A stretch of DNA of 64,000 nt from Trichoplax adhaerens (Eukaryota; Animalia; Placozoa). Positions 1 to 64,000 of the stretch are shown here, one piece after another (the stretch's first letter is position 1; each line of letters opens with the position of its first letter). The stretch spans positions 4,546,008 to 4,610,007 of the forward strand of contig NW_002060943.1 of NCBI RefSeq assembly GCF_000150275.1, given 5' to 3'. Made by a program: the position numbers and the translations under genes. The notes under the pieces were generated by a model, which was given only the letters and a program-made list of their open reading frames with translations, was not told the origin of the DNA and made no database searches.

Positions 1-1589
1 ATTCAGGGCATCAGCTCAAAATGAAATTTGAGGACTAAAGATAATTTTATCATTCATCTAACAATTTTAAGCTATAAATTATATTTTTGCTATACATATG
101 CAGACACTGAGCTTATAGAACGACAATAAGTATAAAATAATCATGGATGGCTTATTCGATTTCTATATTATCATTGAAATTTTGGCTATTTGACTAAGAA
201 ATCTGCTATTTGCAGTATTGCATTCTCAAATATACAAATAGGATAATCAAAATCAATGAATATGGCCTGATTGTTTTTAAAATCATTAAAATTCGCAAAA
301 GGGTCAATTACGCTCTTAGTATTAAGCGGTATAGAGAGAATACTTTAACATTAAGTTGATATACAGTGATCCTAAAATTTATATGTGGGTTAAATGTCCA
401 TCCCTTACATTTACTATTCATCACTCCAACGGTATAACTGTCGTAGCGATATGGAAAAAGGAAAAGATGATAGAATCCGCGAACCAGCTGATTGTGTGTA
501 ATGATTTCCGCTAATTACAGCAGTTGTCAGTTATGAATTCGGGAAATACGTTGATAGAATGTAGTATAGAACCATATGTCTTAGTGGAGTAAGTGTTGAT
601 TACAATTATGGCTAGTATGACGAAACGGCTGATACATACTACCCAGGTATGTGTTATATTATCAACTCAAATTTTGAGTTGTGGATTGCGAATCTATGGA
701 TAAGAACACATACCCACTCTACATTGTGATTTGAGTTAATTACTGTAATAATGTGTGTCGAAAGCTTTACAGTAATTTGAAGTACGTACTTTATGGCGTG
801 ACTTAGTCTGTTAAGGTTAATAAAGTCCTTACAGATGATGGTTAGTATGGAGAAACAGTGTACTATTTTATCGCGAAGTGACTTTTTCTACAAAATACTT
901 ATCTCATTTACGTTTGATGATATACCGTTATCTATGACATTTTACATATTTTTAATAGATAACTGTCTAGTTTTTTAATGTTATACTGATAACTAATGGT
1001 TACGTAAATTAACTATAAATTGACTGGTTTTGACAATAATATCTGGGTTCAGCTATGTCTGAGATATACTAGAGGTGTTTAGTTTCTCCTAACGATAGAA
1101 GATCGCCAGTATTTAGATTCGTACAGGTCAATATCAGGAAGGACAAACCTGATAGTAGACTTATAGTTGCAGTTTTCTGAAATAGTTTAACTTTTCCACG
1201 TTACAAATTTCGATTTGTAACATATTTTATATCAATTGCTATTTCTTCAATTTTAAAAACTTCAAAAATTACGAGTACGCGGATTGTAAACGTAAGCTTA
1301 GTAGCATCATGATCGTACATAAACTACTAAATACATTGCGACTGCAAACTGATTAAGCATTAGTATATTATGAATCCTTGCGAATTTGTCCTTGTAATGA
1401 TATCAGCAATGGCAATACTCGCAGTACAGTAGTGTTATACGAGGGAATAGTGGGATAGTATACAGTATAAAATTGTGTGTCCTAATAAAGTAAGTGTTGA
1501 TTATGGCTAGTATGATGAAATAGCTCCCTTGTACTGTGCTATGTACTATATGCTCTATAACAAAGAACGCATCCTTTAAGTTGCTGTCA

Positions 1590-2100
1590 TGGATTCCTAT
1601 TCGTTTTGTGATCGATCGATCACTTAATTATAAACTATCCAATTACGTTGTACGCAAACCGTAACGTAAGCTCGAGCTACTCCCAGATTAGAAGACAGTC
1701 ATGTATGTAAAATGTAGGTTTAAAAAATACCCAGCTACTGTTAGTCACTGTCTTGGATTCCTATTCTCCTCACTTACTCCTCTCGTTTTGTGATCGATCG
1801 ATCGGTTAATTATAAACTATCCAATTACATTGTACGCAAACCGTAATGTAAGCTCGTGCTACTCCCAGATTAGAAGACAGTCATGTATGTAAAATGTAGG
1901 TTTAAAAAAATACCCAGCTACTGTTAGTCACTGTCTTGGATTCCTATTCTCCTCACTTACCCCTCTCGTTTTGTGATCGATCGATCACTTAATTATAAAC
2001 TATCCAATTACGTTGTACGCAAACTGTAATGTAAGCTCGTGCTACTCGCTGATTAGTAGACAGTCATGTAAAATAGAGGTTTGAAAAATAACCATACTAT
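1590..2100. repeat. Tandem repeat, ~182-bp unit, ~3 near-identical copies
   Basis: TCGTTTTGTGATCGATCGATC...TAATTATAAACTATCCAATTAC...GTACGCAAAC recurs at 1601, 1783 and 1966. Confidence 0.95.
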
Positions 2101-2919
2101 AAGTATACATACAGCGAGTACAAAAGTTTGGAATCCTATCTAGTTGTTATGGTATGAAATAACCTGGTTAATTCATGCCATCACCGGTCAAGTGGTCACC
2201 CTAGAGCTCTTTTGCTCTACTTTCTTTGTGAACTCTGTTCTCGTCTCATCGTCTGTCAGTCCCATTGTATTGCTGAGCAAGATGACTGTGCACTATGCAC
2301 TGTGTGCAATGTGGTGTGTGAAGAAGGTATGATGACTATGATCCACTATCGATTGCAATGAAGCTGTAATGTTCCACAGTACAGTATACTGTAGTATAGC
2401 GTACAATTATCCCTCTTGTATCAGACGGACGATTGACGACCAGTGGCAAGTATGATGACATCCATGTACATCGTACTGTACGCACTGTCGTGACCGTACT
2501 GTACGCATGACAGCCATGTTTCATCGTTCCAAGTAGAGTCAGCGGAGGAAGAATCAGTCGCCTCCATTGAAGATTGAATCCAAGTGTGGTTTCCACTTAA
2601 CAAATTACTGAAAATCTTCTTTTCTCCACTGGGTAAGTCGGTAATAAATTGGATTTGAAGAGTAAGCAGCCTTATTATTCGAATGGCTGTTGTGGATAAA
2701 TGGACGATGTTATATGTGTCAGCAACGCAATCGTTGATAATTGTGTTGTTATGGCTAGAAAAGTGCAACTGCATCGAGAGGCCAAACAGGGCACGATAGG
2801 ATGGTCTAGAGTTTTAAGAGATATGATGCAACATAATATGGATGTGATACTGTCATCAGTGTTAGCCACAAATGGAATGATGGAGTTGATTGATTTTCAC
2901 TGGATTAGCTTACATTGAT

Positions 2920-4420
2920 TCTAAGTAAAAGTGGATTCTTCGTTTCTCTTTCATGGAGAAATGGCAGCGATGCTAGCTCATGTGGAATGTCACCTATTCG
3001 ACAGTGTGTCACTGTCGTTTACGCTGAGACAGTCAGTCATTCGAGGTATCATCCGTTTGTGTTGAAGGGTTAATCCCACCTGATCCTCTTGCTTTCCCTA
3101 ATGACTGAAAATTCTTCTTAATTGAGATCAGAAGTCGTTCAAATGATTGATATATTACAGGAGTAAGTGATATTATCCTGCCATGTCATGCACAATGAAT
3201 TAATTATAGTTATACGATCAGCAGAAATGTTGAGCCTATCCACAAGCAGGTCGTGTGGGCTGTGTGCAAAGGTTCATTAATAATGTGATACTGTCAATAA
3301 ATGGCGAAGCAAATTTTGAAACATGTAGTAAATTTATTTTCAGTGTCATAGCTTCCATTTGGGGGGGGGGGAGACTCCAGAGGAAAGTATTCTTCCTTTC
3401 TCTTTCAAAGAATAATTACAACTGAAGGCTGTGGCAAAGGTTCGTTAATAATGTGATACTGTCAATAAATGGCGAAGCAAAATTTGAATGGTGTAGTAAA
3501 TTTATTTTCAGTCTCATAGCTTCCAATTTTGGCGGGGGGGATTCCAAAGGAAAGCATTCTTCCTTTCTCTTCCAAAGAATAATTACAACGTAATACACGC
3601 GTTGTTATTGAATGTAGCGTCTATTATAATGTACACAAATTGTAGACAACTTGAAAAATAATGAAGTGAGTGTGTTTGCAGTCTATTAAGCTTTTAGATT
3701 TTGAAAGTATTCTTCGTTTCTCTTTCAAAGAGAAATTACAAAGTAATACAAATTGATGTTGAATGTAACGTATCGACGCGTACATCGAAAGATAAATTGT
3801 TAGATATCTTCAAATGGTATAGGGAATTTTGCTGTATATTAGCTTAGATTTTTTTTACCTATTGAAAGTATTCTTTGTTTCTCTTTCAAAAGAGTAATTA
3901 TAAGTAATACAAGTTGATGTTGAATGTAACGTATAATATACCGTATAGTAGCTTTGATTTTCCCCAAATGAAACTATCCTTCGTTTCTCTTCGAAGAATA
4001 ATTACAAAATACTATTAGATACTCTTGTTGAATATAACGTATACTATACAGTATAGAAGTGGTAGACAACTTCAATTGATGTTGTGAATTTATTGACACT
4101 GTGTGAGCCTAAATATTGAATGTATTCTTGGTTTCTCTTTCAAAGAGAAATTACAAAGTAAGTAATACTAGTTGCTGTGATTGTAACATATATTATACTG
4201 TTTATAAGTTGTAGACAACTTCAATTGATGTAGTAAATGTCTTTGCAATGCATTAGCTCAAACTTTGAAAGTATTCTGGATTTCTCTTTCAAAAAGAAAT
4301 TACAAAGTAACACGAGTTGATGTCGAATGTAATGTATATTAGAGATATAAATTGTTAGACATCTTCAAATGATGTAGTGAATTTATTTTCAGTGGATTAG
4401 CTTAAATTTTTACCTAATAA
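2920..4420. repeat. Degenerate satellite-like array, ~150-bp period, with a conserved core
   Basis: Core GAAAGTATTCTTNNTTTCTCTTTCAAAGA..AATTACA at ~2927, 3383, 3550, 3703, 3864, 3970, 4118 and 4267. The intervening sequences are also homologous (TTGAATGTAACGTAT, TAGACAACTTCAA). Confidence 0.85.
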
Positions 4421-5021
4421 AACTAGCGTATATTACATCTGTGCACTAAATTAGTCATTTGATATTACGTTCGTTTTTATTGGAGGTTGAATACCGGTTG
4501 ATCCCTTTTATTTCCCTAATTACTGAAATGCTTTCTTAAATCGAGACCATAAGTCGTTAATGATAAATCGTATTTGAGGAGTAACCAATAACATCTAACC
4601 CGACCATTGGCAATCAATCAATTATAAGCAAAATATTGGAACTCATTAACTTGTGAGATCAAGGTGTGGGCAGTACACCACTCTATGCTGTACTTATAAA
4701 GTGACATGGTATACCTCATTGTGGATGGAACACTGGAATAAAATAAATAAATAGCAGGGCAACGCAAATGGTATCGTTTGTTCATTTACAGTACAGTGTT
4801 TTAGCTTTGATTCTTCCCAAATGAAAAAGCATTCTTCATTTATGTACGTATGTGTGTACGTTAATTTTCCATCAAGGAGAAGATAAATGAATCGAAATAA
4901 TATCTCTATGAGATTCGATGAGATAGGATGCAGGATTCCTTTTAAAATTCGTGACGCTGAATGATATGTATCTAACATAGTTGTTATTCTTAATTATTTT
5001 TTAGTTCAACATTGATGCAAT

Positions 5022-8000
5022 ATGAATCAAGAAGCGCAATTGAAATTATATAATAGTATGACCCGAAGAAAGGTATAATATAAGCTATCATGGCGTATGA
5101 ATTACTGTAGAGGTTGATCGTAATTTGGATATCGTGCGTTGATAAATTAAAGCGACAGGATGTAATTTTATTTCATTACAGTTAATAGACTGATTGAATA
5201 CTATAGTACTCTACGGCCATTTACCGTCAATATCCATTTCAATAGCCTGTAGTTGAAATAATTCAGTGTGTTAAGTTTATGAAGCGATTACTACAATACT
5301 TTACGGTCACTTATAGTAATTATCTATTTTAATAGTCTATAGTTGAAATAGTTCAATATGTTAAAATTAATAAAATAACTACCACTGTACTTTACGGTCG
5401 CTTACAATAATTGTCAGTCTATGATTAAATTAATTGAATATGCTAAAATTCGCGAAACAATTATGATAGAACTTTACCAAAGCTTCAGTAATTATTCACA
5501 TCAATAGTTGATAGTAGAAATTATACAATTTGGTAAATTTTATTAAATGATAGTTGATAGGTAATCAACGTTATTCTTGAAGTTTCAAACTTGATTAAAT
5601 TTTACTAATGACCGCCTTAACTACCCTCTTTTTCTAGGATACATTTGTACCTAGCAATGAATCTTGCCTATCATGGTACAATTGCGGACCTACTGTCTAT
5701 GATGCATCTCACATGGGTCATGCAAGGTTGTTATGCAAATGTGCTAGTAATAGAGTTGTATTGTTTACGGGTGCCTAATCGTTTATTACTCTTGGCCTAT
5801 GTAGACATAAACATATTTGAATAATTACTTGATTATTATGATGATTACTACTGCTGGTTGTAGTCTACAGCAAAAGCGAAGACCACTATATATTTTCTTG
5901 TTTCTTTATTTGTATCTTGTCTATAATTATTACTTGTGTATTAATATATGCTACTTTTGCTTTTCAAAAAATTTCTCATTTATAGATCCTATGTCAGCTT
6001 TGACATTATTAGACGCGTATTAACTTCGTATTTCAACTATAACATATCTTATGCTATGAACATAACCGATATTGACGATAAGGTAAAACTAGCAAGTAGA
6101 TAACCTTAGTATTGGTGATCATCTACGTTAATAATCATATCAGTTATGCTTAAAATACCCAATATTTGCTCTTATGGCTTGCATATGTGTTGATGCTACT
6201 TACCTTGATGTCTTCCTTTAGATCATCTTTCGGGCTCGTCGTAACTATTTAATTGATAACTATATCAGTAGCTCTCATCCAATTGATAGAATTATTGAAG
6301 ATGCAAACGAAGCAGTTAAGGTATTTGATCAGATGTATAGCCGTTTTAGCAAATATTTCGATTTTGTTAAGAGCTGTAATTTCTATCGCTGATTATATAT
6401 AATGGTAGTAACTATCATTATAGACATTCATAGTTAATTTTACTGAACTTAAAAATTTCTGAAACGGCGACGATTTAATATAATGTGTGTTGATGTTGCT
6501 GTATCCAGTGCACTTGACCGTATGCAATCTAAATATTAAAACTAAACATGATCAATTTCTTGCGAATAATATCGACTATATTTTTCCCGCTCATGTGCAT
6601 CTTTATAACAATAGTTACTGGAAGATAAGATCCATGTATCGAAATATCTCGATTTGTTAACAATTACGGAAAAACTTACGGTTTGTTAATAACCTCAATT
6701 TTATGCTAGCTTTATATGTTTGTAGCAGTGAATACATTTTAGAACTCAGATATTTTAATTTGTTTTTTTAGGCTCAGCAAAATAAGATTAATACTACTAA
6801 GGATGGTCATCAATTGAAAGAATTAGAGAAAATCGGAAAAAAGGTTTAATGCTTGCATCGATCCAGTGTTACTAGGCTATAGATGATTATAATCTATGTT
6901 AGTCATGCGTCGTACAATCAAATTTCTTATCGTATTCTATTTATTGCTAGCTTTTAGAGAATAAAGCTGAAATTTTGAAAGATCCACAGCAACTTGCCAT
7001 GGCAGAAGATAACGAAAAATTGGCTACTCTGGCTGAGAAGAAAATGAAAGTATGGCATTTCTGCTTTTTCATCACATTTCATCCCTTAATTTTTGTCATT
7101 GTATAATTTAGTTGAAGGAGAGTAACATTGCTCTAACTAATGATCCAAACAAGCTTGCAATGTTTGTGAAAAACAAGGTAAGATCTTTATGGCTTTATGA
7201 CACTGAAAACAGTCCTCATTGAAAGTTTTGGTAATGATGTAAACGTAATATTTTGCTTTACATACCTTAAAGAAATGGTTGCAATTTCTTTCCTTTTACC
7301 CTTAATACCTCTTTAGATTAAAGCGGATAACGCTATTCAATCACTTAGTAGCGCTGCCATCGGCCAAAGTGACGTAAAGTCTGGCAGTCGTCTACAGGTA
7401 AATAAATATTGTTTCTTTCTTGTTAAAATCTTTCTTAAAAATCATCGTCCTCATCTGTAAGAATCATAGTTTTTGGTACACACTCGCACGCATTATTTAT
7501 TAAATTATATTTTCGCTAGGAATTCTTTTCAGATATAAGGGATCCTTTATCAGAGCTATTAGATAAAAAGGTAAATCGTTACTTCTGCTCCGCCTTGGCA
7601 CTAATGGAATGTCTTTTTGTTACTACTGTATGTCGCACGTTTCTAACTATGCATTTACATGTTCAGTTTGGGACTTCAGTGAATGATCATGAAATATTTG
7701 CACGCTTGGCTAGACATTGGGAAAACGATTTTAACGACGATATGAAAGCTCTAAATGTAAATAAATGCTGCAGTAATTTCTTAACTAAATCCGATATTCT
7801 CTGTAATACCACTTTTTTACCATAATATTTTTTTAACTTTGTATTAAAAGAGTTATCATTCCATACCTAAAGGTTCTTCCTGCTGATGCTATAACGCGAG
7901 TAAGTGAGTATGTACCGGAAGTTATTGAATTTGTACAAGGAATTATCAAAAGAAATTATGGGTGAGTATCATGCGGGTATTTAACATTAGACATAGGAAG

Positions 8001-11000
8001 AGATGTCCATGTGTAAGTAGCTTTAGCGAATATTTTATTTTAATTGTTTGCATAGGTATGTATCGAATGGCTCTGTATACTTTGACACCGTAGCCTTCAA
8101 TAATAGCCCGGATCATCGTTATGGAAAGTTATTACCTGAGGCTATTGGAGATTTAAATGCTTTAGCTGAAGGAGAAGGTATATTTGCTTTCATTAAATTT
8201 GTCTTACAGATTAACTAACATTTCTGATTAATGTAGATAATAATAAGTCGAACAAGCTCGATAGTTTGATATGTGGTCTAAGCAATTTATCAAATTCGGA
8301 TGCACATTTAATAGGTGAACTAAGCATCGGGGATGATCGGTTACGCGAAAAAAGGAGTCCGAATGATTTTGCTTTGTGGAAATGCTCTAAGCCCGGTGAA
8401 CCTTTTTGGGACTCACCTTGGGGAAAGGTAGTCATTTTAGTAAAATAACTTAGAATCTTTCAATTTATGCCTACAAATTATTGAAAAACATTACTCAATA
8501 AATATTTTAAAGGGGAGACCTGGATGGCACATTGAATGCTCCGTTATGGCAAGCGCAATATTAGGCAAGTCTCTGGATATTCATTCTGGTGGCGTAGACC
8601 TAAAGTTTCCTCATCATGAAAATGAAATAGCTCAAGTCGAGGTAAGGGCGATTTTATGAATTGCTTAGTAAGTTGGATGGCTATTCTTACTTGTTATGAA
8701 TCAGATTATTAGCTATAGGGCATTATCACTTATCATGTTGCTGAACTACTGCTAGTATAGAGTTTGCACATTACAATACTATAAGTGTAAAGCGTTCATA
8801 TGCATGATTATTTCGTACATTTACTGTTTATTTGCAAATGTAAATGCCACGGTATTAACAGCGAACGAAGTATCTATTTGCTGACAAAATCCTTTTAAAC
8901 GCATATTGTGATGGTCATGAATAGGTTTAATATTTCTCTTTTAAACTATTCACATGCGTAGTTATTGATAAATATATCATTTGCTTGCAAATTTAAATGC
9001 TACTGTATTACAGCTAATGAGGTATCTATTTGCTGACAACACACTTTTTTAAAGGCTTATTATGATAGCGATGAATGGACCAAATATTTCCTTCATTCCG
9101 GACATCTAAAAATAGAAGGCTGTAAAATGTCAAAATCCTTGAAGAATTTTATTACCATTAAGGCATGAACGTAATCGTGTTGCACTAATAATTGTGATTG
9201 CTGTATAATTACGATTTATTGTAATTAATGCCGTTATTTTTGTAACTCTTAACTTCTGTGCTTAGGAAGCCCTAAGTAAATACTCAGCTCGTCAATTGCG
9301 ATTGGCATTCTTGTCTCATCCTTGGAATACTACCATGGATTACAGTGAAAATATGATGTCTTCTACTATGCAAACAGAAAAACTATTTCTGGTAAAAATG
9401 TTTCTAGTATTGTTTACATCTTATGTAGATTTAAGTCAATATTTCGACTGGTTGGCGGTTACATTTTAGGATTATTTCCTCTAGGAATTCTTTTTAAATG
9501 TTAAAGATATTGACCGCGTTTATTCAGCTCAAACCCTTAAAGAAGAGAAATGGAACTCTGCTGAATTAGAACTTGAAAAAGGGTATACAGTAGTTGTTAC
9601 TTCGAGAATGGTGTTTTTAAAGTTTTATTAAACAGCTATTATATTTCGAAACCCAAGTTTTTGATGTCTTAATAAAAGTAATGTTTTCTTTTGCTGTATA
9701 ATTGTAATTTAATAGATTGTGCCAAAAACAGAATAACATCCATCGATTTCTGTGTGGTAAGTAAACAATCGTAATAATTTTAAGTTACCATAAATTATGT
9801 TAAGTACAGTTTAATGGCTTCGGGATTTATCTCTATATTAATGTAGATATCTATGATTAAGATGCTGATAAATTAAAAAGTATTTATAATTTCTTTTGAG
9901 CAGATTCAATTAATACACCCGACGTTATGAAGGAATTGAAGGAGCTGATCAATCAATCTAATAGTTATATTGCCTCAAAACGTTCTCTAAAACAATCGCC
10001 TAACGCCCGTCTTTTGAAGAAAATTTCAAGATACATCGTAAAAATGTTACGCGTAAGCGGTGTACATATTTTAAAATACTGCAATTACTATCTAAATTAG
10101 AGTAATCATATGTACTGTATTTGCATTACTTTAAAAGATATTCGGTGTCACGGTGGATGAGATTGAAACGACAATCGGATTTCCTAGTTATACTGATAAT
10201 AAAGTATGCAATTTATTCTTAGTAATTTACGAATTTATTGGTGTGATGGCCATAGTAAGTGTAATAACTGAGTTCAAATTTTGTTAGAATATCAACAAAG
10301 AAAATACCATTATGCCATATTTGACTGTATTGGCTGAGTTCAGAGCAAAAGTTCGAGATAGTGCTCGCTTACAGAAAGGTATGTAATACTATACAATTCG
10401 ATGTACATTAAAGACTATTGGTCATGCAAATATCAATTCACCAAACATATTCTCACTTTATTCGTGGATGATATTATCATCTGTTATAGTTCCGGATCTT
10501 CTAAACCTCTGTGATGATATAAGAAATGACATTTTACCGGAATTGGGTGTGCGTTTAGAAGATTTAGAAGGTCTCTTTTTTTATTCATTTGACACCTGAA
10601 TTTGCTTTTTAAGTTTATAAGTTATCAAATGGATCTCATTGTATAGATGGTCCCGCAATCAAGTTGGTAGATAGGGCAATTCTTTTAAAAGAGAAAGAAA
10701 ATAGATTAATGGTTAATAAACGAACGTGAAATATTTGTGAATTTATCCTTGCAATTTCTCATACGTCTAATACGTATACAAGCAAACTTGTAATAAAAGA
10801 GGAAATCTTTATATAAATAATTTATAAATTAACTTATGTTAGGCAATTGAAGAAAAGAAACGTAAAAAAGAAGAAGCAAAGAGAAAACAAATGGAACTGA
10901 AGGTACAGCATCATATCATTTTAATATTCTAATATGCCGTTGTTGAATGCATTATATCTGACAGTATTCAAATTTAAAATTATAGGCACAGCAAGAATCT

Positions 11001-11345
11001 AAAATGAAAATTTCGCCTAAAGAAATGTTTTTAAATCAGTCGGATAAATATTCCCAGTTTGACGAAAAGGTATCAAAAATTTTATCTACGATCATAGGTG
11101 GCTTAATACATTACTGTAGTCGATAGTATCGTTGGGGCACGTTGCCTAAGCAAAGTAGACTAAAAATTTTACGGCGTTAGTTTTCGAGATGCCTGACGCT
11201 TTAGTATTTTTATTAGGGTATTCCAACTCATAATCACGAAGGAACTGAACTTAGTGGTAAACAGAAGAAGAAACTTCTCAAGCAGTATGAAGCACAAAAG
11301 AAATTATTTTTAGAATACCAAACTAAACAAGCTCCTTCAAATTAA
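5022..11345 (+). CDS. CARS1: Cytosolic cysteinyl-tRNA synthetase (about 26 coding exons)
   Basis: Spliced exons read [17 protein letters not shown] (5022-5072), [30 protein letters not shown] (5638-5726, HIGH-type motif), [12 protein letters not shown]...[46 protein letters not shown]...[43 protein letters not shown] (9055-9162, KMSKS) and final [14 protein letters not shown]...QAPSN* (11217-11345). Confidence 0.97.
5200..5550. repeat. Degenerate tandem repeat (~80-90 bp, ~4 copies) in the first coding intron of CARS
   Basis: The unit TACTTTACGGTCACTTA...AATAGTCTATAGTTGAAATA.TTCAATATGTTAAA recurs with increasing divergence. Confidence 0.7.
8830..8942 (+). pseudogene. Decayed duplicate of a CARS intron 3' end plus exon start (pseudo-exon)
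   Basis: 8831-8940 aligns with 8985-9094. The acceptor AAAG has become AAAC, and the TGG (Trp) codon of AYYDSDEW has become TAG. Confidence 0.7.
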
Positions 11346-12766
11346 AAACTACTAGTATAGAGCCAAACTTATTCGAAATCCTTGACAACATTAAGAGGGA
11401 TTTGCGCTACAGTTTTAAAATGACCTGTACATCAGTAATTGAGATGAGATATCTGATATTAGGATATGATTTTAATGACTCGTACCGCAATAGTTGAATC
11501 CGATTTCATATTTTCGTGAAATGACAACATCGTTACTGAATCGTATTATGTTACGTAATAAATTTTTAAGAGAATTACTAATCTACTGGTGATTTTGTAA
11601 TTTTTTCCTCATCATTAATTATTACCTATTCCCAATTACAATTTAGACGTTAGCTTTAGCTATCGCGCAGATAACTAGTAAAGCCAATATATTAAAATCA
11701 TGACATATACAAGGCAACTGCAATCGCTTTTACAATAAACGGTAAAAAATGATCGCTAACCTCACTTCATATACCATTAAATTTTCACCTTAATTGCAGG
11801 TGAATGTTTGCTTTGAAATACGATATTTTTACAAGCGGCAGCATAATGAGCTATGTTTCCGTTAATTGCAACGTAAATATACTGTACATTGTACAGAGTT
11901 TACGATTATGTAACAGTATTGAGCGTTGAATTCTGTCGTTAAGCATTAAGCAATGAGAATGTAAGTTAATTTTATCGCCCTTTTTGAAGTAGTTTTTCAA
12001 CGAATTTCTAACGTTATTTGAAGTGAGTAGTTTGTAAGCTTGTAACCGAGTCTGCGATTTATAAAGCAATGTATTCGATAAGCGTAACAAAAACAAGGAC
12101 ACAATTCAAAGAAAGAACCATTTTTAATAAAAATTTCAATCGCACATTAGTAGTAATCTGGTATACAAATAATGTAATTTCTAAGAATCTGATGTACTGT
12201 TATAAGAGATTAAAGCACAGAGTTTTATAGATAAACTTTATAGATATACGAGTATAATAGCAACATAGTGAATATACATATTATGTGACGATTGGATATA
12301 AGAACGTTTATGATATCATCATTAGTATTTCGCTATTAGGTATTTAGCCGTGACTACCTTAAAAAAATATTCAGTGTTGACAATTTCAAACGCGTATGAT
12401 ACCATACATTACGAGTAATAAAGGAGTTAAAATAAATACTTTTCGATGTAATACGAGTGTTGGTGATAAATGTTCAAGTGAGCAATTTCTGCACTTGCTG
12501 TCAATAGCAATCAACCATAGCCAGTTTTAAATGATAAGAGTATATTATGAGATTAGAATATGGACGTTAAAATATAACCTAATTACGTATGCTATACCAT
12601 CATGAATGAGACGTATGAACATCCAACCTTCATTAAAACTCAAAGCCGTATGAATGAAAATATCTCATCTTCATCAGATGCTATAGGTATACTTTCATAC
12701 GTAGTAAATGCATCTGAGATCAATATTAGCAGCTTGACGGATGAGCTATTTGCTTAGTTAAATAAT

Positions 12767-15700
12767 TTAGTGGCGTTCGATTTGATTCGATAATTCTTCT
12801 AGCATAGTCTCATTGTCAATAACTGTTAAATTTCTGTTAATTATGAGAGAAAAAAATGAAATAAATAAAATATCCAGAATACGAATATGCAGAGTATTAT
12901 TTGATATAATTGGTTATTAATCTATTCATATACTTGCTCTTAACTTACCTGATATATTTGTATTCTTTGATCGAATTCCTGCTGAGTAGATACGGTAATT
13001 TTTCGATAGCTACAATTTTCGTAAGAAAATATTATTACGTTTGGAAATCTTGAGTGCCAGGCCATGTTATTGCAGCATAAATGTATCAGCATAAAGAAGT
13101 ACGGGTTCATTAATTTTACTTACTATATGGATGATCTTGAGCTTTCCTGAATGGTTGCAATCTTGCAGAAATTAGTCTCTGCGAGTTAAATCGAATGATC
13201 TGTTAGCATGAAGTGAAGCTTCACCACCGTCATTATTACACTTAATATGACATCGTTTTAACACCTTTTAAAACTAAAATGCTTTAAAAAATTTACTGAT
13301 ATATGATCTGAGTGCAAAATATAAATATTCCAATATTCAATTTTTATGCATAGCAGTAACTTTTGCATATATTTATTGATTAACGTAATGACTGCATTAT
13401 TTATTATTTCATAGATTAGTTCTGTTCTAATTACAGCTATGAAAATAGACTAAAGTTGGTATCTCAACTAGGATCTAAAGGCCATGTCAGCACTGTTAAT
13501 GTGCTTTCGCCGCCAAGAAATATCACAATCATTTATCTCATTAAAGGAAAGAATGCAGTATTTTGGCTATTCCGTTACTCTAATCGTGTCCAAGACTGAC
13601 TAGCGTTTATTTCCAGGAAGTATGTGCCAGCACGTACAATAAGTAATTACATATAATCTACAAGAATTTCTTATAACGAGAAAAATTTGTTATTGCAACA
13701 TAAATAGTTACAATAATGAGTTACATTCCGATGGACTCGTTAATCTAGTAGCATTAAGTACGTGGCTAGTTTTTCGATTCGAACTTACCATTTTTTCAAA
13801 GTTAATCAACTTGCTTTCTGCTTTGTAGGTTTCATTATTTGTATCAATAGCCAATAGATCTATTCATAATGGAATAATATAGTTAGATAATAATATAACG
13901 CTAATGTTTCAATACAATCGAAGGGATACTGCCGTAACTATAAATAGATACTTAAGTCAGTATATACGTGGCGACTTTTCAATTTCGAGCTCCAGTGGTA
14001 GTATGCACATATAATTAATCAGAGTTGCTATGTTACTAAGTATCCATAAGAAAGTGAATATTTTACCTCTAATTAAGAGCGGAGTATAAGGTATGAAAGG
14101 TGGCTTCATCTCTCCTTGTTTAAAATCAAGACGAAATATAGATTATCATCTAATTTTAAGTATGCCCCTGCTTTCTGATAGAACAGATAAATCTAGACAA
14201 CTATATGGACATAGCAACATAGTCAGTGTCAACAATCCTAGACTGCAGTTGCTACATAATCCTGCTCACAAATCAAGTTGCTGTAATAGTTCTCGAGTTT
14301 ATTGACTCGTACGCTCTCCAGCTATATAATCGAATATAATAACTGATTGACATACTTGCCATCGATCGATATGTTCTATAATTTCTTGAGGGGTCCTTAA
14401 TATTGTAAAATTTAATACATATTAAAATGTGTAATTAAAAATCGAGATTACATCGAATATACACAAAATCAAATCTCTAAGTTCAAAGAAAGCTGTCAGA
14501 TTTACCATAATACTCTGCAATTCCTTCATTTTTTTGTGTATTCTTATCTGAATTTTCTGTTCAAGGCCATTCATTTATAATTTAGGGAGTAGTACATAAA
14601 ATAACAATAAGCTCCTATCTATATTAAGAGAGTTCTTAAAAGTCTATACTTCGACTGAGCAATTGGTAGTAGAGCAATCTATTAGAAATTACCTCAAATG
14701 TTTGCGTTAATCGTGTTATCGGTGTTGTAAGCAAAGCACCGACAATCGCTGTACAAGAATGAAGGTTATTCAACTGCTTACACCTTAGAGAATATATTTC
14801 GAACAGTTTTAATGTATTAAATAAAAGATATTTATTTTGTAATACTAAATGAGTCTAAAATAGCATATTTTTCATACTGTTCTGCGATCTTTATGAATTT
14901 CTTAATAACTTGAGCTCTCTTATACAAGTTCTGTGTTAAGCAGATTTCGGTTATTACCCAATATTCGATCTATTTATTTGAATAATGAAGAACGTATAGT
15001 CTAAAATACAAGACTGATGAAAAAACGAGATCTCCAAATTGCATATATGAACAGTCACGAAACAGTAACACATGCTACGATAAATCCACGTAAGCTTCTA
15101 TGAGTCAAAATAATGGAAAATTTTAGCTAAATACGCACTACCTAAACTTACTTCGTTATATCTTCTGAGAAAATAATCCAAGTTGGTCGACAAGATATCT
15201 CTTCGATGATCACCATCGATATAACATAAAAATTCATGCTAATAGCCGGTTTATGTTTTATAACAAAGAGTAAAAACATTTTACAACAGAATTTTTAACC
15301 TTTACTTTCTAAAATTAAGATATAATCAACCATAATCTAGGTTTTCTAAATTTTTTAATGCACTACGCAATCCAGAATAAAGTTACAGCCTACACTAAAA
15401 TATCTATTCGCTTCAATCATACCATAGTAATTTTGCTTAGTAATTCATAATCGTAGGCAGTCAAATGATGAGCAATAGCCGTAGAGTTTAAATTTTCAAA
15501 GTAAATTTGTTTATCAGGTGTTGAAATTCCAGTTGGATTTTGCAGTGATAAAGGGGTCTAATGATATCAAATGTTTTAACTGTTAAACATACTTTAAAAA
15601 TTTTAGAATTAGGATTAACAATGCAATCAATAATTAAACTAGGAAATCTTACGCAAGTATCAACATGGCCTTTAACAGCTAAAAATAATTTGCTGTTGAT

Positions 15701-18700
15701 TCCAATTTTACTAGCAATGGACTTTTCATCTTGCTCCAAGATTATGATTTCTGTTGAGTAGAATTTCAAAAGCAAATGCGAACATTAAATAACGTTATTA
15801 GAATTTAAAATTTAGAATTCAATACAATTCCTACACATACTGCAAAATCTGTATTAAATGCTCTTATCTAAGCTTTAAACTACAACCTTAGTCATCCTGT
15901 GCACGCTTAAAAGGGACGGTAACAATTCATTGAAATATGATAACGTCTTATGATGAGCTGTAGACTATGCATCTACAGTATTATATTGTTCTTAAACAAA
16001 GCTAACATTGGATTTATGATTAGATGGCACAGCCATTATCTTACCTTTATTAGATTTGACTTCACATAGGTAAACTTCATTTGTTGTCGATGAATCCTCC
16101 TTCATTCTTTTTTTTGCCTCAGCTATTATCTCTCTCACCGAAAACATAAAGGGAATCTGCTCTAAGGGAATTTTAGTATGATCACATTGATAGACATCTA
16201 GATTGACTATAAGTAATGGATAGAGAGAGAAAAGCTTGTTACCACGATACAGGGAAAGATCAACACTAATGGTCCTGGTTAGGAGTTAATAAATTATCTA
16301 ACACAATTCAGAAACCACTACAGTACATAACATGAAAATAGTTTCCATTTTCCGTAATTAGTGAATTATTATCGTACTCTTGTCGCGTCCGGTCAGCGGT
16401 AATGGCGGATAAGGTACCTTATTTCGATACAGGCGATTTTCGCTCTCATACTAAAATTACATAAAATTTTCAACAATTACAGTCAAAAATTACAAAAAAA
16501 TGAATTATTATGTCTACTTTCACGTAGGCCAGAATTGAATGGCTTTCCTATAATACCATTCTTTAGCGCATCAATTCAGTAGAATAAACACATAATCAAA
16601 GCTACATAAAAGTAAGTCTGCTCCAGTAGTTACCATAAATTCTAGCATAACTTCGACAATACGATCCTCACGATATCTATATCGAACATTAAATAAATAA
16701 TTTTAGACAGGTTCAATTAAGTTTTTCAGTAATCTTTAAATCAGCATCAAGTGACATTGAACCAAAATAACAAATTATACTAATTAACTGCTATTCTATG
16801 ATGAATTGTATAAGTCTTACAAAGATTCACGACATTGCGAAGCAAATTGAAGAGAAGTTGCTTCTTCAAAGGCGGCGTTGTCAACTAATTCTTCTCTTAA
16901 TTCCTGAAACATAGGAGTAAAAATCTCACCAAATCAGTGCAAATAATTTAGACATTTTAATCCCTATACCAAAACGGAGGTTACATATTCTGATTTAATT
17001 AAATTAGAAAATTTCAAGGTTGCACTTACATTTATAAATAATACAGTTTCTGGGTCGTCGTTGAAGTAATTAAAATCCAGTAGATAAAATTGGATAATAG
17101 TATGGATGATCCTATAAGATCGTTTACAAAATATGTTGTAAGTTTATTGTAATTATTTCAGCAAATACAGAATATGGAATAAAAATTAATCGGGTAATAG
17201 TAGTATCAGTCTATCGCTCAAAATATCTTGGGCTATCACTAAAAAACAAAGAGACAAACTTGGCTTTAAATTCAATGCTATTTCCACCAGCCGTTTCCAA
17301 ATTGGCTGCTTTCCTACGATAGCTGCCAATTAAATATTGTTAAAGGCCGTAATTAGTATAATAATTTGCTGTCTCTACTGAAATCTATCAACAATTTATT
17401 CTTAAATATATTGTCATCGTAACATGAGACCAAAACCATTCCATAAAATGAAGGCGACAAGATAATGGCCTGTATTCAATTTCGGCACTACTGCGGTATG
17501 CAGGTATAAAGTACAACAATACGAGTATTTTGCATTTTAATATTATAGGATACAGGGTCAACAACTTCTTATATAAGTCGGTCTTCGACATGAACAGCGG
17601 ATAAGTAAAGTAAAAGTCAGGTATGAATTCACCTACACATAAAAATAATGAAAATTCCAGCAAAAAAGTTCAAATAAGACCCGAAGTAAAATGTGAAAAA
17701 TTTAAAGCTCTCGTGTTAGAATTTAGTCATATCCATTATCTGTTATATATTTCTTACCATCAACTTTTAATCTTGTTGTATCTGTACTTCGAGTTTCGAT
17801 TAGGTAATCTAATATTTTGTGGGGAGCGCCTTCAATAACTGATGATCTATAAAAAGCAACTGCATTTATTTCGATATAACTAACAACGCAAATATGGCAC
17901 CTTACAATTTTCTAGTTCGAGATAAAACGCTGGGTACACGTAAAAATCTGAATAGCATTCGTAAAAAATTATTCTTACCCTTCACTTCCATGTTCGTTAC
18001 GAGCAGTCCTTTCTAGGACTAAAACCTCTTTATCGTTTTCCTTTAATCGAATAATGTTCTTTTCGCAGTGCTATAAAAACATAAGATAATTTCATATAAC
18101 ATTTAATTTTTATCAAAAATTTTATATATAAGCGTTTTAATAAAAAGCCAGGTAGCAAGCTATACTACATATATTACAAAGAATAAAGAAAAAGCATCTA
18201 TGTGGTAAAAAATATTAGCAATACTGTAACAAAGTTCTTCAAATAAGATTCATAAATCTATGAAAGTACTATCACATGAAATGTTTACTCAGAAAATTTA
18301 TCATGTTATTACTTCAAAGAAGAATCAAGGCACTTCGTAATTGCTAGTACAGTAAAGTGATGATAACAAGTAATAATATTTTTAGACTGTATTTCATTAT
18401 CAATATTTACCTGCAGAATTAAGTTGAAATCATCCTTATCGACTTTTGCAAAACAACAGTTATCTTGCTTGGTAATAACAGTTGCAGCCCTATCGATGAC
18501 ATACCGATATTAGTTTACTTATTGAAAAAGATAAATCCTACTACGTCTAACGTTTACACATATTAATTATATACTATACGAATCGTTTTTCAGCTGCTTT
18601 AATCGTTGCAATATAAAGTAATCCTATAAAATTATTAATCGTAATACTATCTCGCCTTGGTGCTCGATTAACCAGTGCTAATTTGCCAAAATCGTCACCT

Positions 18701-21700
18701 TCGTTCAACGAGCAAACTACACCCTGAGAATAAGAATGAAACGGTATTAATGAAATTTCTATACGTAATACAGTAAAATAAAGTGAAATTTTTCCGGCAT
18801 AAGCTTTAAAACTAAAAAGGACTTTGTAACATTAATTGTTACGATATTTGATCATCAAAAAAGTATGGCTTTATCTTAATTGTTATGGATACTGGTCGTT
18901 CTCTTATAGCTTATCATTCAGGTTACAGACCAGTTCACGTACTTTACTTTTAATAAGAAGAAAATATAAATGATTCTGCTTACGAAAGAAACAGTTGTAG
19001 CCTTAGCGTTATAGAATATTTGCGCTATGTAGCTGATACATAATGTTAGGTGTACAAGTAAAACGCTATCTCTTTTGGTGATATAAGGGTGCATGTTTAC
19101 AATTTTATATATACGTATGTATTTAATAGCGTTATATACTCACTAGTAACTATAATCTTTAATTTAGATAAAGTAAAGTGATATTAGCCTCTGATGAAGT
19201 GGCTGTTGTTTTACGATTTGCACGAGTGATGTCAAGTGAGAACGTGTAAATAACATTAAGATTAAGGCATAAAGTAATAAAGTAAGTACGAAAATTTATC
19301 GTTTACGCGTAAGAAACGGTCGATGCTGTGTCTGCAGTATAAGTCGAGTAAAAAGTATACAGTTATCAAGGAGTTTTAATCTCGACAAGCAGCTCAAGAT
19401 TAAAATTAAATCAAAATACTGTAGATGCCTACGTGTATTTCGTCACAATGTTAAATATACTTAATGATGACACACTACTACATATAAAATATGAAAGAAA
19501 TTAGAAAGAGTTGTCGCAATGGAACGTATCACAGCAATTAACAAATATCATACTAATACAGTATTAAAGAGGCACTTTAAATCAATTTCCTAATAAGGAA
19601 AACGCTCTTAGTTTCTATAGTTTGCTAACGTATTGAAGCTGCAATAATTTTAGGGAAGAATAAAGTTGATTGTTATGTCGGTCGCATGAAAACTTAATGA
19701 AATATTGGCTATACTTCATTGCAATTCACTATTTAGTTTCGGTTTTACTCCTACGTAAACATCTATGATCTTTACCTTTCCAGTTATAAAAACTTCTACG
19801 GATCCTTTTAAGATGATATACCAGGAATCTGCCACATCGCCTTGACGTATAACTAGAAATTCATTGTAATTTGAGTAATTTAAGAATAACATGTCATGAT
19901 ATTGACACTATGGCAGTACAAAGCTCCTGTCCATGCGCTATACGCAATTTTAAAATGTATCCCTCTCTGTCACATACTCATACAACAGACAATCAAGTGT
20001 ATTCAATTTAGCGATACTTTCAATCAAAATCAGATTGCTGCTGTTACTATTATATGGTATTACTGATCGGAAGCAGATATTTATCGATTTGAAGCATTAA
20101 AGTAAATACACTATAACAACAGTAAAGATTGACAATAATTCTATAATTTCCATTTCATAAAAGAAATGTTGAAAAAGACTTGCTCTGCATTAACAGTTAT
20201 ATTAAGTTAATTATACAAGCATTCTTAAACTCTATTATATTAAAGCTCACGACGCTATCATATTAACCATACCGGTAGTTCCTGATTTTTTATAAGTTTC
20301 TAGAGTACAGATAGCTGCTAATCGCTTCTTCACCTATAAGAAATGACATTAAATTGCGATCCAGTTTTATGCGTTAATAGTTGTTAGTTTAAAAAACTTT
20401 ACAATATCATAAGATATGAACACCTATAGATTGTATTATGATTCTAGTGATAATAAAATTTGAGGCTTTTAGTTATAGTTAACACAAAATAATATCACGT
20501 ACACTGCCATAGTAAAGTTAACAGAAATCAGATTATACAAATTTGATACTTAACACTCACCATCGGCGACATTTGGGACACACCATCGATATTAGAAAGC
20601 TCTTTCAGTATAGCTTCTACATCTTGTTCCGTTCTGTCAGATGGTCTTAATTTTTAAGAAAATTAAAAATTAGTTTCATCAGTTTTATTCAGTATTTGTG
20701 ATAACTTAGGATGTAATCCGAAAATAAGATATAGATGCTACGTTAATTTATCAATATAATTTACTTTTTCGATAGTAGAAGCCGTAAGAAAGCATCTGGT
20801 CCAATCTGTGAGAGAACGTTGATTGCAATATTTAATTCTTCATTAGTTATAGATCCATCACTTCGGGCAATCCGAAAACGATAAAATAACGCATCGCTGT
20901 CCTTAAATTGATGTTTCATACGTACTAGATCACATGAGAAGGGTGAAGATATTGCATTATTAACGATTTAGTTCTACTATATCACTTACATCTAATCTTC
21001 TATTATTCAATGAATACCAAGCTCACTAGTGGCTAATACTATTGTTATTGTGATACATTATACATCTTAGCATACCATGCAAACACAAGCAGTACAAAAG
21101 ATAACATATACAGTATAGTATATACACAAGGAGTATATATTAGAATTGATACAGCCAAAATTGAGTATACCTTCAATAATAAAGTTCTACTACGGTTAAT
21201 CTTAAAATAATCCTTCAACTGCAGATTAAACTAGGTTGTAAAGTTGTAACTATGGTTCAATCAACTTTTTCATTGAGATGTCAAATTGATGATGTTAGAT
21301 ACAGTTAAGTTAAAGTGAATACTGCTATTAATGATGTATTAATGACGTCAACGTACCAACCAAAAGACTAATTGTTACTTCAATTTTCAACACACATAAA
21401 CCTCGTCCCAGCATTATTGTTTATAAAATAATGTATTACGTCTATGGATTATATACTAAGTTTATTTTATTATTATGTTAAATGCGGGTTTAGATCAAGT
21501 CTCATAATAATGATACTGGTTAATCAACTGGCTAGTAAGTAAAGATGTAACAAATGTACGGTTATTGAATTATAAAATTATTACCAAATAACTGACTTAC
21601 TGTGTGTATTTCCTCACCTAAACGCACACAGAATAATTACTATTTAAGACTACGGAATAAGCAGTTACAGCAAGTCAGAGAACCAATTAAACTTCTATAT

Positions 21701-24700
21701 TTCAGTAAGAAAATGCAACGTTTAAAATATATCCACAGACGTTGCTTCAAAAAATCGATCTTTGAATGACTTGTTTTTCAAGCATGCAAAAATAAAAATG
21801 TCTTAACTGCCAAATTGTTTATAATAATTAATTTAAAAGGTTAAGGCGGTAAACTATTAATTTCATTCCTTTATACGCTTAATCAAGTAACGTTGTTTGC
21901 AGCCTATAAATAAAGACTGCAGACTTTATTGATACCCTTGTCGTTTACAGCAGCGGAAAATTTCGTTAAGTACATTGCGGCCATTATAACAAAGATTTTG
22001 AGACGAAATTTTATCCCTTCCTACCATATTACGAGTAACATAGTGTGATATCTGTCTAGAATCCCAATGATCGGAAGAGGGCTTAAGTTTATTTATAGTT
22101 AATTTGACAGCTACTTTATAACATCGACGACTACAGTAAATTTAAACTCAATGATTACTAATCTTTTGGTAATCAAGATATAGCTCAATTAATTTCCCAT
22201 AATGTTTAAAAATGACGTCATTATTCGTTCAATCGTAAATTCGTTGACAATAGTATTATTATATACTACGCCATATTTGTTAGATTGTACGATGTAATTC
22301 TATATACAGTGTCAGTCAGTCATAGTACGGTTAAGGTTGCTTTTGTGCGTTTGCGCTAATTCGATAATACCTAAAGTTAGTACGTTACAACTTGCTATTG
22401 TCACCGGTTACATAATACTTGTGTTTAAATAATTATAGTATTCTATACATGTAACATACACTTGTTAATTCTACGTGTTAATGGTGGATTGTACCGCGTA
22501 CACTAGGGAATTCACTGTTATACAAACTTATAATTATAATGCGTTGTAAGTGTGAACGGCGTACGTATATAAGCCGCCATTTTTTAATACAATAAAGAGA
22601 GAACAGAGTTAGTAGATAGTTTTACAATAACTTCAACTACGTGTTCAATTTCTTGTCTTTATGCTAAGTGCTCTAGAGTAGTACGAACTTTCAATACAGT
22701 TGTTAGTATTAACTCTAAATAGTAATACACAACAAATACTATGAAAAAAAACAAATTTTACATCAGATCGCAGCAAACTAGGTAATACGATGATTGCAGT
22801 ACCGTACCGGTTATTTATGAGATTTTTTATAGCATAAACGACGCGCTGCTACCGATTAGCTGCATAAACGTAAATATCAACAATTATACAAGACGCAGTA
22901 TTCTGTAAATTTTGCAGTAGCAATTGGCTGTTCAGTTAATACTGTACATATCTACTTTACAGTATATTCTTGGTTAAGAAGCAAAACAGTGTCTTGATCT
23001 AGTATCAACTAGCAATACCAATGCTATTATAATTGTAATAATAAGAAATACCCAATGGGATGTCAGTAAATAAAACTTTGAAAGCATTAGCTTTTTAACT
23101 GCTTTTAAGAATTATCTCGCTTAAAATTCAACAGTGAAGTCTCTAAGTAATTCATTTATAGGAATCGTTCGATTAATTCCTTTTATTCCACTAATTACGA
23201 GAAATGAAGCAACCACGAATAAATCACTACCGGCAATGTAAGGAAATGGCTGTAGGCCAATTATTTCTTAAATAAAATGAATGAACTGTAGTAACTGAAA
23301 TATTCGTGGAAATTTTTAACAAGCGTTTATACAAATTCATAACGAATTGTTATTAAAATCATGTGCGACAGCCGTTAAAGCCATCCTTTTTTCAGTATAA
23401 ATGTAGATAGATATAAATAAAGGCCTAATATCCGATTAGTTGTATTATTTTAACCGAAAAAAAAGTTAATCTATTACTCTGCCATTATCAAACTATAGTA
23501 TCATAAATTTGCTAGCACTGATATGACAACATTTAACGGAAGAAGACCTACGAGATAACACTTAAAGGAAAAAATTAAAACTCGTCTCTAAAGTATACTT
23601 GAAACTAGCAATCAGGCGGGAATTTAAGTTTTAACAGCTTAAGCAGCAATGATTACACAGCTCAAATTACGAGCGTACTTCGGTTTAGGGTATTTCAATA
23701 TTTAGTGGTTGAAACTCCTCTATTAATTCATAACTGGGCCATGGTACTTCGCTTAATTATACTGTTATTATAGTAATTTTTACAACTTCAAATAAAATAA
23801 AAAAATAGAACTAAACAACAGATAGCAAGACGATCCGAAAAAGTTTATAAATTATGATAATTGATAAGTGAAACTAGGATGGATGTAGTCTTATCAGGTG
23901 CTAGTATTTGGTGGGGCAGATAATCTCCATTATCAATCCGCACGTAAATTGATTAATTTTTGCTACTAGTAGAACACCAGCATTTACTTTAGTACTGTAC
24001 TAGACTGCACAGAATTTTCTCCTAGTCGAATAACTTAGTTACCATCTTACCATTTTCTAAAATTTCTTCCTCTACCAAAGTTTGCCAAATTCCTACAGCA
24101 TGATCTCGATGATTTAACATAGAAGCAACCGACATCAACCAGTCGACCAGTTCGGAACCGACGCAACATTGTTTGTAGACAACGTGATGAAATACTTTAT
24201 CTTTCATCAGTTGAGGAAATTTCTTTTTAAGGTGTCCATACAATAATCTACCAGCATCTTTTACGCTCATTAGTGGTTGCTGAGTAAAATAGTGAGATTG
24301 ATAAAGATCTTTATAATTTACGTATAAAATTGACATACACAAAAGTATATGCCAGACATTACACAGTCTACAGTTAACTCTACTTCAATTATATTAGTTT
24401 GCAAGATTTTTTGCAAGATAGAAAGAATTCGTCCAAAAAGCTACACCGTAGCAAATGAAAATGTATGCAGCTTACATATGATAGCGTTATAATAAAGCTT
24501 TTAGTAATTACCACGTAAAGATAACAATAGCAATACTGTATATCAAAATAGAAGGGACTTGCTAATAAAATTGACTAATTGACTTTATCAATCTAGTGAT
24601 GTCACTCTTACATAAATCTAGCTCTAGTAAAAAACTGCAGTAGTTGCTTTCAACATTGAAAATTTTAAAGATAAATATACTGATATAAAATCATATAATA

Positions 24701-27700
24701 AGACCAAAATTACTTGGTAAAAGTTTTATGAATATCACAGGAAGATATACAGTACCATTACTGAAATTATAGCAGTTATTAATTGCCCTGGTAATCCGCA
24801 AAAGTGGACGTATTAATATAATTCTTTGAAGTAGATGCACCCTATGTCTATAGTATTTAGTTAACCGATCCAGGAAGTAATGTTGAAAGTTGCGAACTTG
24901 CTATCAAGTAGCACGCAGCATTTTACACTGTATTATGTATCAACTTCTTCAATTAATATGATTTAAGAGTTAGAACTAAATTCAAAATTTATATTATTTC
25001 GATGGTAGATTGTATAATCATTACAATCCATAAAAAGTGTTGACATGAAATGACCTACAGTAGTCATCAAACTTGTGGAATCGCCTTTATTCACCAACAT
25101 TATATTTACGCTTAATCATGTTCTGGCATGCAATATTAATCAATAAAAAGGACTGGAGAAAGATAATTTATACGATGTACTTGATAACAATAATATGATC
25201 CTCAAGATATATTTTACTAGCTAATAAACTTACAACGCGTTGATTCGGTACTCTAATGGTGCTACGATCGGAGTTTCTTCTAATGAATGACTTTTCAGGA
25301 TTCTTGCAATATTAAATAATCGTATTATTAGTCAGTAACTATCAAATGGTTAGATTTTTTTGCATATTAACACAGTGCCAACAAATCTATAACGCTACAC
25401 AATTATAGTTATTCCATTAAACTCCAGTAAAACTTAGCAGATAAAGTACACCATACTGTTGCTTTAATACTAGATTGCAATGCCAAACTTGGGATGTTAT
25501 CTGGTAAACATATCAACAATGTGTGTAAGCAACGCCTTACTTCTTCCTTTCCGCGGGTACCAATCATGCTTTCTTTACCGATTAAAAAATTATAGAAAGA
25601 ATATAGTATAGTTACGCCATAGACATTTGCTACTTTTACTTAAAGATACATTTAGATTTAATGCCAATTATGACAAAATTTAAGATAATAGTAAAATACT
25701 AAGGTTTGCAAGAAGTAGCTAAACATATTTTAATTGTAAATCCATTTACTAAATTTAAAACTTTGGGGTCAATTGATCATCTTTGAAATGATTGAAACTA
25801 GTTATTTAAAAGATACTAAAGATATAGAGTAATTTGATGTACGTTTTATACTGGCATAATTATGAGTTGTAAGAGACTACAGGACACTACTAATGCCTGT
25901 TTTTCTGATAAAGCTAATTTACAAACCTTCGGGGGTAGGTTTTAGGATTTCGTTACGATAGTCCTAAAAGAATATGACAGTTTGTAAATAAATGAGATGG
26001 ATAATAAAAATTATTACTGTATCCGTCGACATTAATTTAAACTTGAAAATACTGGTACGCCTAAAATACAATGTACTAATAGGAATGAAACTGCTGTCGT
26101 TGCGGTCTGATAGTCCGTTCGTACGATTCGTATCATTTCTTACATCAAACAACATTTTAAGATCAGTTTTGTCCACAAGCAGAAATTGACAATTTTCCTT
26201 CGTGATAACGGTAGCGCTCCTGTAATCGTATCGAGTCATATTCATCAGTCCTTATCGCTAACGATAGAGAATTTTAACTAAGAGGTCACCAAGATAATCA
26301 AGCTCAAATTTGTTATGGCTATAACGACTTATGGGCAATGCTACATGTAAGACTAATGGCAATATTGTATTGAAATCATAGTATTTATTAGGAAAATAGA
26401 GATGATAATCTTTCCGGACGAAAGTAAGGTTTAATTACAGCAACACAAATAAAGTTTTTTTTCATGAAAAAAACGTATAATGACCTTGGATTATCGTTGC
26501 GAACACCAGCACCAAAATCCGATCCTTCTTCAAGGATATCAACGACTTTTTCACCCTAAATGGTCCATTAAATGAATTCGGAGAGATTTAGTTCCAATTT
26601 TGTTAATTTACAAAAGTGAGTAGTTGCAAACAAGATTCTGTTTACGTGTATAGTTTATTATTCGCAGGAAACGACAGATATTTTTTAGTCAAGTTTATTT
26701 TATCCTACCATTTCCAAAGAGCTACTGTAATATTATTAGACAATATATAATGTAATAAAAAGTTGATTCTAGCAACATAGATTACAATATAGGTAGCAAT
26801 TTTTTTATCCTGAAATCGGATAAAGTAATCACCTTTGAGTCTGAACTTATCACATACACCGATCCGGAGAGGATGACATACCATTTAGTGCCGCATTCAC
26901 CAGCACGAAATACTTTTAGAATTGGTAGAAAAAAAGTTTCACTCTTTAACAACAGCAGTTGTAATACCGAGATAAAGAATGAAGACAATAACTTCGTGCT
27001 ATAGATTTAGAGTCTGTTTGTATACGTAGACATTCACAGTAAATGATTGCAACAGCATTAATGGTAATTGTTTGTCAGATGAAAATAATTGTTACTTTGT
27101 AATCTTTTATCCAAGTATGTAAGCTCTAACATCTATTTTAATTTTTTCTAACTTATAAACATAATAAGCAAGGCTACTACACTTATACAAAACCGAATAA
27201 TTTTATTTCGTAATAGTGAAAATAAGCAAGTTTTCATAAATTTTTTGCAATGATAAGTTGGGTAGCAAAATTGTAGTATTACCGACTAAAAATTGAAGTT
27301 ATGATAATTTCCTGTTTGTGAATGATATTCGTAGAAGGCGTTGCGCTTAATGCTTAACTATCAAACTGATTTGGCTATCTTCTTGCATATGGATAGCTAC
27401 ATTATTTAGGTTATGTATAAGAAACTTCAATACAAAGATAAGCGATTGTTATTATTAGTATTTAACGCCCTTTCTTATTGCCTTACATTTTACGCCACGT
27501 TTTAAGCTCTCGTGAGTAGCATACTGACAAATTCGCCGTAACAATTCCTCAGGGCAGTCCTTTAATGCAGTCAATTCCTATTTGTATTTTGAATTCAATT
27601 ATCAATAACAATGGTTGACCGCAATCGCTGTCGTCGTTAGGAAATATATCCACGTATTGAAAACAGAACAGGTACACTACAATAGCTTAGTAATAATAAA

Positions 27701-30084
27701 TGATTGCTATATGATAGTCTACGTTAAACATTAAAAGGCAATGGAAATAAAGGTCTCTTTCTGGCCAATAATCTACTTTAATACTGGTAATGAATAACTG
27801 CATTAGAAAACATTCAAAAATAATAATGAAGATATTTTCTGATACTTTACAACACTAAGCATAGAAAAACAACTTTTTCTAGATTTCATTTCTATAATAT
27901 TATTGATAAAATTATTCAACTGATGATATAAAAGGCTATTTACACAATTGGCGTCTGTTTGCTCACCTTCAACGAGCACAACAGTATTTCAAGATCAAGA
28001 CTACTACGCTCCGCAGTTCTGTAAGGACAATAAGAATGATTACTTTTACTTAATGATATAGCATCATATTTGCATCGTCTCATTGATTTTTCAAAATTCA
28101 AAGCATGATCTCATAAATAATAAGTTTCGAGTTGCCAAGGTAACCTAGTCGATGGGTGTGAATTAAAATAGTGTTTGCCGTCAGTGATTACCTGATTGGT
28201 AATTGACATAAGTGTGTTAAACTTGTTCAAATAAAAATTATGCCCAGTAAATGTACATAATGCAAGGATTGAAAATATACGATTAGATTGTTCTTGAAAC
28301 TTGATATTACATGAGTACTGTATTATCAATTAGCAACGTTAATCTAACCTGCTATACTACTATAAGTTGAGTTTAGAAGATAGCAGAATAATATCTACGA
28401 AAACATAATAATTCTCTTATAATTAATTATACAGCATTCCACCACGGAAATGCTATGAAGGAAGTAATCATTGTTAATGACGAAAGTAGCTTTCATAAAA
28501 AATAAACTGGCTAATTTTCTCTTCACTGAGAAAGTAATTTTGGATCTTGATTGTAGAGATCCTAAGAAAGGTAAAGGTAAAAAAACAATTTGTTCTATAT
28601 AAGTTATGTCAATCCCCGAAATTGGACAATTATAGGATTGTCCTATTTTCCGGGATTTGACCACAACTCGTGTTCGTGTTCGCATTAGTTAATCCTAGGA
28701 TTGTTCAATTTCGTCAATTGCAATGATAGCAAAACAGGATTCAAGATCGCTAATAAGTAAAGCAATATGGCAGTAGCGACAAGCGTACAACTTCGCTTGA
28801 GCAAACCGGAATATCAGGCAGTTATGAAGCACTGCTATAAGTTATTTCAAATTAATAAATTAATAGCCACTAAACCGAGATTGATTCCTACTCTTGCAAT
28901 ACTGTATGCGGACGAGTAGGATTAACTTGATTTGTCAGCAATAATTCGACGCCAACATGCTATCTTATTTTTTAAGTTTATTTAGCAGCGTAATTGAAAC
29001 TTTCATATAATGCTAATTTTTTACGCTTCGTTGATAATTTATAATTCATTAAATGCGCTAACAAAAATAACAACAACAAGCCCACCAAACTAGTGGTTAC
29101 AAGCCACGATGAATTAAAATAATGGCCAAATATTATCTCATTGAGAATTTCATGGCTAGCTTTAGATTAAAAGGATGATGCATTATAATGCAATCATTAA
29201 ATGTTAAGTAGTCCTAGCTGTTGGTTCATTCGGCCCATTTTTTATGACTATGGTCTATCGCTTAAAATGACTTTGATAACAGTAGTCCTTGTGTATAGTA
29301 TTATTATTATTAAGGAAGCGTGGGAGATATGGAGAAGGGGGAGTAGGGTAAAATTTGTTATTGAGTAGTCCATGATAATAGTACTGTGCATTAGTTTGTA
29401 AAATAGATTCCAAAAAAAGGAGTATGAAACCTGTACTTTGGTCCAGGTGGCAGAGCAATTGCTGTCTTTTTGAACGGTATTCAAGTCTGATCGATAGATT
29501 TTTACCAGCGACATGTACTCGTACATGCAGTACATACTCCAGTCCATAATAAAAATATTTAAAATAGACTTCAAGATTGAACTCTACTGCATTTTCAACG
29601 ATACTCAATGATGATGTGATTAGAGTATCTTCTAATCATTTCCAGTAATGGTAACAAGTATGAATAGCAATTATTCATTGATACGCTTATACTAGTGCTC
29701 GACTTGGCTCATTAATGAACTGAAGGTTTAATTAACAAGTGCTAGCTCGAACTTGGCTGCTGTAGTGAGCGTGTCCAGTAAGTTAGTTAGTCCATTTTAC
29801 TGCTTGGGTTTATCAACTCGTCTATGATGTGCTGTAGTGAGTGTGTCCAGTAAGTTGGTTAGTCCATTTTACTGTTTGGGTTTATCAACTCGTTATTGAT
29901 GTGAGGGGTAGAGTACGATAGAATGATTGAATCTCGCGTGCCATCATTGTAAGAGAAAGGAAAGCGACTAATTTTTATAATAATTTTAATATACTGTATA
30001 TAGTAGTCACCAATTTATACAGATTGGTCATATTGTCTTTGCAATTTACCTTTTCTTTAAGCAGTCAATCCACTCCACCATCAT
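12767..30084 (-). CDS. RAPGEF4: Epac2/RAPGEF4-like cAMP-regulated Rap guanine nucleotide exchange factor (CNB-A, DEP, CNB-B, REM, RA, CDC25-GEF)
   Basis: Exon 1 (30050-30084) [11 protein letters not shown]+R joins [17 protein letters not shown] (cf. Epac2 [21 protein letters not shown]). CNB-A: [37 protein letters not shown]: [25 protein letters not shown] (~24050-24280). CNB-B: [46 protein letters not shown] domain: [28 protein letters not shown]-terminus [22 protein letters not shown]. Confidence 0.95.
21343..22222. promoter_or_regulatory. Two perfect CRE palindromes (TGACGTCA) in the large RAPGEF4 intron
   Basis: TGACGTCA at 21343-21350 and AATGACGTCATT at 22211-22222. A YY1-like GCCGCCATTTT lies at 22573. 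Function is unproven. Confidence 0.35.
29759..29902. repeat. 72-bp tandem duplication in RAPGEF4 intron 1
   Basis: GCTGTAGTGAG.GTGTCCAGTAAGTT.GTTAGTCCATTTTACTG.TTGGGTTTATCAACTCGT starts at 29759 and 29831. Confidence 0.95.
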
Positions 30085-31480
30085 GTTGATTGTATCGGAA
30101 GCGAATCTGTAGCCAGCGGTCAGAACCGTACTCGATTTCTATTATTAATTGTTATTTTCTCTGCAATGTGGCCTACTCTTCCTCCACCGAATATTAACAA
30201 TCTTCTGGCACACTATACAACTTTAGCAAGACAATTTCAAATTCACACTGATACAGCAATCAACAAAAATGGTCGACTTCAATGCCATTCTAATAATGCG
30301 GCTGATTGATGTTGTTGAACTTGAAATATTTGAATATGTAGAGGATAAAATGTGCCTTTACTTACATCGAGCGCGCCTACGGTACAACGTGTTGTTCGTG
30401 TCGCCGTGTAACACCTGTCGCCATTGGCTAACCTACGTGCAACACCATAGACACGACACTGCTGACTGGACACGTCATTACTGTCGACATACAGTACCGA
30501 CAGTCATTCAGTAGTGTAGTGTTAATTAAATGACAAATACGTGATAAGTCATGTGATAACGGTTGTTTTCTATCCAATACAATCGTATTTGTTGACTGGT
30601 TTAGAACTGGCTGCCTGTACGTACTGGTACTATTATGGTTATCATTTCGGAGCGGTCATTTGTCACAGTGTTTCATACTGAATCAAGATTAACAAGTTAC
30701 TTTCATATGGAATGTGGCTCAAAGCTTTTGGGTAATGTACATTGTACAGTACTGTAGAGAGAATCGTTCAGCAGATCTGACTGGATTGACTCTCACTGTC
30801 CTAAACAAATTTTTATTTTTAAAGAGTATCCATTTTACAGTGACTTTACAGTCTGTACTGTACATTCTGTACTGTACATTCTGTACTGTACTGTACTCAC
30901 TGCTATTCATTCAAGTGCACAGAACACTCAAAAAGACCATGATGTAGGACAGTATTACTGTACAGTAGACTACCAGGAGTCCAGGACTACAGTACTGTAC
31001 TGTAATGTACAGTACAGTACAGTATAGTACAGTACTGTACTGTGCAGTGTAATGAGCCACTACAGTACAGTATACTGTAGCTGTACAGTACTGTACTATA
31101 CTGTACACTGTAAAGTGTACTTCATTACTTGAGGCTGAAACCCTGACATGAAACTCGTCTGATCCAAGAGTGTCGCATATGAAACTTCTTGTTACCGTTT
31201 ACAGTACAGTACAGCATAATTTCTAGCTGGCCTGGCCCTGGGATACAGCGGTACTGTATTGTACACTCACTGTACAGTATGACATGAAATGCCACTTTAG
31301 ATTCGGAAGATTGTACAGACGTCCACAGCTCAGGTTGCTGCTTCTCTCGTCAGCATAGCCAGATTATTGCTAGGCTGACCGATCGAAACTGCATTGGCTT
31401 AGAGCGTTAGTATGTGCTCATTGTTGACCTCCCTGTTGTTGGCCGCTGCTGAACCCAACCAAAGAAACCTTTAGTGAATC
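30085..31480. promoter_or_regulatory. Divergent promoter region between RAPGEF4 and COX18, with CpG-rich patches and a TACAG/CTGTA array
   Basis: The two start codons are head-to-head, 1.4 kb apart. CpG-rich at 30360-30510. Dense TACAG/CTGTA pentamers at ~30740-31280. Confidence 0.6.
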
Positions 31481-33090
31481 ATGCTACACCGCCTGGGAGT
31501 TGTTCGACATCGTGTAATGCTACACACTGTCGTACGTTCCCCAGCAACAAGGCAGCTGGACAAGCCGTCAGTAGCGTTGCTGCACAGTTCTACCTTTTTA
31601 GCATCCGGTAAGCTTACTGCTGTGCTTCCATTAAAGTGTTCAACTCTGCAATTTGTTATTTTGCAAGTGATTGCATGACCTCAATGTGATTCTTTCTTTC
31701 ATGGTGATCGGATTTTTCTAATTTATATTATGCTTATGAGAATGAATTATACTTACTGTACTTGTACAGTATATCCTGTCTTTGTACGAATTATTCACAT
31801 TCTTACTCTTCAGACAGTACTACATTATACAGCGCTTACCTACCGGTTTCTTGTGCGGAAAATTTACTTGAAAGTATTCACAATGGACTGTCACTACCTT
31901 GGTGGATGACTATAGCTGTGACGACGATTACATTAAGAACATGTATCACTTTACCATTAACAATTTATCAGCAAAAAAAGTCCGCAAAATTGGTGTTGCT
32001 ACAGCCTGTAGTCAAGGAGATAAGCGAAGCGGTCAAGTACAATGTAGCTACTAAGTGCCGTCGCGAAGATCTACCCGTAGAAGTTGCTGAAGAAAGATAT
32101 AAGACCTTAGTAAGCGATTGATACTTTCATTTTTAGCAGTTAATGCGTACTCGTATAATAAGTAGGAAACATTCTGTAATCATTCCATCGTAGACTAATA
32201 TACTCGTACAGTAGAACGATAACATACGTATTAGGTATTAGATTGCTTTGCTTGCTTATTGCATAGTTCAGTGGAATGGTACGAGATTTATACAAAAAAG
32301 AAGGATGCCAGCCATTTAAATTATTTCTGCTACCATGGACTCAGATGCCTTTATGGATCTCCATTTCATTAGGCCTGCGTGATTTATCCATTTATAAACA
32401 AGGTTGGATTAATAGAAGTCCTACATGAATGTTGCTTATGATACTGTAACAATACTGCTATACAGAAATTATAATTTCAAATTGTTGGCAGCTCCAATTT
32501 CGCGGATAACTAACATTTTTATTGGGCAGATCCCGCTATGGCAACTGAAGGCCTTGCTTGGTTTTCAAATCTCCTACTACCCGATCCTGCTTGGATCTTA
32601 CCAATATGTTTTGGTCTGTGTAATCTTTTAAATATCGAGATAAATGCCGCAGGTCGACAAGCGCCTGGCAGGATTCAAGCAATTATGAAAAAAGTTTTCG
32701 TCACATTATCTATTGTCATGGTACCGGTTGCTACACAAATACCTTCGGTACGTTTGCTATAGTAATACATGATGCTTCTATACTTGCATTAATTATCTAC
32801 CTTTCAAAAATGCATACTAGTTACGACTATTTATCTACCATGTCATGAATTAATTCGATATGTATAATTTATCTTTTATTCTCTTGTAGTGTATGTCGTT
32901 TTATTGGACTTTATCCAGTTTTTATAGCTTAGTGCAAAATAGTATTTTGATGTTACCAAGAGTTAAAAGAATTGCACGTATACCACAAACTCCGAAGGAA
33001 AGCAAGCATCCATTTAGAGACTTATACGCAATATTTAGTATCAGAATGAAAAAATTTATCCAGTTGCAAAAGCAAGCGAATAGAAAGTAA
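31481..33090 (+). CDS. COX18: Cytochrome c oxidase assembly protein COX18 (Oxa1/YidC family), 5 exons
   Basis: Arg-rich mitochondrial presequence MLHRLGVVRHRVML. Then LESIHNGLSLPWWMTIAVTTITLRTCITLPL, GCQPFKLFLLPWTQMPLWISISLGLRDL, TEGLAWFSNLLLPDPAWILP, and MSFYWTLSSFYSLVQN..RIPQTPKESKHPF. Confidence 0.92.
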
Positions 33091-34549
33091 CGGTCATAAA
33101 ATTTCTATTGCAACTATTATTGTTATAGTAAGTTAACTTATAATTGCATTTATACATAAATAATATTATCATTACGCAGTACAGATATTACAGAAAATAT
33201 TTCATTGTCTTAAACTGGAAAGGTACAGTTACAGCCTATAAAACTCAAATTTGTTACATTTTATATATATAACATATATACGAGTATGATCACTATGTGT
33301 ACAGGATATATACTATGATTTTTTTTGTCTGTATATGTCGCTAAGCTCTGTGTAATGTCACGGTTTCTTTTTGTGGGTACAGTAATACAGCACATGTACA
33401 CTTGTACAGTAGCATTAAAATTCAATTCTGGGCTATCTGAGAGTGAAAAGCTGATATTCTAAAGATGTCTTGCTGCATTAGCATGTCTTACTATTCAAAA
33501 CTTCTATTTGAAAATTATTGAAAGGCAATATTGTGATATAGTGTGGTATAACTGCGCCAACGCTTTTTTAATACAGACAGCTAAACCTGGGTTAGTTGTT
33601 CTTCTATTTTTATTTACGAATGCAAAATTTTACCATTTCATTTTCTATTAACAATAAAGCTTCGAAGATTCTAAACTCTATTGAAGTTAGTAAATAAACT
33701 GTACTCTATCATACAGTTATTCCTAACGTGTTTTCAATGCATTCTTTGCATATTAATGTGTAAGGTACTGTTCATAGTTCAGTAAACTGTTGACAAGTAC
33801 GGTGATTAATGATGAAGTCTTCTCTGATAGGATGAATTCACGTCACAAAGTGACATGTTGCTGATTTTAGTGCTCGGTACAGTATTTTTAGCGCAGTATT
33901 TATTATAATGTGAATGAAAATCGTTCCTATTTTTACAGTACTGTATGGAATAGGTTCAGAGTCAGTTGTGGGTTGTGATACAATCACCACAACATTTATA
34001 TTTTGAGTCACATATTGAACAAAATATCAAGAGTAGTCGTAATCTACCGAAATTTTTGTAACATTACGATACAAAATAGCAAGTGTCCGATGATTTATGT
34101 GAATAACTCATCCATCACACCATCTTAATGCCTCAAGATATGATTTTGTTCTTTTGCAGACCTGTTGCACCGAGTGCGAACTTTGTAATACAAATTAAAA
34201 GGAAATCAATTAAGTGGCTCACACCGTTCAGCTTTTATAGCTAGAAATTGTAACAGCAAGACTTTCATTGCTCCGATTGCAGTTGTAGATATCTAATCCT
34301 TATCACTATATACTGTAGGCAATAAAAGGAACTGTATCATGCATTTACTCCTGCAGAGGCTTTAAAGATAGCTCTCTTTCCTTGTATACAATCTGCTAGA
34401 AATAAATACTAATTAACAGTAAATTAATATTTTCTAAAAGTAATCTGCATAAAGATAGGGCATCTCTACCTGTATCGGCCTTGCTGCAGACTACAGAGTT
34501 TGGACAGTAACGAGAATAACTTCATTTAAGCGCGTATGCGTAGCCTACC

Positions 34550-35040
34550 TTAATTTACAGTACTGTATGCTGCGTTGTAAATTAGCGTGTAGACTACTGT
34601 GCAATGTACTGTACTGTACTGTACTATACTGTACTGTAGTCTGTAGTGCAGTATTTTCCAGTGCTGAACAGGGGCGTGGCGAGCCTTTTACAATGGTTGA
34701 GCTCTTAGTGTTGTCTTAAATTATGTCTTTAAATTTTGATGAAATGGGCTTTAGAATTGGCTCAAATTGCATGCATACAGCTCAATACAATCTTGAGCAA
34801 TTGGCTATTGATATTTTAATTACTTTTTATTGTAGTATTGAATAATTCTATTTCTTTTAAGTTTATAATACTAACTATCAGTCGCTGATACATGTACCGT
34901 CGCTTCAACCATTTTACAAGTCACGTCGTAATATCGGTCTTACTGCACAATGTGCAGTACTGTATACTGTACAGTACAGTACGCAACTGTACTGTACATT
35001 AGTGTACAGTACAATGTACTGTACATACTGTAGCGCTATA
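34550..35040. repeat. TACTG/CAGTA quasi-palindromic arrays upstream of PLA2G12
   Basis: GTACTGTACTGTACTGTACTATACTGTACTGTAG at ~34606-34640. TACTGCACAATGTGCAGTA hairpin and further TACAG/CTGTA runs at 34940-35032. Confidence 0.8.
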
Positions 35041-35182
35041 GTGGTTTCATCAGCATCCGCCATTCAGCAATTTGCACTTCTGGTGAGTTTGCGGTTAGTT
35101 CGCCTCATCGCGATTATTCTTAAAACATAGACTGTAGTTTTATTTACCTGCACAATATATTTTTTCCCCATGCCGCCACATT

Positions 35183-36358
35183 ATGGTTCTATATTCAATG
35201 GAAAAGTACCAACACAGCATAGTGCTAGTAGCAATTTGCCTGTTATGTCATGACACCATTTTGATGGTTAATTCATTCAACTTGACTCGGATTGGAGAAA
35301 CGATCGGTCAATTAGCCGATCAATGGGCTAATATTGGTAAAGTCGTTGACCAAGTATTGCCTTGCCAATTTACTTGCCCACATGGTAGGTGAATGAAATT
35401 TGAAGCAATGCTGGATATATGACTGGGATCAAGTCAATTTCACCAACTAGATATATCAATTTTTCTACCATCAACTTGGTCCAACGATTTATATAATACG
35501 TACTACAAATTATTTCTTCATAATCGATAGTTAATCCAGCTGTCTGGCTCTCAATTTAGTCAGCCACATAATTCGGAGGGCCTGGATTAGATTCGCTACT
35601 GTATTACTTACTCATACCATGCCAGCTATCTTTGATACCTATGTAATATTGTATTGTTGCTTGAAATGTTTATCATTGTTACTTTACTTTTATTATAAAA
35701 ATATTACTCGTATAGTACAGTACATGGGGATCCTCAGAGTGGCTTCCTGTTGTTTATATACCCTTACACTACAGTAGTAGAAACCCTAACTATAATCATA
35801 TATTAGCGTAGAATTTCTATACACCACTATAGACACAATCTTTAATGCAAATCAATTATGTAAATTAATCAATTTTAATGCTATGTGTATCATCAACAGG
35901 TCAAAAACTAGTCAGAAGAGACGGTGCTAGACCCATGCCAAACGGTTGCGGCACCGATAAATTTCCGGTAAGACAGGAATTGAGTACTCCTGCACCGCAA
36001 TTTTGGGGACTTTATAGTTGTATAGGAAAATAATGCGATGATTCACAATGCTATTTTTGTACAGGTTGATATATCGTTCATCCCAGGAGCTACTAGTTGT
36101 TGTGATCGTCACGATATTTGCTATTCTAGTTGTGGCGTAAAGAAGAGGAAGTGTGATGATGAATTCTTCAATTGCTTAAGCAAAATTTGTGATATCAATT
36201 ACAAACATGAGAAAGAAGCGCCAATGAAAAGTCATTGCAAACAATTTAGTCAAATAATACATTCTACTACCCTTTCACTGGGTTGTGCACCCTTTATAGA
36301 AGCTCAAAAGCAAGCATGTCACTGTATAGCCATAAATCGAAATCAGGACGAGTTATAA
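35183..36358 (+). CDS. PLA2G12: Group XII secretory phospholipase A2 (3 exons)
   Basis: Signal peptide (SIVLVAICLLC) and CQFTCPHG in exon 1. Exon 2 (~35900-35967) reads QKLVRRDGARPMPNGCGTDKFP. Exon 3 reads TSCCDRHDICYSSCGVKKRKCDDEFFNCLSKIC...LGCAPFIEAQKQACHC and ends QDEL. Catalytic His-Asp is intact. Confidence 0.93.
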
Positions 36359-37727
36359 TGTTTATATTATGCCAATAAAATATCATTGCCCATACCACGA
36401 GACTCGCTATACCTAAAAGGATTCCCACCTGATGAAAAAATTCTGCTTTCTACGGTCTGAAATACGTATGAAAAGAAATCGACTAATCAGTATTATATTT
36501 AATAAGATATTAAAGATAGATTGATTCTCGATCAGTGTTACGACATGATTCCTTTAATACTTTGCGTATCCCATGAATGTAAAGTAAATATAATTCTAAA
36601 AATTTATAAAATATCGTCTATTTGCTGTTGATATTTATGGGAAACATATATCTTCCCTCTGATTCTATTGTGTAATGCCTGTGATTACCCATATACTATA
36701 GCAATTCACCCATCAAAACTGATGGATATCTAGGATAAAAAGAACATCATCGACAATATTTCGTAACTGCATCGATTCTAATATTGCAAGGTATGTACGT
36801 ACAGAAAATTAACATACTATTCTGTTCTCTTTACGAAACTTTATTCATTCTGTAGACTAAAGCTACAACTACCATGTCCGATAATCAATAATTCTCAACT
36901 CACATCTACAGGAATTTGTAGGCTATTGCTGTTTTACTAAGAGTAAAATTTATTCTTGCTTTACTCGTATGTCGTCTAGAACTTTGTCTTTCAAAAAACT
37001 ACTGAGAATACGGACAGAAACTTGAATTTTTCTAATTATATCTCTCAAGTATTCCTGTAAATTTTGCTATCTTATTCTTATTCGTAAAAGAATTCATAAA
37101 TAAAATATTTTTCAGCCATCCAAATAAATGATATCTTTCAATAGTATAATAAAGACAACAACACATAAATAATGCTAAGAGTAGATTATAAGCTGTTGCG
37201 GGATTTACTCATAGCAAAATTTAAAATACCCTATTACATCTTTCTGTCCACCCTAGATATATATTGCGATATTTAATCCACATATAAAAATGCTTCAATT
37301 AAAATAATTCCGTTGATAATATCGAATTTGAAAAGTATTACTCATAAACTGATATATTTCATTTTGGGAATTGTATGATTTACTAGACAATGCTAATGCA
37401 AATATTGGTAAAATAGCTTGACATTCTTGAAGCCATAGAATAATATCTGCGTTGGTCTTACAATTGCCATCAAACAGCTATGTTCGTGAACTAAATAGCC
37501 ATGCACTTCATTGAAATAATCCTCACACCTAAGCATAATAAACTGCAAGTTAATTAAATACTATTTTTTTTTTTATACAGTACGTGTTATAAATATACTT
37601 TATTGGATAAATCAGTATCTTACTCAAAGTGTTTCAAAAAAAGCTAGTAATCACTCTCTGCTATATTAATAAGCCTATTCATAAAGTTTGGGTTATCCTT
37701 ACTGTTATAGAAAGGCTACCTGACAAA

Positions 37728-38088
37728 GGGGAAAATCGCCATTTATATGCATAGAATTAATCGTAGAGAGGAATTTCGATTCCAAAAGGACAAAAACATG
37801 TATTTATATGAACAGCCATATTCCCCGATAATATAATAATCAATCAAGGAGCAATTAATGTATTTATAGGGTTGTTATCCTTATAAATAAATATAATCAA
37901 AAATTAAATAAATAAAATATACTGGTAATCCCCCAAATATAAAATATGCATCCATTTGAATTACTCACGAAACGTAACAGCTTATAAATACTCGTAAAGA
38001 CTGCCTTCCACTTAATTTTATTACATGAATTTCGATGATATCAAGTCGCTGAACTTTAACTTACCTTGGAAAAGAGAAGGGAATATTA
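37728..38088. promoter_or_regulatory. Cluster of imperfect kB-like motifs upstream of the NF-kB-like gene
   Basis: GGGGAAAATCGCC 37728, GAGGAATTTC 37768, CATATTCCCC 37817, GGTAATCCCCC 37924, GGGAATATTA 38079. None is a perfect GGGRNWYYCC. Confidence 0.25.
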
Positions 38089-38168
38089 TCGCTACTACTC
38101 TAAAGCGAGATTAAAATCCGGAATCTTCAGTTTTAATTGGTATCTCTGTTTCAGACAACGATTAAGCA

Positions 38169-41100
38169 ATGTCTGAAAATCATATTTTTGATGATTCTAT
38201 CAGGCCTGAATACTCGTATAGTCAGTATATGGCACCACAATTATACGTTACCATTCCTGAAGAATCGGTTAGCACTTCAGTAGAGCTTTACTTCAAAACT
38301 TGAATTATTATTTAAATAATTTATGAAAATGTCATATAATTCTACTCTTCAGCTGCTAATTGACATATTTGTAAAATGATATTCATTTCTTTTAAAGTTA
38401 AAGCCCACGTTTAAATTCGCCAAACATCTAGGAATTCGTCAAGAGGCGGATAAAAATCTTTCGGCAACGCTTCAGGTATAGACAATCAAGATCCAAATAC
38501 AATAATTAGCCCTACTTAGCACTGAAATTTAATCGCGAATATTCTAGGAAAATCAAATAATAATAGATCACATTTATCAATTTCTTTCAAAAAAGTTACA
38601 TAAAATACTGTAAAATCATTTTTTAAATTTATCAGCTAGTAAATTAATCAAAATACTTACATCTAAAATTTAACACTCAATGTCTACCACTATTTCTATC
38701 TCAACAGTATGAATTGATAGGCTTTTAAATCATAAATTGTGCTATATTTTTCAAATATAAGTAAATCTAGTTTACAATTTTATATGAAATTGCAAAAGTA
38801 TATTGTAGGTAAAGAAGACAACCTAAATTTATTTTTAAACTCGAATTAGATTCAAAATTGGCATGGCCCGGTTAAAATTTACACCATGCTGGCTGAGTCA
38901 TCTACAAGTTCATCTCCATTACCGCATTACAATATGCTTTGCCCTCTAATGAGGGAAAACATGCACACTTTTGACGAAAATGGTCAATTTCGTACTATAC
39001 TTCCAGGAGAAACTGTTAGCGTTATCATCAATTATTACAATGATGCCTCGACTTTAACGCACACGTATGATAATATATCGATATTTAAATCAAGTAAGCT
39101 TTCGAAGCGGTTAATTCTCTAATTTTTCGAATATTGTTACGTAGATTATCCGATCTTGTTGTGGTCAAGCAAGAAAAAGAGAACAAGGAAAATTCACTGA
39201 TTAAAAATTTAAGAACGTTCATGGAGGTTACACGTAAATTGCCATACAATATCCTTGAAGAGAATGTCTTCACTAGACCATGGAGCGTTGCTTCTGGTAA
39301 GGAATTAGTTGATCACAGTTAATATCTTTCTAATTCTACGTGGTATGATCGTTATATTTTTATAACCGTAAAACAACAGCAAAATCCTCAGTTCGTTTCG
39401 AAGTAAATCGAAATGTCAAAGATAATTGATCTGTGCTATTTCAAGCCTCGCACTTCAAAATGGTTGCGAGGATAATTTTATTAAAATAGATTTTTTGTTC
39501 ATTAGTTCTTGCATAACTTAATTAATTCAAGCAGACAAAATGACTAATAGATTGAACTAGCATTATGTAGGAGGCAGTTCAATCAATCAAAGCAAGATTA
39601 ATGATGTACTAATGTTGTGATTATGATGTATAGCTAAATTATATATTAGTAGCTCTCTTTGTTTATTTATATTGCAATATATTTGATTAAGGATTAATAC
39701 ATTTTTTAGTCGTTTAAGCATTATTTACTTATGCTTTTACAGGTACAATGCCGGAAGAATATGTTAATTGCATTGTCAAAAATGAACTCAAAAATTTAGA
39801 AGATGATAAAGCGAAATTAATGTTTTACGTGGAATTCTTAAATGAAAGAATTCAACTTGAACCTGCAACTACGATTATTTGCAGCCAAACATTTCAAGAT
39901 AGTAAGGCAATTACGTTTATCTGTAACTAGAAACGTTATTAATTATGCTATTTATTCTGACTTATTTTAAAATGTAGAACTCATTTTCGACGATTAATTA
40001 AATAAATAATAAAAATCAGCTATTACATAGGTAAATTGAAAACTCTAATCATCCACATTAATTCGCACAGGTAGTGTAAAATGGCGCTTAGCTCGAATCT
40101 CTCCTGATAATGGTCTGTCTACAAATTTCACAAAAGTGATGATTGCCCTTGAAGGAAAATTCAATATAGACAATAACAAACCAGAAGTATTTATAGTTGA
40201 TCCTGGTAAATATATTTTACCTGTTCTATTTATCGTGCGTAACTCACGCACCATGCATGCATACTCATAGAAAATTCTATTAAATCACTTCAAATGTCCC
40301 CTTTCTAGCTATTACTTTATTTCAGTAACATGATCTCAGTTTAGCTAGAGCACTGCAGTTACTTATAATACAGACCGCTTTTTGCATAATAACTAATTAT
40401 ATTATAATTAATTAGTTTATTACTTTCTCTAGCAACAGATTATGTTCTCAAGAAGATTCCTTTCGAACAAATTAATATCATTCATGAGGTAAAGCCAGAA
40501 ATTACTTTAAGTTACAAAATACGAGAATATTCAAATCGTGATATATAAATTGGCTATATTATCAATTAAGTAGACTTATTGATATTAACTTAAAAACTAC
40601 CGGTAATAATCGTAAAATTAAATTAAACTAAATCATTTTTAGATAATTAAAATACTTCTTAAAATTTTCGGATAGCTAACTTTCTCTTATTTTCATAGTC
40701 CGTTGAAATAATTACTTCATACCTGATTTTTATTGCATATTATTAGAATTGTATTACTATTATGATGCATCCACTTCATGATTCGATATTGCCCAAGCGA
40801 GTTTGGATTAAGCTACGGTCCACAAAAAATTTAACTTTAGAAAGTAATTACTTGCAATTTACCTACTTTGGATCGACAATGATCGATACTGAGAGATCTA
40901 CTATACAGCGTAAGTAGTAACATGCAAATCTGTTTACACTCCTTATCATTTTGAAACTGTATAAAAATAAAAGCTATAATATTCATAATAATGGAAAACA
41001 GCTACTAATTACTTGATGAATTGTATAAATAAATAATTCATAAAGTGCACGTAATTCGAAAATTTGAAAAGAAATTAAATTTAAATTAAAATCAGAATAA

Positions 41101-44100
41101 TAACCTACTTGACTAAACTTACGATTTCTATATCTTAGAATACATTTGGAACAGCGAAATTGGCCTGCCGCAATTTCATCAATTTTATGAAGCAAATCAG
41201 CATATGGATTATTCCTCTTCGAACGTGAGAATGATGAATAATTTCGGCAGTGATTCTAATAACAATTTCCAAAGTATGAGTGAAGATCCGAATCTTAGAT
41301 CAGGTACATACTCCAACTCAATATATTGTTAGCAGATCTAGCAACTTTATATGCTCTATTAGTCAATCATTAATAACCAAAGATAACTGGTATCTTTTTT
41401 ATCATCTTACATGATAACTGCAATTGCCAATAATTAATTTATTGCATTATACAATTATTTTCTCCATTAATCCAAACACAAGACGTTATATCTTTAATTT
41501 TCTTCATGCTCTGCATTAATTTATAACAATTACATTGCATTTTTCGATAACGATATCAACTTTAATACTGGTTCATAGTTCAACAAAAAATTAAAGACTT
41601 GAAAGTTAGTAAGTCACAGGATAAAGATAATAATTTTAACAGTGGCTCCGGCAGTGCATATCATTCCAGCCTTCACGGTAATTCAGGAAATCAATCTAAA
41701 GGTAAGTTGTAACCGTTCGTATTCTGATAGTTTTATTTGGAAATAGTTGGCAATAGTACTAGATTAAGATAAGTATCCTAGTATTTATGAAACCTTTGCT
41801 CTTCAGTATCTACTATCTTTCATACAATGAGCGATAATAATCCTGGCTATACGCGTAGCATTAATTAAATCTATTTTAAACTTTATATTAGTTCAAGATA
41901 GTATGAAAGATGAAAAAATGATTAATCAACAGCAAGAATCTGCCAATAAGGACAGTGCCTATGTAAGTGAATTCGATCCCACGACCTCATCAAACTGTTC
42001 AGTTGTTCAACCTGAAGGTACGTCATAAAAGTATTCTGCTATTTTCGTTACGAGTAGTAGTAACAAAATCTTTTTTAATCTGCATAATAGTTCGAGATGG
42101 AATGGAATACAAAAAAATAACTAATCTACAGAACAACTACAATAATGTTGACAGTGCCTATGGTAGTGAATGGGATCCCGCGGCCTCATTAAGCCATGCA
42201 GAAGTTCAGTCTAGAGGTAGGTCATAAATGTATTCTACTATTTTCATTAAGGAATTGTTAGGATCATTACTAAAATTGAATAGATTCTCTAGTATTTATG
42301 AAACTTTTGCATGGTAATCTCTACTATCTTTGCAGGCAAGCAGTATACCTCAAATCTTGAAGAAAGTAGCGCACGTGCCTTAGATTGTAGCACTGATAGC
42401 AGTAACGATATTAAAAGGTGCTCCAATACCAATCAGAAAAGTAATACCACATCGAAAATTCAAAGTGAGAAATTCCAGTCTTTCGATGACTAATAAGATC
42501 ATGAATTAATTAATTGCTATATATGTATTTTAAACCATCACATAGTACTAATTCATCTACTGTATTATTTAAGACGAAACGTATTCATTTCGATTATTTC
42601 ACTTTTGATAGCCTTGAATACGAACAAGTTTGTCAATCGGGAAAACATTTCACTGCGTCATATGGCTTTGCAACAGAGAAAGAGGACTTTCCTAAATGCG
42701 GCAATGTTACTAGATTTTGCAAAAACTAACGATATTGAGAAAATTATAACAGCTAATTTGCGTTATTGTGCCGTAAAAGATAAAAATGGCAATACGTAAG
42801 TACTTTAGCTAACTTGCATTATTAACGAACTATATAAGATCTTGGAGAATAAGCTATAGCTAATTTATTATCACTTTAAGAAAAACCGTAAATCCTCACT
42901 ATGCTGATTAATCTTGTCTTGCAGCAAGTATACAATGCTAACGAATTTATTTCTATAACAGCCCACTTCACATAGCTATTATAAATCATAATGAAGATTT
43001 AGCAATCCGCTTTATTCAATGCATGAAGAAACAACCAAATCTTTTCAACATACGAAATAACATCTACCAGGTATACGGCAGTTTCTAAATTTTAAATTAG
43101 TATGCATACTTAAAGGAAATGTACCAACTAATGGAATGGAATGTTATGGAATTGCTCATGCATCTGTCATCACCTTTAATAGACACCATTACATTTAGCG
43201 GCAAATATGGGCAAAAGTAAAATTGCTCTTCAGCTTGTCTGTGCTGGAGCCTGCGTATATTTGTGTGATCGTAATGGTGATACCCCTCTCCATATTGCAT
43301 GTCGGCGCGGAGAACTTGAATGTGTAAGAGTGTTGCTACAGCGAACCAAAAGCGAGCAAGGGAGAATAATTCTGTCCTATCCCGAATATGAAGAATATAA
43401 TCGCGGAGGTAAATAGTAGATTAATGATCGCATCAATAGTGATAGCTACAAATTGGATTAAAAGTTATAACTATTAGATACTCTAAGATGTCACCTTAAT
43501 AACCTAATATTTACAATATAGGGAATACACCACTTCATTTAGCTATAAAAAGCGGAAGTGCAGCAATTATTAAATTATTTCGTGACGAATATGGATTTAG
43601 GCTAAATATCAAGGTAGGTTGTAAAATTTCTATTAATTTTATGGTAAATCAAAAAATTGCTCATATTCGACATAAGCTAACATTAAGTAAATAAATTTTG
43701 TTATATTCTTTCAATGTAGGAAAAAAATTTCGGGAATTCACCATTGCATCTAGCTGTTATGTGTGATAGTAAGCCTATTGCCCAACAATTAATCAAGGTA
43801 AATTTATAGAGGATAATAAACAATGCATGAAGTTAATTATTAAAGAAATATTTCAACTTTCATTAGTACTTAATTTATTAATATTACTGTTCTTCTACGA
43901 TGGCAAGGCTGGGGCAGACGTTAACATAAAAAATTGCCGTGGAAACACTCCACTTCATGTTGCCTCATTTTTGAATTTGCAAGATATGATTTATTTGTTA
44001 ATTGAACATCATGCTGATGTCTCTATTGCTAACAACGAAATGGAGAAACCGATTAAGCTTTGTTCTGAAGACTTGGTAAGCGATTAGTTAAGTAGTTAAG

Positions 44101-44315
44101 TCATGGTTATACATGTGGAATATGTAAAGATGATCTATTCTAACAATTTAACATAATTAATTTGTAGTTTTTGCAGTACCTTTTCCAATATATTCACAAA
44201 CGCAATCATAATCCAGTAAACAATAACTAATAATTCTTTAAAATTTGTTTCTTTAATGCAGAGTGATGAACTTAGAATCTTAAATGAGCAATCAAACAGT
44301 ACGATGGTATTTTAA
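38169..44315 (+). CDS. NFKB: Divergent NF-kB p100/p105-like protein: degenerate RHD + IPT + Ser/Asn linker with degrons + 6 ankyrin repeats
   Basis: RHD exons: ..APQLYVTIPEES (38169-38267), LKPTFKFAKHLGIRQEADKNLSATLQ (38398-38475), IQNWHGPVKIYTML..PHYNML (cf. p50 ICNYVGPAKVIVQL..HAHSL), DKAKLMFYVEF..ICSQTFQDS. IPT: WRLARISPDNG..IIHENCITIMMHP..VWIKLRS..ESNYLQFTY. The p105-type pre-ankyrin helix AMLLDFAKTNDIEKII..AVKDKNGNT resembles ALFDYAVTGDVKML..AVQDENGD. Six (T/S)PLHxA ankyrin repeats lie at ~42790-44075. The last exon is uncertain (stop at 44230 or 44315). Confidence 0.85.
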
Positions 44316-47300
44316 TTAAATTTAAATGTACGGGTGGCTGACCGTAACCAATAGCTAATGCCTTCGGCCCTTTGAATTTTTTACAACATTAAGATCTATA
44401 CTTTAGATCTAACTTTCAATCAATCAAGAATAGTTGAATATAATATCATTACTTAGGTTGTATAACTAAAGTAAGTTTAAAAATGACTATAATGTATCAC
44501 CTCAATAGTAATGCTAATATGATCACAGAAATTTTCTATAAGTATATCTAAATAGCTTAATAAACTTTCAGAAGGACTAATTATGTAGGCTCGCTAGTTT
44601 AAATCGAAAGAAAGTGAGTATGGGCACTACGGTATATAAGTGAATAATACAGCACCATTAGCGTTGTATTAAGTAATAGAGTAAATATCAGATAGTTTTT
44701 GCGAAGTCATGAAATGTATACTTTATTTATTCGAAAAAAATTTTATAAATTTATATAATGTATTATCTTTCACTGTGTACTTTTACAATTCCAGTATTCT
44801 TTACACGTCAGCGTAAAAATAATAAAAAGTTATCAATTTTTCACATTAAAATACTCCTCTGCTTCTGCATCTAATGTACACTTATTTTAAATGGGCATAA
44901 CTCCTTACTAATCTATAATTTCATATTGGGTTTTTTTATTAAACTACAATGAAATTGTATCTCGTGTCTTATTCATAGACCTAATACATAAATTTCTACC
45001 TATTTCAAGCTACTAAAGTCTTTATTAGTCCTTACTATCAAGAAACCCGGATATTTAAGCTCAAATTTAATCGTAATTTACATGTATTCATTGCGATGAA
45101 AACAAAGCATCTTTCCAACAAACGCTACAGTAAACATTTAAGAGCAAGATCAGAAAGAATAAAGCATGCAGTTATAGAATTTTATTAGTTTAGGATTGTC
45201 CTTAGCTAGTTTGTCGGACGATCTGTAAAGAGAGCTAAGTCTCTCTATGATAAATTTTTGTAATTGTGATAAACCTGGCTTGATATAGAAGTTACATATC
45301 TAGCTAATGCAACATTACATTCTTGAATCTAATTGTTCTCGTTCGCTCAGTTTTACGTCAATACACCGATATTTCGTAATGTGATTGATAATCTAGAAAG
45401 TTATATTTCGTAATACTTTACATATCGAAATATTCCTTGCGATCGTGAATTTTTCTCAATAATATGCGTATCAAATTTAATATAATTTCGATTAGCATTG
45501 GAATACTGGCTTAATATAGGTATTGCTAACCGTATTATAACTTGCAATTTAATGCAAAATTGAAGTCGTTCACGCATTATAGTATTTTATGCTGTCAGAT
45601 GCTGCACCTAAGTCATTTTGCTGATGTAATTCCTTCTTCTGAATAAGATAGGTAGCCCATTAAAAAATATTAGACGAATATAATGTAAGGGAGAATTGTA
45701 ATTTAATAGTTCTCTAATCGGATAATTAATTATTAATGTTAACAGCCGGATTTAGAATTAGTTTAAATAATACTGGATAGTAGTCGCGAATTTAAGCTAT
45801 CTACTTTAGGAAGTTAATCACCTTATAAATTGCAGTCAATATAATCAGCAGCTTGGTTACTAACTATGAATATCTTTTATTTATTGAATAGAAGGTACTG
45901 TTTCCGCATTGCATTAGAATTCGGTGTCAAATTTAGTTTGAAGTCATACATTCTAACTAGTCATTTCATTGTGTGTTACTTTCCAACGTAACAATCGAAA
46001 AGTGAACGTGGGTCTCAGCAATAGCCTAGCTATTACAACACAATAATGAACTCGCAAACGACCTGTAGCGAAAATCCCCGTTTATTTTACAATCCAAGCG
46101 CATTTATATTCATCGAATACATACTGTACAGTATTGGTTCTACCGTTCGTAAAGATACGCAATACGCCTACGGTTCAGAATACAAACGTCACCAACAAAC
46201 ATCCGGTACATTCTGAACTTGCGTTCGTACTGTACCATTATTATACACATTTCTCCATATTCAATTAGTCATTGCCAGCAGCATATAGAACTTATATATT
46301 ACAAACGTAACATTATGCTATTTTCGAAATTAGGCAATGAATCGAAATTCTATCCTATATTTTCTTATTAAGTTGAAGTGATTTTATCGGTGTCCTCGCA
46401 AGGGTTTTGATAATAAAAAAGTAATACGAGATAATTATAGCTATAAATTTCAGAAAAATGGGAAAAAATTCTTATATATGATTGTCGATATAAAAATTTA
46501 ACTTACTCGACGAAATATGAATGCAATGCGTAGAAGCTCGAATTAATGAATGAAATATATGAATTAGCAATTTTTTAGGTTATAATCTAGTGCCTTAATT
46601 CAAGATATTTCATTGTACAAGTTATAGAATTTGTAAAATTCTATAACTTGCGTTTAACTAGATTTTATTTAAAATTAAAATATTTGTATTAGGATGGTGT
46701 CTATATCTTCCTCGGGGTAATACTACTTAATGAAAATATCCAAGTGTTATTCCATTATTTATTAAACTTTGGAAATTCGTTATTTCCAGGAAAAGTCACT
46801 AATAAACAAATGAGAATCATAACTAACTAGAATAAATAAACAGCACGAAATTTAGCAAATTAAACGAGAAATTTACCAGTCATCAAATTCACCGCGATAA
46901 CTATTATACGTAATTACTTTTACCTAATTTATAATATAGATACATTATTAATAGAAACCCTTTTGTCAACAATTCAGTGTTGATATCTTCCATGTTATTA
47001 ATGCAGTTCTTGACTTAAGATTTCTACTGCAAGGTCAAAATAGGCTTTTGTAATAGTTAGTAATATATTATTATGTAGAGTGATAACTTTTTTCTCTGTT
47101 AATTTATCCTATCTTAATCGAATTTGAAGATAAATGGCCTAATATTTCGTTAGATGAAGCATAATATTATAGGTACAGATTGGCTTGTAGCTATCTTATA
47201 AAGTAAAATCTGCTTTCAATTAACAAGGATAGTTCAGTTAACCCTAGATTACGTTGTGCTGGACTAAAAGACTAAGATCTTAACAGTGATACACGGTAAA

Positions 47301-49265
47301 ATGAAATGAAAAGGTGTGGGTTATGACTTTCGTCTTAGCATTGATTCAGTAGTGATCGGTATATTTCATCTGCATTAACGGCTTGCGTTAAATTAAGTAC
47401 GAGGATTTATTAACAAAAAGTAAATGTATTTAGAAAATGTCTTCTAAAATCGATAACGATTTTAGTAAACTAACTTTTACAAAGATCAATAGTAGCGACG
47501 AAATAATCATGTGCTACGTAGTGTCGCATCTTAATGATATGATAGCGAGGGAAAAGTGCTCCTAAATGCAATAGTTGTTACTTCTTCACATTTTATCTAT
47601 TACTATTGAGACTTCTGGGTCATAAATAAGTAAGATTTACATCATAGAAATTTATATAGGGTGGTAGAGGTAGTTATGTGCCAGCTATAAAACGAATTAA
47701 ACTTAAAAAGTGGGAAAGAAATATTTTTCGGAATAATCAATTTCAACAGCCGCCAAGCTACTTTATGCTCGTGTTTGACTAACATTAATGTATCTTTCGC
47801 GTTATCATCAGAGTTAACTGGCGTCTTTAAATTCCAGTCTCTCCTGTAGGCATAATATCATCCTTTAGGTAAAGCTCTTATTACTGAAATTAAAATTATT
47901 ATATCTTAAACTTTTCTATAGATTGTACCGGTATTCAGAAAGTACCAATATACTGTATATAGAAAAGTAATTATGAAACAGTTTTCTTGCTACTGATTTA
48001 ATTATGATTACAGTACACTGGTTCAATTAACTTAGTTAATACAAATGTTGTAACAAGCATATGGACATTTCCTATCTGATATAATTATATAATATTCAAA
48101 GCGAACTATCTTGGCTTAAAATTACAGCCTATATTTCTTCCATTACTAATTTTACAAATAATTAACTTATATATGTACTCTAATCGTATCAGCAGTATGT
48201 TATCTAGCAGCTGAGCAATAACCAATTTGCTATTATTATGAGCTAGATACTGCTTAGAATGTCGCAAATTTCTTCAATAGCCACAAATTTCGCAAGCGAA
48301 TTCACATAATCAGCAAAGAAATATATTTGGGCATTTCGCAAATTAACTAGGCATTTCGCGAATTGGCTGGATTTCGTACTTGGACGGTAACAACCACACT
48401 ACCTTTGCGTTTTAATTTTTAAAATTTTAAAATATTTTTTCGTACTATCTCGTATACCGTGTTATGCATTGTAGTCATAAATGCATCAATGACGTAATAC
48501 GAAATATACGTGGATATGTAAGCAAAAATGTATCGAATTTGTCAGAGATGAATATATGAATCATAGCTTACGCCTCAGCACTTTTTGGAAGGTAAAAGAG
48601 ATGGACTAGAAGCATAATGATCTAAACCCAATTAAGTTAGTTTATTTATTTTAATGAGATTAATGCAGAAACTTATCAGCCATATCGTTTTGGACTAAAA
48701 TAACTACAATGAAACTTAAATTTTGTAAAAGCCAAGAAAAAAGGTTCTAAAATGCAAAATTGGTAGCAACATATTAAAGCACAGAAAATGTATTATTTTC
48801 CTTAATTTCTAGTCAAAGAACGTGTGAGTATCTCTGTTTTTATATGTGCTTACCTTATTCAAAATGGGGAAGAAGATTTTCATGAATATATACGTAAATA
48901 AAATTACTCACATAAATTAGCTAAAGGTAAATTACTATTATATAAGTTCATAAACAGTATTATTCATCAGTGAGCAAAAAGAAGAAATACTGCAATATCG
49001 CTGATCCGTCAGGTCTAATGTAAATAACTCATCAATATATGTAAATTATAGTCGGAGGGGGCACTTTTAACTAAGTGAACTAATTATTGTGGAATTAGAC
49101 ATATCCTATAAATGACCACACATCTATAATTTTCTCGTTTACATTGCCATCGATAAATCAAATATTAGACTAATTTTGATATTATTTTATATACTGCTTG
49201 TACGATATCTAGATTTAGATTTATTTTTGTCAAAAACGATAGACTACGTACCGTAATAAAAGGTA

Positions 49266-52200
49266 ATGAACAACTTGCAGAATTTTGAAATATCCATAGT
49301 TAAAGAACCGTGGGTAAGTAATAAATTTTATTTTATAAGGTTACTTTTTTAATGTAACTGAAGCAATAGCAGCTTCTTGATAGTAAAGACAAGTACATCA
49401 GTGTAAAATAGATTTTTAAGGTGAATACTTACAACTCCATATTTTTATGAAATAAAGAAAGTTATTAACAATTGCAAAATATGACAACTCTGTTTTTCAT
49501 ATAAAATTCGCGTTATTTTTATCTACTATAGATTATCCAAAGACCACGCTATAGCACGGAAGTTGCAAATGCCACACATGGTCCCATTAAAGGCACGCCA
49601 ATTATCCAGGTACCACACATTATTTCTATTACATTATGTATGTTGTTATACTTTATTTGCTGTTTTACGGTAGAAGCAGTTCAAATTGTTGTAATTTTAA
49701 TATCAATTAGTGTGTTAAAGTCATAGTTTTCATTTCTACTACTATGTATTGCAACATATTCATAAAGATTTTTACTTAAGCTATCCTGATGGGCATGATC
49801 AAATTACATGATAATCTCTTTCGCTGGCTTATTTTAGTATCATGGTATACGAATTTTTTTGGATATTTCCCTGCTATAAATTTTAATTAAGTTAAAATAG
49901 CAAGAGGGAAAACAGAGGTGTGATTCCTTATCGTTTAGACAGATCTGACTAATCTATGCTGATACTGAGTCTTTTACTGAAATCAAAAGTGCAATCTTAA
50001 CGTGGGCCTTATTGAGGGCCTGAATTAGTCATCTAGCACATACAGTATAATAGTGCTCTCTGTCAAGACTGCAAAGCTATCTCTCTTCATTTTCAAAGTC
50101 AATAATATTTATACTCAAATAACATAAATACCTATCTTTATGCTCGTCCTATACATATGGTGAGCGAAATGCAAATCTTATCTGTACTCATGTAAAATTT
50201 TTCTACCTTATGGTAGTATATCGATTTACTTGACTCTGGAGCTGGTTATTAAAAATCTCCTGAAGCAATCAATGCAGCATATTTACGTACCTGGAATAGA
50301 TTGGATGAGAATCAGTATGCCTGAAATAATTCTACAGTTTACATTTGCTTATAAGAATCAAAAATATTAGTAAAATTTGCATCTATTCGACTCATTAAAT
50401 ACATAATTTCATTCTAAGTTCGCTACAGTACGTAACGTTTACCGTCTAGACCAATCAAGCTATCGAAATGAGATTTACGAACGACTTAAAATTATCCTAC
50501 TGCTAATTGATTTATTCTACTACTTAACTACATCGTCCCTTGCATACTAGGTAGAGCAGTTAGTGGTATTAGACTTCGGTTTATCACTCTAAGGTATTCT
50601 AAATTAGACTATTAATTGATTCGATGTGCTAAGATAAAACCTGCCCTAGATTCTCAAACTTACTAAATTTATGATAATCCTCAATCAATTGAATCCCACC
50701 CAACCACCAAAACGAGCAGCGCGGGGGTATTTATACTACTTTTAGCCGACTGTGATTATGGGTTCATTTCAATAAGTCAGTGTATAAGATTCTTACAGTA
50801 CTTTTTACCTCAAGATTTCTTCATATAAAACGAATAGCTCTAAGGTAGTAATTTCTGCTGAGTACTGATTTTTAAAATAGTATTCGTTATATCACTAAGG
50901 GTGACCACTGGGCCTTTCAATTCTGATTTGATGTAATATTCAGATGAAAATTGAATAAACATAGAATCTTTATAGAGTTTTCTACACGGCCATTTTGACT
51001 GTTACATTTTCTTATAACGGTTGTTATTGACAGAGCAAGCGATCCTTAGACACGTTATAATGATTGGTATAGAATTGACCACAGTACTAAGGACATTGTA
51101 CCGCACAGTAGATATCTTACAGTACCTGCTAATCTTAACTTGGTTTGTCCATCAACGGGCAGTACATTAATTATCATAATGTGCTTTGGACAATTAACTA
51201 ATCTTAATATAGCATTTCATCGGTGAAAGCATTATTGAAAAGTAGTATTCTGGAAGCATAACTGTGATATAGTAGTCCCTGGCTATTAACGGGATATACA
51301 TAATGTCGAATGGTAATACTATCTGTTAATTATTAACAAATGGGTACATTTTCGTAAACCGTCAGCAAAGCGACGTGAGTTTGTACTAGTTGTATATTAA
51401 AGGAGGAAATGCCTACAATCTCCCTTGATATTTTTTGTGCATATACGGCAATATGGGATATGATACAGTACAACATACGAATGAAATTGTGAGAACTCAG
51501 ACCTAAACGCGCAACCAACATGGTTTAACTATCAATTACGTCTATTTACTGCATACAGCTGTCACAGTACGAAGTACCGTAAAGAATTCTATGTCAAAAC
51601 TTAGTGAATTTTGCAATACATCAATAATATTCTAATCAGCATTATAGAGTTATCGGATGTTAATAAAATGTTGTCAAATTATGCAAAGTAAACTAGCAAA
51701 TGAGTGTTCAATCATAATATTACTACTCAGCAATGGTTAATATAATTTTAATCTGTCCAGTAGCATTATTCTTCACATTAGGATATGTACAGTGTAGAGC
51801 AGATATTATAATTGCCGAATTACTATCAAAGACTGTAATAAGGTTTCATCCGTGAATGTATTATTGAAAAGTAGTATTCTACAAAGTACAGTACTTTTGT
51901 ACAGCATACAGTACACGGATACACGGTAAAAAGTTACTGAACCTCTGACAGGTCTATCAAATGGTAATACTATCTGTTAAATGAGCACATTATCGTAAAC
52001 CGTCAGCAAAGCGACGGGAGTTTGCACTAGTGATTATAATTTTAACGATAAACAATTATATAATTATAGATGATAGTGTAAATGATTCTCTAATTGGATA
52101 TACTTTAGTCTAGTCATTTATAATTAGTTAATAGATATTCTGAACTATAAATTTCTCTGTCTTAATTTAGCTATTAAGCTAGATGTAACCGTTAGAATCT

Positions 52201-55200
52201 GTAGATGATTCATCATTGCTAGCTGCTACCGGAAGGTATATAAGCTCGGCAGATAGTTAAATAAAATCAGTTCTCTAGTTATTGAACTGTTATAGTGTTA
52301 AATACCGTATTACAGTGGAAATATCTATGTTAGGATAATTCTGTTAGACTATCCTTATTTAGTTAACTTCTAATTTGGATATACTATGTTTTAATATAGC
52401 ACTGACTTTTTATGACAGTGACACTTATACACATACTGAAATTAATAGTTATAATAGGGAATGCAAATCATCTACTTACAGTTCGAATCATTGTGATTGT
52501 AATTTACTTATGGTAGATTGTAAATTATCATGGAAATGTTCCGTGATAGGACATATCGTAATCTGACTATTCTGTATTAGTCATTACATGTCTATGTTGG
52601 TAAATACTGTTGTCTGCATTAAGGGAGCAGTAGCTAAACTTAATATCTAATTCAGTAAATGATTCCGAAGTTAATTGTATTAACTATGACTCATGAACTA
52701 TTGAGGAATAGTATATAAATGCAGTATATCGTGAATTAAAGTGGATTCTCAAACTTAGTGTTTAACGTAAAATACGAGGCGTTTAAGTCTTTGTGTAGTC
52801 TGCTAGTAGAGCAAAAGTACTTGTGATAATGCAGATATCGTTCCTTGATACGTGGCTCAAGGAGTTGACTTATTGATCGTATATTACGTTATCTTGTTGC
52901 AAAGCTGTTTTGTGACATGAACGCAGAAGCAAAGGCGCCTACTTTCTTATGAGTAGTTAAGGCATACTGAATCCCAGAGAATTTAGAAATTTTGAGATTT
53001 TTTTACATAATCCTTATTACGAAACAGCTTTGTGCCAACAGCGAACAGTAAAAATTCTACGAGAGACTAGCAATCTTAAATTAGAACCTAGATCAAAACT
53101 TATGGATTTATGTTGTACTCTATGATAAAGAAATATAGATTCTACTGTATTTTATAGTGAAAACTAGTAACAAATTTTATCATAATTGAAGTTTAAATTT
53201 AATTCTACTTAGAAACATTGGCTATTAAATTAGAATTTTAGAATGTACAGCACTTAACAAATATTTCACAATCAAACATTGCTATATCATAACCGGATGA
53301 GTAGTCAGATGCTATGATACTAAATTTACTGTAATCGAACTCATTTAGTTATTTTTAAAGCTATAATATTTACACGAAATGAAATCTGAAAGAAAAATTC
53401 TGAAAATTACCTTTAATTACACACGACAATTAAATCTACGTAATTGTGCTTGCGTTTAGATTTTACTTTCTAAATTCAGCTTAATCAATCTTTTATAATA
53501 GTTTCCGGGTTATAGGGGCCCTGTTGTCGTTTTAGCAATGGTATTGGCGAATGACAATGGGCCTCATCCCTATAAACTCATTACTATTGGCAGAGAAATT
53601 GACCAGTCCTATCATACGCTCAACAGGAATGGCGAAATAGTACCAATTTCTTCGGTTGATAAAAGCCCTATGCAAGTGGCTATTAAACAATTTGAAGTTA
53701 TTGAAAATTATGACTTCAGTTGCGGGTAATTTAAGCTATTTATATATTACTATCAATAGCTTTATTACGAATTAAGAATGATGTTTCAAACTTTCAATAC
53801 TACTACTTGAACAGATAGATTTTGCAGGTTTTGTACGGTATACTCGTATCAATAGTGGCAGATTTACAGCAGTTAGTTGATATCACGAAATAATTAATAA
53901 TTTCTAAAAACTTAAAATACAATAAGGCTTATTTTGTGTACAGAATCTTGTAATTTTACTTTCTCTACAAATGAGATGTATTAAGAATTATACTATATTT
54001 TTTGGAAATTCGATGCTGAGTTAATAAATTAAGCAATAAGTTCTTGAAATGCAATCAACTTAATGATTCATGTCTTTTCATACCTAGATTCCGTAGTATA
54101 GGCTTCATTCGAACCAGAAAGGATGAACTAGCAGAGAGTATAAGGGAGAAAACTATACTCCTATACCGTTATATTCTGCGCCAGGATCATTGGCAGTATC
54201 TGCCGGAACTTCAGTTTGGGCAGTCTAATTCTGAAATTAATGGTAAAATCGAAGCTGCAATTGAACTTGTCTTAAATTTTACTATATTGTTTCTGATATC
54301 TGATTGAACATTCTAGTAAAACTGGATTAATAAATAATTGCTAAGTCTGTTGCTTTGTATCCTGCACGTAGATGTACAATTGTTAGAAAATTTTATCAAA
54401 AAACGAACGGAGACTAATTCTCAAATCCATATATTTAAATTGGGTTTCTTTGCCTATCCTGGCCGTTTAGAGGATTTTAATAGTAATAGAGGTCCTCCAA
54501 AATTTATAGCAACAAAACCACTTATTCAAGAACGTATGTCAAGCTTATGATGAATAACTTAGATTCATATATTACCACGACCATAATATGCCCATTTTCA
54601 TATGAAGAAATTACTGACCTATGCATTTTCCACATGATTAACATGAAGATTTTAAATGCATCCACGTTAGGAAGTCCTCAACTTTTCATATGTGATATTT
54701 GTCCTGAATCTTGTCTAATGTCTCAAGGTTGCGAAATTATGATCACAGCTAACGATGCAAAAGGACTTGATATGGCCAATTATGATATCATTATTAACTA
54801 TCATCACGGTAATTAATATTAAAATTGATTTTTATAATTGCAATTGACATCTTGAAACCTCAAATCTGTAAACGCTAGATTTTGAGCTATTTATAATCAA
54901 CAAGAATCGTTTTATAAATTATATTATAAGCATTCGATTGCTACCTTCATGGTAATAAATAGAACTGCGAACAGATATCAGTACTGGTATATACCGAGAA
55001 TATCCGGTACCCTTAGGAAGAAGCGAAGCTAGAAGCTATGTTCAGTTCATTGCAGACGCGGTAATGTAACAGTATTGTCTGAGCCATTTTAGTTCTTTTA
55101 ATAATATTATTTTACTTTTTTCAAGTTTTTATCAGTTGATATTCCTTAAAGCTACCAGAATGGGCTTTGAAATAGTTATTGCTTCAATATATTAAGCTTG

Positions 55201-55454
55201 TGTTGCATTTACTTCAGCTAGTGCCATCCAATTCGACATTATGCTCATTTCTCTATAAAATTGTTAATCTTCAATTTTTCGATTTGATTAATCTTGCACA
55301 GCGCTGTCTAGTGTTTGAAATGCCTCCTTATATAAGTTATGATCAGAACCAAGTTCCTCAGTCATATCCAATTGAAGTAATGACGACAGTACATTTATCA
55401 CGAAAAGGTTCAAGAAATATCTCGGAAGGAAAAGAGTTTTACTACCGCAGTTGA
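49266..55454 (+). CDS. RHD-only Rel/NF-kB-family protein, paralog 1 (RHD-N + IPT, 8 exons)
   Basis: MNNLQNFEISIVKEPW (49266-49313), IIQRPRYSTEVANATHGPIKGTPIIQ (49532-49609), a 3.9-kb intron, then FPGYRGPVVVLAM..PHPYKL (from 53502), GFRSIGFIRTRKDELAESI (cf. p50 GFANLGILHVTKKKV), FKLGFFAY, SPQLFICDICPESC..GCEIMI and RCLVFEMPPY..VHLSRK..SEGKEFYYRS* (55454). Confidence 0.85.
51090..52032. repeat. Diverged direct duplication within the large intron of RHD paralog 1
   Basis: ATTATTGAAAAGTAGTATTCT, AATGGTAATACTATCTGTTAA and CGTAAACCGTCAGCAAAGCGACG.GAGTTTG.ACTAGT occur at ~51215-51390 and ~51845-52032. Confidence 0.85.
52280..52913 (+). repeat. Dispersed non-coding repeat, copy 1 (possible non-autonomous element)
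   Basis: Colinear with 62670-63161 (AGTGGAAATATCTATGTTAGGATAA, TGGAAATGTTCCGTGATAG, TTATTGATCGTA, TTGTTGCAAAGCTG). This copy has ~150 extra bp. Confidence 0.85.
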
Positions 55455-58400
55455 TTGCGAGATCATACGTGCAAGAATGCAAGGTCGGTTATTTGTACCA
55501 TCAGTAGGTTATATGTTATTATTGATTAAATTAATTTAAACTAATTGATTAATGCTAAAAGATAATAAATTGCATTATTTTTGCAGTACTTAGTATCGTA
55601 AATGATATTACAACTTAAAAGCGAAAGTATTGTAAATTATCAGAAGTAATGAATCTAATTTCCATGAATAACGTAGGCACGCATATAGAAGAAAAATCTT
55701 TTCCAAATCGACTCCACAAATGCTTACAATTATTATTTCAGGCTCACGCTACAGTATTGCATTATTAGATCATCGGTTTATTACTTCTCAAATGGTGCCG
55801 GAATCGAAAATTTTTTATTATGAACTATTGTCTACGGCTATCATTTATATACTATATACCATTAACCATTTCTTACATTATCTGTGACTGATTTTTATCC
55901 ATTTAACTATAGTATAACACCGCAGCTTTATCAAAGTCATTATTTAAATTGATTATGAATCCATGCGTTAACAATACAGAGCCTGTATGTACATTAGGTA
56001 AACCCCATAAGTTAAGTATGAATTCGATTGACTGACCTCTTATAAATAATGGAACAAATTGGAACCATGACTTGAATGCTACCGTCGATTTTATATTTAA
56101 ACCATATTGTTTGGAACAAAAACATTATCGTAGTAATGGTAGTATGAAACGATATGAAATCTTGTAGACATAAAGCAACGTCTTTATTTGACTATTTCAA
56201 ATATTTAGATAGCCTTCTATCACTGTTACACATAAAAACTAAATGAAATGTATACTATTAGCACGATTTGAAATAAAATACAAGATTCCCATAAATTGCT
56301 ATGCCGCTGTGAACGAACATTGTGCAAAGCGCAGTGATATTCTCATTTGGAACAGTTTCAATTATATAATTATTTAAAAAACCTATATAGGTCAACACCA
56401 GCTGCCTTAATTCATAAGAAATATCTGCTAATGTTAGCGTATAAGTTGGCTCTATTTTTATTTGTTTATCAAATTATATTAAGAATACAATGAACTTTAT
56501 GTATACAGATTGAAGGATAGTGATCTTGCCAGCGGACTGGATAGTATAGTAAAATTCTGTTGACTATAGCCATGAAATATAGTTAGTCATCTATAAAATT
56601 GCTTTGAAATAATCGTTTTTATGTCAACCTTAAAGCAATAGGATAGGATAACTAGCAACTACTGCTGCTACTAACCTGAAATTGAGCGCTTCTTAATGAA
56701 TAGCGAAATTGTTGATAGAACTATTTTGACGTATGTAATTTAGAATTTTGGGTACTAGCTACTTATTCTTTGCACAATGGTAAGATAAAGATGTAAAGAC
56801 GTTAAATTGAAATGATAATACTTTTACTTATTGTGCGTTTTGATAAGATTAGGTTGGCTTTAACGTAATTTTGAGCAATCGGGTTTGCATTTTGTCGACA
56901 ATACAATTCATTGTAGCACATTGCACTAAGTACAGTATTTTATAATTGCAACGTACTTATTTCGCAATTCTTGTAGCATAACGTCATGCTTAGAAGGAGT
57001 CGATACCATAAACCATAGAATAGTACACCACGATAGTACTATTATTTATTTGTATTTATAATACGCGTATTACTTTGTTGATCAATCAATCTATTAATCA
57101 AGAATTCCAATAATCTTATATACCTCACTATCAGTCATTCTTGTTAACTCCGTATGCAAATTAAGCTAATAAACCTTTAGTTACCTTCTCACTGAGTACT
57201 ATTCATTTATGCCACCTGCTCAAGAAGAGAAAATAACGATATTACATGTACGATTTGAATTGAGCACCAACCGCACCGGCATCTTATTACGCCACGTACC
57301 TTAAAATTTCTCAATAGTAATTCAATATTGTACGCTATCAGCAAACAACTATAACTTATCTCTAATTTAAAGTACACTACAAACGTATATTTATTAATAG
57401 AATTCAATAATGTAGAGAACAATAACTACAACTGACGGCCAATTATCGTTATTTACCAATAAAATAAATTTTAGACCCTACCATAGTTATATCAATATTT
57501 AAACTGGGATATTTATTAATAATTATGGGGAAATGATGTATGCTTAAATAAAATAATATTCAGAGCTTAAAAAATCAAGCACTCATTCATTACTCATTTA
57601 ATAATATTAAATCCTTTCTGCTGTCACAATTTGTTGGTTAGAAAAATAACTAGCTTAATAATATGTAATGATTTCAGCTAATTGTAGGAGTACAGTATAC
57701 GAACGATGTAAAGGTTATGTTGCTAAATTTACTGAGTGTGCACTACAAGTTTAGTGGTAGGTTATCAAAGGAGGAGCGAATGCTCAGCTCCTTAGTTCGT
57801 GATTGGATAGCCTTTCGGCTACTCCATTGATAAAGCTATACTAAACTCTTAGAACAGTCTTATCCTTATATGACCATAAGCAGTATAGGACTACCACAAT
57901 GTAGACCTCCAGGTGTAGTGGAGATAGGAATAAGTAATCTATTAGTTTAGGGTAGTAGTTTGCAAGTTACGTTTGAGACAGTTATATACTACATAACGTA
58001 GAAAAGCACAATTCGTAGTCAAATTATAATTTTTATTAATTTACAGTTAGTAATGTTGGGAATCTATGGTACAAATTATTTGATCATATATGTTTAGTTG
58101 CTAGTTTCATTTAGGATACTTTAGAATAGGAATTTGATAGTCTGATACCAGCGATTATTTTAGATGGTATGTAAAAGTTGGCGTAGTTCAAGTTTCAGTT
58201 CCAGCTAGCAATTATTAAGAAGCTCAAGTTAGTAGCAGTAATTTTTTTGGATCTTTTGGTTGGTTGAGGTAGCAATTCTGACCTTACTATTATTCATTTA
58301 ATTGAAATACTAAGGTATTTGATAAAATTTAAATAAGCTGTTATTTCCCCCTGATTTAGTTATAATTATTTCGAGTAATTGTTTATTTACTAGGTTTTTG

Positions 58401-58668
58401 TTTTATCTTAGTAATTGAAATTTATTTAATGTATACGTATAAAATTTATCGTATGCATGGAATAGTATAGTAGTTATCAGAGCCACTTTGGGGGGGGGGC
58501 AACTAAATGCACCTTTATTGAGAGTATAAAGGTTTTCGACGTGAAGGGTGAGGCTCATTTTCGTTGGCATGAGGCGCAGAGATAGAAGTACTAATCTAGT
58601 ATAACATGATCTCTACAGTACCCTAAACTCTATGTTTAGAAATCTTGTCAGAAACATTTCTTCATAAA

Positions 58669-61600
58669 ATGAATTCTAAGCAACCTATTTCGGTGATTAT
58701 TATCAAGGAACCCGGGGTAAGTTTTCCATAGCATACTAAATCATATTAAAACTAAGGAACATTTCGAATCGGTGTTGTCAGCTGGTCTCCACTACATAGG
58801 TAGCAAATTAGCCACAAGCCGCAGTTCTCTGAATACTTCGTCAATAAATATTCCTCAACCTATTATAGAATGAAACCATTTTGTTTTACATTAGTTCTTA
58901 ATGTGAATGAATAACTCATAAACTGATAATAGAGCGTGCGTCTATCTTATTTTGAGTTATTCCGCGAAGATTTTTCATTTCAGTTTTAAAGCTGTACTTT
59001 TAATCTTAACGCCGTTTTGAGTATTATAAACGAATGGTAGCTCATATATCAACGGTTAAGTTCTAAGGTATTGAAGGTAGAAATATTATATTTGTACAAA
59101 AAAATTTTATCGTGATCAATTGTTATAGCTTATAGTTCCAATTAGTCTTGAATGGAACGATACTGCAATTAGGCTGACTATCTTATATAATTTATACTAA
59201 ATTTTATTATCCGTCGCATTGCTGGCGGACTGCAGCTTACAACATTACGTATAATTTGTTTTAATATTTTTACTACTAGACTATTCAAAGGCCACGCTAT
59301 TGGTTAGAAATTAAACGCACCACACACGGTCCAATGAGAGATCCGCCAATACTCCGGGTACGCTGCATCATTTTGCCAAACGTTCTAAATCGAATTATGT
59401 ATAGCAGTAACATACTATGTCCATATTTCATAAAAGATTGCCCATCGAGCTATCGCAGTATCAATCGAATTTCTATACCGTTACTCTGTATTAGAAGCTT
59501 AACTTAGTCCAGTATAATTGGTGAATTAAAGTCATACAATTTCTGCTTTTTAAGTTTTCGTAAATTGTTATTGTAGTTGTTCTCATTAGCAATTTGTCAA
59601 ACTGCGGTGAGAACTTTCTCTATTTTACTTGTATCATTTTTGGAAATAATATCGTTCAATACCTTAATTATGACTTAATAGAGAAGTAGTCTCAGTTATA
59701 CAAAATGTAAGTATTTGTTATTGCTTGATTAGATTATAAGTATATCAAGCCTTTATTATGTACGCTGCCACTAATAATCACATCGAATAAGATTTTATAG
59801 GTAATACGCTACTATCCCTCCGTGTATTTGCCAGTGATACTATTTCATTAGAATATTTACTACGCCTCATTGATTGTGCCAATTATTGCAAAAAGACAAA
59901 ATTTCAAAAATATTCCTACACATTTTGAAGAATGAATCCAATTCTACTATTAGATCACAGATGGTACAGTTAGAATTGATGGTTTAACTTTTGCCTTATT
60001 AGCTCTTCTAATAGTTTTCAAATTATAGGGGTCCTGCTGTCGTTATTGCTATGCCTATAGCGAGTACAGAGGAGAGATTTCCTTCGCCCCATCCTAATAA
60101 ACTTATTGTTGTTGGTGGCCTAGAAAATGACCAAAGCGTTTTCACCTTAAATGAGGACGGCCGGATGATGCCAATAACTTCTAATTCCAAGGCTCCTGTA
60201 CATGCTCTTATTAGACAATTTGAAGTGGATGGAAATCATAATATCGATTACGAGTAATTAAAATTAGCCTATATATATATGCATGTGATATATACCAATC
60301 ACGAATTTCCAATTTTTAGAAAAATAAGGGCTTTATTGAATCTTATACAAAGATTAACTACACAGCTCTACTCTAGCCGAATACTACTTCTAAAGACTTC
60401 TACAACGAACTAACAGAATAATCTAAAGTTGCATGCTTTTATACTTTTCGTAGCATTCGCAGCTACAATCCGCATGGCAACCTTTTACCTTATTTTACAC
60501 ATAGTTAAATTATTCTTAGTAAGACTATTCTACTGCGGACCATCATTAATCTAATATATGACTTACAGCTCTATTTTTACCTACAGCCATATTAGTAACT
60601 CAACAGCTTACTGTATATAGTCATCTGTGCTCTAGCATAGAGTCTCTACCACTACAGTCTATAGTTACAGCTACCAAATATCTCTTAGGATAAATATCTA
60701 CCGTACATTATACTACACATGGCTAACAGTCTACAATCACAATACTAAGTTACATTACAATGCAGCATCAACAGAAATGAATAAGGGTACTAAGTATTAA
60801 GAATACTCTTTTGCGAATAGATCAATTACGAGTTTTAGGTGATCATATCAATGATTAGAGATTGCACTATCGAGGCGATACTTATAGCCTATTATTATTT
60901 TCATAAATTTTCGAAAAAATTGAATTTTGTTCAGATTGACCTACTGACATTTCCTTCTACACTTTCTCTCAAACTAATACATATTTATATTCACGTTTTC
61001 TTATAAAATTGACTTTATTACGAAGCCCTAACAATAAAAAAAGCTAATTATGCATCTTTCCAATGCTAGATTCGGTAACATAGCTTTCGTTCGAATCCAT
61101 TCAAGGAAACCTAAAAATCATGATGAGAAGTGGCTGCCAGATAGTATCGCAGAAAAGACCAATTTACTATCTAAGTTCATTTTAGGTATCGGGTTAAGAC
61201 CATATCTGGAATCAAAATTTATGGTGGTCAATCCTGAAATTAGTGGTAATTACAAAACCGTGTTCAATTTTATATCCTCAATTTTAACAAATAAATTACA
61301 TTACTATACTCGAAAGTCTACCTAAATAATTAAACTAATTTAGTAGAGTAAATAACTGATAAACATATCGTTTATTCAATCTCCTGCTTATAGATGATGA
61401 ATTATTAAAAAATTTTGTTGTGAGGCAAACCGGTAACGAGAACGATATGCAATACCAAAAATTTAGATTGTGTTTCTTTGTCTATCCTGGCCGTATAGAG
61501 GAATTTTATTCCATCAGACATCTTTTGAGTTATATAAAAACAAAACCTTTAATACGAAATGGTATGAAAAGCTTATTTTAAAACTTAGATTATGATAGCA

Positions 61601-62449
61601 GCAATATTTCTATGTAATGTGACTATTTATTAAAATATATCTTATTAATATGATCAACATCGACATACAAAATGACTTACTGATAGACAGTCCCCGATTT
61701 GTCATAAACGATATTTGTCCCAATACCGGTCTTATATCTAAAAGCTGCGAAGTTATGATCACAATAAAAGAGTTGATAGGACTTGATATTGGGCCGTACG
61801 ATATTATGATTAAGTATATTTCAGGTAATTAATATTCGTATTGATTTTATGCTAATTTTATTAACATCTTAATATTTCAAGATACAAAGAGCTAATAATG
61901 CTTATTGATCTATAAATGGAAATCATTTCATAAATTATGTTTTTGCCGATTGATTACTGATTTCAAGATGATATTAATAAATAGAAGAGCGACAACTTGA
62001 TAATATACCTCAAGAATTTAAAATCGATATAGAACATATTATTACATGGCAAGATTCGTCAATTCAGTCGATACCTGACGCGGTAACGTAATGTTTAGTA
62101 CTGCCTGCACTACTGTTTTGTTATCTCAGAATTTTTTTGCTTTTGATTAAATAAATAATCCTTGTCTCTGCGAATATGACATTTATAATCCTTTTTGCTT
62201 TAATATTTCAAATCTATTTTCGTGAACTTTCATTGATATTATCGAGTTTGATATCATCTCAACTTTGCTTAATCCACTATTCCTGAATAGGGCTGTTTAA
62301 TATTTCGAATGCCAATTTATGAATGCTCTTCTGATTCGTGGGGGAATTCTTTACCAGAACTAAAAAAAGTAAGGGCTAAGGTACATTTAGCACAAAGAGG
62401 TAGCAAAATTACATCGAATGAAGTAGATTTTTACTACACAAGCGAATAA
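58669..62449 (+). CDS. RHD-only Rel/NF-kB-family protein, paralog 2 (RHD-N + IPT, 8 exons)
   Basis: MNSKQPISVIIIKEPG (58669-58716), TIQRPRYWLEIKRTTHGPMRDPPILR (59280-59357), FSNYRGPAVVIAM..PHPNKL, FGNIAFVRI, KFRLCFFVY, SPRFVINDICPNTG..SCEVMI and GCLIFRMPIY..VHLAQR..SNEVDFYYTSE* (62291-62449). Exon phases match paralog 1. Confidence 0.85.
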
Positions 62450-62669
62450 CAAGATCATAGAAGACTGGACCATAAGTTATATTATCCGAATTGTCAGCTG
62501 GTCGCGGATTATACCAATTTGTGCAAGATTAAGAGCAATTTGAACAAATTACATTCAATAATTTAATTTGATTTAGACTCTTCAATTAAAGCGATAGCTT
62601 GTAGTAAGGAATAATCTGGCTGTGTAGAATATTATCCGTTCATCTGAACGGAAACTTGACTAGTTTATA

Positions 62670-63161
62670 TTAATTATCATTCTGTTATTTTGTTATACAC
62701 TGTATTATCGAGATTAGAGTGGAAATATCTATGTTAGGATAACTTTGTTTATAACTTACTTATGGTAGATTGTAGATTATCGTGGAAATGTTCCGTGATA
62801 GTATATATTGTAATCTGATTATTTGCATTAGTCGTTAGATATCTATGTTCATAAATACTGTTGCTTTCATTAGGTAGCAGTAGTTAAAATTTGTCTTTGA
62901 TTTATTGGAAGGCTTCAAAGTTAATATTACGAACTAGAATGCCTGAAATATTGTAGAAGAGTATTAAATGCAGTATACCGTATAATAAAATTAATTCTTA
63001 AGGTTAGTGTTTGATATAAAATGCAAGGTGTTTAGGTCTTTATGTTGTCTGCTGTAGAGGGAAAGTGTTCACGATTGAATAGATATTGCTCGCTAATACG
63101 TGGTTCAGGGAATCGACTTATTGATCGTACGCTAAGTTATTTTGTTGCAAAGCTGCTTTGT
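62670..63161 (+). repeat. Dispersed non-coding repeat, copy 2
   Basis: Same orientation as, and colinear with, 52280-52913. Confidence 0.85.
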
Positions 63162-64000
63162 AATTGATTCGTAATTTGGTTACTATGAAATTTGGAGCAT
63201 AAAACTTTCTTAAAAGATACAGTTTGTGGACTGCATGGCATTTTCGGTGATAGATCTATTTACTAGCGAAAATACTGTAAATTATGTGGAATATACATTG
63301 AATTTTGACTTAATCGTAATAAATAATGTGTAAGTAATAAAGTAGACTGCTGTAATTAAAACTAATTCTAGCAATAACGTGATCTAAGAATGTAATCATA
63401 ATATTAAACAAAGCAATATTGAACGTGAAGTAATCGTTTGTGTTTAATAAAGTAACCGTAGATAATAATCCATTACGACGATAGAAAATATTCTTCGGGT
63501 CTATTTCCTAAAATTCATTAGAAGCATATTCTATTTTTGTAGAATTGTCACGAAACTGACTTATTAAGGCAATTATTTCCAAAAAGATCATTAAACTTAT
63601 AATGAAATGAAAAGTGTAGAGATCAAGCTACAAAACTTTAACAAACTTTGATTCTACTTTCGTTGCACTCCGGTCGACTTAACGCTAATACTTTGACACC
63701 AAATAAAATTTGGGGAAATAACCGAACAACAATTTATTACAAAACAAGAATGGAGAGAAGTATAAACCGAACAACCTTACAAATACTTAGCTTTAAGTAT
63801 TATTAAAATAAATGATTGACTTAAAAACTGTCATCGACCAAACAACCTTTCAAAAAGAAGAACGTTCTAACTTACGACAATTCGACCCCGAAGGCCTTTT
63901 AAATTCAACAAGTTCTTCAAATAAAATCTTCTTCTACTCTCTCCCTAAATTTTCTAATTGCACTATCATTTGTAGTAAAGTATTGTAATCTTTACAAAAA

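What the first reader, a model, noticed from the sequence alone, without database searches (positions are those of the whole stretch)
38169..62449. Tandem three-gene Rel/NF-kB cluster with apparent inhibitor/effector division of labour
Seen: three co-oriented RHD genes share an 8-exon RHD layout. Exon 2 is exactly 78 nt in all three, the phases match, and they share a private insert, so they arose by local duplication. Gene 1 keeps the IPT dimerisation domain, ankyrins and degrons but has lost its DNA-contact residues. Genes 2 and 3 keep the DNA-contact loop but lack everything C-terminal to IPT. Inference: an ancestral p100/p105-like gene was partitioned into a degradable IkB-like chaperone or inhibitor and two minimal DNA-binding subunits, independently of the vertebrate and Nematostella arrangements. 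From memory, placozoans have often been described as lacking recognisable NF-kB. High divergence and tiny exons would explain a miss, but both the taxon and that literature need checking.
Basis: partly seen in the sequence, partly recalled or inferred. Interest (0 to 1): 0.92.

Follow-up and report, generated by a model that had tools for sequence, protein, structure and literature searches.

The report
Placozoan tandem Rel/NF-kB gene cluster
This stretch of the Trichoplax adhaerens genome holds a real, already published cluster of very divergent NF-kB-type genes: one p100-like gene with ankyrin repeats and an exact p100 degradation motif, followed by short genes that encode only the Rel homology domain (RHD).

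Summary
The window is Trichoplax adhaerens.

- **Gene 1** (38169-44315, +) is one spliced mRNA of 20 coding exons and 878 aa. Its order is derived RHD, IPT dimerisation domain, S/N-rich linker, then p100-type ankyrin domain.
- **Genes 2 and 3** (49266-55454 and 58669-62449, +) are 8-exon genes that encode only the RHD.
- **Shared layout.** All three have a 78-nt exon 2 and intron phases 0,0,2,1,1,1,0.
- **DNA-recognition loop.** Genes 2 and 3 read RPRYxxE. Gene 1 reads TFKFAKH.
- **Degrons.** Two tandem-duplicated exons of gene 1 carry DSAYVS and DSAYGS. The second is the exact human p100 degron, but it lies before the ankyrins, as in IkB.
- **Dimer test.** A gene 1-gene 3 IPT dimer passed the complex test (0.77 against a best control of 0.00).

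The cluster is not new. Kamm et al. 2019 described a p100-like gene plus two RHD genes 3' of it in Trichoplax sp. H2. Those two are the orthologues of gene 3 and of a fourth, more canonical RHD gene about 5 kb past the window. Gene 2 is missing from their list. It is intact, strongly conserved and probably transcribed.

The inhibitor/effector division of labour is plausible but untested. AlphaFold2 models failed, and no tree against Rel, NF-kB and NFAT could be built.

The parts
38169..44315 (+). Gene 1: p100-like NF-kB gene with 20 coding exons and 878 aa. Exons: 38169-38267, 38398-38475, 38850-39064, 39145-39296, 39743-39901, 40071-40205, 40433-40488, 40747-40909, 41139-41303, 41579-41701, 41892-42017, 42091-42216, 42336-42464, 42612-42795, 42962-43070, 43183-43408, 43522-43613, 43720-43797, 43908-44075, 44262-44315.
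   Evidence: Spliced RNA contigs from 4 runs in 4 studies. GT..AG at every joint. Reading frame and phases. The orthologue P0003 has the same length.
38169..39901 (+). Gene 1 exons 1-5: derived N-terminal (DNA-binding type) domain of the RHD.
   Evidence: A profile of genes 2, 3 and 4 only scores 35.6-37.6 bits, E about 1e-9, against a best of 5000 shuffles of 10.7 bits. The nearest ESM Atlas clusters all carry RHD_DNA_bind/RHD_dimer, score 0.93.
38407..38427 (+). Gene 1 recognition-loop equivalent, TFKFAKH. This position holds RFRYKCE in p65 and RPRYxxE in genes 2 and 3. The last residue is Y in Trichoplax sp. H2.
   Evidence: Ungapped register of the 78-nt exon 2 and the HMM alignment. p65 alignment. 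H1/H2 difference at codon 43.
40071..40909 (+). Gene 1 exons 6-8: IPT/dimerisation domain, about aa 235-345.
   Evidence: Family alignment. ESMFold2 folds aa 233-353 with pLDDT 81-82 and places it in a dimer with the gene 3 IPT.
41139..42464 (+). Gene 1 exons 9-13: S/N/Q-rich linker without a glycine-rich region. Every exon is phase 1-1.
   Evidence: Composition S 40, N 31, Q 20 of 247 residues. Phases.
41892..42216 (+). Tandem-duplicated 126-nt exons 11 and 12. Each carries a DSAYxS motif: DSAYVS at 41951-41968 and DSAYGS at 42150-42167. DSMKDE lies at 41897-41914.
   Evidence: 93 of 129 aligned nt are identical, against a shuffle maximum of 75. Motif coordinates. Human p100 degron 865-DSAYGS-870 (PMC6027159).
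42612..44075 (+). Gene 1 exons 14-19: ankyrin-repeat domain, about aa 630-845.
   Evidence: Pfam Ank E=7e-39 with 6 stretches. Exon-level hits. The best single collinear match in the PDB is the human p100 ankyrin domain 4ot9 (107 bits), followed by IkB-beta, Bcl-3 and IkB-alpha. AlphaFold2 pLDDT 70-88 here.
49266..55454 (+). Gene 2 (TRIADDRAFT_51763): RHD-only gene with 8 exons and 351 aa. Exons: 49266-49313, 49532-49609, 53502-53725, 54088-54242, 54372-54533, 54671-54808, 54963-55060, 55302-55454. Loop RPRYSTE at 49541-49561.
   Evidence: Paralogy with gene 3. Database model P0002 covers exons 3-8. AG/GT at all sites. 2 synonymous and 0 non-synonymous differences from H2. RNA runs hold 0.30-0.42 of the words of 53400-55500, where exons make up 0.45.
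58669..62449 (+). Gene 3 (TRIADDRAFT_51764, UniProt B3RKU0 'RHD domain-containing protein'): RHD-only gene with 8 exons and 367 aa. Exons: 58669-58716, 59280-59357, 60015-60253, 61070-61245, 61394-61561, 61687-61824, 61985-62082, 62291-62449. Loop RPRYWLE at 59289-59309.
   Evidence: Database models P0001 and P0006 mapped on the window. Splice sites. Nearest ESM Atlas clusters are RHD, score 0.93.
52363..52918 (.). Copy of a dispersed repeat of about 555 bp inside intron 2 of gene 2. Not part of the gene. It explains part of the 3.9-kb intron.
   Evidence: 661 first-look candidates in the genome. 40 were scored, nearly all at 96-97% identity. A second copy lies at about 62738-63164.

Best explanation
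What it is (about 0.9 sure). A placozoan tandem array of highly derived Rel/NF-kB family genes made by local duplication.
- Gene 1 is a p100-type protein: derived RHD, IPT dimerisation domain, low-complexity linker with two DSAYxS motifs, then about seven ankyrin repeats. It has no glycine-rich region and no death domain.
- Genes 2 and 3 are RHD-only proteins, and so is a fourth gene just outside the window.

How it most likely works (inferred, about 0.4 sure).
- Gene 1 dimerises through its IPT domain with itself and with the RHD-only paralogues.
- Its ankyrin domain holds these dimers inactive.
- Phosphorylation of the DSAYxS motifs by IKK recruits beta-TrCP, and the proteasome removes or processes gene 1, which frees DNA-binding dimers.
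- Base-specific DNA contacts would come mainly from genes 2, 3 and 4. Gene 1 has replaced all four canonical contact residues of the recognition loop (R, R, Y, E changed to T, K, F, H).
For: Shown:
- One transcript joins the RHD and the ankyrins.
- Exon 2 size and seven intron phases are shared.
- Homology chain: Pfam RHD_DNA_bind to gene 4, 51 bits. Profile of genes 1-3 to gene 4, 40.1 bits, E=1.4e-10. Profile of genes 2-4 to gene 1, 35.6 bits, E=3.6e-9. Shuffles reach at most 12.8 bits.
- An exon-3 profile found only these genes and one distant relative among 1.8 billion proteins.
- The family profile hits only Rel/NF-kB chains in the PDB, with p65 at 9e-4.
- ESM Atlas neighbours are all RHD.
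- The ankyrin domain is closest, as one collinear stretch, to human p100.
- An exact DSAYGS is present and is the p100 degron.
- A beta-TrCP D-domain gene is in the genome. Kamm et al. report most downstream TLR-pathway effectors but no IkB-alpha orthologue.
- IPT-IPT complex of genes 1 and 3: score 0.77, best of 3 controls 0.00. That mark was reached by 51 of 78 solved complexes and 2 of 108 mismatched pairs. Partner pLDDT at least 83, and contacts agree in at least 93% across runs.
- Gene 2 is under clear purifying selection: its exons differ from H2 at 0.2%, the flanks at about 1.5%, Fisher p=4.6e-5.
Against: - No experiment or read-level evidence bears on binding, localisation, phosphorylation or co-expression.
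- The complex pass may only reflect memory of solved RHD dimers, and it cannot tell which family members pair.
- Degrons are called from motifs alone. They lie between the RHD and the ankyrins, unlike p100 and p105.
- No basic nuclear localisation signal follows the RHD in genes 1-3, so masking of such a signal cannot be the mechanism.
- K, F and H in the gene 1 loop might still contact DNA. Contact residues outside that loop could not be aligned with confidence.
- The ratio of non-synonymous to synonymous change against Trichoplax sp. H2 is near 1 for genes 1, 3 and 4 (0.8, 0.9, 1.5). Counts are small.
- AlphaFold2 gave pLDDT about 40 for the RHD parts.
- Splicing of genes 2, 3 and 4 rests on annotation and paralogy. 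For gene 2 there is also an indirect word-share argument.
Confidence: 0.5

Rival explanations
1. Conventional p100-type NF-kB. Gene 1 is itself the main DNA-binding NF-kB. Its ankyrins auto-inhibit it, processing frees a p52-like product that binds DNA with an altered loop, and genes 2-4 are extra lineage-specific subunits. There is no inhibitor/effector split.
For: The domain order resembles that of sponge, Capsaspora and anthozoan NF-kB, which behave this way (review PMC13042239). The RHD of gene 1 keeps an intact frame over 8 exons and is expressed. K and F are conservative replacements for R and Y.
Against: All four canonical loop contacts are changed, and the position equivalent to E differs even between H1 and H2 (H versus Y). 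2 of the 13 amino-acid differences fall in the 26-aa loop exon. There is no glycine-rich stop signal for partial processing. The degrons lie upstream of the ankyrins.
Confidence: 0.3
2. Genes 2 and 3 are decaying or neutrally drifting duplicates, or small dominant-negative decoys, and not DNA-binding effectors.
For: Gene 3 shows 7 non-synonymous against 2 synonymous differences from H2, one of them inside the loop (L25K). Neither gene has a transactivation domain or a nuclear localisation signal. Gene 2 is not annotated in H2.
Against: Both frames are intact in H1 and H2, and all splice sites are canonical. Gene 2 has 0 non-synonymous changes, and its exons are about 8-fold more conserved than the flanks. 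RNA runs hold a word share that fits exon-only coverage. An orthologue of the gene 2/3 type with collinear exons 3-5 exists in a much more distant AT-rich organism.
Confidence: 0.12
3. Genes 2 and 3 are NFAT-type rather than Rel/NF-kB-type RHD proteins.
For: The T in RPRYSTE recalls the NFAT loop (from memory). NFATc clusters appear among the structural neighbours at TM 0.46-0.53, alongside NF-kB and Rel.
Against: Searches of the PDB with gene 4 and with the family profile return only Rel/NF-kB chains, even at E up to 10. Genes 2 and 3 share derived exon features with gene 1, which carries p100-type ankyrins and the p100 degron.
Confidence: 0.04
4. The N-terminal halves are not RHDs at all but an unrelated immunoglobulin-like family.
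For: Pfam does not reach threshold on genes 1-3. The best value is 12.2 bits for gene 3. AlphaFold2 models are unreliable.
Against: A transitive profile chain leads to a Pfam-positive RHD. PDB hits are RHD only. ESM Atlas neighbours are all RHD. Kamm et al. 2019 obtained the same result with HHpred.
Confidence: 0.02

Closest known systems
Human NF-kB2 p100 (and p105)
   Same: Order RHD, then IPT, then ankyrin domain. The ankyrin domain is the best single collinear PDB match (4ot9). The hexapeptide DSAYGS is identical to the IKK-alpha/beta-TrCP degron of p100. p100 also acts as an inhibitor of other Rel subunits (PMC2199059 abstract).
   Different: No glycine-rich region and no death domain. 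The degrons lie between the RHD and the ankyrins, not after the ankyrins, and there are two copies in duplicated exons. The recognition loop is degenerate. No basic nuclear localisation signal follows the RHD.
Trichoplax sp. H2 TrispH2_003408, _003409 and _003410 (Kamm et al. 2019)
   Same: Direct orthologues of gene 1, gene 3 and the out-of-window gene 4. That paper already reports a derived RHD and IPT by HHpred, ankyrin repeats, no death domain and three clustered members.
   Different: That paper does not list gene 2. It also does not report the exon and phase structure, the loop residues, the DSAYGS motifs or any functional model. The 003410 model has 199 aa and no recognisable IPT part.
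IkB-alpha-type inhibitors
   Same: A degron upstream of an ankyrin domain of 6-7 repeats. IkB-alpha, IkB-beta and Bcl-3 are strong collinear matches. DSMKDE in gene 1 also occurs right after the IkB-alpha degron (the string DSGLDSMKD is found in 10 papers). This may be coincidence.
   Different: Gene 1 is fused to an RHD and an IPT domain. The motif is the p100 variant (DSAYGS), not DSGxxS.
RHD-only NF-kB proteins of the choanoflagellate Acanthoeca spectabilis and of hydrozoan and scyphozoan cnidarians; Nematostella NF-kB with a separate IkB gene
   Same: Proteins made of an RHD with little else, several per genome in A. spectabilis, and an RHD function separated from an ankyrin function (PMC13042239).
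   Different: Here the RHD-only genes are tandem paralogues of the ankyrin-bearing gene and share its derived exon 2 and insert. They end directly after the IPT domain, without a nuclear localisation signal or a glycine-rich region.

Membership tests
Rel/NF-kB family (Rel homology domain) | N-terminal RHD recognised by Pfam PF00554 above threshold | tested here: inconclusive
   The gene 4 orthologue scores 51.2 bits and covers positions 2-169 of 169. Gene 3 scores 12.2 bits, below the 27-bit cut-off, and genes 1 and 2 get no hit. Genes 1-3 are linked to gene 4 by profiles at E=1e-9 to 1e-10.
Rel/NF-kB family (Rel homology domain) | Recognition loop R-x-R-Y-x-C-E | tested here: inconclusive
   Genes 2 and 3 keep R, R, Y and E (RPRYSTE, RPRYWLE). 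Gene 4 has GFRYESE. Gene 1 has TFKFAKH and so fails.
Rel/NF-kB family (Rel homology domain) | IPT-type dimerisation domain that forms RHD-style dimers | tested here: inconclusive
   Pfam RHD_dimer gives no hit. The family profile aligns to the LKICRV...EIFLLC segment of p65. ESM Atlas neighbours carry RHD_dimer. The predicted gene 1/gene 3 dimer scores 0.77 against a best control of 0.00. This is a prediction only.
Rel/NF-kB family (Rel homology domain) | Basic nuclear localisation signal at the C-terminal end of the RHD | tested here: not met
   Genes 2 and 3 stop 2-3 residues after FYY. Gene 1 has no K/R cluster until RKR at aa 598-600.
NF-kB subfamily (p100/p105 type) | C-terminal ankyrin-repeat domain on the same polypeptide | tested here: met
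   Single spliced transcript. Pfam Ank E=7e-39. Collinear match to the p100 ankyrin domain.
NF-kB subfamily (p100/p105 type) | Glycine-rich region between the RHD and the ankyrins | tested here: not met
   The linker, aa 354-600, is S/N/Q-rich, and G is not among its 8 commonest residues. This agrees with PMC13042239.
NF-kB subfamily (p100/p105 type) | C-terminal death domain | tested here: not met
   Pfam finds no Death family at E up to 1 on P0003. Only 17 residues follow the last ankyrin exon. Kamm et al. report the same.
NF-kB subfamily (p100/p105 type) | beta-TrCP phosphodegron that responds to IKK | tested here: inconclusive
   The sequences DSAYGS and DSAYVS are present, and the first is identical to p100 residues 865-870. 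A beta-TrCP gene is present. Position differs from p100. Phosphorylation and binding cannot be tested with these tools.
NFAT family | RHD closer to NFAT than to Rel/NF-kB, with an N-terminal calcineurin-regulated region | tested here: not met
   No NFAT chain appears among PDB hits at E up to 10. Only 16 residues precede exon 2 in genes 2 and 3. No tree could be built.

The most novel reading that the evidence does not exclude
Placozoans built their own two-tier NF-kB system by tandem duplication. One part is a p100/IkB hybrid that has lost base-specific DNA contacts and works only as a signal-degradable partner and inhibitor. Its degron sits upstream of the ankyrins as in IkB, but with the p100 sequence. 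The other part is three RHD-only paralogues that do the DNA binding. This would be a split of the Rel and IkB roles that arose independently of vertebrates and of Nematostella.
Probability: 0.3. Interest if true: 0.75.

Novelty: new variant of a known kind. Interest (0 to 1): 0.5.

Why it matters
Placozoan NF-kB is the least understood among early-branching animals. The 2026 review from the Gilmore laboratory calls it 'purported'. It leaves it out of its alignments because the RHD boundaries could not be set, and it does not mention the neighbouring RHD-only genes.

This work supplies:
- exact domain boundaries, taken from an RNA-supported 20-exon model and from paralogue and exon comparison;
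- a fourth cluster member that the published account does not list;
- the exact p100 degron, in duplicate;
- a clear contrast in the recognition loop between the ankyrin-bearing gene and its short paralogues.

These turn a vague 'derived NF-kB' into a hypothesis that can be tested directly with the cell-culture assays already used for sponge, cnidarian and protist NF-kB.

If the hypothesis is confirmed, the split between Rel-like effectors and IkB-like inhibitors arose more than once. It would also show that a p100-type protein can survive as a pure regulator. If it is not confirmed, the locus is still a corrected annotation of a known gene cluster.

Tried and rejected
- **Pfam exon by exon** found only ankyrin repeats.
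- **Six-frame scans of the genome** with PF00554 and PF16179 found nothing. Their control genomes were silent too, so these blanks are uninformative.
- **AlphaFold2 with 4-row alignments** gave mean pLDDT 40 for gene 3 and 40 for gene 1. Only the ankyrins were confident. I therefore ran no fold search, because the matches would be meaningless.
- **All three homologous-protein searches** (P0001; the A3 profile; P0004 at E up to 10) returned only the query itself. No canonical NF-kB, Rel or NFAT sequences could be obtained. As a result there is no profile-profile comparison with canonical RHDs and no phylogeny.
- **Genes 2 and 3 alone against the PDB** gave one hit, the RHD protein Gambif1, at a non-significant E=0.78.
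- **My reading of IPT-like open frames downstream of gene 4** (L008 6812-6940, 7283-7405, 7501-7638) is not supported by Pfam or by the profile of genes 1-3. Whether gene 4 has an IPT domain stays open.
- **Rejected readings:** pseudogene for gene 2, NFAT for genes 2 and 3, and 'not an RHD'. The reasons are under the rival explanations.
- **Earlier findings:** The search of earlier findings held nothing for this place.
- **Spliced models:** Those tools received single exons by reference or the database proteins P0001-P0006. Joined models of genes 1-4 existed only inside local scripts, for translation, phases, the comparison with Trichoplax sp. H2 and one local hmmsearch. That hmmsearch was repeated with the database protein P0003. 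The full 351-aa gene 2 model was therefore never searched as one piece.


Full report
**1. Taxon and setting**

The window is G000:C1414:4546008-4610007 of a genome of 105.63 Mb in 1414 contigs. Proteins encoded here are TRIADDRAFT_51763 and TRIADDRAFT_51764 of Trichoplax adhaerens. Their nearest relatives come from Trichoplax sp. H2. GC content is about 0.30 throughout. Upstream neighbours are ordinary: a PLA2G12 gene, a 60KD_IMP/OXA1-like gene and a DEP-domain gene.

**2. Gene 1**

I laid contigs of four RNA data sets from four studies on 38130-44120. Each held one spliced contig of 3.1-3.3 kb that runs through every exon from the 5' end to 44075 and beyond. After the stated cut shifts, every joint is GT..AG. 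The three joints with 'letters between' resolve into strain SNPs next to canonical sites. The loose end after 44075 continues at 44262.

It has 20 coding exons, ends at 44315 and gives 878 aa. RDD44621 of Trichoplax sp. H2, named 'NF-kappa-B p100 subunit', has the same length and differs at 13 residues. The refuter 'RHD and ankyrin halves are separate transcripts' is therefore excluded.

**3. Genes 2 and 3**

These genes are collinear paralogues in every exon. I mapped the database models P0001, P0002 and P0006 and added the missed exons 1 and 2 of gene 2. This gives two 8-exon genes of 351 and 367 aa with AG/GT at all sites.

| Gene | Exon sizes (nt) |
|---|---|
| 2 | 48, 78, 224, 155, 162, 138, 98, 153 |
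| 3 | 48, 78, 239, 176, 168, 138, 98, 159 |
| 1 (first eight) | 99, 78, 215, 152, 159, 135, 56, 163 |

Intron phases are 0,0,2,1,1,1,0 in all three genes. Gene 4 has a 114-nt exon 2 flanked by the same two phase-0 introns. The 78-nt exon is thus a derived character that joins genes 1-3. So is the longer segment between the PHxxxL and (K/R)LxF motifs: 122-138 aa, against 83 aa in gene 4 and about 73 aa in p65.

**4. Are they Rel homology domains?**

Direct Pfam evidence is weak. No single exon hits. Full-length gene 3 reaches only 12.2 bits, and genes 1 and 2 get nothing outside the ankyrins.

The chain through gene 4 is strong:
- An exon-3 profile of genes 1-3, run against 1.84 billion proteins, found five proteins. 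Three are the query genes themselves or their Trichoplax sp. H2 orthologues. The fourth is a 79-aa fragment. The fifth is TrispH2_003410 at E=1.9e-5.
- TrispH2_003410 matches Pfam RHD_DNA_bind over its whole length at E=1.9e-13. It also matches p65, c-Rel, p100 and p105 in the PDB.
- In local tests with database proteins, a profile of genes 1-3 scores 40.1 bits on gene 4.
- A profile of genes 2-4 that leaves gene 1 out scores 35.6 bits on the first 360 residues of gene 1. The best of 5000 shuffles reached 12.8 and 10.6 bits (also with my RNA-based model).
- The four-gene profile hits 20 PDB sequences at E up to 1, and all of them are Rel/NF-kB.
- The ESM Atlas places both gene 1 (aa 1-360) and gene 3 next to clusters that carry RHD_DNA_bind and RHD_dimer. 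The score is 0.93, with 205-212 of 256 features shared. Structural neighbours are NF-kB p110, c-Rel, RelB and NFATc.
- Kamm et al. 2019 reached the same conclusion with HHpred.

My own AlphaFold2 runs on 4-row alignments failed for the RHD parts. I have no fold evidence of my own.

**5. A fourth gene, and only this cluster**

The orthologue of TrispH2_003410 lies at C1414:4615119-4616735 on the + strand. That is window-equivalent 69112-70728, about 5 kb past the window end. A six-frame scan of the whole genome with the family profile returned 12 matches, all between C1414:4584408 and 4615965. As far as this scan can see, the family is confined to one array of four co-oriented genes.

[quoted passage not shown] These are the orthologues of genes 1, 3 and 4. 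In the H2 record no gene is called in the 10 kb upstream of 003409, so gene 2 is absent from the published account.

Gene 2 is nevertheless the best-conserved member:
- It shows 2 synonymous and 0 non-synonymous differences between H1 and H2.
- Its exons differ at 0.2% and the surrounding DNA at about 1.5% (Fisher p=4.6e-5).
- RNA runs hold 0.30-0.42 of the sampled words of 53400-55500, where exons make up 0.45. Three other runs hold all the words. This fits spliced transcripts but is indirect.
- A contig from an unidentified AT-rich sample (Logan SRR30664517) carries collinear exons 3-5 of a gene 2/3-type gene at about 26-36% protein identity. The subfamily is therefore older than the H1/H2 split.

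**6. Residues and motifs**

Exon 2 has no length differences among genes 1-3, so the loop register is fixed.

| Protein | Loop |
|---|---|
| p65 | RFRYKCE |
| Gene 2 | RPRYSTE |
| Gene 3 | RPRYWLE |
| Gene 4 | GFRYESE |
| Gene 1 | TFKFAKH |

The gene 1 and genes 2/3 loops come. The last residue of the gene 1 loop is Y in H2. In gene 1, 2 of the 13 H1/H2 amino-acid differences fall in this 26-residue exon.

The claim that these are the base-contacting residues of NF-kB rests on established structural knowledge of p50 and p65, not on a test here. Contacts outside this loop could not be aligned with confidence.

Genes 2 and 3 end 2-3 residues after the FYY motif. No basic cluster follows the RHD of gene 1.

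The gene 1 linker (aa 354-600) is S/N/Q-rich and not glycine-rich. It is built from phase 1-1 exons. Exons 11 and 12 are tandem duplicates: 93 of 129 nt are identical, against a shuffle maximum of 75. They carry DSAYVS (aa 469-474) and DSAYGS (aa 511-516). DSAYGS is the sequence at residues 865-870 of human p100 that IKK1 phosphorylates and SCF-beta-TrCP recognises (PMC6027159). A beta-TrCP D-domain gene is present in the genome.

The ankyrin domain matches human p100 (4ot9) as one collinear stretch of 250 residues at 107 bits. IkB-beta, Bcl-3 and IkB-alpha follow. Higher total scores in the list belong to proteins with many repeats that match in several stretches. A degron upstream of the ankyrins is the IkB arrangement. 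The motif sequence is the p100 one.

**7. Mechanism**

I tested the likeliest contact, the IPT domain of gene 1 (aa 233-353) with the IPT domain of gene 3 (aa 235-367).
- Score 0.77 (median of three runs), best of three controls 0.00.
- That mark was reached by 51 of 78 solved complexes and 2 of 108 mismatched pairs.
- Partner pLDDT is at least 83, and the runs agree in at least 93% of contacts.
- The interface uses gene 1 residues 242-246, 256-263 and 296-302, and the matching segments of gene 3.
- From memory, these are the three elements used in solved RHD dimers.

The tool warns that a pass for a family with solved complexes shows likeness. It does not show that these copies bind, and it cannot tell which members pair.

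My working model has three steps:
1. Gene 1 dimerises with itself and with the short paralogues.
2. Its ankyrins inhibit these dimers.
3. Proteolysis driven by IKK and beta-TrCP through the DSAYxS motifs releases them.

I give the identity of the locus about 0.9. I give this mechanism about 0.4, and the stronger claim that gene 1 is blind to DNA about 0.3.

Points against the model:
- No nuclear localisation signal is present to be masked.
- There is no stop signal for partial processing.
- The ratio of non-synonymous to synonymous change is near 1 for genes 1, 3 and 4 (0.82, 0.93, 1.49; 17, 9 and 6 differences).
- There are no data on co-expression.

**8. Comparison with the literature, and novelty**

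Already published:
- the existence of the p100-like gene;
- its derived RHD and IPT;
- the missing death domain;
- two RHD genes 3' of it (Kamm et al. 2019);
- an AlphaFold2 model of the H1 gene (Romanova and Moroz 2025).

Glass et al. 2026 class the protein as RHD plus ankyrins without a glycine-rich region. They exclude it from alignments because its RHD boundaries are unclear.

I found the following points in none of these papers, nor in searches by gene identifier:
- gene 2 as a cluster member;
- the shared exon and phase structure;
- the loop contrast;
- the duplicated DSAYxS exons;
- the predicted heterodimer;
- the inhibitor/effector hypothesis.

The library does not cover subscription journals, so priority cannot be excluded. 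I rate the finding as a new variant of a known kind, on a locus whose existence is already known.

**9. What was not done**

- There is no phylogeny against NF-kB, Rel and NFAT, and no profile-profile comparison with canonical RHDs. No canonical sequence could be fetched.
- There is no read-level check of genes 2-4.

Noticed in passing
L008:5112-6731 (window-equivalent 69112-70731), + strand: Fourth co-oriented RHD gene, the orthologue of TrispH2_003410. It is the most canonical member (Pfam RHD_DNA_bind E=1.9e-13 for the H2 protein). Its exon 2 is 114 nt. The H2 model stops at 199 aa, and a GTAAT donor at about L008 6714 suggests the gene may continue. The downstream IPT-like frames were not confirmed by Pfam or by the family profile.
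   Followed up: partly
window 38334-38630; L010 (C1410:4476500-4482800): In RNA contigs of three runs (three studies, two organism labels) this single-copy stretch is flanked on both sides by sequence from another scaffold. The stretch holds exon 2 of gene 1 plus the adjoining intron. The flanks map to C1410:4480770-4480799 and 4478544-4478573, same strand and order, 2.2 kb apart. There is no assembly gap and no copy of the stretch there. There are no GT/AG sites at the joints, only a 21-nt and a 6-nt microhomology. Depth is about 10, against 74 for the main transcript. Trans-splicing, template switching or a structural variant could explain it, and none was resolved.
   Followed up: partly
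window 52363-52918 and about 62738-63164: Copies of a dispersed repeat of about 555 bp, with hundreds of copies genome-wide at 96-97% identity (661 first-look candidates). It looks like a young non-autonomous mobile element. One copy lies in intron 2 of gene 2 and one downstream of gene 3. The T. adhaerens v1 model of gene 3 (P0001) takes its false last exon (62769-62795) from inside the second copy.
   Followed up: partly
window 59241-60280: Divergence between T. adhaerens and Trichoplax sp. H2 is 3.3% here (34 mismatches in 1040 nt), against 0.5-1.5% in the flanking blocks. The stretch covers exons 2-3 of gene 3, including its recognition loop (L25K, T30S). It is bordered by indels of about 445-480 bp.
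   Followed up: no
window 63979-64440 (into L008): The H2 locus matches 64003-64440 in reverse orientation (94%) next to a forward match that starts at 63979. This is a small inversion or an inverted duplication between the two strains.
   Followed up: no
L011 and L012 (Logan SRR30664517 and SRR30664516): AT-rich genomic contigs (GC 0.30) from unidentified samples. They carry collinear exons 3-5 of a gene 2/3-type RHD gene at about 26-36% protein identity. They probably come from a distant placozoan lineage, but the organism was not checked.
   Followed up: partly
window 41321-41533: A 213-nt contig at depth 7 in run X5 lies wholly inside intron 9 of gene 1. It is unspliced pre-mRNA, a retained intron or DNA carry-over.
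   Followed up: no
window 24025-24342 (-), 31762-32118 (+), 36038-36355 (+): Ordinary neighbours by Pfam: a DEP domain (E=8.8e-11), a 60KD_IMP/OXA1-like domain (E=2.1e-5, below the cut-off) and the group XII secreted phospholipase A2 family PLA2G12 (E=1.9e-21). The PLA2G12 gene lies directly upstream of gene 1 in H2 as well.
   Followed up: partly

Follow-up and report, generated by a model that had tools for sequence, protein, structure and literature searches.

The window, a 64,000-nucleotide stretch of the Trichoplax adhaerens genome with a G+C content of about 31% (AT-rich), harbours a gene of 20 exons and 878 codons (Table 1), which is very probably the placozoan p100-like NF-kB gene and encodes, in that order, a Rel homology region (RHD), the hexapeptide motifs analysed here and an ankyrin (ANK) domain. 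The three motif-related exons of interest are exons 10, 11 and 12 of this gene, hereafter A, B and C. A profile made from B and C had a sole real match among 1.84 billion proteins, namely RDD44621.1 (878 residues), the other match being a low-complexity artefact. RDD44621.1 bears the GenBank name "Nuclear factor NF-kappa-B p100 subunit [Trichoplax sp. H2]", corresponds to TrispH2_003408 of Kamm et al. 2019, and contains A, B and C in that order, with about 407 residues ahead of them and ankyrin repeats after them.

When RDD44621.1 was compared by tblastn with the window and with the H2 locus, an identical series of 20 exons was found in both, and the window protein is about 99% identical to the H2 protein. 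The neighbours are also common to the two loci: PLA2G12 lies upstream, and two RHD-only genes lie downstream. Single exons were searched one by one, full-length comparisons were made with the H2 protein, and the exon junctions were placed by comparing short stretches between anchors with that protein. Every intron begins with GT and ends with AG, and the exon lengths total 2637 nt, i.e., 878 codons plus the stop. In the gene model, a single continuous reading frame runs through the RHD and ANK parts, and this structure matches the GenBank model. For T. adhaerens H1, the model TriadITZ_000500 is likewise reported to comprise RHD, IPT, low-complexity and ANK parts (Romanova and Moroz 2025).

Table 1. 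Features of the p100-like NF-kB gene (positions are those of the window).
Feature	Position	Strand	Basis
Whole gene, 20 exons	38169..44315	+	tblastn of RDD44621.1, junction mapping
Exons 1-4, predicted Rel region	38169-38267, 38398-38475, 38850-39064, 39145-39296	+	ESM Atlas; Kamm 2019 HHpred
Exons 5-8, predicted Rel region	39743-39901, 40071-40205, 40433-40488, 40747-40909	+	ESM Atlas; Kamm 2019 HHpred
Exon 9, phase 1-1, start of linker	41139..41303	+	acceptor tatcttag/AA, donor CAG/gtacat
Exon 10 (A), 123 nt, phase 1-1, degenerate copy	41579..41701	+	sequence, alignments
Exon 11 (B), 126 nt, phase 1-1, DSAYVS then EFDP	41892..42017	+	sequence, alignments
Exon 12 (C), 126 nt, phase 1-1, DSAYGS then EWDP	42091..42216	+	sequence, alignments
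Exon 13, 129 nt, phase 1-1, end of linker	42336..42464	+	junction mapping
Exons 14-16, ANK	42612-42795, 42962-43070, 43183-43408	+	Pfam Ank; PDB p100 ANK match
Exons 17-19, ANK	43522-43613, 43720-43797, 43908-44075	+	Pfam Ank; PDB p100 ANK match
Exon 20, short C-terminal tail and stop	44262..44315	+	junction mapping, motif and Pfam scans

Exons 1-8 are predicted from structural models to encode a highly derived Rel homology region (DNA-binding and IPT) spanning residues ~15-353. The ESM Atlas look-alikes of residues 1-400 all belong to RHD families (score 0.94, 211 shared features), and the ESM Atlas model aligned over residues 15-364 with Relish, Dorsal, RelB and NFAT at TM values of 0.42-0.45, with 0.45 for Relish, Dorsal and RelB. 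The Rel homology region of the placozoan protein has also been detected by HHpred (Kamm 2019, Table S2), and it was recovered by AlphaFold2 on TriadITZ_000500 (Romanova and Moroz 2025); our own AF2 model of RDD44621.1, run without an alignment, reached a pLDDT of 30 and was discarded. Pfam RHD had no match in RDD44621.1, in the single exons or in the whole genome (105.6 Mb, 1414 contigs), and PDB searches with the RHD-like exons (phmmer) and with a three-paralogue profile had no match either, so that the Rel region appears too derived for sequence methods. The ankyrin repeats are all that Pfam finds in RDD44621.1.

Between these two parts lies a linker of ~250 residues (354-603), which is S/N/Q-rich (15.6% S, 12.4% N) and poor in hydrophobic residues. 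The only basic cluster, RKR (42677-42685), stands in this linker just ahead of the first ankyrin repeat. The ankyrin domain (residues 604-854) was recognized by Pfam Ank in six stretches (7e-39), and it matched the p100 ANK structure 4ot9 in the PDB over a single stretch (5e-30), as well as IkB-beta, Bcl-3 and IkB-alpha. A glycine-rich region (GRR) is absent, no 30-residue segment having more than four Gly; Pfam reported no death domain at E up to 1, and the 24 residues that follow the ANK domain contain neither a DSxxxS pattern nor any degron-like motif. Publications on the placozoan p100-like NF-kB likewise list ANK repeats, a derived RHD and a low-complexity region, and neither a GRR nor a death domain. 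The gene is already known, and the new element is the duplicated degron-like module within it: neither the triplicated exons nor the DSAYxS motifs are mentioned in the published accounts of the gene (Kamm 2019; Romanova and Moroz 2025), and a full-text literature search for DSAYGS returned papers on human proteins only.

Regarding this module, most of what a preliminary description had read from the sequence was confirmed. The coordinates and lengths of the three exons are correct, according to the sequence and its translations, with an AG directly before each exon and GTAAGT, GTACGT or GTAGGT directly after it. They are symmetric phase-1 exons, as described: the two leading bases complete a codon and the lengths are divisible by three. 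The encoded hexapeptides are indeed GSAYHS in A (41650-41667), DSAYVS in B (41951-41968) and DSAYGS in C (42150-42167), and lysines do precede them, one being invariant in A, B and C at 12 residues before the Asp position (41602-41604 in A, 41915-41917 in B, and a Lys-Lys pair at 42111-42116 in C). By contrast, the view that the three are paralogous motif exons holds in part. The paralogy of B and C is strong, whereas that of A is weaker, and GSAYHS, which lacks an acidic first residue, is not the positional homolog of the other two hexapeptides. In both the DNA and the protein alignments it is NSGSGS (41638-41655), overlapped by GSAYHS, that aligns to DSAYxS of B and C. Since the first residue of NSGSGS and GSAYHS is neither acidic nor hydroxyl-bearing, exon A has no beta-TrCP consensus. 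The full D-S-A-x-x-S consensus occurs only in B and C among the three exons, and the broader pattern [DEST]S[AG]xxS has just two matches in the whole protein, at residues 469 and 511. A six-frame scan of the window for DS[AG]xxS gave five occurrences: the two in exons B and C, and three on the minus strand, two of which come with a stop.

The alignments also inform on the origin of the copies. First, B and C share 41% amino-acid identity (shuffle z = 12.9). Second, their flanking introns are 75% identical over ~40 nt on each side, with a period of 199 nt; because the flanking introns are also alike, the repeated unit is a 199-nt exon-plus-intron segment. Third, A resembles the other copies at a shuffle z of about 3 (p 0.008-0.02). 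Fourth, most of the intron after A has a homologous counterpart in the intron after C (42217-42335), and the copy of the exon-13 acceptor in the intron after A is decayed. As far as sequence comparison can tell, these findings show that A, B and C derive from the tandem duplication of an exon-plus-intron unit, an old event having given rise to A, and a later 199-nt event to B and C. We take A to be a copy that has decayed. For exons 9 and 13, considered as further copies of the module, the shuffle test was not significant.

As previously proposed, DSAYGS is the hexapeptide 865-870 of human p100, which is bound by SCF-beta-TrCP after phosphorylation by IKK1 (PMC6027159, PMC10317156), and beta-TrCP degrons of the DSA type are known from p100 and NRF2 (PMC10317156). 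Both B and C conform to the sequence D/E/S/T-S-G/A-x-x-S, with acidic residues behind the motif, a Lys 12-13 residues ahead of it and a polar linker. An acceptor Lys roughly 9-14 residues upstream, in a flexible region, is typical of known beta-TrCP substrates. Candidate partners are present: a beta-TrCP D domain was found in the genome on contig C1407 (2714578-2714691; 61.8 bits for a cut-off of 25), and a Trichoplax IKK homolog, TrispH2_007459, has been reported. IkB-alpha was not found in placozoans (Kamm 2019). The IKK scaffold domain had no match in our genome scan; this helical domain is split over exons, so the scan is uninformative. Judging from the motifs and their context, B and C may each carry a working beta-TrCP-type phosphodegron, which we regard as possible, at somewhat less than an even chance. 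As an overall reading, to which we give very nearly an even chance, we propose that the locus contains a candidate internal and duplicated phosphodegron module in a known p100-like NF-kB gene.

Such a module could operate as follows. On signal, the Trichoplax IKK homolog, or a priming pair such as CK2 and GSK3, would phosphorylate both serines of the motif. The phosphorylated motif would bind SCF-beta-TrCP, leading to the ubiquitination of linker lysines, and the proteasome would then degrade either the entire protein or its ankyrin half. As there is no glycine-rich stop signal, it is not certain that processing would be partial. The degradation would release the Rel part of the same protein, the two RHD-only paralogs encoded just downstream, or both; these paralogs have no other known IkB. 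The presence of two copies of the motif may raise the avidity or the chance of engagement.

The main alternative is that the module is neutral filler, i.e., a recent expansion in a fast-evolving low-complexity linker, in which the match to DSAYGS arose by coincidence in a D/S-rich sequence and was copied once by duplication, the exons being spliced in and carrying no specific signal. We consider it somewhat less probable than the degron function. The dN/dS between B and C is about 1, and outside the motif core the two exons are more diverged (62% nucleotide identity) than their flanking introns (75%). The core itself, at 83%, does not differ significantly from the introns (p = 0.36), and the amino-acid identities between B and C are not significantly clustered (permutation p = 0.10 after allowing for the choice of the segment). 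In a neutral simulation, both exons stayed open in 8-13% of the runs. Gene-wide, the window (H1) differs from H2 as much in exons (0.64%) as in introns (0.75%), and the majority of the 17 exon changes are protein-altering. DSAYVS and DSAYGS are identical in H1 and H2, which differ by ~0.7% and are too close to show constraint. By our own arithmetic estimate, a generic DS[AG]xxS would occur by chance in about 5% of the proteins of like composition. In addition, the module has no relatives among the 1.84 billion proteins searched with the B and C profile, where no ortholog from another placozoan genus was found.

Against neutral filler, 8 of the 10 residues of the DSAYxSExDP block are the same in B and C, compared with 9 at the other 31 positions (a-priori Fisher p = 0.008), and a match to the full p100 hexapeptide is much less frequent than one to the generic pattern. 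Furthermore, the motif occurs in the only protein family in which a degron of this kind would be expected, and its lysine is suitably spaced. The reading frame and the splice sites are intact in both copies. Taken together, the tests for selection on the motif are non-significant or at best marginal, and the evidence for such selection is weak.

A second alternative accepts a phospho-regulated short linear motif and assigns it another reader than beta-TrCP, so that it would act in nuclear import, in the contact between the ankyrin and RHD parts or through some other partner. The context of the second serine matches that of a CK2 site (S-E-x-D), the first serine would suit priming for GSK3 (S-x-x-x-pS), both copies have E-x-D-P after the motif, and the RKR cluster sits in the same linker. 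Nevertheless, nothing points to a specific alternative reader, whereas a proven beta-TrCP site has this very hexapeptide and the genome encodes beta-TrCP, which makes this explanation improbable in our view.

The position of the motifs in the protein has to be revised with respect to the preliminary description, which had given the protein the IkB topology. The protein is not a stand-alone IkB, since the eight upstream exons (38169-40909) are in phase with the motif exons and encode the Rel-like region of the same gene model. Nor does the in-frame ATG at 41204 appear to be the start: exon 9 has its own acceptor (41138/41139), is in phase with exon 8, to which it is joined in RDD44621.1, and the frame is open from this acceptor to the ATG. 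The notion of a p100 motif combined with the IkB topology survives in part: the motifs are N-terminal to the ankyrins, but they are internal and do not stand at the start of the protein, being located in the linker about 115-160 residues after the Rel region and about 90-135 residues before the first ankyrin repeat. Because the upstream exons encode the Rel region, the order RHD, motifs, ANK is neither the p100 nor the IkB arrangement.

It is worth noting that exons 9-13, five in a row, all have phase 1-1, so that each of them could be skipped without a frameshift. The preliminary description had seen in this symmetry a way to vary the number of degrons. It is no evidence of regulated skipping, since it is a precondition for tolerated tandem exon duplication and is common to exons 9-13. 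The only available gene model (RDD44621.1) includes A, B and C, and a word search of the database for peptides of 47-150 residues containing exon C returned none. Thus, the idea that a separate IkB-like ankyrin protein is made from the in-frame ATG of exon 9 by an internal promoter (as mouse IkB-gamma is from Nfkb1), with N-terminal motifs whose number varies by skipping, can draw on the phases, on the B-C intron of only 73 nt and on the lack of a recognized IkB in placozoans, and is nonetheless improbable, given the good, phase-matched acceptor of exon 9, the frame open up to the ATG, the RHD-ANK model with all three exons and the independent H1 description with RHD, IPT, low-complexity and ANK parts.

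Returning to the candidate internal phosphodegron module, it can be compared with known systems. Similarly to human NF-kB2 p100, whose hexapeptide is identical in exon C and differs by one substitution in exon B, the Trichoplax protein has a Lys about a dozen residues upstream of the motif and combines a predicted RHD with an IkB-like ANK domain. Human p100, which is controlled by NIK/IKK1 and SCF-beta-TrCP, has its motif C-terminal to both the ANK repeats and the death domain, and its processing ends at the glycine-rich region. By contrast, the Trichoplax motif is duplicated and comes before the ANK domain, and the protein has no GRR, death domain or C-terminal motif. With IkB-alpha and Cactus, the Trichoplax protein shares the order of degron and ankyrins, as well as the lysines upstream of the motif; these are, however, stand-alone inhibitors without an RHD and with a Gly at position 3, whereas the Trichoplax motif is internal. 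In Drosophila Relish, the linker is cut by a caspase, not targeted via a beta-TrCP motif. The nearest precedent for a serine-bearing segment in this position is the sponge protein Aq-NF-kB, which has such an insert, of 171 residues, between the Rel part and the ANK repeats, and this serine-bearing region ahead of the ANK repeats was deleted in processing assays. The insert follows a GRR, has no sequence similarity to the Trichoplax module, and the main IKK-dependent serines of Aq-NF-kB are C-terminal.

In the scheme of a 2026 review, the placozoan NF-kB fits the class with ANK repeats and without a glycine-rich region or phosphorylation sites. The broadest interpretation of our data, which is speculative and which we hold to be rather improbable as a whole, is that the placozoan p100-like NF-kB relies on a beta-TrCP phosphodegron that is duplicated and lies between its Rel and ANK parts, a third topology beside those of p100 and IkB. 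The same protein would then be both the precursor of a transcription factor and the sole signal-degradable IkB for the two neighbouring RHD-only paralogs.

With the exact p100 hexapeptide in the duplicated linker module, the IKK co-expression assays and the Ser-to-Ala processing assays used on sponge and cnidarian NF-kB have a well-defined target. Should the module not be functional, it would be a warning about short motif matches in fast-evolving linkers of low complexity. If it is functional, the control of NF-kB by IKK and beta-TrCP would be independent of the position of the degron relative to the ankyrins; this would also suggest a way in which a p100-like ancestor could have given rise to the IkB arrangement. 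If the proposed use of the linker phosphodegron is true, a single gene break in the linker would generate an RHD-only NF-kB together with an IkB whose degron already occupies the canonical N-terminal position, thereby offering a concrete route for the fission of NF-kB/IkB genes that has been inferred in cnidarians and bilaterians.

All three genes of the window that encode a Rel homology domain (RHD), namely the p100-like NF-kB gene and two further Rel-homology-like genes (Table), lie on the forward strand within 25 kb. In the second gene, the RHD- and IPT-like blocks of the open frames include, in that order, a GYRGPVVV...PHPYKL block, an FKLGFF block and an IPT-like exon; its single exons, taken one by one, were not recognized by Pfam. 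The gene model TrispH2_003409 of the sister lineage Trichoplax sp. H2 is probably its orthologue. The core exons of the third and second genes are 48% identical, and the two genes are accompanied by non-coding direct repeats, which are 75-85% identical and spaced by 10.25 kb. These repeats indicate that the second and third genes are the products of a segmental tandem duplication.

Features of the window outside the NF-kB gene
Feature	Position	Strand	Basis
Tandem direct repeats, three sets	1537-2070, 3266-3539, 4029-4310
Open frame resembling part of an Oxa1/YidC-type insertase	31762-32121	+	Appearance of frame
Group XII secretory phospholipase A2 exon	36026-36355	+	Pfam PLA2G12, 1.4e-21
Direct repeats accompanying Rel-homology-like genes 2 and 3	52481-52913, 62733-63161
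Second Rel-homology-like gene, without ankyrin exons	53502-55451	+	RHD- and IPT-like blocks in open frames
Third Rel-homology-like gene	60015-62446	+	Core exon resembles that of second gene

Upstream of the NF-kB gene, PLA2G12 is the neighbour in the H2 locus as well as in the window. The insertase-like frame is contained in a local G+C peak (40%), and the annotation of the H2 locus has a 60KD_IMP gene in the corresponding position. The three sets of tandem repeats near the window start have periods of 149-183 nt and identities of 67-95%.

The NF-kB gene was compared between the two lineages (window 38169-44315 versus positions 10001-16147 of L003, the H2 locus). The divergence is alike in exons (0.64%) and introns (0.75%), and most of the 17 exon changes, by inspection, are protein-altering, ankyrin-repeat residues being among those changed. 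Together, the similar exon and intron divergence and the mostly protein-altering changes suggest that the gene may be under relaxed or diversifying evolution, the counts being too small for a test.

The sole basic cluster of the whole NF-kB protein is RKR (residues 598-600, window 42677-42685), which stands at the end of the linker, adjoining the first ankyrin repeat, whereas in p100 and p105 the nuclear localisation signal lies where the Rel region ends. Finally, read-through of the exon-8 donor meets a stop two codons further on (window 40910-40921), so that retention of the adjoining intron might, speculatively, offer a route to an RHD-only, p52-like product without proteolysis.
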